Shown here one piece after another: positions 1 to 64,000 of a stretch of DNA of 64,000 nucleotides (position 1 is its first letter; every line of letters begins with the position of its first letter). Under the pieces are notes generated by a model. The model ran no database searches. It had not been told where the DNA came from and worked only from the letters and a program-made list of their open reading frames with translations. The stretch covers positions 92,878,001 to 92,942,000 of the forward strand of contig NC_086108.1 in assembly GCF_963921235.1 (NCBI RefSeq), given 5' to 3'. The stretch comes from Mobula hypostoma (Eukaryota). The position numbers were made by a program, and so were the translations under genes.

Positions 1-5
1 AAGGT

Positions 6-100
6 GTCCAGATGAACGATCCTGACCAGAAATATTGACTGTCCATTTCCCTCCATCGATACTGCTGACGTGCTGAGTTCCTCCATCATTTTGTGTGTTG
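6..100 (+). mobile_element. Penelope-like element terminal fragment (family A)
   Basis: Degenerate gtcCAGATGA...GAAAtattgactg followed by tgctgagttcctccatcattttgtgtg, the same terminus as the other copies. Confidence 0.7.
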
Positions 101-426
101 TCCCAACCCACCGTGATTCCCTTTTCTCACACCATGAATTCACCATTCCACCCCTCGAATTTTCTCCTTCGCTCTCTGTGGTCCCGTTTCTTTCAACTAC
201 AAGGGGACCTGTGCAACTGTCACTTTAACAGGGGGCAGCACATGAATGCAGTGGGAGCTGTGTACACACACAAGAGCTTGCAACAGCTTTAATGGGAGAA
301 AACCCTCAAACTTGATGTCTCAATGCTCCAATTACTTTTGTTGTGAAGGCCGATTTGGAATCAGAGCAAAACATAACTCCACTAAACTAAATCAGATTTT
401 TATACCAGAAGTTATATTCAGGAAAA

Positions 427-1790
427 CACACAAAACGCTGGAGGAACTCAGCAGGCCAGGCAGCATCTGCGGAAAAGATGTTTCAGGCCAGGATCCTTCA
501 TTGGGACTGGAAAAAGAAAGAAGAAAAGTCAGAGTAAGAATGTGGGGGGGGGGGGGAGGAGGGAGGAAGAAGTACAAGGTGGTAGGTGATAGGTGAAAGT
601 GGGGGAGGGGGAGAAGTGAACTAAACCTTTACCAAACCTATTCTATTTCTTTTTAGTATATGTTGAGGGGAGCGGAGTCAACGACACTAATGGTTCTTTT
701 TTTTTACGTTTCACAACAGCCCATGTCTTTTTTTTCCTGTAGTTTAGTTGGTTAGTCTTGTTAGATTAGTTTTTTTGGGGGGTATATATATTTTTTTCTT
801 TTTTTCCTTTTTCATGTTAATTTGTTTATATATAATATTTGTATCCTGTAAGATTGGGAGGTTTAATATCCATGTACTGGGTTTATATTTATATATGATA
901 ATTACAACAATGTAATCCCAATAACTTTGTATGATTACTATGTTATGTTAATCTTTATCATTATGACACTAATAAAAAGATTGAAAAAGGAAAAGAGAGG
1001 TGAACTAAAGAGCTGGGAAATAGATTGGTGAAAGAGATAAAGAGCTGCTGAAGAGGGAATTGGATATGAAAGAGTAGAAGACCGTGGAAGAAAGGGAAAA
1101 TGGAGGAACACCAGAGGGAGGTAAATGGGCAGGTAAGGTGATAAGGTGAGAGAGGGAAACAGGAATGGGGAATGGTGAAGGGGGCGGTGCATTACTGGAA
1201 GTTCAAGAAATTGATGTTCATGCCATCAGGTTGGAGACTACCCAGATGGAATATAAGGTGTTGCTTCTTCAACTTGAGTGTGGCCTCGTTGTGGCAGTAG
1301 AGGAGGCCGTGGACTGACATGTCAGAATGGGAAGGGGAACTAGAATTGAAATGGGAGATCACGCTTTTTCTGGCAGTAGGTGCTCAGTGAAGATGTCTCC
1401 TAATCTACGTCGGGTCTCTCTGATATACAGGAGGCCATGCCAGGAGCACTGGATGCACTAGGTGACCCTAACAGACTCACAGGTGAAGTGTCGCCTCACT
1501 TGGAAAGACTGGGGCTTTGAATGGTAGTGAGGGAGGAGGTGTAGGGGCAGGTGTGGCACTTGCATGGGTAAGTACCAGGAGGGAGATCATTGGGGAGGGA
1601 CGAATGGACAAGGGAGTCACGGAGGGAGCGATCCCTGTGGAAAGCCGAAAGTGAGGGTGGAGGGATAAGACTGGTGGTGGGGTCCCGTTGGAGATGGCGG
1701 AAGTTATAGAGAATTATGTGCTGGACGCAGAGGCTAGTGGGGTGGTAGGTGAGGACAAGAGGAACCCTATCTCTAGTGGGATGCTCAGGA
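427..1790 (-). mobile_element. Penelope-like (Neptune-type) retroelement 3' part with decayed GIY-YIG endonuclease
   Basis: Minus strand about 1380-1580 reads PGTYPCKCHTCPY...HFTCESVRVT*CIQCSWHGLLYIRETRRRLGDIFTEHL (Cys cluster plus degenerate GIY-YIG); family A terminus at 427-510. Confidence 0.85.
626..994 (+). mobile_element. L1/Tx1-like 3' UTR inserted in the Penelope copy
   Basis: T-rich 3' UTR, AATAAA and A-rich tail; 15-bp TSD gagaagtgaactaaa (611-625) / gagaggtgaactaaa (995-1009). Confidence 0.65.
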
Positions 1791-2634
1791 ACTTCATTAG
1801 AATCATGTAAAACCTCACCACAGGTGAATTAAGACCTTATGACAAATATTTCACATCATCAAGGTAACAAGCACTACATGTGGAAAACAGAAATCTCACC
1901 AGCACCTTCTCTAGGTAAATATTGGCCTAGTCAGCAATGCCCACGTCCCTCAACACTAATGAATCAAAACATCAGCATCTTGCAATTGTTATTCCAGTTT
2001 GCACTTATATTTCTTATAGGGAAGGGGATTCTGTTTGAATTCTGTGGAGAAACAGATTGTGTACGGTCAGTTCTCATTGAAGGCCAGATGAACAACAAAT
2101 TGCATCAATATTGCACTATTAACAAAGTAAAACATCCCAAAACACTGTAAAGGAGCATGACGTATGTAATTGACAATGAGTGACTAAAAATGTGGTTATT
2201 TGTTTGGATTCGAATAAAGAGCATAAAACCAGGAGAGACTAAAGCAACTGTCCTACTTGATCAGCTAAATTCCAGAGAGAGCATAAACAGGAAACAGGAT
2301 TACTGTATATACAATATAATGCCATTGCATTCAAAATCTTTGCAGTCAGCAGAGAGAGAACATGCTCAGGAATTATTCACAACTAATTCTTGGCAGTGGA
2401 AGGATGCACACTCTTGAACAGATCCTGGTCGTCAGTGCAAAGTCCCTCTCATCTCCTCCTCCCCACCATCCCTTGTCTTATTACTCCATTCCTTAGTCAT
2501 CCCTCCTCTAACACTCTCCCTCCCTGGCATGAGAGAGCAGACTTGATGGACCAAATGGCCTAATCCTGCGTCTTGTGCTTTCCCTTTCCCACCCCTCCCC
2601 ATTCCTCTTTCCTTCCCTCTCCAAACGCCTGGTT

Positions 2635-2890
2635 GGGTGTCACAGTGTCACGGTCAGCGCGACGCTATTACAGCTTGGGGTGTCAAAGTTCAGAGTTCAA
2701 TCCCGGTGTTCCCTGTAAGGAGTTTGTACGTCCTCCTCATGGAATGTGTTGGCTCCCTCTGGGCGTTCTGGTCCCCACAGTCCAAAGACGTAACAGTTGG
2801 CAGGTTAATTAGTCATTGAAAATTGTCCTGTGATTAGTCTAGGATAAAATCGGGTGCACCTCGGAGAGCCTCTTCTGTGCTGTACCTCAT
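2635..2890 (+). mobile_element. V-SINE-like tRNA-derived SINE
   Basis: B-box-like gttcaatccc, V-domain-like gagtttgtacgtcctc...cccacagtccaaagacgt, CR1-like tail ctgtgctgta. Confidence 0.7.
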
Positions 2891-2967
2891 CGGGGGTTCC
2901 CAACCTGGAATCCACCGACCCCTCGGTTAATGATAATCCATGGCAGAAAAACGGCTGGGAGCCCCTG
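2891..2967. mobile_element. Tiny hAT-type MITE (about 77 bp); a related copy lies at about 5827-5895
   Basis: Termini cgggggttcccaacc ... ggctgggagcccctg resemble Charlie-type TIRs. Confidence 0.6.
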
Positions 2968-3789
2968 CTCTAAATAAACTAAATAAAAATAAATTCTGCT
3001 CCTGTTATTTCTCCACCCATTAAGAGCTCACTCCGCTCCAGATGAGCAGACCTCAAAGCACTACCATTTGCCCCCTCCCTTCTCTGGCAATAATCTCCCC
3101 ACACTTCACTGCCCTCCCAATACTAGCTTTATGCAGTGCTTCCTGATAGGGAGCTGCACCCTTTCCCTCCCCAGAACTACCCTCACTCCCACCATCAGCA
3201 CCCCAGTGGCCAATTAACCTCCTTTCTGGTCTCTGCTACAGCACCACCCCGGGACTAGTGCAGAGCCTTGAACCTTGAACCCTGAACCTTCAGAGAACCT
3301 CTGGAAAAATGTCATTCCATTTATTAAAGATTCCATAAAGACTTGGCACATTTAGACATGGGAGTTCCTGGTGCCAGTGCCCCACCTTCCAATTAATCTA
3401 ACTATCTTCTCACGTATTTTAGAGCAGAGAACAATACAGCACAAGAACAGGTTCTTCAACCCCCAACATCTGAGCCAGCCACAATGCCAATTTAAGCTGC
3501 GCATCCACATGTATGTTGTCTTTATACCTTCATTTTCTGCCTGCTCGTGTGTCTGTCTCCTAAACACCACTCTAATACTTGCTCTATCACCTCCCCGCAA
3601 AGTGAGTTTCAAGAAACTAAAACTACTTGCGTAAAAAAACATTGCCCTCTACATCCCCTTCAAACTTTCCCTTTCTCAAGGTAATGCTACGTTCTTTGCC
3701 TTTTGACATTTCCACCCTGGACAAAATATAAGACAAGGCACCCTGTTCATGCCTTTCATACATACAACTTTAACACAGGTTGTCACTTC

Positions 3790-5065
3790 AATAATAAGCA
3801 AACGCTTTGAGAGGCTGGTCAAGGACTACACCTGGAGCTTGCTACCACCCACACTGGACCCTCTACAATTTGCCTACCAACACAACTGATTGACAGATGA
3901 CGCAATAACCACAGCTCTACACACCATCCTTATACATTCGGAGAAGAAGGATGCTTATGTGCGAGTGCTGTTCTTGGACTACAGTTCAGCATTCAACACC
4001 ATAATTCCCTCCAGACTCCACAAGAAGCTCAGAGATCTCGGCCTTCACCCTGCCTTGAGTAGTTGGATCCTGGACTTCCTGTCAGATCGCCAACAGGTGG
4101 TAAGAGTGGGCTCCCTCATCTCTGCCCCTCTGACCCTCCACACAGGTGCCCCTCAGGGCTGTGTCCTAAGGCCCCTCCTTTACTCTCTGTACACCCATGA
4201 CTGTGTCACCATCCACAGCTCCAATCTGCGAATTAAAGTTGCTGATGACACTACACTGATTGGCCTAATCTCAAATACTAATCAGGCAGCCTGCAGAGAA
4301 GTCATCACCCTGACACAGTGGTGTCAAGAAGACAATCTCTCCCTCAACATTGCAAAAACAAAGGAGCTGGTTGTGGACTACAGGAGGAATGGAGACAGGC
4401 TAACCCCTATTGACCTCAATGGATCTGGGGTTGAGAGGGTGAACAGTATTAAGTTCCTCAGCATAAACATCACTGAGGACTTCACGTGGTCTGTACATAC
4501 TGGCTGTGTGTTGAAAAAGGCACAACAATGCCTCTTTCACCTCAGATAGTTGAAGGATTTTCGTGTGGACCCCCAAATCCTAAGGAATTTCTACAAGGGC
4601 ACAATTGAGAGCATCCTGACTGGCTGCATCACTGCCTGGTATGGGGACTGTACTTCCCTCAATCACAGGACTCTGTAGAGAGTGGTGTGGACAGCCCAGC
4701 AAATCAGTAGATGTGAGCTTCCCACTATTCAGGACATTTACAAAGGCAGGTGTGTAAAAAGGGCCCGAAGGATCATTGGCGACCCGAGTCACCCCAACCA
4801 CAAACTGTACCATCCGGGAAATGGTACTGCAGTATAAAAGCCAGGACCAACAGGCTCTGGGACAGCTTCTTCCACCAGCCCATCAGACTGATTAACTCAT
4901 GCTGACACAACTGTATTTCTATGTTATATTGACTGTCCTGTTGTACATACTATTTATTATAAATGACTATAAATTGCACATTGCACATTTAGACGGAGAC
5001 GTAACATAAAGATTTTTACTCCTCATGTATATGAAGGGTGTAAGTAATAATGTCAATTCAATTCA
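3790..5065 (+). mobile_element. Rex1/Babar-clade LINE, 5'-truncated RT and 3' UTR
   Basis: ORF 3890-4549 has [26 protein letters not shown]; ends in a (caatt)n tail. Confidence 0.9.
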
Positions 5066-5371
5066 GGACATTTCTGATTCTACCTCTGCTTCTACGTTAG
5101 GCAGTTCACTGGAATACAAGTATGATCCAAACACAGAGTGTCACTGTAATGCCATGGTAATGTGATTAGCTTGTAATCTCAGACATTGAATTGGACTCCA
5201 GATAGTGAATTTAATCTCAATTAATTAAATAAGTCTGAAATTAGTTGCTTGTCATTAGTGACTGTACCACAAAATCGCTCTACTGCTGTAATAATGTGAA
5301 AAGTGGTGGAAAAATGAATGTGGTTGCTCTGTACAAATCTAATGGCCTACACATGGCTCCAGAGTCACTAT

Positions 5372-6128
5372 ACAACACAGAAACATCTCTTCAGCAAACT
5401 CGTCCAGGTTGGCCAAGTTGCCAACCTGAGCCAGATCCATTTACCTGTGCTTGGCCCATAAACTTTTAAATCTCTGTATCGATGAACTTCTTTAAATATA
5501 CTTTAAATGATATAATTGTACCCACCTCTATCACTTCCCCTGGCATCTTATTCCAAATACCCAACACCCTGTGTATGCTAAAGTTGCCCCGCAGGCCCTC
5601 TTTAAACCCTCTCATCTGAAGTCCATGCCTTTCAGCTGAGGGCTCCCCTACCCTGGAAAAACAACTGTGACCATTAACCTTACCTATGCAACACATACAA
5701 AATGCTGGAGGAACTCAGCAGGTCAGGCAGCATCTATGGGAATGAATAAACAGTCAATGTTTTGGGCCGAGACCCTTCATCAGGACTGAAGAATCTATGG
5801 CCTTCACGATTTTATATACCTGTGCAGCAGGAGTTCCCAAACTTTTTCATGCTATGGATCCCTACTGTTAACTGAGGGGTCTGTGGGTGCCTCTGCTTAT
5901 GGGGTCACCCCTCAGCCTCCTAAGCTCCAGGTAAAAAATTCCCCAGCCTACCCAGCCCCCCCGCTTATAATTCAAGCCCTCCAGTCTCAGTAGCATCCTT
6001 GTGAGTCTTCACTGCACCCTCTCCAGCCTAATGACATTCTTCCTACAGCAAGGCAAATAGACCCGCACACAGTACACCAAGTGTGGTCTCACTAACGTCT
6101 TGTACAGCTGTAACATGACATCCCAAAC
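5372..6128 (-). mobile_element. CR1 LINE 3' fragment with Penelope terminus (5691-5790) and hAT MITE insertions
   Basis: ORF 5466-5696 RGNFSIHRVLGIWNKMP is CR1 C-terminus-like. Confidence 0.8.
5751..5788 (-). ncRNA. Degenerate minimal hammerhead ribozyme motif
   Basis: CAGUC-CUGAUGA-A-GGGUCUCGGCCC-AAAA-CAUU-GACUG; G12 lost. Confidence 0.65.
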
Positions 6129-6414
6129 CAATTACCCTCTTAAGTGCCCTCCAAAATGGCCCAAAACACAACTTAGATGATGGTGGAATTCAGGTACAAT
6201 AACTATTCAGGCATTCAGACGGGCAGAGTTTGGCAAGGTGCTGAAGTACTCGTTCCTGGTACGGGCCAATGAGATTCATGAAGACGGGCAGGAAAAGGTT
6301 TGCATATACACGTGGGCTGAAGGGCCCATTTCTGTGATGCAGAACTTTTTGACTCATGGGCAATAAAAGATGGGTCTTGTCAGTCATACCATCACCCAGT
6401 GATCAATAAAAATA

Positions 6415-6960
6415 AATACACAGAAAGGTGGTGAAATGCAGCTGGTCAGGCAGCATCTATGGAGAGGAATAAGCAGTTGAGGGCCAAGACCTTTCATCAG
6501 GACTGGAAAGGAAGGGAGAAAAAGACATATTAAGAAGGTGGGGGGGGGGAAGAGGAATGAGTAGGTACGAGGGGAATACCTACTCATGACAAGGTGAGGG
6601 GGAAGGTGGAAAAGGCTGAAGAAGAAAGAATCTGATAAGAGAGAAGAGTGGACCACAGGAGAAAGGGAAGGAGGGGCACCAGAGGGAGGTGAACAGCAGT
6701 GAGAAGGAGAGAAGGTGTAAGAGGGGAGCCAGAATGGGAAATGGAAAAAGAGAGAGATGTGGGAGTGGGGAGAAATTTCTGGAATCTAGAACAAATCAAT
6801 GTTCATGCCATCAGGTTGCAGGTTACCCAGATGGAATATGAAGTGTTGCTCCCCCAACCTGAGAACCACTTCACCATGGCAGTAAAGGAGGCCATGGACC
6901 AACAATCTGAATGGGAATGGGAAGTAGAATTACAATGGGAAAACATGCATCCTGTGGTGG
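6415..6960 (-). mobile_element. Penelope-like family A 3' fragment
   Basis: Terminus ctttcatcaggactgg plus body homologous to 510-1360. Confidence 0.8.
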
Positions 6961-7127
6961 ACAGAGCGGATGTGTTCGCTTAGGGATTGTCATAAGACTG
7001 TCCAACTATTGCTTGGTTAGTATGTATGAGATCTTTCACTACCTTCTTCATACTGCTCCCCCTGGGGTGCCAAGGGTGGGTTTCGGCAGCTACAAAATTC
7101 GTCCATCCACTTCACTGAGAAACTTAC

Positions 7128-7297
7128 CTACTGCAAAGAGGCAGAGTCCGACAATGTACCCCTTGCTCATTATGATGCCACGTATGACTTGTTGGAAAAT
7201 GTCACTCTCGTTGACCAGATGAATAAGCGCCGCGAGAAAGTGGGAGTAACAGGCTGGGCTCTGAGGGACACAGCGATTAAAGAGCGGGAGTGGCTTG
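7128..7297 (-). CDS. SLC44A3: SLC44A3 exon (170 bp, phase 2/1)
   Basis: ttccAG|C...G|GTaagt; KPLPLFNRCVPQSPACYSHFLAALIHLVNESDIFQQVIRGIIMSKGYIVGLCLFAV, with the FNRCVP motif and the start of TM2. Confidence 0.94.
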
Positions 7298-7764
7298 CTG
7301 GAAGAACAAACGACAGCAATGTAAATGACAAGGTCAAGGTCAAGGACTCGTGAAGTTGTTAATAAACTTGCAGTTATACAACTTTGTCACTTCCAGACAA
7401 CTCTACAGCAGAGGAAGTAAAGTATTTATACGAGGAGTGGTCACTGTTGTAAGGTTGCATTTAGACACAGAAACAGAGCTAATGCTTTGCTGCAACTCAG
7501 GGCTCTGGGAACAGCTTTCTCCTCTTTGCCATCAGATTTCTGATTGGACAATGAACCCGTGTACAAGAACTCAATATCTTTTTCCTCTCCTTTTGCACTA
7601 CTTGATTAATTTATATTTAAATATGTATTTATTGCAATTTATAGTTTTTTTTTATTATTATGTATTACAATGCACACCAGTGATTCTAAATGGTATGGAA
7701 TGATGACACCATGAGCCTCCAGAAATTTTCTCCTTACTTTCTGGCCAAGAAAGATCTCCAATAT

Positions 7765-8095
7765 AGAACATAGAAACATATAAATCTACAGCACATTACA
7801 GGCCCTTCGGCCCACAATGTTGTGCCGACTATGTAACCTAGTCTAGCAACTGCCTAGAATTTCCCTACTGCGTAGCCCTCCATTTTTCTAAGCTCCGTGT
7901 ACCTCTCTAAGAGTCTCTTAAAAGACCCTATTGTATCCACCTCTACCACTGTCACTGGCAGTGCATTCCGCACTTCCTCCACTCTTTGTGTGAAAAACTT
8001 ATATATGACATCCCCCTTGTACCTACTTCCAAGCACCTTAAAACTATGCCTCCTTGTGTTAGCCATTTCGGCCAGAGGAAAAAGCCTCTGGCTAT
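7765..8095 (-). mobile_element. CR1 LINE 3' end
   Basis: ORF 7854-8099 FFTQRVEEVRNALP; (ttctatg)n-type tail. Confidence 0.85.
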
Positions 8096-8109
8096 CCAAC
8101 CACGCCCTA

Positions 8110-8395
8110 CTCCTTCAGTGTCATCAAGAGGACATGGCCAGAATCATCATGAGGAAATGCTGGAGATGGATTGGGCACATGATGAGAGGAGAGGCCAACT
8201 CCATCATCAAGACAGCACTTCATTAGACACTGAAGTGTGGAGGAAACACGGAAGATCAAACACAACTTGGCGCCGTACCATTGAGGTGGAAATGAGGACC
8301 CTGAACTACATCTGGGGCAAAATAGAGACGATGGCCAAGGACAGAGATGGAGGACCTTCATTGCTGCCCTAAACACCAGCGGCAAAACAGGTAGA
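8110..8395 (+). mobile_element. RTE-clade LINE 3' fragment
   Basis: RWIGHMMR...KTALH...GRSNTTWRRTIE, the RTE ORF C-terminal motifs. Confidence 0.8.
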
Positions 8396-8829
8396 AACTG
8401 ATTCTAAATGTTTCAGGTGAATGGTTCTTCACCTTCTCTGATATTTTATAATTCATAAGACTCTCAATCTTTTTTCAATATATTCAATAACACAGCTGTA
8501 TGGGGCCAATAACTCATAACCCTCTCAGAGAAGAAATTCCTCTCCATCTCCACTTGAAATGGACAACCCTTTACATTGAAAATGCTGGCGTCTATTTCAA
8601 GATATCCACACATCTCTTCGCAGCCACCCTGGTGTTCCAGTAAGATCAGCAATAGTTCCTACAAACTCCAAAAAATACAAGACCAAACCACCCAAGCTCT
8701 CTTCAAACATCAACTTAGGAATCACATGAATTTCCTCTTCGTTGCCCCTAAAATATTCCTTAAATATGGAGACCAAACTGTCTGCCGTACTCAAAAACAT
8801 TTCATTAGCCTTCCTTGCTGTACCTCCCA

Positions 8830-11800
8830 ACATGTCGCTTTCAAGCTGCCAGAGTTTTGGGAGCAGCACACCACTGTGTGATTTGCACAGGCGGAAGCCC
8901 AGTTTGCACTGTGAGAAACCACTGTCAACAACACCAAACTTTACTGTGAGATAGCATCGCTAAGTAATTCCACCGCGGGCAGAGCGTTGGACCTTCGGAA
9001 CTAATGGACTACATGCTATCTCTCCTGGGCAATCACTATCCTCGACTCATTTTTAAAGAACTCTTTAAGCAACAAATGCCTGATCAAGTTCACATAGCCT
9101 TTGCTAATACACCCTGGAAGGACTATAAGGTGTTTGTTAAGATTCCCAATAGTCCACAGGCAGAAGTTCCTCGCCCTTTCCCTGTCTCAATAAGGCCTGT
9201 CAGCAGAACCTCTAGCAGATCCACACCCACGGCTCTGAAACACACAATGCCGGATCTATGATTTTACCGTGCACACTTCAGCAAAAAAACGCCAAGCAGT
9301 GCTGACCGCCATGCAGCTTCAACAGCACCAGCGCATCGGGACGTTGGAGCTCTGTGAACACTGTGGGTTTCGGCTACCAGGGTCGTCTGTGGTTCATTAT
9401 GGACACCCTTTCAGGGTGATGCTTCCTGGGTGACAGGGGCACTCAAGTGAATGGGCTGACAGCATCACCCACTGATTATAAGGCAGAGAGTGACGGGCTC
9501 TTCCTGGAGGCAGCCAACAGCAGCAGCATCTGGGCTTATGGGACACGAACATGATACTCTGTTTCAGCGGATGATGCTACACATGGGTCTTTTCTGAAGT
9601 GGCTAGACATCTGCTCAATGCAGGTTGCCTGTATGCCATTGATCTACAGAACCTCTGGCTTGTGACTGCAAACGACTTTGTGCCGTTACCATGTACCCCC
9701 AGTAAGTTCCCCGTGATGACTCTGTCTAGTGCATGCACCACCACCTGTGAATTCAGTCTGCTGCTGGCCGAATTCCCAAACCTCTCCAAGCCAACGTTTC
9801 CCACTACAGTCACAAGGCATTGGGTCAAGCACCTCAACCAGCTTGACGGTCCTCACCCGTGCACATAGACTAGACTCAGAAAAGCTGGTGAGCACGAAGG
9901 CTGAGCTTGCTAATGTAGAAATGTTTGGCATTGTACACAGGTCAGATAGCACTTGGGCTTCAGTCCTTCACACATCCTGTAAGCCCGACAGTGATTCCGT
10001 AAGTCCATACAGTGATTACCGCTGTCTTAACAAGGCCACCACCACCGATCGTTACTCCGTCCCACGTAGTCAAGGCTTTTTGGCACATTTAGCCGGAAAG
10101 ATTTTTTTTCTTCAAAGTGAACATTGTCAGGGGCTACCATCAGGTGCCCGTGTGCACTGAGGACACTCCCAAAACTGCTGATATAATTCTGTTCGGCCTG
10201 AGTTTCTGCGCATCCTGTTTGTACTGAAAAATGCAATACAGACTTTCCAGTGACTAATGGACTTAGATTTTCCTTTTGTTTACGTGGACGACAGGCTTGT
10301 CGCCAGCACATCAAAACCAAGCACTTGGCACATCATCACACACTTCACAAGCACAGGCTGATTGTGAAGCCCTCTAAATGCCAGTTTGCATTGTCTTCTA
10401 TTGACTTTCTTGGCCAGTGCATCTCCACAGAAGGTACAACTCTCCTGCTCTCAAAAATCGCTGCTATTACGGACTTCCCGCTGCGCTGCACTCTGAAAGC
10501 ACCACAAGAGTTTTGAAGTATAGTGAATTTCTATTACTGTTTCATTTCATAAGCTGCTGAACCTATCCTCCCCTTGTATAAAGGCACTGCCCCTAATCCC
10601 ATGCTTAAGTGGTCAGTGAACATGGCCACAGCATTTGATGACAACAAACGAGCTCTTTCAAATGCTACACTACTGACATACCCGCTCCCCAATGCACCTA
10701 CAGCCATCACTACTGATGTGTCAGACTACACTGCGGGCGCTGTGTAGAAACCGCTGGAGTTGCGTGGCGGCCACTTGCCTTCTTCAGCTGGCAGCTCCAC
10801 TCTAACAAGAGTAGGTACGGCATAGTTGACCCCAAGCGTCTCCATCTCTCTCTCTCTGGCCATCCGCCATTTTTGTTTTCTACTGAAGGTTCGTCATTTC
10901 GCAGCGTTGGTTGACCACAAACCTCTCATGCGCGTGATGGCCAAAGCGTCAGACCCTTGGCCTACACGGGAGCAACGGCACTTGGCCTGCTTTTTGGAAT
11001 TCATGACTGACATACAGCACATCGAAGGGAAAAATAACGCTGGGGTTGATTGCCTCTCACAGCCCGCTGCCGATGCTAGACACAATGGGGGTTAACTATG
11101 CCGGCAAGGCAGCTGATCAAGCTACTGACTACTGGTCTAGGTTTACAGGATAGCAGTCACAGGCCTGCAGCTGGCTGACAGCAAGTTCAGGGACGCAGGA
11201 GTTTCTCTCCTTTGCATGTTTCAACCACTCTCGCCCCACAGTGCCCGCAAACTGGAGGCGTACTGTTTTTAACTCTACTCACGACATCTCGCAACCGGGC
11301 AGGAAGGCTTCAAGGAAACCGGCAGCTTTAAAGTTTGTCTGGCACAGCCTTAGGAAGGACATATGAGACTGGGGAGTAGCCTGTGTTTTGTGTCAGCAGG
11401 CAAAAAATAACCGTCAAGTTTAAGTGACATTGGCACCTTCTGAGGTCCCTGAGCAACAGTTTCAGCACATCAACGTGGCCCCGGTTGGTCCACTTCCCCC
11501 GGCCCCCGCGGTTTCATGCATCTCCTTACCATGATGACCATGGTGCACTGTAGCCAGACGTTCTCCCTCTAGTGCCATGGCAGCTGCGGACGTGGCTCGG
11601 GCGTTCATCAGTACCTGGGTCGCTCGCTTTGGCACCCCACCTGATATTTCTTCCGACCACAGTCCCCAATCCACGTTGACCGCTGAGCCACAATGGCCCA
11701 GAACCTCAGCGTTAAATTGCATCACAGATGGCACATCACTCACAGCCTAATGGCCTGTGTCAGTGTGGTTTCACCGTTCCTTAAAGGCTGCTCTGAGGGC

Positions 11801-12643
11801 CTCCCCGAAAGACGAGTCTTGGCAAAATGGTCTCCAGTGAGTCCTGCTGGGGCTCAGAATGGCTTCAAAAGAGAGCTTGCAGTCCTCTGCAGCTGAGCTG
11901 GTGTACGGGCAGCGGCTATGGGTGCAGGGTGATTTTATTCCTGAAGCCACAACTGCCTTGTTGGCGTCTCAGCAGCATTCCTTCCTCCTTAGTAGATTCA
12001 ATTCTTTTATACCTATTCCCACCTCCCATCATGGCCTACAGTCTCTTGGGTTCTGTTGACCCACGTTCTACCTCGCTCGTTCTTGTTCGCCATGATGCAC
12101 GTCAACACCCCTTGAACCCCCTTATAATGGCCCGTTCCACGCTATGGAATGGGGCAAAAAGACCTTTATTGCAGATACTGAATGTATTTCTGTAAATCGC
12201 CTTAAACCGGCCCACCAAGACCTGGATGGCTCCACTGCCATACACCCTGCATCATGACATGACCATGTGTGAGTCAGCCCATCCCTGGATGACCAGAAGC
12301 ACCTGCTGTTACTCCAGTCCAGCACGTAGGACCCAAGTCGGGCGGCTTGTACAAGTTCTAGACAGGCTCACAATGTTGGTGTTGGTGAATTCTGTGGGGG
12401 TGAAGGGCCTGTGTAAGGTAACGTAATGGGTGACAGATGACACATATTGTTCACAATAGAACCTATTCTACATAATTCACATACACTGTCATTGAGTTGT
12501 GTTCCCCTTAAGAGACAGTGTCTGGCATAATGATGTCAGTGTTAGGCGACTGCTTTTGCTTTGTTGGTAAGGTAAGTAAAGGGCTACGGCTTTTGTTAAG
12601 CACATAAAACGACCCCCACATGTTTTATTCAGAAAATCCTACA
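8830..12643 (+). mobile_element. Degenerate Ty3/Gypsy LTR retrotransposon (gag-pro-RT-RNaseH-IN, 3' LTR; 5' LTR missing)
   Basis: gag VAFKLPEFW (about 8835), protease-like region about 9420, RT remnants (DYRCLNKAT, KCQFALSSIDFLG), RNase H DHKPL and IQHIEGKNNAGVDCLS, integrase remnants 11280-11950; many stops and frameshifts. Confidence 0.88.
12412..12643 (+). repeat. Gypsy 3' LTR
   Basis: Preceded by a purine-rich PPT-like gtgggggtgaagggcc; termini TGTAAGG...CCTACA. Confidence 0.7.
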
Positions 12644-13618
12644 CCACTACCTATTAAATCCTCCCAACGGTGTGTGTCTCAAATAGCCTCTGACAACCAA
12701 GTCCAATTCCTGGCCTTCACACATGGCTTAGCTACTAAGCCTGGTGGAAGCATTTCCACTGACAGGGGAAGGGACAAGGGTGAGTTACTGACGCCAGGCA
12801 CTTTGGGCAGGTGGGGCTCATCAGCCGTGGTTGGCAGCTCACTTAGGAGAAGGAAAACTCTGATCTCAAATCTCTTCTGCCTTGCAGCTCTACCCACTCA
12901 TGGAGAAGGCTTCAGGAGTAAACCCAAGGGAAAAATCTGGTCGGAGTCCCTAAGGCAGTTCCTACATTGAGCTCAAAAGGTTCAAAGGTTCATATATTAT
13001 CAAAGCATGTATCCATATACAATTCTGAAATTTGTATTCTCCAAATCACCACAAAACAAAGAAAGAACACGTAAGTTTCAGCCAGAAACATCAAACCCAA
13101 CCCCCATTAAAAAACGAACAGCATCCTGATCATCGACCCCTAAAACCCCTCTCCTCCCGCACAAAACAGAACAAGAACATTGACCCCCCCAAAAAGCAAC
13201 CCCTCCCCCACATGAAAAACTAACAAAACATCAAACCCCAAACCCCTCACAAAACGGTAAAGGAACAGGCGATAAAAAACATAGAATATAAAAACTATAA
13301 ATCCAAAAAAGTCTACAGTCTATAAATACAATATCCAATCCATAAACGCTGAACCACAATATGACCGACATTCATCGAAAGAGAGGGACACCACACGAGG
13401 AAGAGAGGCCTACACTCTGACTGGCAACTCCTGCGACACTACTTTATTGATCTCTGCCATTCCTTTGGATTCATCTGCTGCATAACAAGGGGGAGCCTGG
13501 TACCTGAGCAACAGTTTGCTCTCTATATTGTATTGCCCTGGCTTACATACCGGATTGTGTATCACATGGACAACTGGGATGTGACATCCATGGTTGACTC
13601 CAACCAACAGAGGGCATC
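12644..13618 (+). mobile_element. Non-coding non-LTR-derived element (family X, copy 1), 5'-clipped, split by an insertion at about 12976-13410
   Basis: Collinear with 54546-55122 (tgacaaccaag, ggccttcac, ggagtaaaccc, ctggcaac...ctgcga). Confidence 0.75.
12976..13410 (-). mobile_element. LINE 3'-end-like insertion with (gaaccttt)n tail
   Basis: Plus strand starts aaaggttcaaaggttc, then an A/C-rich body with short internal repeats; interrupts family X. Confidence 0.5.
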
Positions 13619-13854
13619 AAATCCGCTGCAAACTCCACAGAACCTGGGAAATTTTAGTATATTACAACCAATGCATTCATTACCTTTGTGAGAACTAGTT
13701 CAGACCTTGCGACACCGGTGATCAGGCCTAGGCTTCTGGTTGGCTTTTAGTTTGTCCCAGAGTTTGAACCCATAACCTTCTATTTTAGGGCACAAGTTTC
13801 ACCACTGACATCAAATAATACACAAGGGCAGCAATGCTTATTTTCTTCGAAGGC

Positions 13855-14195
13855 ATCCATCATTAAGGACCCCCATCATCCAGAACATGCCCTCTTCACA
13901 TTGCTACCATCAAGAAATAGGTACACGAGCCTGAAGACACACACTCAACATTTCCGGGACAGCTCGTTCCCCTCCGCCATCAGATTTCTGAATGGTCATT
14001 GAACCCATGAACACTACTTCATTCTTTTTCTTGCTCTCTCTTTTCTCTGCTTTTTGAATTTGATTTTTAAAATATATAATGTACTTCTAATTGTAATTTA
14101 TAATTTTTTATTATTTTGTATTGCAATATACTTCTGCCGCAAAACAGTAAAGTTCATGACATATTGTATGCCAGTGATATTAAACCTGATTCTGA
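13855..14195 (+). mobile_element. Rex1/Babar 3' fragment
   Basis: catcattaaggacccccatcatccag... homologous to 4770-4890; tail ctgattctga. Confidence 0.75.
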
Positions 14196-14214
14196 GGATG
14201 ACGAGCAAAGGAAA

Positions 14215-14515
14215 TCCATAGAACTTTGAACAGTACAGCACTGTACAGGCCCTTCAGTCCACGATGTTGTGCTAACCCTATAACCTACTCAAAGATTAAT
14301 CTAACCCTTCTCTCCCACATAGCCCTCTATTTTTCTATCTTTCACATACCTGCCTAGGAGTTCCTAATGCACCCGTCTCTACCACCACTCCTGGCTGTGC
14401 GGTCCACAGACTCACTACTCTCTGCATAAAGAAACTATCTCTGACATTCCTCTTGCACTTTCCTCCAATCAGCTTAAAATCACAGCCCCTCGTAATAGCC
14501 ACTTCTGTCCTGGGA
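14215..14515 (-). mobile_element. CR1 3' fragment
   Basis: Homologous to 7765-8095. Confidence 0.7.
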
Positions 14516-15013
14516 TGATCAGATCAACTCAACTGATTCTTGCAACGCCATATAGAAACGATGGCCTACAAGTGTGCATCGACATTAATCTCATGAACGC
14601 CCATTTGCAATTTGGTGGGATAATACCCTCAATTCATGTCCTTTTAACACCCTGGTCCATCAGGAATGCTTTTAAAGAGCTGTTTTTGGGTCTGGGCTTG
14701 AAGGTGTTGAAACACACAGGTATGAAGACACGACTAGGTGTATCCGTTGAAGCCCATCTGAAGTGATACCGAAGCTACAACTGCACCCCAAGAGAAGCAA
14801 CTGAAGAAAGCACAGGAGACAATTGCCCTCCCACAATGAGACGTGGCGTATAATTACAGCTCTATAAAGTGCTGCATGACTACGTCAGAAAGGACTAATT
14901 ACTAATGAATACGTTAATGGTTTCAGAGTGCAATTTAAATTTTATAACTTTGACCTGTCTAGCAGGATGTGGTTCACCGAAGAGTAAGTAAACCTGAAGA
15001 GATACCATCTCAC

Positions 15014-15107
15014 CTTGGCGGAACCGGTAATGTTGGACAGAGGTGCGCTGCTTTCAAAGGATCTGTGTAGTCGGAAATGTCTAAATTGTACACGCACAAA
15101 TAGGAAC
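15014..15107 (-). CDS. SLC44A3: SLC44A3 exon (94 bp, phase 1/2)
   Basis: tttAG|GT...AG|GTgaga; (G)SYLCVYNLDISDYTDPLKAAHLCPTLPVPP(S), with the CPxLPV motif. Confidence 0.94.
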
Positions 15108-15191
15108 CTAAAGAGCAAGCAAACAGCCAAATTAACTCACACCTGAGCTCGAAAGTAGGCACCAATGTGCTCGATAAAGATTAAAGATTAG

Positions 15192-15596
15192 GCACGTAAA
15201 CTCTTCCCGGGCTTCCAGCTGGGTTCAAGTGTTACTTTTACCTGATGTTTTGATGCTAAACTCTACTATCTTCATTAGGGATGATGCCTAGGCAGGTCCA
15301 GTCTGGTGGTATATATACTCACCTCCCGTCATCTGTCCCTCCTGATTGGTTAGTCCTTAACCAGTCAGGTTTCCACTGTCCCACTATGCTTAAATATAAT
15401 ACGATTTTAATGGAATATGATTGTAAACAAGGTGGGACTGTGGAAATCTGATCAGTTGAGGACTAATCAATTAGGAGGGACGGACGACAGGAGTTGAGCA
15501 TATAAACCACCGGACTAGACATGCTTAGACATCATCCCTGATGCCCGAGAAGAGTTTATGCATCATATGCACCGGGAAAGCACTAGATCCTTTTTC
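15192..15596. mobile_element. Fold-back Penelope-like element, family B
   Basis: Inverted arms aaactcttcccggg...ccac / gtggg...cccgagaagagttt; 12-bp TSD attaaagattag (15180-15191, 15597-15608); degenerate hammerhead at 15241-15280 (-). Confidence 0.72.
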
Positions 15597-15897
15597 ATTA
15601 AAGATTAGCTTTGTTTGTCATACATTGAAACATACAGTGAAATGCATTGTTTGCATCAATGACCAACATAGTCCGAAGATGTGCTGGGGACAACCCACAT
15701 GCTTCTGGCACTAACATAGCATGCCCACAACTTACTAATCCTAACCTGTACGTCTTTGGACTGTGGGAGGAAACTGGAGCACCTGGAGGAAACCCACACT
15801 GTTACACAGAACGCACAAGCTCCTTATACACAGCGGCTGGGATTGAATCTGGATAGCTGATACCTGGCACTGTAGAGTGTTATGCTAACCGCTGTGC
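15597..15897 (-). mobile_element. V-SINE-like element with LINE-type tail
   Basis: V-domain reverse complement gtacgtctttggactgtgggaggaaactggagcacctggaggaaacccac; related pieces at about 17710-17870, 26170-26415 and 41040-41200. Confidence 0.75.
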
Positions 15898-16030
15898 TAT
15901 GTGTCAGGTTTTACACTCCAAATCAGTGGAGAAATGCTCATTCCCTCATCCTGTGTTGTTGGTGTTCTCTGCCATGAATAACTTCTATTCAGTATAGTTT
16001 TGCACATTGGCAGTGGTGTTGGCTTATTTT

Positions 16031-16445
16031 GGGTGGCTGGGTGGAGATATGTCTCTACCAAAGGAGGTGTAAGGTGGTCCTTCCCTCTGTTAGTCTGCAG
16101 GTTACCCTTAGCCAAGGTGTAGCACCTGCATATCCCCCTCCACACTCCCTAACACCACCACCACCCCCTCCCACCATCAGGATCATATGAAACCATGGGA
16201 GCAGGTGGTGGATGGTCGTATGAACAGTTGGTGCACATCACGAGTCCTAGTTATGCGACAACTGACGCCAGGCAGACAATCTCTGAAGAGTATTGATAAT
16301 GGCTGAGGTCACCTGTCTTGGAAAGACACTGCCCAGAAGAAGGCGATGGCAAACCACTTCTGTCAAAATATTTGCCAAGAATAATCATGGTCATGGAAAG
16401 ACCACGCTTGTCTATGTCATACGACACGACACATAACAAACAAAT
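16031..16445 (+). mobile_element. Non-autonomous RTE/BovB-related short element (family Y)
   Basis: gaaggcgatggcaaaccact (Bov-A/BovB-like motif); collinear with 27504-27888. Confidence 0.7.
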
Positions 16446-17029
16446 GATTGGTTTATTATTCTCACCATACAGAGATATAAAGCAGAGTTTTTACATGCCA
16501 CCCAGGTAGATCATGCCATTGTATATGTATATCGAGGTAGTAAAAAGAAAGCAGCATGCAGAATACAGTGTAGCAGATACAAACAAAGAGCCGTTCAGGT
16601 AGACAAAGTACAAGGGCCACGATGAGGTAGATCGAGAAATCAAAACTCATCTTTAGCATTACAGAGCAGATTAAAGATCTAAAGATTAGCTTTACTTGTT
16701 GTGGAATCACCAGCCTGGGATGCACTGGTGGGGATGGCTGCAGCAGAGTTACTGAGAGAGAATGGCCTGTCTCCACACTGAGGGCATCTTTTATCAGAGT
16801 CAGAATCAGGTTTATTTTCACTGACATACTGTACATCCTGAAATTCAATATTTTCTGGCAGCAGTACAGTGCAACATATAGCATAGACTACAAATTACAA
16901 TAAGAAGTGCATATATTTCTATAAATACATATATAGGAGAGAGAGGGTCTCTCTCCCCTACCACCCACCTGACCAACCAGGACATATACCAGAAGCACTG
17001 TGTTTGTAGAGCACTCTGCGTTGTCAAGG

Positions 17030-17595
17030 ACTCTTACACCATGCAGTTTTGGTCCCCTAATCTGAGGAAAGACATCCTTGCCATAGAGGGAGTACAAAGA
17101 AGGTTCACCAGATTGATTCCTGGGATGGCAGGACTTTCATATGATGAAAGACTGGATGAACTAGGCTTATACTCGTTGGAATTTAGAAGATTGAGGGGGG
17201 ATCTGATTGAAACGTATAAAATCCTAAAGGGATTGGACAGGCTAGATGCAGGAAGATTGTTCCCGATATTGGGGAAGTCCAGAATGAGGGGTCACTATTT
17301 GAGGATAAAGGGGAAGCCTTTTAGGACCGAGATTAGGAAAAACTTCTTCACACAGAGAGTTGTGAATCTGTGGAATTCTCTGCCACAGGAAACAGTTGAG
17401 GCCAGTTCATTGGCTATGTTTAAGAGGGAGTTAGATATGGCCCTTGTGGCTAAAGGGATCAGGGGGTATGGAGGGAAGGCTGGTGCAGGGTTCTGAGTTG
17501 GATGATCAGCCATGATCATAATAAATGACGGTGCAGGCTCAAAGGGCCGAATGGCCTACTCCTGCACCTATTTTTTATGTTTCTATGTTTCTATG
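17030..17595 (+). mobile_element. CR1 3' end (young)
   Basis: Open ORF 17041-17496 QFWSP...LYSLEFRRLRGDLIETYK...FFTQRVVNLWNSLP; (tttctatg)n tail. Confidence 0.92.
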
Positions 17596-18314
17596 AAAAC
17601 CACAAGCTAGAAGAAAATCTGTTTTCCCTTCCATGATTATCAAAGGAAACAGCCACAGTACCTAAGAAAGATGCCAGAATGCAATGAAGCTACAGCAGAT
17701 TAGCCATCAAAATAATGATTCAGACTTATTTATTTATCACATGTACATCAAAACATACAGTGTATCATCTTCATTAAGAACCACCACAGCCCAAGGATCT
17801 GCTGGGGGCAGCCTGCAAATGTCACCACATATTCCTGTGCTAACACAGCATGCCCACGACGCTCAGCAACATCAAAACATGTGCCTTTTCTCCCTGCCAT
17901 CCACCCACCCACTCACACACAGAGACAGGCCCCCATCCCCAGCACAGTCCACCTCCTGGCATCCAACTTCCAATCCCTGGTCTGAACTCGCAGACACTGG
18001 GCCTCTGTCTCCAAGGCACACCCATCCAGAGACCTCAACCATTCGACTTCGACTGCCGGATTCACTGGTTTTGGGCTTTGACCTTCAGTATCGACCCCAG
18101 GACTCTGAACTCCAAACACCTCCTTGTCACTATCTGAAATTATGCCAACAATAGTTGTGTCACTGGCAAATTTATAGATGGTGTTTGAGCTGTGCCTAGC
18201 CACACAGTCGTGGGTGTAGAGAGAGTAGAGCAGTGGGCTAAGCACACATCCTTGAAGTGTGCCAGTTTTGATTGTCAGCGAGGTGGAAATGTTATTTCTG
18301 ATCCGCACCCACTG

Positions 18315-21300
18315 ATCAGATTTATGGATCGTTGGTATCTTTTCTGGGGAAGGTACGACCTGTACAAAAACGATGGGTTACACCTAAACCCAAACCCAAG
18401 GTGGGGGGGGGGGGACCAATATCCTTGCGGGTAGATTTGCTAGAGGTGTTCGGGATAGTTTATACTAATTTGGCAGGGGGATGGGAACTGGAGTGATAGT
18501 ACTGAGAATGAGGTACTGTAGTTGGGTTACAAACAGAGGCAGTGTGTAGTGAGACTGCTAGCAAGGAGAGCTGGTGATAGGGTATATTGCAATCAACAGG
18601 ATGAGTTGCAATGTAAAAGGTGGACAAAATCAAAAAGGGTGAATACAGGACTGAAGGTGTTACATTTGAATGCATGCAGTATACGGAATTAGGTAGATGA
18701 CCTTGTAGCATAGTTGCAGATTGGCATGTACGACATTGTGGGCATTACTGCATCTTGGCTGAAAGATTATAGCTGGGCGCTTAATGTCCAAGGACACACA
18801 TTGTATTGAAAAGACAGGCTGGTACGCAGAGGGGTGGCGTGGTGCTGTTGGTAAAAAACGAAATCAAATCATTAGAACAAGGTGGCATAGGATCAGAAGG
18901 TGTTGAATCGTTGTGGGTAAAGCGAAGAAACTGCAAGGGTAAAAGAGACTGATGAAAGGTATATACAGACCCCCAAACAATAGTAAAGATATGGTCTACA
19001 AATTACAATAGGAGATAGAAAATGGATGTCAAAAGGGCAATATTATGATAGTCATGGGGGAAAATTCAGTATACAGGTAGCTTGGAAAACTAGGTTGGTG
19101 CTGGATCAAGAGGGGGAATTTCTGGAATTCCTACGAGATGGGCTTTTTAGAACAGCTTGTGGTTGAGCCCACTATGGGATTAGCTGTTCTGGACTGGGTG
19201 TTGTACAATGGACCAGAATGGATTAGAGAGCTTAAGGCAAAGGAACTCACCATGCAATTTGAGGAGGAGAAGCTAAAGCCAGATGTATCAGTATTACAGT
19301 GGAGAAAAGGGAATTACAGAGGCATGAGAGAGGAGCTGGTCAGAATTGATTGGAAAAGAATCAAGATGGCAAGGATGACAGCACAGCAGCAATGGCTGGA
19401 AATTCTGGAAGCAATTCAGAAGGCACAGGATATATACAGTACATCCCAAAGAGGAAGGAGAGGGACAAGGAAATGGTGGATGAACTGAATGAGTATTTTA
19501 CATCAGTTTTCATTGTGGAAGACACTAGCAGTATGCTGGAAGCTTGAGAGTGTCGGGGCAGAAGTGAGTGAAGTTGCCATTATTAGGGAGAAGGTTCTCG
19601 GGAAATTGAAAGGTCTGAAAATAGATAAGTCACCTGGACCAGATGTTGTACGCCTCAGGGTTCTGAAAGAGGTGGCTGAAGAGATTGTGGATGCATTAGT
19701 AATAATCTTTCAAGAATCAATTGACACTGCCATGGTTCCGGAGGAGTGGAAAATTGCAAAGTCTCTCCACTCTTCAAGAAGGGAGAGAGGCAGAAGAAAG
19801 GAAATTATAGTCTAGTTAGTCTGACCTCAGTGGTTGGGAAGATGTTGGAGTTGATTGTTAAGGATGTGGTTTTGGGATACCTGGAGGCACGTGATAAAAT
19901 AGGCCGTAGTCAGCATGGTTTCCTTAGGGGAAAATCTTGCCTGACATATCTGTTGGATCTCTTTGAAGAAATAACAAACAGGACTGACAAAGGAGAGTCG
20001 GTGGTTGTTGTGAACTTGGATCTTCAGAAGGCCCCTGACAAGGTGCCATGCATGAGGCTGCTTAATAAGTTAAGAGCCATGGTATTACAGGAAAGATATT
20101 AGCATAGATAGATCATTGGCTGATTAGTAGGAGGGAAAGAGCAGGAATAAAGGGACACACATCAAAATTGCTGGTGAACGCAGCAGGCCAGGCAGCATCT
20201 CTAGGAAGAGGTACAGTCGACGTATTAGGCCGAGACCCTTCGTCAGGACTAACTGAAGGAAGAGCTACGTCGACTGTACCTCTTCCTAGAGATGCTGCCT
20301 GGCCTGCTGCGTTCACCAGCAACTTTAATGTGTGTTGCTTGAATTTCCAGCATCTGCAGAATTCCTCGTGTTTGCGAGGAATAAAGGGAGTCTTTTCTGA
20401 CTGGCTGCTGGTGACTAGTGGTGTTCCACAGGGGTCTGTGTTCCGACCGCTTCTTTTTACGTTCTATATTAATGATTTGGATGACAGAATTGATGACTTT
20501 GTGGCCAAGTTTGTGGATGGTACAAAGATAGATGGAGCGGTAGGTAGCTTTGAGGAAATAGAGAGACTACAGAAAGACTTGGACACTTTTCTAAATGCAG
20601 AGAAAATTCAAAAATCTTCGGTGCAAAGGAACTTGAGAGACCTCGCGCAGGATTCTTTAAAGGTTAATTTTCAGGTTGAGTTTGTGGTGAGGAAGGCAAA
20701 TGCCATGTTAGCATTCATTTCAAGAGAACTAGAATATAAAAGCAAGGATGTAATGTTGAGGCTTTAGGAAGCACTGCTGAGGCCTCAGAGTATTGTGATA
20801 TGTTAACACTAAGGAATTAAAAGCCACTGGTCATCTCCGTCTGTTTCCCAAATGTGGACTGAGAGTAGAAGTACAACCAGGTGAGTGGACTTTCCAAAGT
20901 GTTGTCGTGGGATGGCATGATAAGCATTCTTGATGGTGGTATAACAGTGGTCAAGTCTGTTGGCTCCTTTGGTTCCAGGTGACATGTTGGTGGCAGTTGT
21001 TCAGAGACTTTTTCAAGCTGGCCTGGTTAAAATTTCCGACAATGATAGGGAAAGCATCAGGTTGTGCAGTTTTGTGCCTGCTGATTACATTGCTCAGCTC
21101 CTCCAGTGTCTCTCTGATGTAGGCCTGAGGTGGAACACAGGCGAGGATAAATTTTTTTAGTCAGAGTGTAGTGAATCTGTGGATTGCTTTGTCACAGACT
21201 GTGATGGAGGCCAATTTCGTGAGTATATTTAAGACGGAAGTTTATCATTTCCTGATCGGTCAGGGCATCAAAAGATATGGCGAGAAGGCAGGTGTATGGG

Positions 21301-21392
21301 GTTGAGTGGGATCCAAAATCAACCACAATGGAATGGCGGACCAGAGTCGATGAGCTGAATGGCGAATTCTGTTCCTATGTCTTATGGTCTTG
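18315..21392 (+). mobile_element. CR1 LINE (end of ORF1, APE endonuclease and RT), decayed
   Basis: [35 protein letters not shown] motifs; interrupted at 20156-20376 and about 20795-21130. Confidence 0.9.
20156..20376. mobile_element. Short fold-back Penelope family A insertion
   Basis: Near-perfect inverted arms; 13-bp TSD aggaataaaggga (20143-20155, 20377-20389); hammerhead remnant 20214-20251 (-) with CUGACGA and GUC intact and GAAA changed to AAUA. Confidence 0.85.
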
Positions 21393-21464
21393 TGGAATGT
21401 ATACTGCTACTAGGATGATGGGTGGAAAACTCTCTCAGCAGATAAAAGGGACGACATTTGACCA

Positions 21465-22050
21465 CTAGGATGTTCCAGGTTGGGTGAGTAGAACTGAGAC
21501 AGAATCGCCAACATTTGTGCACCATGATGAGTTAATCATAATGCATATTCCACCTTTTCTGCTTTTAAAAGACTGAACCATCTTTGTGGAGAATCGTGAA
21601 GCCATTGAGCCGCTGTGCTGAATCCAAGATGGCGGGGGATAGCCATGTTTCCATGAAGCAAAGTACACAGCAGTCCCTGATGTCTCTCTGGTTCAGCAAT
21701 CTTGCTCAGAGGTCTTCAACTTCATTTTCCAGAAACTGTAATTCACCAGCAGGGTAGTCAGGAGAGAAAGTCTAAAGGCTCTGCATCTCAATTGTACCTT
21801 TCCAACAGTGCAGCAACGATGCAATGTTCTTTCCTTAAAGGGGACCTGCACTTGCGACCCAAGTCTGCTGTCCAAGATTCATTGATTTTCCCTATTGATA
21901 GATTTTTTTAATCGTTTTAAAACAATACTGCTTACTGAAGTACCCACGGCGCTGACTGTGGATTTCAGCCGTAGTCGTCCTAACAGGAATGTTTGATGAT
22001 GCGTGGAAAGAGTCACCATTTAATGGCACCATCGTACATGGAAGTAACAT
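21465..22050 (-). mobile_element. Rex1/Babar-like 5'/endonuclease fragment
   Basis: ORF 21465-21668 RKGGICIMINSSWC is APE-like. Confidence 0.6.
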
Positions 22051-22400
22051 CTTACCTCCAAGTGTGGTCTAACCAGTGTTTTACGCGACTTCACGATGGG
22101 CAATAAATGGTTATGCCGGTGATACCCAGAGGAGATGAGTGAGTTTTAAAGCTATTGTGAATTTGTCAGACTTCACTCAGAGAAGGGTGCCAACACAGTG
22201 CAATTTTGAACAGCTGAGAAGCACAGATACATCTAAAGAAAATATAAACAGGTTCACAAATAAAATAAGCTCAAAGCTTATGTTGAAAGCAGATTATTTG
22301 GCTGCTGCGGATCACAGACACTGCTCAGTATCAGCCAGTTAAACACAGTGCCCTCTCCCTGTGTGATAAATCTGATATATTGCTGGGTAAACATGCATAC

Positions 22401-22537
22401 CATTATACTGAGCAAAAAGTTTTATCTCTTCCAGATCATTCAGTTGCTCCTGAGGACAGCTGGATACACAAATCGACATTGAATTTATTTTATGGTCCAT
22501 GAAGTCCACGTTGCAGGTGTTCAGGAAGAAGACGTAT
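22401..22537 (-). CDS. SLC44A3: SLC44A3 exon (137 bp, phase 2/1)
   Basis: aatAG|A...G|GTatgc; YVFFLNTCNVDFMDHKINSMSICVSSCPQEQLNDLEEIKLFAQYN(G), with the CVxxCP motif. Confidence 0.94.
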
Positions 22538-22761
22538 CTATTTGAAAATAAAACACCACATTAATGTGCGAAAAATAAAAAGTGCAGTCCGGATCCAGAT
22601 GAACTGGTCAGTGAGTGAGATTGTTAGTACAGCATTCGGTTAAAGTTCGAAGCAAATTTATTATCAAAGTACGTATATGTTACTGCATAACACCTTGAAA
22701 TCCATTCTCTTATGGGCATTTACCAAGAAACAGAAATGCAATAGAATTTTATGAAAGACTA

Positions 22762-23084
22762 GTGTGGGTATGTGGCCAAGTGGTTAAGGCATTGGACTAG
22801 CGACCTGAAGGTCGTGAGTTCGAGCCCTAGACGAGGCAACGTGTTGAGTCCTTAAGCAAGGCACTTAACCACACAGTGCTCTGCGACGACACCGGTGCCA
22901 AGCTGTATTGGCCCTTGCCCTTCCCTTGGACAACATTGGTGTCGCAGAGAGGGGAGACTTGCAGAATGGGCAACTGCCTGTCTTCCATACAACCTTGCCC
23001 AGGCCTGCGCCCTGGAGAGTGAAGACTTTCCAGGTGCAGATCCATGGTCTCTCAAGACTAACGGATGCATTATTATTATTATTA
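22762..23084 (+). mobile_element. tRNA-derived SINE (family S) with CORE-like block
   Basis: A box TGGCCAAGTGG, B box GTTCGAGCC, gtccttaagcaaggcacttaac, (tta)n tail; three copies in the window. Confidence 0.88.
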
Positions 23085-23089
23085 GACCT

Positions 23090-24150
23090 AAACAAAGACT
23101 GACAACGAATATGCTAAAGAAGACAAAACTGTACAAATAAAATCAATACTGAGAAGATGAGTTGTAAAAAGTCCTTGAAAATGAGTTTGTAGATCATAGA
23201 ATCAGTTCACAGCAATGGTGAATGAAATTATTCACAGTGGTTCAGGAGCTTGATGGATGTAAGGTAATATTGTTCCTGGCAGTGTGGGACCTACCTCCTT
23301 CCCATTGGCAGCATCAAGAAGAGGGCATGGCCCGGAAGGTGGGGATCTTTGATGATGCATGCTGCTTTCTTGTGGCAATGCTCTATCTCAACGTACACAC
23401 TGGTGGGGAGAGCTTCGCCTGTGATGGACTGGTCTGTACCCACCACTTTCTATAGCCTCCTCTGTTCCTGGGCGTTAGTGTTTCCATACCAGATCATGAT
23501 GCAACCAGTTAGGATACTCTCTATTGGAGTTTGTCAAAATTCTTGGTGACATGCCAAATCTACACAACTTCTAAGAAAGTCGGGGTACTGTTGTATTGAC
23601 ACTTATGGATCCTTTGATATGTTAACACTAAGAAATTTAAAGCTGTTGACCGTCTCCACCTCTGTTCCCCTAATGTGTACTGGCTCATGGACCTCCATCT
23701 TCTTCCTCCTGTAGTCGATAGTCAGCTTTTTGGTTTGTTGGCTCCATTCATCTAGATTTTCAATCTCCCTCCTAAATGCTGATTAGTCACCACCTTTGAT
23801 TTGGCCAACAACAGTGATGTCACAAAATGCTGGAAGAACTCAGCAGGTCAGGCAGCACCTATGGAAATGAACAAATAGAATAAACGGTCAATGTTTGTTC
23901 ATTTCCAGGGATGTTGCCTGACCTGTTGAGCTCCTCCAGCATTTTGTGTATGTTGCTTTGAAGTTCCAGTATTTGTATTTGCAGAATTTCTTGTGTTAGC
24001 GTTGTAATTAGCAAACTTAATTACCATGCTGGAGCTGTACTGAACCACACAATTGTAAGGATAAATGAGAGGAACAGGAGACTAAGCACACGGCCCTGTG
24101 GTGTAACTGTGCTGATGGTGAGTGTGAAGGAGATGCTGCTGCTAATCCGT
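23090..24150 (-). mobile_element. Rex1/Babar RT 3' fragment with fold-back Penelope insertion (about 23821-23998)
   Basis: Reverse-complement homology to 4150-4800. Confidence 0.7.
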
Positions 24151-26155
24151 AATAATCCATGTAATTTCCCTTAGCAGGCTGTAATGACTGCAGTTTACAT
24201 ACCGCCAAAGGCAGATGTTAAGCAAGCACTTGATGTATAGAGGGCAATAAAGAAAGAGCCTACCCTGATGCCTTTCAAATCATTATCAGGACTTCAATCG
24301 GGCTTCTTTGAAGAAATCTGTGCCTCACTATCATGAACACATCACCTGCAGCACCAGGGGTCCCAACACACTTGACCACTGCTACACTACCATAAGGAAT
24401 TCCTACCATCTCATGTCTAGACCGCATTTTGGCAGTCAATCATCTGGTTGTCCTCCTCCTCCCTGCATACAGACAGAGGCTAAAGAGCAAAGCTCCAGAG
24501 GTAAGGACAACAAAGGGGTGATCACGGGAGGCAGAGGAGCAGCTAGAGACTGCTTAGGAGTCAGTGGACTGGGCCATGTTCAAGGACTCATATGAGGGTT
24601 GGAATAATATGCCATAGACTTTATAAAGCCAGTCATGGATGAGTTTTCCCCATCCGAAAGACCTTGATGAACGAAGAGATGTGCAATTTGCTGAGGGCCA
24701 GATCAGTGGCATTCAGGTCTGGCGACCAAGTAGGTCCAGGTATGACTTTTGGAAAGCCATCTTACTTGCAAAGTGGCAATTGTAGACCAAACTTGAATCA
24801 CAGAGGGATTCTTGACGGGGTTGGCAGGGGTGGAATGCTATCTCTTCCTACAAAATAAAATGAGCAAAATATGTGATGACAAATTTCATTCACAGATGAG
24901 CTCAATGCCTTTTATGATAGGTTTGACTGACAATGGGGGCACCTTCATGAATTCCATGACTTGGTCTCTGAGGCTGACGTGACAGGAGGGTGAATCCATG
25001 GAAAGACTAGGCAGGGAACGTGGCTGAGAACTGAAGATTTGTGCTGATCGACTGGTAGGAGTGTTCACCGATACCGTTAACCTCTTGCTTCAGTAGTCTG
25101 AGGTACCCACCTGATTCAAGTAGGTTTCAATTATACTGGTGCCCAATTATTAAGTGGTAACCTGCCCTTATGACCATCATCCAGTTGAACTTTCATCTAC
25201 TGCAATGAAGTTCTTTGAGAGGTTGGTGATGAAACATATCATCTCCTGCCCGAGGAGTGACTTAAATCCATTTCAATTTGCCTAATGTCACAACAGGTCA
25301 ACAGCAGATGCTATTTCATTGGCTTTTCACTCAACCCTGGAACATCTGGACAGTAAAGACGCTTACATCAGGAAGCTCTTCATTGACTACAGCTCTGCAT
25401 TCTACACAATCACTCCCTCAAAACTAATCAATAAACTTCAAGAACCAACATCAATACCTCCTTGTGCAACTTGACTCTCGATTTCCATACATGCAGACTC
25501 CAATCATTTTTGATTGGCAACAACATCTCCTCCACAATTACCATCAGCACAGGGGCAACACAAGGCTGTGTGCTTAGACCTCTGCTCTGCTCGCTTTATG
25601 CTTATGACTGTGAGGCTAAAGTTAGCTCTAATGATCATATTTAGGTTTTCTGGAGACACCACTGTTGTTGGCCAAAAAAGTTGTGACAATTCATCATATA
25701 GGAGGGAGATTGAAAATCTGGCTGAAATGGTGCCACAACAACAATTTCTCACTCAACATCAGCAAAACCAAAGAGTTAATTATTGACTACAGGAGGAAAC
25801 CGGGGGTCCATGAGGCAGTCCTCATTAGGGGATCAGAAGTGAACAGGGTCAGCAACTTTAATTCCCTCGGCATTATCATTTCAGAAAATCCGCCCTAGGT
25901 CCAGCAAGTAAATGCCATTACAAAGAAGGCACGACAGTTCCTCTACATTCTGAGAAGTTTGTGAAGCTTCGGCATGTCATCTGAAACTTTAACAAACTTC
26001 TATAGATGTGTGGTGGACAGTATATTATCTGGTTGCACCATGGCCCGGTATGGATACACCAATGCCTTTGATTGGAAAAGCCTGCAAAAAGTAATAGATA
26101 CAGCCCAGCCCATTATAGGCAAAGCCTTCCCCAGCATTGAGCAAGCACTGTCATA
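24150..26155 (+). mobile_element. Rex1/Babar LINE fragment (EN end to RT)
   Basis: [40 protein letters not shown]. Confidence 0.85.
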
Positions 26156-26604
26156 GCACTAAGCTAATTGCATTTATTCTTCCACCCATCAACTCCCTCC
26201 AGACAACTCTATCATTCACGGGCAGATTAGCTATAATTTACAGTGGCTCGGTAACCCACTAACCTGCGTGCCTTCACGACATGGGAGGAAATTGTCGGGC
26301 CTTGGAGAAACCCATGTGGTCACAGGCTGAATGTGCAAATAAAACACAGGCAGCCCAGGTACCAAGGCCACTGAGCCATAAGGCAGCAGCATTACCAGCT
26401 GCACCACCAGGGTGCCTTTAATTGTTAGCCCCATGAAAAAACATGAACGCATAATACATACAGACATTTCATGGAATTACAGAGAAAATGCTGCACTACT
26501 AGCACTGTAAAGTTTGGGGCAGTTGATTTAAAATTTTGCTTTTGCAAGACCGTTAAACAGTTTCCAAAGAATAACTTTTCAAGAATAACCTTCTAAGTTC
26601 ACTG

Positions 26605-28205
26605 CTTCTTGAATGTGACAACACAAGCAGACAGAGAGGCAAAGAAAGTGTATGGTACACCTTCATCAGTCAGGACAGTCATATTGCAACTGTATAAAAC
26701 TTTGGCTGGACTATATTGGAATATCGTACGCTGTTCTCGTTGTTTCATCACAGCAAAGATGTGGAGACTTTGGAGAGAATGCAGAAGAGGTTAAAAAAAA
26801 GATGCTGGAGGAACTGGGTAGATTTGGCAGCATCTATGGAGGGAAATAGTCAATGGACATTTCAGGTTGAGACCCATCTGAAGTGATGAAGCATTGCAGC
26901 TCAAAACTGACTGTCCATTTTCCTCCATCGAGCCTGCCAACCTGCTGAGTTCCTCCAGTGTCTTGTTTTTTGTCTCCAGATCCTAGCATCAGCAGTCTCT
27001 TGTGTCTAACAGGATGTGACTGGATTAGAAAGTATCAGCTATTAGGAGAGTCTGGACAAAATGGATTGTTTTCTCGGAGTAAACATGGTCCAATCACACC
27101 GCAAGCCTGGACGTTCTTCCTTCTCCCCCATCCCATCAGGCAGGGGATACAAGAGGTTGAAAGCACATATCCTCAAGCTCATGGACAGCTTCTGTCTCAC
27201 TGTCATAGACTATTGGACAGTTCCCCAGATCATTTCACAATCTCACTCGTTAACACCTTGCACCTTATTGTCTACCTGAACAGCAGTTTCTCAGTAACGG
27301 TAACACTTCTACACTGTTATTGCTCAGCTTGTACTGCCTCAATGGACTGTCGTAACGAATCGATCTGTATGCAAGACAAGCTTTTCACTGTACGTCAGTA
27401 GATATGACATTAATTCACCAGTTTACCAATTTTCTCTGGGACACCAGAAGCTGAGGGGTGACCTGATAGAAATATATAAAATGATCAGAGGTACAGGTAG
27501 GGTTGGGTGATGGGGTGGAGTTACATCTCTACCAAAGGAGATGTAAGGTGTTCCATCCCTCCGCTAGCCAGCAGATCGCCCTTGAGCAAGGTGTAGCACC
27601 TGCTTGTCCCACTGATCAGGGACACGTGAAGCCACGGGAGCAGGTGGTGGATGGTCGTATGAGCAGCTGGTGCATATCACAAGTCCTGGTGATGCAACCA
27701 CTGACGCCAGGCAGACAATCTCTGAAGAGTATTGACAATGGCTGGGGTCACCTGTCTCGTAAAGACACTGCTCAGAAGAAGGCAATGGCAAACCACTTCT
27801 GTAGATTTGCCGAGAACTATCATGGTCATGGAAACATGATTGCCTACATCATACAACACAGCCCACAATGATGATGATGATGATGATGACAGGTAGGGTA
27901 GTCAGCGATTGTTTTCCTCCAGGATGGAAATATCAAATATTAGAGGGTACAGGTTTCAGGTGAGAGGGGGAAAGTTTGAAAGAGATGCATGGTGTAAGCT
28001 TTTTAGGCAGAGAGTGGTAGATGCATGAAACACATTACCAATAGTGGTGGAGAAAACAGACCCAATAGTGACACTTAAGAGGCACGTGAGCATGCAAGGA
28101 ATGATGGGACATTGATTATATGCCAGCTGATTGGTTTAATCGAACTTAGCTAGATATAATGGGTCAAAGGGCCTTTTCCTAAGTTGTACTGTTCTGCATG
28201 ATCTC
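26605..28205 (+). mobile_element. CR1 3' fragment interrupted by a Penelope fold-back (about 26800-27008), a Rex1-type 3' piece and family Y
   Basis: LQLYKTL motif; gctgaggggtgacctgatagaa; collinear across the insertions. Confidence 0.7.
27504..27888 (+). mobile_element. Family Y RTE/BovB-related short element, full length
   Basis: 11-bp TSD acaggtagggt (27493-27503, 27889-27899); (atg)n tail. Confidence 0.82.
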
Positions 28206-28275
28206 TGATAAATTGCCAAATTTGTTTACATAACTGTACCATGCATAAGAGGAATATCCTTTAATAGTTACCCAC

Positions 28276-28418
28276 TTTCTGCTTGTCATGTCTTGTCCAG
28301 ACAGTGAGGCCCCCTTGATAGGTGAGTTTTTCCTTCCACAGATGTTTCCATAGCTGTCATGTCCAAAGATCAGTCTTTCTGCAGCACCAACGGTCATAGC
28401 ATAGCCAGCTATAAACAC
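28276..28418 (-). CDS. SLC44A3: SLC44A3 exon (143 bp, phase 0/2)
   Basis: cAG|GTG...AA|GTgggt; VFIAGYAMTVGAAERLIFGHDSYGNICGRKNSPIKGASLSGQDMTSR(K), with the CTL-family DSYGNxCG motif; in frame with the previous exon. Confidence 0.95.
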
Positions 28419-28594
28419 CTGGGTGGGAAGATGACACAGCCAGTACATTGTCAATAAAGATGCAAAGTAGGAACTTAGCTACTTAGGAGCTCCAAAATGT
28501 ATATGATAAATATGCACTCTATACCATAAATATTTTGAAACAATACAACACAATTCACATATTTAAAAAAAATGAATATGACAAACCACACATT

Positions 28595-30903
28595 CTCTTG
28601 CTTGCTGACTGTTACATCACTGGCATTTAGGGCAACAATGAAAGTTCTCCATTTCTGGCAGTGTGCAGGGTTCCATCATTGTGTCAGTAGCTTCTTCTCT
28701 GTTCCCACTACTGTCAGTCATAAGACCATAAGACACAGGAGCAGAATTCGGCCATTCAGCCCATCGAGTCTGTTCCACCATTCCACCATGGCTGATCCCG
28801 GATCCCACTCAATCCCATACACCCGCCTTCTTGCTATATCCTTTGATGGCCTGACCAAACAGAGAATGATCAACTTCCGTTTCAAATATACCCATGAACT
28901 TGGCCTCCACCATAGTCTGCGCCAGTACATTCCTCAGATTCACTACTCGCTGGCTGAAAGAATTCCTCCTTATCTCTGTTCTAAAAGGTTGCCCCTCAAT
29001 TTTGAGGCTGTGCCCTCTAGTTTTGGATATACTCACCATAGGGAACATCCTCTCCACATCCACCTTACTGAGTTGTTTCAACATTTGGTAGGTTTCAATG
29101 TGATCCCCTACATTCTTCTAAATTCCAGTGAGTAGTAGCCCAAAGCTGCCAAATGCTCTTCATATGATAACCCCTTCATCCAGGAATCTCCCCGCGAACC
29201 TCCTCTGGACTCATTCCAATAACAAAGCATCCTTTCTGAGATATTGGGCCCAAAACTGTTGACAATACTCCAAGTGTGGCCTGATTAGTATTTTATAAAG
29301 CCTCAGCATTATCTCCTTGCTTTTATATTCTATTCCCTTTGAAATAAATGACAACATTGCATTTGTTTTCTTTACCACACACTCAACCTGTAAATTAACT
29401 TTTTGGGAGTCTTGCATGAAGACGCCCAAGTCTCTTTGCACCTCTGATGTTTGAATTTTTTCCCCATTTAGATAATAGTCTGCATTATTGTTCCTTTTAC
29501 CAAAATGCATTATAGATTTCCTAACACTCTTCTATCTGCCACTTTTTTGCGCATTCTTCCAATTGTCCAAGTCCAGCTGTAATTTCATTGCTTCCTCAGC
29601 ACTACCTACTCCTCCACCTATCTTCGTAGCATCTGCAAACTTTGCCACAAAGCCAGCAATCCATTATCTAAATCATTGACCAACAATATGAAAAATAGCT
29701 GGCCCAATAGTGAGGAATATCACTAGTCACTGGCAGCCAACCAGAAAAGGCCCCCTTTATTCCCACTCACTGCCACCTGCCTATCAGCCATTCCTCTATC
29801 CATGCCAGTATCTCTACTGTAACACCATAGGATTTTATCTTGTTAAGCAGCCTCATGTGCTGCACATTATTAAATGCCTTCTGAAAATCCAACTAGATTA
29901 CATCTACTGCCTCTCCTTTCTCCACCCTGCTTGTTACTTCCTCGAAGAACTCTTAACAGATTTGTCAGGCAAGATTTCCCTTGACAGAAACCATGCTGAC
30001 TTTGACTTATTTTATCTTTAGTCTCCAAGCACCCTGAAACCTCATCCTTAATAATAGACTCCAACTCTTTCCAAACCACTGAGGCTAGGCTAACTGGTGT
30101 ATAAACTCCTTCCTTTTGCTTTGCTCCCTTCTTAAAGAGTGGAGTGACATTTGCAATTTTTCAGTCTTCCAGAATCAAGCGATTTTTGAAAGATCATGAC
30201 CAATGCATCTGTTAGCTCTTCAGCAACCTCTCTTGGGACTCTGGGATGTATTCCATCTGGCCCAGGTGTCTTATCCACTTTAAGACCTTAGAGGTTTTTT
30301 CTTTAAGACTTAAGATCTTTAAGGCTTTTTCCTTTGTAATAGCAATGGCACTCGCTCCTGCTCCCTGACACTCACAGACCTTTGGCACACTGCTAGTGTC
30401 TTCCACGGTGAAGACAGATGCAAAGTACCCATTAGATTAATCTGACATTTCTTTGTCCCCCATTACTGCTTCAGCAGCATCATTTTCCAGTGGTCCAATA
30501 TCAATTCTCACCTTCATTTTACTCTTTATATAACTGAAAAAAATTTTAGTATCCTGCTTAATACTATTGGCTAGTTTACCCTTATATTTCATCTTTTCCC
30601 ATCATGCAAATCCTGGGTGGAAGCTCAGGAATATCATTGCACCGAAATGCAGAAGGTTTCTTCATTGCTGTTTCTGTAACAATTTTGTTTTACCAGTCAA
30701 GGCTGTAAACCCTGAGCTAGACCCCCAAACCTGGAGGACCAGTGGACCACTGTTAGTCTGGCCTCTTGCCCTTTGACCTGTTTGACAAGGGTGACCCTAC
30801 CAAGAGCCAATGCATAAAGCCCTGACTCTAGCTAACATGGCTCTCTGGGTCATTGAGGCATACAAACCTGCAAACCACAGTAAGGTTGTGGTCCTCTTGG
30901 AGA
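28595..30903 (-). mobile_element. Non-autonomous RTE-derived element (5' UTR joined to 3' end), split by CR1
   Basis: 3' end 28595-28720 matches the RTE tail at 8345-8395; RTE-type 5' UTR at about 30600-30903. Confidence 0.65.
28721..30600 (-). mobile_element. CR1 LINE RT fragment
   Basis: SQHGFCQGKSCLTNLL, RPHLEYCQQFW, FSQRVVNL; (tcttatgg)n tail. Confidence 0.9.
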
Positions 30904-30908
30904 ACATA

Positions 30909-31399
30909 CGAGGGGTGATTGATAAATTCGTAGCCTAAGGTAGAAGGAGTCAATTTTAGAAAACCTAGCACATTTATTTTTCAACATAGTCCCCTCCTAT
31001 ATGTACACACTTAGTCCAGCGGTTGTGGAGCATACGAATCCCTTCTTTGTAGAAGTGGTCCACAGCAGGGGTGATTGATAAGTTCGTGGCCTAAAGTAGA
31101 AGGAGATGAGTTATACAGCTCTCGTTACATACACGTGCAGTTCAACACTTTGAGTGAAAATGCAGAAAGTTTGAAGTTTCTCCTCATCTCCTTCTACTTT
31201 AGGCCACAAACTTATCAATTACCCCTGCTGTGGACCACTACTGGAGGTCCAAGACGCCGACTTCTAAAAGAAGGGATCCATATACTCCAAGACCGCTGGA
31301 CTAAGTGTGTAAATGTAGGAGGGGACCACGTTGAAAAATAAATGTGCTAGGTTTTCTAAAATTGACTCCTTCTACCTTAGGCCACGAACTTACCCCTCA
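30909..31399. mobile_element. Mariner-derived fold-back MITE
   Basis: TA|CGAGGGGTGATTGATAA ... CCCCTCA|TA; arms of about 200 bp; right arm encodes mariner C-terminus EGIHILQDRWTKCVNVGGDHVEK*. Confidence 0.88.
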
Positions 31400-31409
31400 T
31401 ACATGGTTA

Positions 31410-33645
31410 CATATAGACATAGAAGAGAACAGGCCCTTCGGCCCACAATGTTATGCCGAACCTCAAACCCTGCCTCCCATATAACCCCCCACCTTAAATT
31501 CCTCCATATACCGTCCAGTAACCTCTTAAATTTCACTAGTGTATCTGCCTCCACCACTGACTCAGGCAGTGCATTCCATGCACCAACCACTCCCTGAGTG
31601 AAAAACCTTCCTCTAATATCCCCCTTGAACTTCCCACCCCTTACCTTAAAGCCATGTCCTCTTGTATTAAGCAGTGGTGCCCTGGGGAAGAGGCGCTGGC
31701 TATCCACTCTATCTATTCCTCTTATTATCTTGTACACCTCTGTCATGTCTCCTCTCATCCTCCTCCTCCTCTCCAAAGAGTAAAGCCCTAGCTCCCTTAA
31801 TCTCTGATCATAATGCATACTTTCTAAACCAGGCAGCATCCTGGTAAATCTCCTCTGTACCCTTTCCAATGCTTCCACATCCTTCCTATAGTGAGGTGAC
31901 CAGAACTGGACACAGTACTCCAAGTGTGGCCTAACCAGAGTATTATAGAGCTGCATCATTACATAGTCATAGTCATACTTTATTGATCCCGGGGGAAATT
32001 GGTTTTCGTTACAGTTGCACCATAAATAATAAGTAGTAATAGTAATACTACTATTATTAAATAGTAAATAGTAATAGTCATAGAAATAATAAATAGTAAT
32101 AGAATAGTAATAGAAAATAGTAATACCCCGCGACTCTTAAACTCTATCCCTCGACTTATGAAAGCTGACACCCCATAAGTTTTCTTAACTACCCTATCTA
32201 CCTGTGAGGCAACTTTCAGGGATCTGTGGACATGTACCCCGAGATCCCTATGCTCCTCCACACTACCAAGTATCCTGCCATTTACTTTGTACTCTGCCTT
32301 GGAGTTTGTCCTTCCAAAGTGTACCACCTCACTCTTCTCCAGGTTGAACTCCATCTACCACTTCTCAGCCCACTTCTGCATCCTATCAATGTCTCTTTAC
32401 AATCTTCGACAATCCTCGACACTATCTACAACACCACCAACCTTTGTGTTGTCTGGAAACTTGCCAACCACCCTTCTACTCCCACATCCAGGTCGTTAAT
32501 AAAAATCACGAAAAGTAGAGGTCCCAGAACCGATCCTTGTGGGACACTACTAGTCACAACCCTCCAATCCGAATGTACTCCCTCCACCACGACCCTCTGC
32601 TTTCTGCAGGCAAGCTAATTCTGAATCCACCTGGCCAAACTTCCCTGGATCCCAAGCCTTCTGACTTTCCAAATAAGCCTACCATGTGGAACCTTGTCAA
32701 ATGCCTTACTAAAATCCACGTAGATCACATCCACTGCACTACCCTCATCTATATGCCTGATCACCTCCTCAAAGAACTCTATCAGGCTTGTTAGACACGA
32801 TCTGCCCTTCACAAAGCCATGATGACTGTTCCTGATCAGACCATGATTCTTGAAATGCCCAGAGATCCTATCTCTAAGAATCTTTTCGAACAGCTTTCCC
32901 ACCACAGACGTAAGGCTCACTGGTCTATAATTACCCAGACTATCCCTACTACCTTTTTTGAACAAGGGGACAACATTCGCCTCCCTCCAATCCTCCGGTA
33001 CCATTCCCGTGGACAACGAGGACATAAAGATCCTAGCCAAAGGCTCAGCAATCTCTTCCCTCGCCTCGTGGAGCAGCCTGGGGAATATTCCATCAGGCCC
33101 CGGGGACTTATCCGTCCTAATGTATTTTAACAACTCCAACACCTCTCCCTTAATATCAACATGCTCCAGAACATCAACCTCACTCATATTGTCCTCACCA
33201 TCATCAAGTTCCCTCTCATTGGTGAATATCGAAGAGAAGTATTCATTGAGGACCTCGCTCACTTCCACAACCTCCAGGCACATCTTCCCACCTTTATCTC
33301 TAATCGGTCCTACCTTCACTCGTCATCCTTTTGTTCTTCACATAATTGAAGAATGCCTTGGGGTTTTCCTTTACCCTATTCGCCAAGGCCTTCTCAAGCC
33401 CTCTTCTTGCTCTTCTCAGCCCCTTCTTAAGCTCCTTTCTTGCTACCCTATATTCCTCAATAGACCCATCTGATCCTTGCTTCCTAAACCTCATGTATGT
33501 TGCCTTCTTCCACCTGACTAGATTTTCCACTTTACTTGTCACCCATGGTTCCTTCACCCTACCATTCTTTATCTTCCTCACCGGGACAAATTTATCCCTA
33601 ACATCATGCAAGAGATCTCTAAACATCGACCACATGTCCATAGTA
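31410..33645 (-). mobile_element. CR1 LINE ORF2 fragment (young) with a LINE-tail/AT-rich insertion at about 31961-32125
   Basis: ORFs 32615-33319 (NYRPVSLTSVVGK, YVDFSKAFDKVPH) and 31390-31959. Confidence 0.93.
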
Positions 33646-34399
33646 CATATGCAGCAAAAACTTTGCAGTTTTTGCAGGGTTGCACCAAATGGCCACAACC
33701 CTGAGAAAGAAAGGAAAAGGTTGTTTTTTTTATCCCAGTTGATGTCATTTTTTGAGATTAAAAGCCCAACTGTTTCAAGCAACCAATAACGCTGTTGAAT
33801 AAATGCACAAAATGCTGGAGGAACTCAGCAGGTCAGGCAGTATCTCTGGAGGGAAATGGGAGTCAATGTTTTGGGTCGAGACTCGTGCATGCTGCTGGAT
33901 AAATGCCACTTTAAAAAATGATAAATACTGAAGAAAGGATGGTTAAAGATTGATGGGAGGTAGAGGACAGTAGAGTGAATGTTTGATTGCTCCAATTAAA
34001 AGCAGCACAGAAGATCTCTTAGTTATCTTTAGTATTTTCTCCATTAGATTTCTGTTTAATAGTGTTGAAATACACTCGGCAACCACTCTGTTAGATATGG
34101 GAGATGCCTCACAAAATAGCTTGCTGAGTGTATTTCTGTACGTTTGTGGTCCATCCACTTCAAGGTTCAAGCTGCTATGTGTTCAGATGCTCTTCTGCAC
34201 ACCACCGTTGTAAGCTGTGGTTATCTGAAGAGTTGCTTTCCTGTCAACTTGAACCAGTCTGGCCATTCACCTCTGACCTTTCTCATTAACAAGGTGTTTC
34301 CACCCACAGAACTGCAGCTCACTGCGTGTTTTCCCTTTGTTTCCGTAGCATTCTCTGTACATTTTTTTTTTGTTAGCTATTTTTTTTTCTTTCTTATTG

Positions 34400-35800
34400 C
34401 ACATTTAGAGCAGTGGGGTGCCAGGCAGGATAGTTTGAATGTTCCTGCTGCGGGATGTGGGAAGGCAGGGAGACCTCCAGTGTCCCCTGACAATGACACC
34501 TGCAAAAGTGCATCTAGTTGCAGCTTCTAACAGACCATGTTAAGGAGTTGGAGCTGGAACTGGATGAACTTAAGATCATTAGGGAGGCTGAGGGTTTGAT
34601 AGACAGGACACAAAGGGAGGTAGTTACAGCCAAAGTGCAGAACACAGGTAACTGGGTGGCCGTTAGAAAGTGGGGAAGGGGCTAGGCAGAGAACCCCTGT
34701 GACTGTTCCCCTCAACAAAAGGTATACTGCTTTCAATAGAGCTGAGGGGGATGACCCAGCAGAGGAAAGCCACAGGGGCACTGAGTCCAGCTCTGTGGCT
34801 CAGAAGGGAAAGGGAGAAAAGAGGCTAGCTGTAGTGATAGGGGATTCGTTGGTTAGGGGAACAGAAAGGAGGTTCTGTGGACGAGAACGAGATTCCCAGA
34901 TGGTATGTTACCTCCTGGTGCCAGGGTCAGGGACATTTCAGGTTGAATCCACTGCACTCCACTGCAGAGTGAGCAGTCAGAGATAATGGTCCACAATCGG
35001 TACCAATAACGTGGGTAGGAGGGGTGATGGCGTGTTTCAAAGTGAACTCAGGGAGTTAGCTTAAGGAACAAGACCTCCAGGGTATGCGATCTCAGGATTG
35101 CTACCCATGCCATGTGCTCATGAAGCCGGAAATAGGAAGATCATACTGTTTAACATATGGCTAAGGAGATCGTGTTGGTGTGTGGTCAAGTGGTTAAGGC
35201 GTTTGTCTAGTGATTTGAAGGTCGCTAGTTCGAGCCTTGGCTGAGGCAGCGTGTGTGTCCTTGAGTAAGGCACTTAACCACACATTGCTCTGCGACGACA
35301 CCGGTGCCAAGCTGTATGGATCCTAGTGCCCTTCCTTTGGATAACATCGGAGGCGTGGAGAGGGGAGACTTGCAGCATGGGCAACTGCCAGTCTTCCACA
35401 CAACCTTGCCCAGACCTGCACCCTGGAAACCTTCCAAGGCGCAAATCCATGGTCTCATCAGACTAACAGATGCCTATTAAGGAGATTGTGCAGAAGGGAG
35501 GGCTTCAGAGTTCTGGATCATTGGGCTCTCTCCCAACAAAATTTTGACCTGAACATAAGGGACAGTTTGCTCCCAAACTGGAGGGGACTAATATCCTAGG
35601 GGGAAGGTTTGCTGGTGCTGCACAGGGATGGGGGTGGGGTTCAAACTAGAGCTGCTGGGGGGATGGGAAACAGAGCGCCAGAAGAGATAGTGGAGTAGTT
35701 GTGGAGAAAGGTGTTGTTAAGCCTACATACAAAGTTAGATATCGAAAGGTCAAGCATGAACCATAGTGTCAGAACAGTTAGTGGACTAGTTGTGGAGAAA
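34400..35800 (+). mobile_element. CR1 ORF1 (zinc finger, coiled coil, SGNH esterase), decayed
   Basis: AVVIGDSLVRGTERRFCG, GTNN; Cys motif at about 34445. Confidence 0.85.
35172..35477 (+). mobile_element. tRNA-SINE family S copy
   Basis: A/B boxes; TSD taaggagat (35162-35170, 35478-35486). Confidence 0.88.
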
Positions 35801-35819
35801 GATGGTGTTGACCTACATC

Positions 35820-36039
35820 CAATCCAGGCATCGGAAGTTTGGAGAGGAGGGGTCTTCACTCAGGTCTGCTGTCTGAGGATAAAAGGCAGGAACGGGTCAT
35901 GGCAGCGTAATGGCGCTTTGACCAGTGGTCAATCCAGGCATCAGAAGTTTGGAAAGGAGGGAACTTCAATCAGGTCCACTGTCTGAGGATAAAAGGCAGG
36001 AACAGGTCGCAGCAGCGTTATAGAGCTTTGACCAGCGAC
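35820..36039 (+). repeat. Two tandem 110-bp units at the 5' end of a CR1
   Basis: caatccaggcatc...gctttgaccag repeated at 35820 and 35930. Confidence 0.85.
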
Positions 36040-38590
36040 CAATTAAAGGAAGGCAGGGGCAACCACAGCGGCCATTGTCACAGCGGCTGTTGTCTGAGTG
36101 GACATAGAGTGGTGATCTCAAGGCCTTAGCTCTTCAAGGCTTCAGCAAAGAAAGGCTTCACTCAGAGAAAGCAAAGGAAAGAAAAGCTCTTTCTTTTATT
36201 CTCTTCTTTATATCTGCTCAGCTAGGACAGTAGGATGACAGACAGGATAGTGAAATGTTCCTTTTGCAGGATGTGGGAAGGCAGTGTCCGTGACGACTAC
36301 AACTGCGAACGGTGCTTCCAACAAACTATGTTAAGGAGTTGGAGCTGGAAATGGATGAACTCCAGATCGTTTGGGAGGCTGAGGAGGTGATTGATAGGAC
36401 ATATAGAGAGGTAGTTACACCCCCTTGCAGGATACAGGGAACTGGGTGACAGCCAGGAAGGGGAAAGGGGTTAAGGAGCCAGTGCAGAGTACCCCCATGG
36501 CCATCCCTCTCAACAGCAGTGTATCACTTTGGATACTGTTGGGGGGGGGGGGGGAAATGACCTAACAGAGGAGAGTCGCAGTGGGCAAGTCTCAGGCACC
36601 GAGTCTGCCTCTGTGACTCAGAAGGGAAGGTGGGGAGAAGAGGCACACTGTGGTAATAGGGGATTCATTAGTTAGGGGAGTGGACAGGAGGTTCTGCGGG
36701 TAAGAACAAGATTTCCGGATGGCATGTTGCCTCCCAGGTATCAGGGTCCAGGATATCTCAGATCAAATCCTCAGCATTCTTGGAGGATGAACAGTCAGAA
36801 GTCATGGCCCATGTAGGTACCAATAACATGGGTAGGACGAGGTTCTGCATAGGGAGTTTAGGGAGTTTAGAGAGTTAGGTGCTAAGTTAAAGGGCAGGAC
36901 CTCAGAATTTCTACCTATGCCATGTGCGAATGAGGCCAGAACCAGGATGTTTATACAGCTTAATACGTGGATAAGGAGTTGGTGTAGGAGGGAGGCCATA
37001 AGATTTATGGATCATTGGGCTCTCTTCCAGGGAAGGTGGGACCTGTCCAGAAGGGAAAGTTTGCACCTGAACTGGAGGGGCATTAATATCCTTGCGGGAA
37101 GGTTTGTTAATGCTGCATGGTGGGGTTTAAACTAGAGTTGCAGGGGGATGGGAATCAGAGTGATTCTGGAAGGCTGGAAAATTGCAAATGCCGCACCACT
37201 CTTCAAGAAGGGAGAGAGGCAGAAGGAAGGAAACTATAGGCCAGTTAGTCTGACCTCAGTGATTGGGAAGATGTTGGAGTTGATTAGCAAGGATGAGGTC
37301 TCAGGGTACTTGGAGGCACATGATAAAATAGGCCAGAGTCAGCATGATTTCCTCAAGGGAAAATTTCACCTGCCAAATCTGTTGGAATTCTTTGAAGAAC
37401 AAGCAGGATAGACGAAGGAGAATTAGTTGATGTTATGTACTTAGATTTTCACAAGGCCTTTGAGAAGGTGCCACACACGAGACTGCTTAACAAGCTACAA
37501 GCCCGTGGTGTTACCAGAAAGATTCTAGCATGGATAAAGCAGTGGCCAATTGGCAGGAGGCGAAGAGCGGGAATAAAAGGAACCTTTTCTGTCTGGTTGC
37601 CGGTGACTATTGCTGTTCCACAGGGACCTGTGTTGGGGCCAGTTTTTTTCCTTGTATATCAGTGATTTGCATGATGGAATTGATGGCTTTGTTACAAAGT
37701 CTGCAGATGATATGAAGACAGGTGGAGTGGCAAGTAGTAGTAAGTAGAGAGGCTACAGAAGAACTTCGATTAGGAGAACGGGCAAAGAAATGAGAGATGA
37801 AATAGAACACTGGGAAGTGTATGGTCATGCACTTTAGTCAAAGAAATGAAAGGTGTGACTATTTTCTAAATGGAGAGAAAATACAAAAACCTGAGCTACA
37901 AAGGAACTTGTGAGTCCTTGTGCAGGATCCCCTAATGGCTAATTTACAGGTTGAGTCTGTGGTGAGGAAGGGAAATGCAATGTTAGCATTCATTTCAAAA
38001 GGACTAGAATATAAATGCAAGGATGTAATCGGGAGACTTCATAAAGTCTCACTTGGAGTATTGTAAGTAGGTCTGGGCCCCTTGTGGGTGTGCTGAAATT
38101 GGACAGAGTTCAAAGGAGGTTCATTAAGTTATTCCAGGATTGAATGGCTTGTCATATGGAAAGGATTTGATGGCACTGGGCCTGAATTTGCTGGAATTCA
38201 GAAGAATGGGGGTGACCTCATTGAAACCTATCAAATGGTGAAAGGCCTTGATAGGTTGGATGTGGAGAGGATGTTTCCTTCGGTGGGAGAGTCAAAGACC
38301 AGAGAACACAGCCTCAGAATAGAGGGATATCCTTTTTGAATGCAGATAAGGAGGAATTTCTTTAGCCAGAGAGAGGTGAATCTTTGGAATTCTTTGCCAC
38401 AGGCAGCCGTGGAGGCCAAGTCTTTATGCATATTTAAGGTTAATAGATTCTTGATTGGTCAGGACATGGATTCGATGAGAAGGCAGGAAATTGGGGCTGA
38501 GAGGAAAATTGGATCAGCCATGATGAAATGGCAGAGCAGACTTGATGGGCCTAATGGCCTAATTCTGCTCCTACACCTTATGGTCTTAAA
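36040..38590 (+). mobile_element. CR1 with 5' UTR, ORF1 and RT; endonuclease region deleted
   Basis: ORF1 esterase 36230-37150 joins directly to WKIANAAPLFKKG at about 37165. Confidence 0.88.
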
Positions 38591-38599
38591 AAGAGTCAG

Positions 38600-39540
38600 G
38601 AATCGGAAGGTGGAGCATGGTAGAACTAGTAGTACATCGCAGGGATCAGTGCTGGATCTGTTGTTTTTTGTCATCTGTGTCAATGATCTGGATGATATTG
38701 TGGTGAACTGGATCAGTAAAATGGACAATGACACCACGATTAGGGTATACTGTAGTGGACAGTGAGGAAGGCTATCAAAGCTTGCAGCAGGATGTGAGCC
38801 AGCTGGAAAATAGCAGATGGAATTTAATGCAGAAAAATTTGAGGTGTACTTTTGGAGGACCAACTACGGATAGTTGTACATAGTGAATAGTAGGGCTCTG
38901 AAGAGTGTAGTAGAACAGAAACATATTTTCTTGAAAGTCGCATCACAGGTAGATAGGGTTGTAAAGAAAGCTTCTGGCACATTGGCCTTCATATTTCAAA
39001 GTGCTTGGATGTTATGTTGAAGTTGTATAAGACACTGGTGAGGCCTAATTTAGAGTATAGAGTGCAGTTTTGGTCACCTACCTCCAGGATAGATGTAAAT
39101 AAGATTGTAAGGATTTGCATGGATGTTGCCAGGACTTGAGGTCCTGAATTATAAGGTAAGATTCAATAGGTTAGGACTTTATTCCATCGAACGTAAAAGA
39201 TTGATTGGGGCATACAAAATTAAAAGGGGCATAGATAAGGTAAATGTAAGCAGGCTTTTTCACTGAGGTTGGATAAGACTACAACTAGAGGTCATGGATT
39301 AAGGGTGAAAGGTGAAATATTTAAGAGGTAACATGAGGGGAACTTTTTCACTCAGAGGGCGGTTAGCATGTGAAATGAGTTGCCAGTTCAAGTGATGGAG
39401 GTGAGGTTGATTTAACATTTAAGAGAAATCTAGATACTTAGTTATGGTCCAGGTGCAAGTCAATGGGACAGGCAGATTAATGTTTCAGCATGGACTAGAT
39501 GGGCCAAAGAGCCTCTTCCTATGCTGCAGTGATCTATGAC
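38600..39540 (+). mobile_element. CR1 RT 3' fragment
   Basis: QGSVLDLLFFVICVNDLD; 3' tail ctatgac. Confidence 0.8.
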
Positions 39541-41899
39541 AATCCCAGGGAAATCAGTAGTCTCTAAGGTACTCAAACCACCCCATCCGGTACCAACAAT
39601 CATTCTATGGTCAAAATCACATTACTTCTCCATTCTGATGTTTAGTCTGACCAACTACTGAAACTTCTGACCGTGTCTGCATGTTTTTATGCAGTGAGTT
39701 GATGCCACATGATTTGCATTAATGAGCAGGTGTACAGGTGTACCAAATAAAATGGTCACTGAGTGTATGTCAATGCAAAAAGACAAAATAATAATCAGAA
39801 TTGTGAGAAACGAAACAGATTGTATTTATAGAGAACCTTCCATATCCACAGGACGAGGAAAGTAGCTTTGCTGCCAATGAGTTGAGAGTAGATAAAGGCA
39901 TTCGGTCCAGTTCTGATGTAGGCAGAAGATAGAATATTGCCCTGGATCCTGCTCTTGAAATGTCGTGCCTGAGAAGAAGCTTCTGTGGGTCGTGGTATAC
40001 CAGGAACTGACCTTTTTTGCAAGTGACCCACAGCTGCAATTTGTAGAAAGCTTTAGCAGCTCCCGCATCAAGCTGTGCTTGAGCATCCTCATTGGGACAC
40101 AGGGTCAAGGCACACAAGTTATTATTCTACAGATTTATTGAGTATGCCCACAAGAAAATTAATCTCAGGGTTGTTTATGGTGACGTATATGTACTTTGAT
40201 AATAAAATTTACTTTGAACTTTAAGCCATGACATCAGCACGTCAAAGCCAAAGAAAGCAACCAAAACCAGCCTGACTCAACAAAACCACTGGTTAAGTCG
40301 TGCTGAAGGGTGTGCCAGAAGCATGGCCGGAGAGGAAACTTGTAGAGAGCAACCCAGAAATTCTGCTCTGCGCAAGTCCTCGACCTGCAACATAAAGTCT
40401 GCTCCCTTTCCACAGACTTTTGACTTACTGGGCATTTCCAGAATCTTCAATTTAGATTCCTGAAATTTCACTTGCGTGTTTTGCAAGTAGGGGCAGGCAC
40501 AGATGTGTGTACGCATGAGAGACTGAATGCATGTCTGAGCAGGCTATGTGACACAACTCAATATTTTTGGAGAAACACCTAAAGATTAGCTTTATTTGTC
40601 ACACATACATCAAACTAAACTTCAAAATTCAAAGTAAATTTACTATGAAAGTATGTATGTCACCATATACAACCCCAAGATTTATTTTTTTTTTGAGGAC
40701 AATCAGAGTAAATACAAGAAACACAACAGAAACAATGGAAGACTGCACAAGATGGACAACAAACAACATAAAGAAAGGGAAGAAAGAAATGACAATAATA
40801 AATACATAAGCAATAAATATAAAGAACATGAAATGAAGAGTCATTAAAAGTGAGTCCATAGGTTGTGGGAACAGCTCTGCGATGGGGTGAGTCTTCTTCT
40901 TATTGTGTCCACGGACAGTCCATACATGGCCCAGCTAGAACTGGACACATTTTTGCGCTTTGTTGTTGAATTTGGCAAGATCTGCAACAGGGGTGAGTGA
41001 AGTTCAGTGAAATTAACCCCTCTGGTTCAATAAAATGCTGCTTCATACAGTGAAATGCGTCGTTTTCATCAAATCAGCGAGGATTGATTTGGGCAGACCA
41101 CAAGTGTCACCACAGTTCCCTCGGCAACACAGCTTGCCCACAACTCACTGACCCCCTTGGAACATGCAAGGGAGTTGGAGCACCTGGAGGCAACCCACAA
41201 GCTCACTTGTTTATGCTCTTAATGTTAAAGAAAAAATGTGTGAGTCTGTCTCTAGAACCTCAGATTTATTGTGAGGTGACTAAGGAGCCACTCCTTGTAT
41301 ACCTGACCACGAGTGCAAGTGAGTATATAAACGTCGTGGAAATTTACTTTGGTGCCTTGATGTACATCCAGGAATAAGAAACCAAAGATGTAAGAAGTCT
41401 CTTTTAATAGAGTGTTGTGATCAATTGCTTTCAAAAACCAGTCTCACAGCTAACGCTCCTCAGACCCACAATAAATTACAGAAAGTTGTGAATGGAGCCC
41501 GGTCCATCACACAAAGCCCCCTACCCTCCATTGACTCTGTCTGCACCTCCCACTGCCTCGGAAAGGCAAGCTACACAATCACAGACCCCTCCCGTTGTGG
41601 TCATACTCTCTTCTCACCTCTCCCACTGACCAGAGAATACTTGAGAGCACATACCAGAAGCCTCAAGGAAAGCTTCTACCCGCTGTTATCTATCCCCTGA
41701 ATGGAGATCTCATATGCTGGAAGATTAATTCCTGATCTTCCAATCTAGCCCACTGTGGCTTCTTACACTTTAATTGCCCATGTCACTCTCTCTGAAACTG
41801 CAACACTGCATTCTTCATCCTGTTGCTTTTAACTATCTTGATGCCCTTATCTCAGGCAAGCTGTCTACACAGCACACAGACAAAAGCTTTTCACAGTAT

Positions 41900-42515
41900 C
41901 AGATACAAGAGAGTTTTCAGATGCTGGAAATCATGAGCAATGCACAGAAAATGCTGGTGAAACTCAGCAAGTCAGGCAGCATCTACAGAGGGGAAATGAA
42001 GAGTCGACGTTTTGAGCTGAGACCCTTGACCAGGACTGGAGAGGAAGGGGGCAGAAGCCAAATGATAAGGTTGGTGGGGGGGTACAAGCTGGCCAGTGAT
42101 AGGGAGTGCTGGTGAGGGGGAAGGTGGTGGGTGGGGGGAGGGCTAATAATATGAGAGGATGGGAGGTGATAGCTGGAAGCGGTAAAGGCAGAAGGAGGAG
42201 GAATCTAATCGGAGAGGACAGGGGACATGAAATAACGGGATGAAGGTGGTGAACCAGAGGGAGGGGATGGACAGGTCGTGATGGTGGAGAGGGCGAAGAG
42301 ACAGGTGAGAGGGCCACTAGAATGAGTGGAAACACAAAAGTGGTAGGGGTGGGGGTAAAAATGGAGGGGGAGTGGTTACCGGACGTTCGGGAAATGTTCA
42401 TGCCATCAGCTTTGAGATAACCCAGATGTAAAATGAGGTGTTGATTCAACCTGCATTTGACTTCATCATGGCAGTGGAGGAGGCCCTGGACGGACATTTT
42501 GGTGTGGGAATGAGA
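41900..42515 (-). mobile_element. Penelope-like family A 3' fragment
   Basis: Terminus plus degenerate hammerhead at 42002-42038; ORF 41964-42497 GLLHCHDE...QHLILHLG. Confidence 0.8.
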
Positions 42516-43444
42516 AAACTATTATAAACTAACCAATTGATTATGGATTCTGGGGTACACCTTATCCTCAGTGCTCACTACCAATACAGTGCAAGTGAAT
42601 ACATATTGATACAAACACACCACATCATCTTTGAAGCATTATAGGGACCAGGTCATTGCAACTACTCGTAGATCATTGCAACTCCCATTCTAACGTCAGA
42701 CGTGGAAGCCCAGCAGTGTGCTGATTTCCTGCATCTTCCTTCAGTTATCAGCCAGTGAAAACTGCCCAGGTTAGATGTGACACAACCTGAGCAACTCTAT
42801 TAAATTCAAGGGAAATGAACAGCTTTAAGGGAAAGATGCATGTAATGTACATTTAATTAAAACTAATTTATTTAAAAATGATTATTTTGTTTTAAAAATG
42901 TTTCCCATGACCTCCGGAAGGCCATCTCATGTACAAAGTGGCAATTCCAGACTAAACTTGAAGCACAGATTCCTGACAACTCTGACAGGGCTTGGATGCC
43001 ATCACTGCTAGGAAGCAAAACCAAGTGACATAAATGGCAAGACGTTCACTCCCTGATGAGCTCGATGCCTTTTATGCTTTCTGTTAGGAAGTATTCTGGA
43101 GTTAAATAAATACAGCAGATATTAATTCAAGCATGAGCCAGTCTTCAGCTCTTAAAGTAAATTGCAAGCAGTAAATTGAAATTAAAGGCGCACCTTTGCA
43201 AATAAACAATTCTGCCTTTGCAGCACAGACTAAGGGATATGGTTTGCAAAATGGCGGCCATGAATCACGTCTGCATGTGCATCAGCCAACGTTAAGAAAA
43301 TGGGGCTGTGCTAATTGCCCTGCGTTACCGAGTTTAAAGACTTTGCACCATCAGAATCAGAAATCAGGTTTAATTTCACTGGTATATGTTGTGAAATTTG
43401 TTGACTTTGTGGCAGCAGTAAAATGCAGTACATAATAATGCATT

Positions 43445-43970
43445 ATGTGCCTAAACTGGAGAGGGTTCAAAGGAGGTTCACAAAAATGATTTCAGGCTTG
43501 AATGTCTTGTCATATGAAGAGTGTTTGATAGCTTTGGGCCTGTATTCACTAGAATTCAGAAGAATGAGGGGTGATCTTATTGAAATCCATTGAATAGTGA
43601 AAAGCCTTAATAGAGTGGATGTGGAGAGGATGTTTCCTATGGTAGGACAGTCTAAGACCAGAGGACACAGCCTCAGAGTAGAGGGGTGCCCTTTTAGAAT
43701 GCAGATGAGGAGGAATTTCTTTAGCCAGAGGGTGGTAAATCTGTGGAATTCATTGCCACAGGCAGCTGTGGATGCCAAGTCTTTACTGTATGTACGTTTA
43801 AGACAGAGGTTGATAGGTTCTCGATTGGTCAGGGCATGAAGGGATACGGGGAGAAGGCAGGAAACTGGGGTTGAGAGGAAAATTGGATCAGCCATGATGA
43901 AATGGTGGAGCAGACTTGATGGTCCAAATGGCGTAATTCTGATTCTATATCTAATGATCTTATGCTCTTA
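43445..43970 (+). mobile_element. CR1 3' end
   Basis: RRNFFSQRVVNLWNSLP. Confidence 0.88.
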
Positions 43971-43974
43971 TAAT

Positions 43975-44820
43975 AGAGGAAAACATTGTGAATTACTGTA
44001 GATATATATTAGTTAAATTAAATAAGTAGTGCAAAAATTGAAATAAAAACAGTTGTGAGGTAGTGTTGATGGGTTAAATGTCCATTTAGAAGTCACATGT
44101 CAGAGGGGAAGAAGCTGTTCCTAAATCATTGAGTGTGTGCCTTCGTGCTTCTGATGGTAGCAATGAGAACAAGGCATGACCTGGGTGATGGGAGGCCTTA
44201 GTGATTGATGCCAGCTTTTAGAGACATCACTCCTTGAAGATGTCCTGGATACTATGGAGGAGAGTGCTCATGATGGAGCTAACTAAGTTTACAACTCTCT
44301 GCAGTTTACTTTGATCATGTGTAGTAGCTCCTCCCATACCAGACGGTGATCCAGCCAGTTAGAATGATCCCAACAGTGTTTTTGGAGACATACCAAATCT
44401 TATCATATTCCTAATCAAATATGGCCACTGTTGTGCTTTCTTTGTAGTTGCATCGATATGTTAGTCCAGGCTAGATCCTCAGAGATATTGACACCCAGGA
44501 ACTTGGAAATGCTCACTCTTTCCATATCTGACCCCTTTATGAGGATTGGTGTGTGATCTCTCGTCTTACCTTTTCTGACGTCCACAATCAGTTCTTTGGT
44601 CTTACTGACGTTGAGTGCAAGGTTGTTGCTACGATACCACTCAAATAGCTGATATACGTCGCTCCTGTATGCCCTCTCTTCACCATCTGAAGTTCTGCCA
44701 ACAACATTTGTATCGTCAGCAAATTGATAGATGGGGCATTTGAGCTATGCTTAGCTGCACAGTCATGGGTGTAGAGAGAGTAGAGCAGTAGGCTAAGCAC
44801 ACATACCTGAGGTGCGCCAT
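43975..44820 (-). mobile_element. Rex1/Babar RT 3' fragment
   Basis: [16 protein letters not shown]. Confidence 0.8.
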
Positions 44821-45159
44821 CGTAACATTGTGTAAGTTCAGGGAAGTCTTCAATCAGTTTGTCGCATCCAAGGTACTTGAACAGTCAGAGGTGTCGCCCA
44901 TTGTAGATATACAATTCAAAGGCAGCATTGTCAACACAATGTATCGAAGTAAGCAATGTCATTGCTACTATTGAAACTGTATTGAATCACCTATTGATCT
45001 TAGAGGTATAAACATGTGATGTACTTTTGAGTTTGGAGACCATACCGAGAGGATTTCTGTTGTTCTGACAAATAAAGACATAGATACCGACGATCTCTCC
45101 AGTGAGTTAGTCGCAGCCACACTTGCTGGCAATAAAAGAACATGGAGGCACCTTCATGA

Positions 45160-47015
45160 ACCCCCACAGCTCCTGTCATCCATGCCACCTCATTCTCTGA
45201 GGCCGAGGTGAAAGCATCCTTCACAATGGTGAATCTATGGAAGGCACCTGGCTCAGGCAGCCTGCTTGGTCGAGTACTAAAAAGCTGTACTAATCACCTG
45301 GTTGGAGCGTTTATGGACAACCTCGCACTTCCGCGGTCCAAGGTATGTACTTGTTTCATCAATCGTCCACTAGGAACATGGTAACTTTCCTCATTGACGC
45401 TCATCCAGCAGCACATATATCCACTGTGATGACAATAGACTATAGACAATAGGTGCAGGAGTAGGCCATCCGGCCCTTCGAGCCAGCACCACCATTCACT
45501 GTGATCATGGCTGATCATCCACAATCAGTATCCAGTTCCTGCCTTATCCCCATAACCTTTGATTCCGCTATCTTTAAGAGCTCTATCCATCTCTTTCTTG
45601 AAAGCATCCAGAGACTTGGCCTCCACTGCCTTCTGGGGCAGAGCATTCCACATATCCTTCACTCTCTGGGTGAAAAAGTTTTTCCTCAACTCCGTTCTAA
45701 ATGGTCTACCCCTTCTTCTTAAACTGTGGCCTCTGGTTCTGGACTCACCCATCAGTGGGAACATGCTTCCTGCCTCCAGCGTGTCCAATCCCTTAATAAT
45801 CTTAGATGTTTCAATAAGATCCCCCCTCAGCCTTCTAAAGTCCAGAGTATACAAGCCCAGTGGCTCCAATCCTTTCGACATATGACAGTCCCGCCATCCC
45901 GGGAATACTTTCGAGGGTGGTCATAAAGCGTGTCAACTCCTGCCTGAGGTATCTCCTACCTGGATTCACTCTAATTTGCCTGTGGTCACAAAGGGTCAAT
46001 AGCAGATGCTATATCATTTGCTCTTTACTCAGCACTGGAACACCTAGACAATGAAGATGCATATATCAAAACTAAGCTCCGAGAACTAGGCCTTGGTACC
46101 TCCCTGTGCAACTGCACCCCCAATTTGCACACTTGCAGACCTCAGTCAGTATGGATTGGCAACAACATCTCCTTCACAATCACCATCAGCACAGGTACAC
46201 CACAAGAATGTGTGCTTCGCCCCCTGCTTTCACTTTATACTTATGACTGTGTGGCTAAGCAGAGTTCCAGTATCATATTTAATTTTGCAGATGGCACCAC
46301 TATTGTTGGCCAAAACAAAGGTCGTGACAAATCTGAATAGAGAGAGATGAAAATCTGGTTGAGTGGTACAATAACAGCAGTCTAGCACTCAATATCAGTA
46401 AAACCTAAGGCACATTATTGACTACAGGAGGAAGCCAGAAGCCAGCCCTCATTAGGAGAACAAAGGTGGAGCCAAAGATTTTGACTTTTTTCTATAGGTG
46501 TACAGTGGTGAGTATCTTGGCAGGTTGCATCACATCCTGATATGGAAACACCAATGCCCAGGAATGGAAAAGGCTACAAAGAGTGGTGGATGAGTCCATC
46601 ACAGGCAAAGCTCTACCCACCACCAAACACGTTCACACGGAGTGCTGCCACATCAAAGACCCCCACCATCCAGGCCATTTCCTGTTCTCGCTGGTACCAT
46701 CAGAAGCTGCAGATCCCACGCTACCAGGTTCAGAAAGTTATTACCCTACAGGCTCCTAAACTAGCTTGAGTAATTTCAATCACCACTAATTTTAACCGTT
46801 ACTATGATCTACAGACCCTCTTTAAAGGACACTTTACAACTCATATTCTCAGTATTATTTTTCTTTTGCACATTGGTTGTCTTTATGTATAGTTTTTTTT
46901 GTAAATCCTATTCTATTTCTTACTTTTTTTTTTGCAAATGCCTGAAGCAAATGAATCTCAAGGACGTATATGGTAAAATACATAACTTAATAATAAATTT
47001 ATGTTTAACTTTGAA
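45160..47015 (+). mobile_element. Rex1/Babar fragment interrupted by a minus-strand CR1 3' end (about 45431-45905)
   Basis: TGTPQECVLRPLL, FADGTT; the CR1 piece has ORF 45525-45881. Confidence 0.8.
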
Positions 47016-48731
47016 ATAGTACTTTTCATGGTTTGTGAATGCCCTGAAGATCCCCACAAGCACTCGAACAATATTGACAGTCAGAAAGGCCAAGAGGGTG
47101 TGGAAGGGCCGACTGCCAAAACACAGTTAGCAGATGCTTCCTGTTTTAAACCTTAGATCCAGCCTCATGAAGTCAATGGGCAAGCACCAACTACAAGCAG
47201 TACTATCATTAGGAACTTGGGGAGACCAGGAGAATTTATTTTTAATCAGCGAGCCTTTGTGATCTGGAATGTTCTATATGAAGGGCAGGTGGAAACAGTT
47301 TCAATGGGGAAACTGGCCATAGGGTTGAAACAGAACTATTCTCAAAGGTGTGGAGAAAGAAGGATGCAGAGCACAAAGAAGATAGGGTGAACAGCCCCCT
47401 GCAGCAAGTTTATATGAAGAAAGTAACGTGCAGGAGAAATGGGAGTTAAAACTGCAGACTGAGGCACCAAGAAGGGTGTAGCAATGAAGTGGAGGTGAAT
47501 TAATCGCCTTTAACTTCCATTCTTCAAATAGTTCACATACCTCAAGCCAGGCGACTGGCTACAAAATCCACCCTTGCCTGTCTTTGAAGTGAACAACACA
47601 CACCTTCTCTCTTTGGAAATGTTTTGTCAAACATTTTGTATACTTATGCACGCAGATTTAGAGCACGTATAAAGAGAGGTGAATTTCAGCTCTGTTGTAA
47701 AAGCCTGCTATCACTGTCTAGCTTCTCACTGTTCCACTCTGTATCTTGAAAAAAAATTAAAATAATGTCTCTAACAGAGACACAAATTTAAAATTTGATT
47801 TGAAATCAGTTTAAGTTTCTAGCTAGCAAAATAACTACAACAAAATTAATGCCAATGAGAAGAAATTCTGAGATAGGCACATGGACGATAAAACAAATAA
47901 AGGCTATGTGCAGAGGAGGATAAGAAGGGTTAGATTGGAGTAGGTTAGAGGGTCAGCATTACATCTTCAGGTGAAGGCTTGTCTAATGCTCTGTGAAAAG
48001 ATTGTTGACCAGAAGTCTTAATCCTGTTCTGTCCAGGATGCTTTCTAATCTTCTAAATATCTCCAGAACTTTTTATACTTAATTCAAGGTAATTCAAGCA
48101 TCTAACCAAACTTACTTTTACTCCATGGTTCATACACCAATGGCCGTGTTCCACATTTGAACTCAATCATGAATCTAGCAGCAGAGGAGGTTACTTTGGA
48201 CTGTCACAATTGGGCAAGGATGCTGGGAGCACCAAAGTGAGATCATGAACTTTCCAGTAGAAACAACGCCTTGATTTGGCCTACTCAGACTGAACCCCAG
48301 AGCTAGTTAAAGAATATTACCTGAAGCCTATGAAGTAAACCATTGATAAGGCACTTTATGTCAATGTTCATAGGATGAGGCAATATAAAACGCATTAGAA
48401 CACTAAGACTGGATCAGGCTTCTAACAAGTCAGCCTGTGCAGATGAACAAGGCCACTGTACACTTCAGAAAGAAATTGCCAGATGAGAAATTGAATTGGC
48501 TTACATTGTTTCTATCAAGGGCAAGTTTGCAATTTTTAAGAACACACAGATCAACCTGAACATATAGGCTCAGATAACAGGATAATCAATGAAATATGAA
48601 GCTTTCTCTGGCTTCATCTTGAATACATTTTGAGAAGATAAAAAGTTCAATGTCGCCAACTGCCCCACTGCTGATTGACCATTATGCTTTAATATACACC
48701 ATCAATGAGAAAGCAGTGGTGTTATAACTCA

Positions 48732-48851
48732 AGCAACACACACAAAAAATGCTGGTGAACGCAGTATTCACCATGATGCTGCTGTCTTCACCGGCATTTT
48801 TTGTGTGTGTTGCTTGCATTTCCAGCATCTGCAGATTTCCTCGTGTCTGCA
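48732..48851. mobile_element. Very short fold-back Penelope family A insertion
   Basis: aagcaacacacacaaaaaatgctggtgaa / ttcaccggcattttttgtgtgtgttgctt; near-TSD gtgttataa(a)ctca on both sides. Confidence 0.75.
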
Positions 48852-48937
48852 GTGTTATAAACTCACTGGTTCCAAATATCAATTCATTGTTAACAATAAT
48901 CAAGTGCTGCGCTTTTCAATGATCACAGTATTTTTAA

Positions 48938-49342
48938 CCCAGGCAACCTGTTCATATTCTATGCCTTCACAGTATGGTCCGGGTCAATTTTGACCCGGCC
49001 CAAGAATCCCCTCGTAATAAGTGTCTATACCAAATTTTGAACCACAGATCTATTTAGAATGTATAAATAGTCTATCTGACATTGATAAATGGGTGATTAA
49101 TCCTTAATTAATGTTTCAGAGATTTAAAATCCATTTCAATAGATACGGGTCGAATTTGACCTGGAACAGCCTCAATGTACAAAATTTTGTAGCACCTGTA
49201 CATGTTTAAATATTTTATTTTTGCGCATTTTTGGTCACTTTAGGAAAAGTCATCAAATTTCGGCTAAAAATGGCATTTAGGGTGTTTTTACTGCTGTCAA
49301 ATGACTAAGTGGGTCAAATTTGACCCGAACAGTATGTGAGGG
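48938..49342. mobile_element. piggyBac-type MITE
   Basis: TTAA|CCC ... GGG|TTAA with three GGGTCAAWTTTGACCC-type palindromes. Confidence 0.78.
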
Positions 49343-49879
49343 TTAAAATTCCAAAATGTTAGCAAAGAAAAATTGGAAGCAACGCACCAATGGGTGAATT
49401 GTTCAACTTTGCAAAACTTTAATAGTACGGCCATGATTTGACCCAGCACGCTCCTGGAAAAATCTGAAATTGAGGACAAAAATGCTGAGGAAAATGTTAC
49501 ACATTATAGGAAGTGAACTCAGAGAAGATATTCCTGGAGAACACAGAGATAACAAACTTAGTGAATGTAGTGAGATTTCTGAACAAAAAGCAAAATCTCC
49601 CAATATCAAGTTATTTAATCAGTTATTTACTTATGCCTAAAGATGCAAAGACTTCTGCCAGGAAGCAAGATTTTAAACAATTGTTTGAAGGTTCTTATTT
49701 CATAATTATTGGGCCTCTAATGCTCATAAATTCTCTTATTTAACTTCTAGGAACATGATTTTTATTGACAGTGAGAGTAACTTGATAAAACTTTAATAAA
49801 GGCCAGATATTATTTTACTGAGATACTTTCAGACTGGCCAAGTTCCTGAAATTGCCAACTTGGTGGATTCATTCCTTCA

Positions 49880-50240
49880 AAAAGTAATCCAGACTCCTTG
49901 AATAATGATCTGCAAATGTAAGTTCAAAAGTCACCTTGGCAGCTGGGGAATTTAAATACAGTTAATTAAATAACCTGGAACTTAGAGAAAGGGCTCTGGC
50001 AACAATGTTGATGTAATTATTGGGAGTAGACTGTCAGGTTCACTACTGCCCTTTTGGAAAGAAAGTCTGTTGCCCTAACACACTCTGGTTCACCTCTGAC
50101 CACTAGAAATATGGTGGCCTTTTAACGTTCCTCGGAAATGGCCCAGCATGCTATTTAATGATGGCACCACTTCCTTAAGGCCCCTTTGAAATAGGCATCA
50201 AGAGCTTCCCTTGAAAGCAGTGCCCATATCTCATAACAAG
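49880..50240 (+). mobile_element. Old elasmobranch SINE remnant; related pieces at about 5140-5370 and 6130-6385
   Basis: ggcagctggggaatttaaat...ttaattaaataa...ggttcacta...gaaatggcc...gcccatatc pattern, highly diverged. Confidence 0.45.
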
Positions 50241-53200
50241 GCCGCTCTAGACTCTAGCATCATTTCAGCAGGTTACCACCACAGGAGATTTCGCAACATC
50301 TCCTCGAACAATACGTTTGTTGACAAAATACACATTCACACAATTTCCTACTTCTTACTGTACAGTTCGTTTCTTCTGGTACTGTGGCCTGTTGCAGAAA
50401 TTGTGAGTTCAGATCTTCCACATAACCTGTAAACTTACAGCAATAATGGATACATCTGGGTGCACTGTGACTATGGAAAAGCAGAGCATTCTCTCCCAGC
50501 AGCTGATGAGGCTTGGGGGCCAGATGAAACCAAGACAGTCTACCTTTCTCATTAGGTAAAGGTCTTAAGGGATTTGGAAGCAAGCGTGGCGGATGGAGAA
50601 TTAGATAATATTTGAAGAGAGGAATGGGATTGAATAACCTTTCCCATGACATAATCTGCCCTAGATTAATCTAAATTTATCCTATTGTCTCTTCCCACAA
50701 CTTTTGCATTATGTCCAGCTCAAGAAAGGATTCAAAATTTTCCTGCTAAAATACAGTATCTGGTTCAGTAAAGCATCGTGTTGCATGTTACTGTGCTTGG
50801 ACGGCATCGTGCTCCTCCACAGGAATAATGGAGAAACATGGTGTCACCTAAGTGCAATAACTCAGAATGCGCCAAGTGGAACAAGTTGGAACCTCACCAT
50901 AAATGAGGTTGGAGTGAGGGAAGGGTGGAAATAGTGATCCGAACTGCCAGGAAGAGGAGGGGGCCCAAAGCAGAAAGGTTCGATCTCAGGTTCCTTCCTC
51001 TCCAAACACTCCCACCAGGAATGTCTGAAGAATTTCAAAATGGTCCTTCAGTTTACACAGGTAGGTGAAAAGTAAACGCGTGTGGAAAACCTTGAAGATG
51101 AATCACAAGGTTGTACATGGTATGCATACTTTGATAATAAATTTAATGTGAACTTTGAACATAAGAACATTTCCAATTTAGCTGTTAAACTAGTGGCTTT
51201 TAATCTGGTTAATAAAACCATCACAATTGATGGTATGCAGAAAATTACACTTGCATACTGGGAGAGGTTACATGACCGTTGCACTAAAGGATAATTACAC
51301 AAATATTAAGGAAGTGTAACTGAGTTGTTCAGATACTTTTGTGCTTCTACACACACACACCGCAGGAAATTGTCGAGTCCCAACAAGTCCACAAACCACT
51401 ATATAATTGTATGGAAGAAGCGGAGATTCAATCATGCATAAATCATTTTCCAACAATAGAGCTTTCAAAGGAGAAAGGATGACTTTTAACCTTTGCCCCC
51501 TGTTATTAGTGATTTGGACGGTATGGAATCTCTGCACCACTGAATTTGACCAACTTTCATCCTACTGATTTTACAGTAGTGTCTAGGTGGCGGGGTAAAA
51601 ATGCTCCTTTCTTAGGGCTTACGGATGTGGTCATATTGGTTCGAGCAGGTTGTAGAACATAACACAATTATCAATAAAGGCAGGACTTTTGACAGCCTAA
51701 AACTATTCGATTACTATATAAACTCAACACGTAAACTAGTGAAACTGTGCTCAAGGCCTGAGCTGGAGACAAATAGAGATACTTGTAAGAATACAAGTAT
51801 CACCTGTTGCCGGGGCCGGGGTCGAAACGCTCGTCAGAGATGGTGCTCGGTGTCGAATAGGTGGTCGGAGGCTCGTAGTTTTTCGGGTGGACTCGGAGTC
51901 GGACTGTGGTCCGATGCTTCCGGGATGCTGCATCAGCAAGTTGGCGGCGCTGGAGGTTTACCGTCTGCGTGAGATGATGGGACTTTCGAGAGAATCTGAG
52001 ACTTTTACTGTGCCATGGTTTGTTCTTATCAAATTACAGTATTGTTTTGCACTGTTGTAACTATATGTTATCATTATGTTGTTTTTGTTAGTTTTTAACT
52101 CAGTTTGTCATGTGTTTTCGTGATATCATTCTGGAAAAACATTTTTATCATTTCTTAATGCATGCATTACTAAATGACAATAAAAGGGGACTGCGTGTCT
52201 TCATATTTATAATAATATCTCAATATTCTTTGAAATTATAGAAGGTTTTTTTTAAACCAAATCATTCAGAAAGTCAGAGGACAATAAGCTTATTGTCTAT
52301 TTGGGGTAAAGTGATGGTGCCTACCTAGTGACAAGACCCGAACATGCATAAATAATCAAAGCAAACGCCGAAAGGGTTGTCTTCTCAATTTGGCTTTTGA
52401 TGATGAGTGGATTAAATCAACAGCAGCAATTTATTTTGGATTTCAATAGGGTTTCTGTGACTTCTATTCAATCCAGCTTTCATGGAAAGGCTGGAGCTGG
52501 AAATAAAAGGAAGTTAGATTGAGTAGAGATCACAAAGATGGAAACTGCTGACCAATTTGGTGTTGCTATTGGCAAAGGCCCATGCAGCCTGCACTAATGC
52601 AACCTGCCTGGCATCAGGTCTATTGCAGACCTCTCTTTTCTATTATCTGCATCGATGACAAGGAGTCACCACATCCGCAGAAGAATCAAAGGTACTAAAG
52701 AGGGCAGAGTAAAAAACTGGTGGCGTCTGACCCTAGGGCAGTACAGTGGTGTAGCAAGTAGAGTTGCTACCTTAGAGTCTGGATGACTCATTCAATCCTG
52801 CCTGTGTGCAGTGTACATATTGACCCTATCATCACATGAGAAATACATCGTGATTCCCACGATGTATAAATATGGGAAAGGACCATTACTTCAGATGGGA
52901 AATGGACTAACAAGCAAGGACATCGAAAGCTATCCACTGGTCCAGACTGACAATGATGGTGGATGGGTGGAGAGGTGGTAGGTACATCTGACTATCTCAA
53001 TCCAAGGGCTCTACTAGCTGACAAGGTGTTTAAATGCCTCCAATAATCTGAGACATACAAAAAAAAAATTAAAATCCTATAAAGTGTTGTAAAATAAGTA
53101 ATTCAAATATTTCAAGTACTTACTTTTTCCACATTTAAACAGTTTAACCCCGAGTTGAAAACCTTACTCATAATAGTTTCAGCTCAGTTTTTGAGTGCAC

Positions 53201-54150
53201 AATTGGGAAGCCAGCAGATTTATTGTACATTATTAAGCTACAGTAACTGCCCCAAGCACTAGGCCGAGTTATAGCCTTGCTAATGGCCTGGAGTTGCGGA
53301 GTTTATGATTTAATCACAGTTATCCTGTGAATTCCGTCCTGTGTGTCCTCTGAGCTACACATCTGCAAAGAGAGACTCGAATTAAATGAAGGTCTTGCTC
53401 TCTGTATAACCAGTTCCATTACGAATCTGAATCCCTGGCTAAAGGCGGATCAGAATGGAGGAGGAACACCCAGGCATGCGTTGTGCATCTCTAGACTGTG
53501 TGACGGAGGTCAAGCAGAAAAGTGGACAGAATACCCAGCAAACACAGGCACCCACTGCTCTCACTGTCGTGCGCTTTCTGCTTCACCTGCGGCCAAATCC
53601 TGCAGGTCACGCTAGCCTCACCAGCAACATGACAGCCCACAGAACCAGAGTGGAAGCAAGTTGCCGTCAACTCCCAGGGACTGAAGCTTGGAATATACCC
53701 AAATGCTCTGAATGCCAAACTAAACAAAATGAGGGGGGGCGGGGATTAAACTAAACAGGGGGGGGGGCGCGGGGATTAAAAAAAGGTAATGGGCCAGATG
53801 TGAAATGCATCCAGCTGCTCTCTCCTGAACTTCGATGCAGCTTCACTGCCAATTCCATCTCAAGTGTCCCTGGGAAATATTCCCCATCAGCCAGTCCGTT
53901 CAAAGTCTAAGTCAAGTTTATTGTCATCTGCACAAGTCCACGTGTACAGGTGCAATGAGAAAATTACTTGCAGCAGTGTCATGGGCACATGGCATTATTT
54001 AAGCAGCATTCACAAGAAAAACATAAATCATACACAATTTTTACAAGAAAGAACACAAACAGATTAAAAATTACCAAGCTCTCTTCAGTGCAAAATGATC
54101 AAAGTGGTCATGGTGATACTAAACTGTAGTGAATTCAGCCTCACCTTGGC

Positions 54151-54387
54151 AACACGTACAGAATGCTGGAGGAAATCAGCAGGCCAGGCAGGATCAATGG
54201 AAAAAATGTACAGCTGACGTTTCAGGCTGAGACCCTTCAGCAGGACTGAAAGATCTCACTGAAGGGTCTCGTCCCGAAATATTGACTGTACTTATTTTTT
54301 TACAGATCCTGCCTGGGCTGCTGAGTTCCTCCAGCATTTTGTGTGTGTTGCTTGAATTTCCAGCATCTACAGATTTTCTTTTGTTTG
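54151..54387. mobile_element. Short fold-back Penelope family A insertion
   Basis: Inverted arms; 16-bp TSD tcagcctca(c/t)cttggc (54135-54150, 54388-54403); hammerhead remnant 54211-54248 (-) with GAAACGUC intact and CUGCUGA. Confidence 0.85.
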
Positions 54388-54545
54388 TCAGCCTCATCTT
54401 GGCTTATTTTAGTCAATGATTATTTTCAAGAAAGGCACATAACTGAAGCTAACACAAACTCAGTGACTCCAGGCCATTACCATGGCTGTAGTTCAGCCTA
54501 GTGCTTGGAGGCAGGTATATAGCTTAAAAATGTACTATAAAGCTA

Positions 54546-55122
54546 AGGTTGTCATAGCTGGGGCTGGTAGTGGGGATAAGCTCCCACTACCTATAAAGTG
54601 CTCCAAATGGCGGTGACTCTAACAACCTCTGACAACCAAGTTCAACTCTTGGCCTTCACACGTGTGGCTTAGATACTAGGCCCGGCAGAACTGTTTCTAC
54701 TGACAAGAGAAAGGGGCAAAGGCGGACCACTGGCACCTCAAAACCAGTTGCTTTGGGCAGGTGGGGCTCGTCAGCCTTGGACGGCAGCCCGCTCTGATTT
54801 TAAACCTCTGTTTCCTTGTGGCCATATCCACCCATGGGAAAGAGTTCAGGAGTAAACCCTGAGGAAAAAATCCGTTGCCAGGGTCCCTAATGTTGTTTAC
54901 AACTTCACTCTGGCAACCTCTGCGATGACACTGGTGCCACAGTGCATGGGCGGGCGCTTGCCCTTCTCTTTGACTACATCAGTGACGTGGAGAGGGGGAG
55001 CCCACTACATGGGCAACAACCAGTTTTTCAAATCTTCCCACCCAGGCTTGCGTCCAAGAGAGGACACAGTCCACCAGAGGCGCAAACGCATCATCCCCTG
55101 GGATCATCGGCTGTCTGTCACC
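54546..55122 (+). mobile_element. Non-coding non-LTR-derived element, family X, copy 2 (apparently full length)
   Basis: 9-bp TSD ataaagcta (54537-54545, 55123-55131); collinear with 12644-13618. Confidence 0.75.
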
Positions 55123-55306
55123 ATAAAGCTACTAACTTACCAGGTGTGTACTCAAAGATTGTGTTGAAACTAATATACGGGAAGGTTTTAAACTCAGGAG
55201 GTTAAGCTATTTGGTCTCAATGATCACTCCATGTACTTAAACCAAGCTGCAACTTTTGGTTAATCAATTCAATCATTCCTTCTTTTTCTCACTGCAACAC
55301 ACTCAC

Positions 55307-55411
55307 CATTCCAACCCAGAAGAGAAAGAAGACAATAAGCCAGAGGATATCTGTGCACCTTCTGTAGATCTGTGGTCGCCATTCTCTGTGAGGCCCGTCA
55401 ACAGCAGACAC
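55307..55411 (-). CDS. SLC44A3: SLC44A3 (CTL3) internal coding exon, equivalent to human exon 2 (105 bp, phase 0/0)
   Basis: tttcAG|GTG...ATG|GTgagt; translates VSAVDGPHREWRPQIYRRCTDILWLIVFFLFWVGM, matching the CTL3 N-terminal REWRPQIYRxCTD motif and TM1. Confidence 0.93.
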
Positions 55412-55418
55412 CTGAAAT

Positions 55419-55925
55419 AAAAATGAGGAAGTCTGCAGATGCTGGAAAGACAAAGCAACACATGCAGAATGCCAGAGAAGCTCAGGGGGTCAAACAGCAT
55501 TCTGAATAAACAGTCGCCATTTCGGGCCGAAGCCCTTCTTCAGGACTGAGAAGGAAGAGGGATGATGCCAGAATAGAAAGCTGGGGGAAGGGGAAGGAGG
55601 ATAGCTGGAAGGTGATAGGAAAAGTCAGGAGGCTGGGAAAGGTAAAGGGCTGGAGAGGAGGGAATGTGATAGGAGTGGACCAGGGAGAAAGGGAAGAAGG
55701 GGACCCAGGGAGAAAAGGCAGGTAGGAAGAGGTAAAAGATCAAAATGGGGAAGGGAGGAGAGAATTTTTTTAAACCAGAAGGAGAAATCGATAGTCATGC
55801 CTTCAGGTTGGAGGCTACCCAGATAAAATATAAGGTTTTGCCGCTCCACCCTGAGGGGGGCTTCATCTTGGCACAAGAGGAAGCCATGAACTGACGTGTT
55901 GGAATGGGAATTAAAGTGCACGGCG
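55419..55925 (-). mobile_element. Penelope-like family A 3' fragment abutting the SLC44A3 exon acceptor
   Basis: Plus strand aaatgaggaagtctgcagatgctgga is the family terminus; ORF 55625-55963 HGFLLCQDEAPLRVERQNLIFYLGSLQPEGMTIDFS. Confidence 0.85.
55511..55548 (-). ncRNA. Minimal hammerhead ribozyme motif, cleavage triplet mutated
   Basis: CAGUC-CUGAAGA-A-GGGC(UUCG)GCCC-GAAA-UGGC-GACUG. Confidence 0.72.
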
Positions 55926-57403
55926 TCCAGGCCTTCTGTCAGACTCTTGAACAGACCCCTCATACACTGAAAGATAAATTATTGATTTCCTAGTTTACCT
56001 TGCTATGGCCCTTGCAGTGTACTGAACTTCCTCTGTAACTGTAACACTATATTCCACATTCTGTTTCCCTTTGTGCTACCTTGACACACTCATCTATGGA
56101 ATGATTTATCTGGATGGAATGTAAACAAAAGCTCTTCACTGTATCTTGGCAGATGTGACAATAAATCAATGAAAATCTCTTCTCATAAAACAGTCCCTTC
56201 ATCCCAGCTTAGTGAACCTTCAGTGCACTCTCTTCAGGAGAAGTACATCTCATCGCAGACACCAAAGTCAAAGCTGAAGACAATAACCTGAGTGTGTGCT
56301 CACCTAGACTCTGTATAGTTGTAGTAAGACATCCTGTATTAATGACCTACACACCACTTGCCTTTTTAACTGCTTTCTGCACTTGCAGGTTTGATTTAAT
56401 CATATAAATACTGTTTTACCTTTTTTTCCCCAAACTAATGTCACTTTTGCCATGTATTGCTCATTTGAAGTTTAAAATTTATATAAAAAGAATTAACCAA
56501 CACGCCACCTCTACCTCCCCACAAACATCACTTGTAGTATTTTTCTTCACTGATGGAAAATCAATGGCAGACTGCAGACAGCATGAGAGGTCATTGTTGG
56601 TGACGCAGCAAGGGATTTAAAGAGAGTTCAGGTGCTTTCAGTGCTTTCATAATGATCTATTAAGCACTTGGCAGGAGCCAAGAAAAAGAAGCGAGGTGTA
56701 AGTGGAGCAGCCATTACTTGAGGGGACAGTGTGAAAATGGCCAAGCTTTGGCTCAATAGAACAGGCAGTTCTACTAAGCAAGTTTCTACCAGTTTCTATT
56801 TTTTGTTAATACATAGCTAATGCTGGGAATGGTTCCAGAGTTAGTGTTCTGTTTTTTTGTGTGAGATGTGGGAACTCTGAGAGAACTCCTGTCTTCCTGA
56901 TAACTACATCTGTATGAAGTACACCGAGCTGCAGCTCCTTAGAGACCGTGTTAAGGAACAGGAGCTGCAGCTGGATGACCGACAGCTCATGTGGGAGAAT
57001 GATCAGGTGGTAGATAAGAGCTGCAGTGGAGGTGGGCTACAAATTACAACAGAAGATAGTTAAGGCATTTAAAAGAGCAATGCTGTGATTTAGTATGAAG
57101 GTAGACTGGGAAAATCAGGTTGGTGCTACATCCCAAGAGACGGAATTTGTAGGATGTCTCCTAGAAATCAGGGGTCCCCAACCTTTTTTGCACCGCGGAC
57201 CGGTTTAATATTGACAATATTCATGCGGACTGGCCGACGGGGGAGGGTGTTCATCACAACCGGAATATAGGTGATAAGTCAACTATAAGTCACTTATAAG
57301 TGGCTAATACACTCAATTTCGTTTCTAAAAGAGTTTATCTAACAAATTTAATATTAAACAAACAGCACATATTTTCCTCGCATGAGTAGAGTGATAAGTC
57401 AAT

Positions 57404-57715
57404 CTTCTTATAGGCATCCGTTAGTCTCGTGAGACCATGGATTTGCGCCTTGGAAAGTTTCCAGGGCACAGGCCTGGGCAAGGTTGTATGGAAGACTGGC
57501 AGTTGCCCATGCTGCAAGTCTCCCCTCTCCATGCCACCGATGTTGTCCAAGGGAAGGGCACTAGGGCTGATACAGCTTGGCACAGGTTTCGTCGCAGAGT
57601 AATGTGTGGTTAAGTGCCTTGCTCAAGGACATAACATGCTGCCTCAGCTGAGGCTTGAAGTAGTGACCTTCAGATCACTGACCGACACCTTAACCAGTTG
57701 GCCACGCGCCAACAC
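57404..57715 (-). mobile_element. tRNA-SINE family S copy inside the hAT
   Basis: TSD taagtcaat (57395-57403, 57716-57724). Confidence 0.88.
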
Positions 57716-57848
57716 TAAGTCAATTGTAAATCACTTATAAGTCAATAGCATCATAACATTTTAAGTAACGTTTTGAATATTAAACACATAGCGCATATTT
57801 TCCTTGTATGAACATATAAAATCATTGCAACACACCAATATCGCTGAA

Positions 57849-59728
57849 TCAGTGGGAGCCCTGGGCTTGTTTCCCTGCAACAAGACGGTCCCATCGAGGG
57901 GTGATGGGAGACAGTGATACTCGAAGGGGGTTCCTTATGTCCAGTCTATTCCGCAATTTAGTTTTCGTTGCATTCATTGCAGAAAACCCCGCTTCGCAGA
58001 GATATGATGTTGGAAATGGAAGCAACGTTTTCAGTGCTTTCCTGGCTATCTCAGGATATTCAGCCTTGACTTTGATCCAGAACGCCGGCAGAGGTGTTAT
58101 GTCAGACATACTTTTCAGCCCACTGTCATTTGCAAGCTCGAGTTGATCTTCTTCCCACGCTGACATGGATGATTCACTGGGGACATTCATAATGGGTCAC
58201 GGACCCATTCCTTTGCACGTCTTGGGTCATTTGTTTTTGGGAAGTAACGCTCGAATTCTGTCGACAACAAAGATAGGTGATCGCGCACCAGCTGTGAGAA
58301 GGACGGTGCAGCCTCAGTCTCTCCCAAATTCCCAGCTAATATTGGGAACATGTCAAATATGCCCCTGTCCACTCGCCGTCCCCACAGTTCCAGTTTGGCT
58401 GTGAAAGCAGACACTTCATCTGCCAACCTGAAGACAGTTGTCATTCTCCCCTGAAGTGACAAATTGAGTTCGTTGAGCAGGTTGAAGATGTCACACAGAT
58501 AAGTGAGTTTTGCTACCCACTCCTCGTCACTGAAGTGTGCTGCCAGTGGTGACTTTTTTCCTGAAAGAAATCTCTGTAGCTGCTCTCTTAACTCAAAAAC
58601 CCTTGCCAGGGCTCTCCCCCTTGATAGCCACCTGACTTCAGTGTGTAACAGAAGGCGTTTGTGCTCTGCATGCATTTCCTCACAAAGCTGCTCAAACAGA
58701 CGCGAGTTAAGGGCCTTTGCTCTGGTGTGATTGATAACTTGAACAGCGTCATTCAATACGCTGTTAAGATCAGGTGACATTTTTCGGCTAGCCAGCATTT
58801 CCCTGTGTATGACACAGTGTGTAGACTGGCATTCAGGAGCAAGCTCTTTAACTTGGGTAGTGAAACCAGACAGCCGTCCAGTCATAGCTGCAGCCCCGTC
58901 TGTGCATATTCCAACACAGAATGACCAGTCCAGTTTGCCTGACATGTAGTCATTCAAAGACTTGAATAGTTTTGCCCCATTTGTGTTAGTTGGCAGCGGC
59001 AGTGCACACAACATATCCTCGTGCACATCGTCTTGAAATATATATCGCACATAAACCAGCAGTATTGCCTTGTTGTCGACATCGGTAGACTCATCGACCT
59101 GGATAGCATACCATGGTGACTCGTTAAGCCGTTCCAACAGCTGTGCTTCGATGTCCTCCGCTGTGTCATCGATTCTCCTTGAAACTGTGGTAGCTGAAAG
59201 AGAAACCTGTGCCATCTTGTTGGCTGCAGCTTCTCCCAACAGTTCACGGCACATGTCCTTGGCAGCAGGCAGAATCAATTCTTCACCGACAGTGAAAGGC
59301 TTCTTATCCTTAGCAATACGGCTAGCCACAAAGTACGACACTCTCAGAGCAGCAGCATCTGTGGAGCTGGTGGCTCCCAGCACTTGCTTCTGTCCCGCTT
59401 GCTCACGTTTTTTCTGCTCAAGAAACTCATCGGGTTTGTCTTTAAGTGCAGGGTGCTTGGACTCAAGGTGCCAAAGCAGTTTTGAGGGCTTCATTGCCTC
59501 ATTAAACAGCTTGTCTCCACATATCACACACAGGGGGCTTGGAGCGTGCGAGTCACCGGTCGCATTAAAGCCATATTTTATGTACGACTCATCGTATTTT
59601 CTGTTGAAGGAAGCTTTTTTTTCGCAGTCTCGGCCTCAGCTGTCTCTGCGTTACTATCATCGTTAGGCCTTTCTCCCCTACCAACTCTTCCAAAGAAACT
59701 CTCAAGCGACGTTTGTTTTTTAACTCAT
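57849..59728 (-). pseudogene. Buster/Charlie-type hAT transposase, three frameshifts (about 59722, 59620, 58190)
   Basis: BED-like CVICG...HLESKH, VDESTD, CTDGA, HCVIH, VRWLS, LCEAGFS, C-terminal AGKQAQGSH. Confidence 0.93.
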
Positions 59729-61019
59729 CGAGTAGTTGTAGGACCGACTGATGACCTCGCGTGCGTAATGACCTTGCGTCCGTTCAAGTTCAACAGTGGG
59801 CATGACAGGGAATGAGGAAAGGTGCAGCTGACTCATATCGTTTCATACAGCCAAATCATATCGTTTCCTCACGGCCTGGTAGCACATGCTTTGCGGCCCG
59901 GTGGTTGGGGACCACTGCACTAGATGGCTCTTTAGAGCGGCTTGTAGTTGAGCCCACTAGGGGGATGGCAAATCTGGATTGGGTGTTATGTTAGGATGCA
60001 TATTTGATTAGGGACCTTAAGGTAAAGGAATCCTCAGGAGGCAGTGATCATAATATGATAGAATTCACCCTGCAGTTTGAGAAGGAGTAACTAAAATTGG
60101 ATGCATCAGTATTACAGTGGAGTAAAAGGGTCTAAATAGGCACAAGATCAGAGCTGGCCAAAGTTGATTGGAAGCGATCACTGGTAGAGATGATTGCTGA
60201 ACAGCAATGGACGGAGTTTCTGGGAGCAATTTGGAAGGTGCAGGAAATATACATCCCAAAGATGAAGAAGTATTCAAAAAGGAGGATAAGACTGACAAGG
60301 GAAGTCAAAGACAGCATAAAAACAAAAGAGTGCAAATAAAATTACCGGGAAGGTAGAGGATTGGGAGGCTTTTAAAAAGCAACAGAAGGCAAATATAAAG
60401 AGAAAAAAGAAAAAAATAGGAAGGAAACAATAAGTTTTTTTAAAGAGATATAGAGTACTAGAGATGACAGTAGGTATTGGACCACAGGAAATTGACACTC
60501 AAGAAGTAGAAATGGCAGACAAAGAAATAACAGATGAAGAAATGGTAGACAAATTTAGTAAGTCTTTCGCATCAGTCTTCACTGTGGAAGACACTAGCAG
60601 AATGAATGCCAGAAATGCAAGAGTGTCAGGGGGCACAAGTGCATGTCATTGCTATTAGTAAGAAGGTACTTGGGAAGCTGAAGGAGTTGAAGGTAGATAA
60701 GCCACGTGGACCAGATGGACTACATCCCACGGTTCTGAAAGATGTAGCTGAAGAGATTTTAGAGGTATTAGTAATAATCTTTCAAGAATCACTAGATTCT
60801 GGAATGGTTCTGAAGGACTGGAAAATTATAAATCTCACTCCACTCTTTAAGGGAGCAAGACAGAAAAAAAATGGAATAATGGGCCGGTTAATCTGACTTC
60901 AGAGGTTGGAAAGATATTGGAGTCCATTATTAAGGATGAGTTCTCAGGGTACTTGGAGGCACATGATAAAATAGGCCGTAGTCAGCATGGTTTCCTCAAG
61001 GGAAAAGTTTGCCTGACAC

Positions 61020-64000
61020 AGAAGGGAAAAGATGAAATATGAGGGCAAACTAGCCGATAATATAAAGCAGGACACTGGAAGTTTTTTTAGTTATATAAAG
61101 AATAAAAGAGGGTTGACATTGCACAACTAGAAAATAATGCTGGTAAGGTAGCAATGGGGACAAAGGAGTGGCAGTTTAACTTAACAAGTACTTTGCACCA
61201 GCCTTCACTGTGGAAGACACTGGCAGAGTGCCAGAGGTCCATGAGTGTCAGGGAGCAGGAGTGAGGGCCATTGCTATACAAAGGAAAAAGTGCTAAGTAA
61301 ACTGAAAGGTCTTAAAGTGGATAAGTCATCTGGACCAGACGGACTACATCCCAGAGCCCTGAGAGAGGTTGCTGAGGAAATAATGGATGCACTGATTGTG
61401 ACCTTTCAAGAATCAAGAATCTGGCATGGTTCCAGAGGACTAGAAGATAGCAAATATCACTCCACTTTTTAAGAAGGCAAAAGAAGGGAAATTTTAGGTC
61501 AGTTAGCCTAACCTCAGTGGTTTGGAAAGAGTTGGAGTCTAGTATTAAGGAAAATGTTTTGGGGTATTTGGAGACAAATGATAAAATAAGTCAAAGTCAG
61601 CATGGATTCTGTAAAGAGAAATCTTGCCTGACAAATCTGTCAGAACTTCGAGGAAATAGTAAGCAGGTTGGACAAAGGAGAGGCAGTGGATATCATTTAG
61701 AAAGATAGAAACATAGAAAACCTATAGCATAATACAGGCCCTTCAGCCCACAAAGCTGTGCCAAACGTGTCCTACCTAGGATTACCCATAGTCCTATATT
61801 TTTTTGAGCTCCATGTACTTGTCCAGGAATTTCTTAAAAGACCTATCATATCTGCCTCCACCATCATTGCCGGCAGCCCATTCCACGCACTCACCACTCT
61901 CTGTGTAAAATACTTATCCCTGACATCTCCTCTGTACCTACTTCCAAGCACCTTAAAACTGTGCCCTCTCGTGCTAGCCATCTCAGCCCTGGGTAAAAGC
62001 CTCTGACTATCCACACAATCAATGCCTCTCGTCATCGTATACACCTCTATCAGGTCACCTCTCATCCTCCATCGCTCCAAGGAAAAAAGGCCGAGTTCAC
62101 TCAACCTAATCTCACAAGGCATGCTCCCCAATCCAGGCAACATCCTTGTAAATCTCCTCTGCACCCTTTCTATGGCTTCCATATCCTTCCTATAGGGAGG
62201 CGACCAGAACGGAGCACAGTACTCCAAGTGGAGTCTGACCAGGGTCCTATACAGTTGCAACATTACCTCTCGGCTCCTAAACTCAATCCTATGATTGATG
62301 AAGGCCAATGCACCATATGTTTTCTTAACCACAGAGTCAACCTGCGCAGCAGCTTCGAGTGTCCTATGGACTCAGACCACAAGATCCCTCTGATCCTCCA
62401 CACTGCCAAGAGTCTCACTATTAATACTATATTCCGTCATCATATTTGACCTACCAAAATGAACCACCTCACACTTAACTGGGTTGAACTCCATCTGCCA
62501 CTTCTCAGCCCAGTTTTGCATCCTATCAATGTCCCGCTGTAACTTCTGACAGCCCTCCACACTATCCGCAACATCCCAAACTTTGTGTCATCAACAAATT
62601 TACTAACACATCCATCCACTTCCTCATCCAGGTCAGTTATAAAAATCATGAAGAGTAGGGGTCCCAGAACAGATCCCTGAGGCACACCACTGGTCACCGA
62701 CCTCCATGCAGAAGATGACCTGTCTACAAACACTCTTTGCCTTCTGTGGGCAAGCCAATTCTGGATCCACGAAGCAATGTCCCCTTGGATCCCATGCCTC
62801 CTTACTTTCTCAATAAGCCTTGCATGTGGTACCTAATCAAATGACTTGCTGAAATCCATATACACTACATCTACTGCTCTTCCTTCATCAATATGTTTAG
62901 TCACATCCTCAAAAAATTCAATCATTTTACTTGGATTTTCAGAAGGCATTTGACAAGGTGCCACACACGAGGTTGCTTAACAAGATAAAATTCAATGGCG
63001 TTACAGGAAGGATACTGGCATGGATAGAGGAACGGCTGACAGGCAGGAGGTACTGAGTGGGAATAAAAGGGGCCTTTTCTGGCTGGCTGCCAGTGACTAG
63101 TGGTGTTCCTCAGGGGTCAGTATTGGGACCGCTACTTTTCACATTGTTTGTCAATGACCTGTATAATGGTGGCTTTGTGGCAAAGTTTGTGGATGATACG
63201 AAGATAGATGGAGGGGTAGGTAGTGCTGAGGAAGCAATGTGATTGCAGCAGGACTTAGACAAATTGGAAAAATGGGCAAAAAAAAGTGGCAGATGGAATA
63301 CAGTGCTGGGAAATGTATGATAATGCATTTTGCTAAAAGGAACAATAGTGCGGACAACTAATTAAATAGAGAGAAGGCTGAAACATCAGAGGTGCAGGGG
63401 GACTTAGGAGTCTCGTGCAAGACTCCCAGAAGGTTAATTTATAGGTTGAGTCCGTGGTAAAGTAGGCAAATGCAATGTTGGCATTTATTTCAAAGGGAAT
63501 ATAAAAGCAAGGTGATAGTGTTTATAAGACACTAGTCAGCTGCACCTGGAGTATTGTCAACCGTTTTAGGCCCCATATCTCAGAAAGGAAGAGCTGTCAT
63601 TGGAGAGAATCCAGAGGAGGTTCATGAGGATGATTCCGGGATTGAAGGGATTGACATATGAGGAGCATTTGGCAGCTTTGGGCCTGTACTCCCTGGCAGT
63701 TAGAAGAATGTGAGGGGATCTCACTGAAACCTACCAAATATTGATAGGACTAGATAGGGTGGATGTGGAGAAGATGCTTCCTATGGTGGGTGTATCAGAA
63801 CTAGTGGGGACAGCCTCAAAATTGAGGGGTGACCCTTTAGAACAGAGGTGAGGAGGAACTTTTTTATCCAGAGAGTAGTGAATCTCTGTCACAGACAGTG
63901 GTGGAGACCAAGGCCGTGGGTGTATTTATGGTGGAAGATGATCATTTCCTGATCGGTCAGGGAATCAAAGGATATGGCAAGAAGGCAGATGTATGGGGTT
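61020..64000 (+). mobile_element. CR1 ORF2 fragment interrupted by an opposite-strand CR1
   Basis: [36 protein letters not shown]; resumes at about 62925. Confidence 0.88.
61700..62922 (-). mobile_element. CR1 RT 3' part (young)
   Basis: ORFs 61772-62332 and 62440-62733; atcattt present on both flanks. Confidence 0.9.

Follow-up and report, generated by a model that had tools for sequence, protein, structure and literature searches.

Minimal type I hammerhead ribozymes (min-HHRs) of metazoan Penelope-like elements (PLEs) have been in print since 2014 (Cervera and De la Pena 2014, PMC4209133), and the role of PLE hammerheads has been stated to be unclear (Craig et al. 2021, PMC8557442). In the Poseidon element PAc of Anolis, the one PLE reconstituted in vitro, the ribozyme is assisted by protein, and insertion does not depend on it (Frangieh et al. 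2024, PMC11167929). Here we describe a repeat terminus carrying such a motif in the ray Mobula hypostoma, within a 64-kb window (the whole stretch of DNA that was analysed, 64,000 nucleotides). The ray motif shares with the min-HHRs of PMC4209133 the core boxes, an extra base after A9, the G10.1-C11.1 pair, the palindromic positions 15-16, the U-rich 5′ flank and the location in the pseudo-LTR (pLTR), mostly as single truncated copies and as opposite-strand pairs, whereas its short stem II (4 bp) and 5-bp stem I set it apart. In the supplement to that study, a Neptune motif from Acropora has its helix III letters in common with the ray motif, together with a stem II of 4 bp and a loop of 4 nt; no cartilaginous fish stands among the rows in the second of the three parts of its file 2, and shark, Callorhinchus and Leucoraja are absent from two of its files. 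With the ray family, a motif class already known across metazoans gains an example from cartilaginous fishes. We consider it highly probable (about 0.88) that the insertions are dead-on-arrival, 5′-truncated copies of a Neptune-type PLE in a batoid genome; in the master elements, the motif was probably a weak, conditional ribozyme.

Insertions of the terminus and their host element

The count of insertions is based on blastn and an nhmmer profile of the terminus run against the window, with the reversed window as control. The profile gave 17 matches in the window (15 with E < 1e-10 and two at E 0.018) and none in the reversed window; since five pairs of matches are each the two arms of one insertion, there are 12 insertions. 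The eight hammerhead sites listed in the original prediction were all recovered at their coordinates and on their strands, and the window holds more copies than that list. This is the only PLE terminus detected in the window, in a search confined to its own clade.

GIY-YIG remnants are found in 4 of the 12 insertions, on the same strand and 232-688 nt upstream of the hammerhead. At 1195..1798 (minus strand), a 5′-truncated and frameshifted ORF remnant of Neptune type, covering the end of the RT thumb, the Cys linker and GIY-YIG, matches the homologues P0002 and P0003 at 68-74% (tblastn, E 1e-58 to 1e-64); it lies upstream of the hammerhead copy at 478..509 (minus), in which U4 and G5 are changed and the cut site and the 3′ strand of stem I are deleted. 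The insertion at 6404..6905 (minus) comprises a GIY-YIG end (6792-6905), a pyrimidine-rich 3′ UTR, a hammerhead (6474-6505) with a deleted GAAA box, and the 3′ segment. Two further minus-strand insertions, 41885..42515 and 55400..55924, have a GIY-YIG end (42363-42515 and 55781-55924), a 3′ UTR, a hammerhead, the 3′ segment and, in addition, a tail; the hammerhead of the former (42002-42038) is changed at A6, G8 and G12, and that of the latter (55511-55548) has a single core lesion, U16.1 to G, and a fully Watson-Crick stem II. In the 3′ pLTR, the GIY-YIG stop is followed by a pyrimidine-rich UTR (about 230-350 nt), the minimal type I hammerhead, about 65 conserved nt and an optional tail of 30-45 nt. 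A conserved structure of the 3′ segment and tail is unsupported (-3.9 kcal/mol, with two-sided change in 1 of 17 pairs).

The remaining insertions are shorter. A copy at 6..42 (plus strand), its 5′ side cut by the window edge, has U4 changed and stem II degraded. The terminus-only copy at 5678..5793 (minus), which is nearest to the consensus and served as the reference of the read pile-up, carries a hammerhead (5751-5788) whose single core lesion is G12 to A and which also has two CpG changes, at 16.2 and 17. A third, at 33800..33883 (minus), which is absent from the earlier list, is truncated within the hammerhead. Short fold-backs account for 5 of the 12 insertions, and three of them have target site duplications (TSDs). 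The fold-back at 20143..20389 is young, lies within a LINE RT remnant and is flanked by an exact 13-nt TSD (20143-20155, 20377-20389); its left arm contains a hammerhead on the minus strand (20214-20251) with G12, A14 and C11.1 changed, its right arm, on the plus strand, begins about 5 nt before the cut site and continues into the tail, and the arms are identical at 67 of 69 positions. The fold-back at 54135..54401, which has a tail and a 14-nt TSD with one mismatch, carries a hammerhead in its left arm (54211-54248, minus) with A6 changed to C and a partial hammerhead in its right arm (from 54259, plus) that also has C at position 6. The smallest, at 48719..48860, has a tail, no hammerhead and a 9-nt TSD (48719-48727, 48852-48860). 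Of the other two, both with the tail on the right, 23803..24000 lacks most of the hammerhead and a detectable TSD, and the old fold-back at 26778..27010 has two partial hammerheads and no convincing TSD. Overall, no TSD was found for six insertions, that of a seventh (33800) is doubtful, and the copy at 6-107 fell outside the TSD check.

The host element is assigned through homologues. The closest named homologues of the ORF remnants are Hypanus and Mobula proteins at 69-74% identity, most of them with PF26215, and in these a linker of C-X4-C-X2-C type precedes a VIY..YIG endonuclease. A CX2-5CxxC linker, common to Neptune and Nematis and described as their mark (PMC8557442), occurs in P0002, P0003 and P0017 and, with a deletion, in the window at 1502-1798. 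The homologues match PF01541 (GIY-YIG) at E 5e-4 to 4e-3, which is under the curated cut-off, P0017 matches RVT_1, and the window remnants align across the GIY-YIG endonuclease region of the homologues; a Pfam search of the ORF pieces in the window returned no PLE domain. Because the window contains neither a full-length element nor an RT core, the clade is assigned from the linker and endonuclease of the homologues rather than from a tree. Furthermore, 5′ truncation, the inverted partner and the optional tail are all present, as in Neptune-clade PLEs. The prediction that the motif is a minimal type I hammerhead within the terminal repeat of a Penelope-like element is upheld by the four upstream ORF remnants on the same strand and by the match to the published consensus.

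The hammerhead motif and its decay

The column-majority consensus of the eight copies (alignment A1) reproduces the predicted 38-mer letter for letter and matches every item of the published min-HHR consensus. It contains all 11 invariant core bases and the G10.1-C11.1 pair beside a U-rich 5′ flank, and the extra A between 9 and 10.1 is present in 8/8 copies. Stem I (5 bp) closes the motif, which makes it type I, with 91% of cells paired, and stem II (4 bp) has 83% of cells paired; helix III is an ACGU palindrome in the consensus and AUAU in two copies, with no stable helix. The CUGANGA and GAAA boxes, U16.1 and H17 are all found in this consensus and together in none of the 12 single copies, and the full core is intact in 0/12 aligned copies, as had been claimed. 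The further claim that each copy is broken at a different position does not hold, as G12 to A recurs in 5 of the 11 copies having that column. The weakest columns of the eight-copy alignment are C11.1 (4/8), G12 (4/7) and position 16.2 (4/7).

The Rfam scans, which took in the window (E up to 5) and two broken single copies (E up to 10) and left out the consensus, found no hammerhead; a general minimal-hammerhead descriptor found no perfect site in the window and, with one mismatch, three sites (5788, 55548 and the unrelated 24714) vs none in six shuffles. The resemblance of the motif to hammerheads is real, and the self-cleaving RNA proposed for the source element is, from its sequence, a putative activity. 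The minimum free energy of the monomer, -12.7 kcal/mol, belongs to a fold in which the core and the helix III segment pair with each other, vs -10.5 kcal/mol for the open hammerhead fold; the double-hammerhead dimer reaches -19.9 kcal/mol, vs -25.4 for two monomers and -33.7 for the cofold minimum, all computed without tertiary contacts. Such energy models predict that the active dimer is not favoured and that a lone monomer misfolds. Two-sided change was found in 0 of 9 pairs among the 12 decayed copies, a level reached by 332 of 500 shuffles; as a sample for covariation these copies are few, and their changes are post-insertion.

In each of two DNA runs, approximately 160,000 contigs can be aligned to the copy at 5678..5793, which bears out the predicted large fossil family, whose size is in the order of 1e5-1e6 degenerate copies. 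Over the helix III/GAAA half of this pile-up, the main variants listed are CpG transitions; together with the contig numbers, they indicate a huge family that decays mainly at CpG. In the aligned copies of the window, changes affect 34 of 90 cells at CpG positions vs 104 of 774 elsewhere (Fisher p 7e-8), and the core decays at the background rate (13/107 vs 91/667 non-CpG cells, p 0.76). Where the reference copy has its three CpG lesions, 40-56% of depth shows the consensus letter despite reference bias, and partner CpG transitions reach 8-27%. For 5769-5788, which holds the CUGAUGA box, no variant at or above 5% is listed, and the pile-up is weakly informative there because its alignments are reference-biased and differences are incompletely counted. 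The tail and the fold-back joints recur genome-wide in contigs of 4/4 runs; the two of these that were presumed to be RNA consist of contigs that may derive from DNA, and they bear on neither expression nor cleavage. In metagenome contigs, an exact 31-mer of the terminus had no match, and a protein search returned 29 loci with distant PLE relatives, among which the descriptor found one perfect min-HHR (L013, on the strand opposite the ORF match); 2 of 20 shuffles also had one.

Proposed life cycle and alternative readings

By analogy with published PLEs, reverse transcription would begin at either of two internal sites, so that some copies have the tail and others lack it, and would stop early, often adding an inverted second arm; this may be why the terminus with its hammerhead far outnumbers the ORF. 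In the master elements, the motif was probably a weak, conditional ribozyme: alone, it would fold into an inactive rod, and it would cut after GUC only as a dimer joined through the palindromic ACGU, or when the protein of the element remodels it. All long copies extend across the cut site, and since copies read through it, the RNA that served as template was presumably uncleaved or re-ligated when copied. After insertion, copies would be free of selection, and the methylated CpGs at C11.1-G12, 15.2-16.2 and 17 would decay first. In model coordinates, the arms start at 15, 17, 18, 23, 35, 35, 36, 61 and 79, with the cut site at 41/42; a turn of the fold-backs at the cut site was considered and rejected, as no arm start maps there.

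The foremost alternative, tentative in our judgement, is that the motif is hammerhead-derived and catalytically dispensable, that core-dead masters or non-autonomous derivatives kept transposing, and that the fold is at most a signal for protein binding or RT positioning. The youngest insertion (20143..20389) points to a core-dead template, as three changes fall within four bases (C11.1-GAAA), the four other CpGs of its motif are intact and the change at A14 is found ahead of the right arm as well; the C at core position 6 in both arms of 54135-54401, arm starts away from the cut site and the normal insertion of HHR mutants in vitro (PMC11167929) lean the same way. However, only these two insertions point to such a template, conversion can restore the identity of arms, and the C found in both arms may belong to the junction. 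Moreover, in the consensus the core is complete and both stems are retained, and PLEs across metazoans have kept this architecture, implying long-term selection. The short copies might instead be a separate non-autonomous retrozyme or SINE-like family, spread via hammerhead-cleaved circular RNA, rather than truncated PLE ends. Eight of the 12 insertions do lack an ORF remnant, and non-LTR retrozymes are reported from one chondrichthyan genome (bioRxiv 2026.07.22.740005), but the 17 matches include five inverted and no head-to-tail tandem pairs, the 3′ end is fixed while the lengths make up a truncation ladder, four copies run into the GIY-YIG ORF, and copy ends lie off the cut site; this origin is improbable and already disfavoured. 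A chance likeness within the repeat would fit the missing Rfam matches (window and broken single copies) and covariation, but is scarcely credible given that 11 core bases, the extra base after A9, G10.1-C11.1, the stems, the palindrome and the U-rich flank co-occur at a PLE site and that six shuffles of 64 kb contain no perfect descriptor match.

It is possible, if doubtful, that part of the family was amplified from templates whose hammerhead core was already dead, in which case cleavage would be dispensable for PLE transposition in vivo, and that, with three CpGs lying within the catalytic half, methylation by the host by itself disables several hundred thousand inserted ribozymes. The family is large enough for subfamily-level sequence to serve as a natural mutational scan, showing whether PLE hammerheads are under selection for catalysis or travel as passengers. 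Its value lies in scale: with 1e5-1e6 copies and several subfamilies, the core of the masters and 5′ ends at the cut site can be checked from sequence alone.

Comparison with known systems

A literature search returned no paper on a batoid PLE-hammerhead family; the chondrichthyan tables of bioRxiv 2026.07.22.740005 may list it, and Repbase and Dfam were outside the search. With Neptune-clade PLEs (PMC8557442), the ray family shares a C-terminal GIY-YIG, a Cys-rich linker, strong 5′ truncation, an adjacent inverted copy and a one-sided tail of 30-40 bp; it differs in that many insertions are reduced to 140-270 nt. As in PAc, the hammerhead lies close to the end of the pLTR, a tail separates two alternative 3′ ends, and copies extend across the cut site. 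PAc, however, belongs to a different clade, and protein-assisted cleavage and internal initiation have been shown for PAc, whereas they are proposed for the ray element; PAc starts in an AC-rich stem-loop, whereas the ends of the ray element are UG-rich on the RNA strand (PMC11167929).

Non-LTR retrozymes (Cervera and De la Pena 2020, PMC7229834; Li et al. bioRxiv 2026.07.22.740005) resemble the ray copies in their type I hammerhead, short non-coding units and PLE connection, but they are head-to-tail tandem repeats with mostly canonical hammerheads, and 0 of 12 insertions here are tandem. The ray family, in the order of 1e5-1e6 degenerate copies, compares with approximately 4,000 hits to a strict descriptor in coelacanth and 9,000 in Xenopus (PMC4209133), counts that are not like-for-like. 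Non-LTR retrozymes reach up to 120,000 copies in axolotl, and the scale of the ray family is therefore not unprecedented.

Hammerhead copies and their consensus

All eight stretches named in the original prediction were present as described, and the 38-mer proposed as their consensus proved, in a 12-row alignment, to be the exact majority consensus of those copies. A terminus profile built from them matches the window 17 times but its reversed sequence not once; 10 of the matches form five inverted pairs, giving 12 insertions per 64 kb. That no single copy is intact was borne out, as none of the 12 aligned copies keeps every core position; a single core lesion is carried by four of the eight (those starting at 6, 5751, 54211 and 55511). 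A hammerhead descriptor check likewise found no perfect site and three with one mismatch in the window, and none in six shuffles. Rfam returned no hammerhead match for the broken copies scanned. Each copy had been said to be broken at a different position; lesions do differ among copies, but 5 of 11 share the change from G12 to A.

Carrier element and insertion structure

Of 126 candidates, 17 are homologous to the minus-strand frame 1499-1828 at E up to 0.001; Hypanus sabinus and Mobula hypostoma proteins rank highest (69-74% identity), and sea-urchin proteins contribute an RT domain. By these homologues the host would be a ray-like fish. The homologues carry a Cys-rich linker, a mark of Neptune and Nematis in the available text of PMC8557442, followed by a GIY-YIG endonuclease (Pfam scores just below the curated cut-off). 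Searching the window back with these homologues recovered four endonuclease remnants, every one of them minus-strand (1195-1798, 6792-6905, 42363-42515 and 55781-55924), and a same-strand hammerhead copy lies downstream of each. The intervening gap is 232, 286 or 351 nt and 76-81% pyrimidine in three copies, and 688 nt in the fourth, which has an extra AT-rich block. From the remnants upstream and the linker and GIY-YIG of the homologues, the motif is assigned by sequence to the 3′ pseudo-LTR of a Neptune-type Penelope-like element (PLE). In the first PLE copy the 3′ UTR contains an AT-rich block, a few hundred nt long and within 540-1040, that the other three ORF-bearing copies lack.

Fold-backs, 140-270 nt long and with a one-sided tail, account for five of the 12 insertions, three of them lying between target-site duplications (TSDs) that measure 13 nt, 14 nt (one mismatch) and 9 nt, and the tail also occurs on two ORF-bearing copies. 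For PLE insertions, inverted partners and a one-sided 30-40 bp tail are the arrangement that the available text of PMC8557442 describes. The minus strand holds all four ORF-bearing copies and six of seven single-arm insertions, and the plus strand the tail-bearing arm of all five fold-backs; no host gene was identified as an explanation.

Other repeats accompany these insertions. Remnants of LINE RT from several families, presumably CR1-like, are dense (3890-4549, 16882-17496, 19081-21363, 28539-33824, 37187-38765, 43457-43967, 45525-45920 and 60653-64000), and two pieces match Pfam RVT_1. Into one remnant is inserted a 133-nt inverted repeat (30916-31399; 89%, arms 218 nt apart) adjoining a low-complexity TAT-rich stretch. 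Upstream of 57849-58196, a 482-codon stop-free frame (58187-59635, minus), which we take to resemble a hAT (Buster/Charlie-type) transposase, returned no significant match when searched against Pfam and PDB sequences; the region on its 3′ side (57410-57679) aligns in inverted orientation with 22799-23016 and 35256-35477 at 81-92%.

Family size, ancestor and decay

Four public runs, each made up of contigs, were aligned at 80% likeness to 5660-5820, around the terminus-only reference insertion 5678-5793 (minus). DNA runs from two organisms yielded 167,566 of 27.6 million and 158,998 of 34.2 million records, and two contig runs guessed to be RNA yielded 16,589 and 8,303. The fossil family had been called large, and about 160,000 contigs from each of two DNA runs aligning to one copy uphold this; scaling 12 insertions per 64 kb in this one window to 2.65 Gb of contigs gives about 5 × 10^5 copies, of which only the order, 10^5-10^6, is claimed, contig counts not being copy numbers. 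Opposite-strand joints, which reveal fold-backs, appear in all four runs, and loose ends of aligned contigs match the tail and also the UTR, the latter as its purine-rich complement.

At the lesions of the reference copy, the consensus letter makes up 48-56% (G12), 40-54% (16.2) and 40-53% (C17) of depth despite pro-reference bias, and the partner CpG transitions 8-27%. Transitions on both strands mark a CpG as ancestral, and the family ancestor therefore had GAAA and GUC. Because the consensus letter reaches about half of depth and published minimal hammerhead motifs also permit A16.2 and U17 (PMC4209133, available supplement), part of the changes at 16.2 and 17 may be source variants rather than decay. 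No variant of at least 5% was listed in stem II and the CUGAUGA box, a reference-biased region where differences are incompletely counted.

Lesions in the hammerhead copies are non-random. With 16 poorly aligned spacer columns excluded, CpG positions are off consensus in 34/90 cells versus 104/774 elsewhere (p = 7 × 10^-8), and core positions outside CpGs have changed about as often as those around them (13/107 versus 91/667 cells, p = 0.76). The CpG bias, the recurrent G12 change and this unexceptional core decay show the inserted copies to be neutral relics.

Some templates may already have been core-dead when copied, a hint from two insertions that serves as a lead only. The youngest fold-back, 20143-20389 (arms 67/69 identical, 97%; exact 13-nt TSD), has three changes clustered in the C11.1-GAAA stretch and four other motif CpGs intact, and may derive from such a template. 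In insertion 54135-54401, C at core position 6 in both arms (54211-54248 and 54259-54290) suggests a shared template variant or subfamily. The former insertion breaks a LINE RT remnant, and a 219-codon stop-free frame spans it. Helix III is AUAU, the other palindrome of published minimal hammerheads, in 6-42 and 54259-54290, which may reflect change on both sides of the dimer helix rather than decay; L013, one of 29 metagenome loci of distant PLE relatives, has the same variant (near 1615, minus).

Catalysis, copying and known systems

The putative ribozyme is probably weak and conditional, and energy models agree: the predicted monomer is a rod with the core paired to the helix III segment (-12.7 versus -10.5 kcal/mol), and the predicted double hammerhead lies at -19.9 against -33.7 for the favoured dimer. 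In the available text of PMC4209133, a schistosome minimal hammerhead is inactive as a monomer and weakly active as a dimer; in that of PMC11167929, the Anolis PLE hammerhead cuts only with protein present, its mutants insert normally and RNA-seq ends are absent at the cut site. Covariation was found in none of nine pairs. Every long copy continues past GUC, and not one of nine truncated arms begins at the cut site; the copied RNA would therefore have been uncleaved or re-ligated. By analogy with the Anolis element (PMC11167929), reverse transcription would start internally at two sites, leaving the tail optional.

The motif itself is a real minimal hammerhead by its sequence, of a kind already in print, with putative catalysis. 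Our literature search, which covered neither repeat databases nor bioRxiv supplements, found no publication on this batoid family; Penelope is not mentioned in the available part of a shark-and-ray genome preprint, and PLEs and retrozymes are reported from one chondrichthyan in that of bioRxiv 2026.07.22.740005. The accessible texts give about 4,000 motifs in coelacanth and about 9,000 in Xenopus (PMC4209133), and up to 120,000 retrozyme copies in axolotl (PMC7229834). In the available PMC4209133 supplement, the published metazoan consensus agrees with that of the window in every listed feature, and an Acropora Neptune motif shares with it the length of stem II and the letters of helix III.
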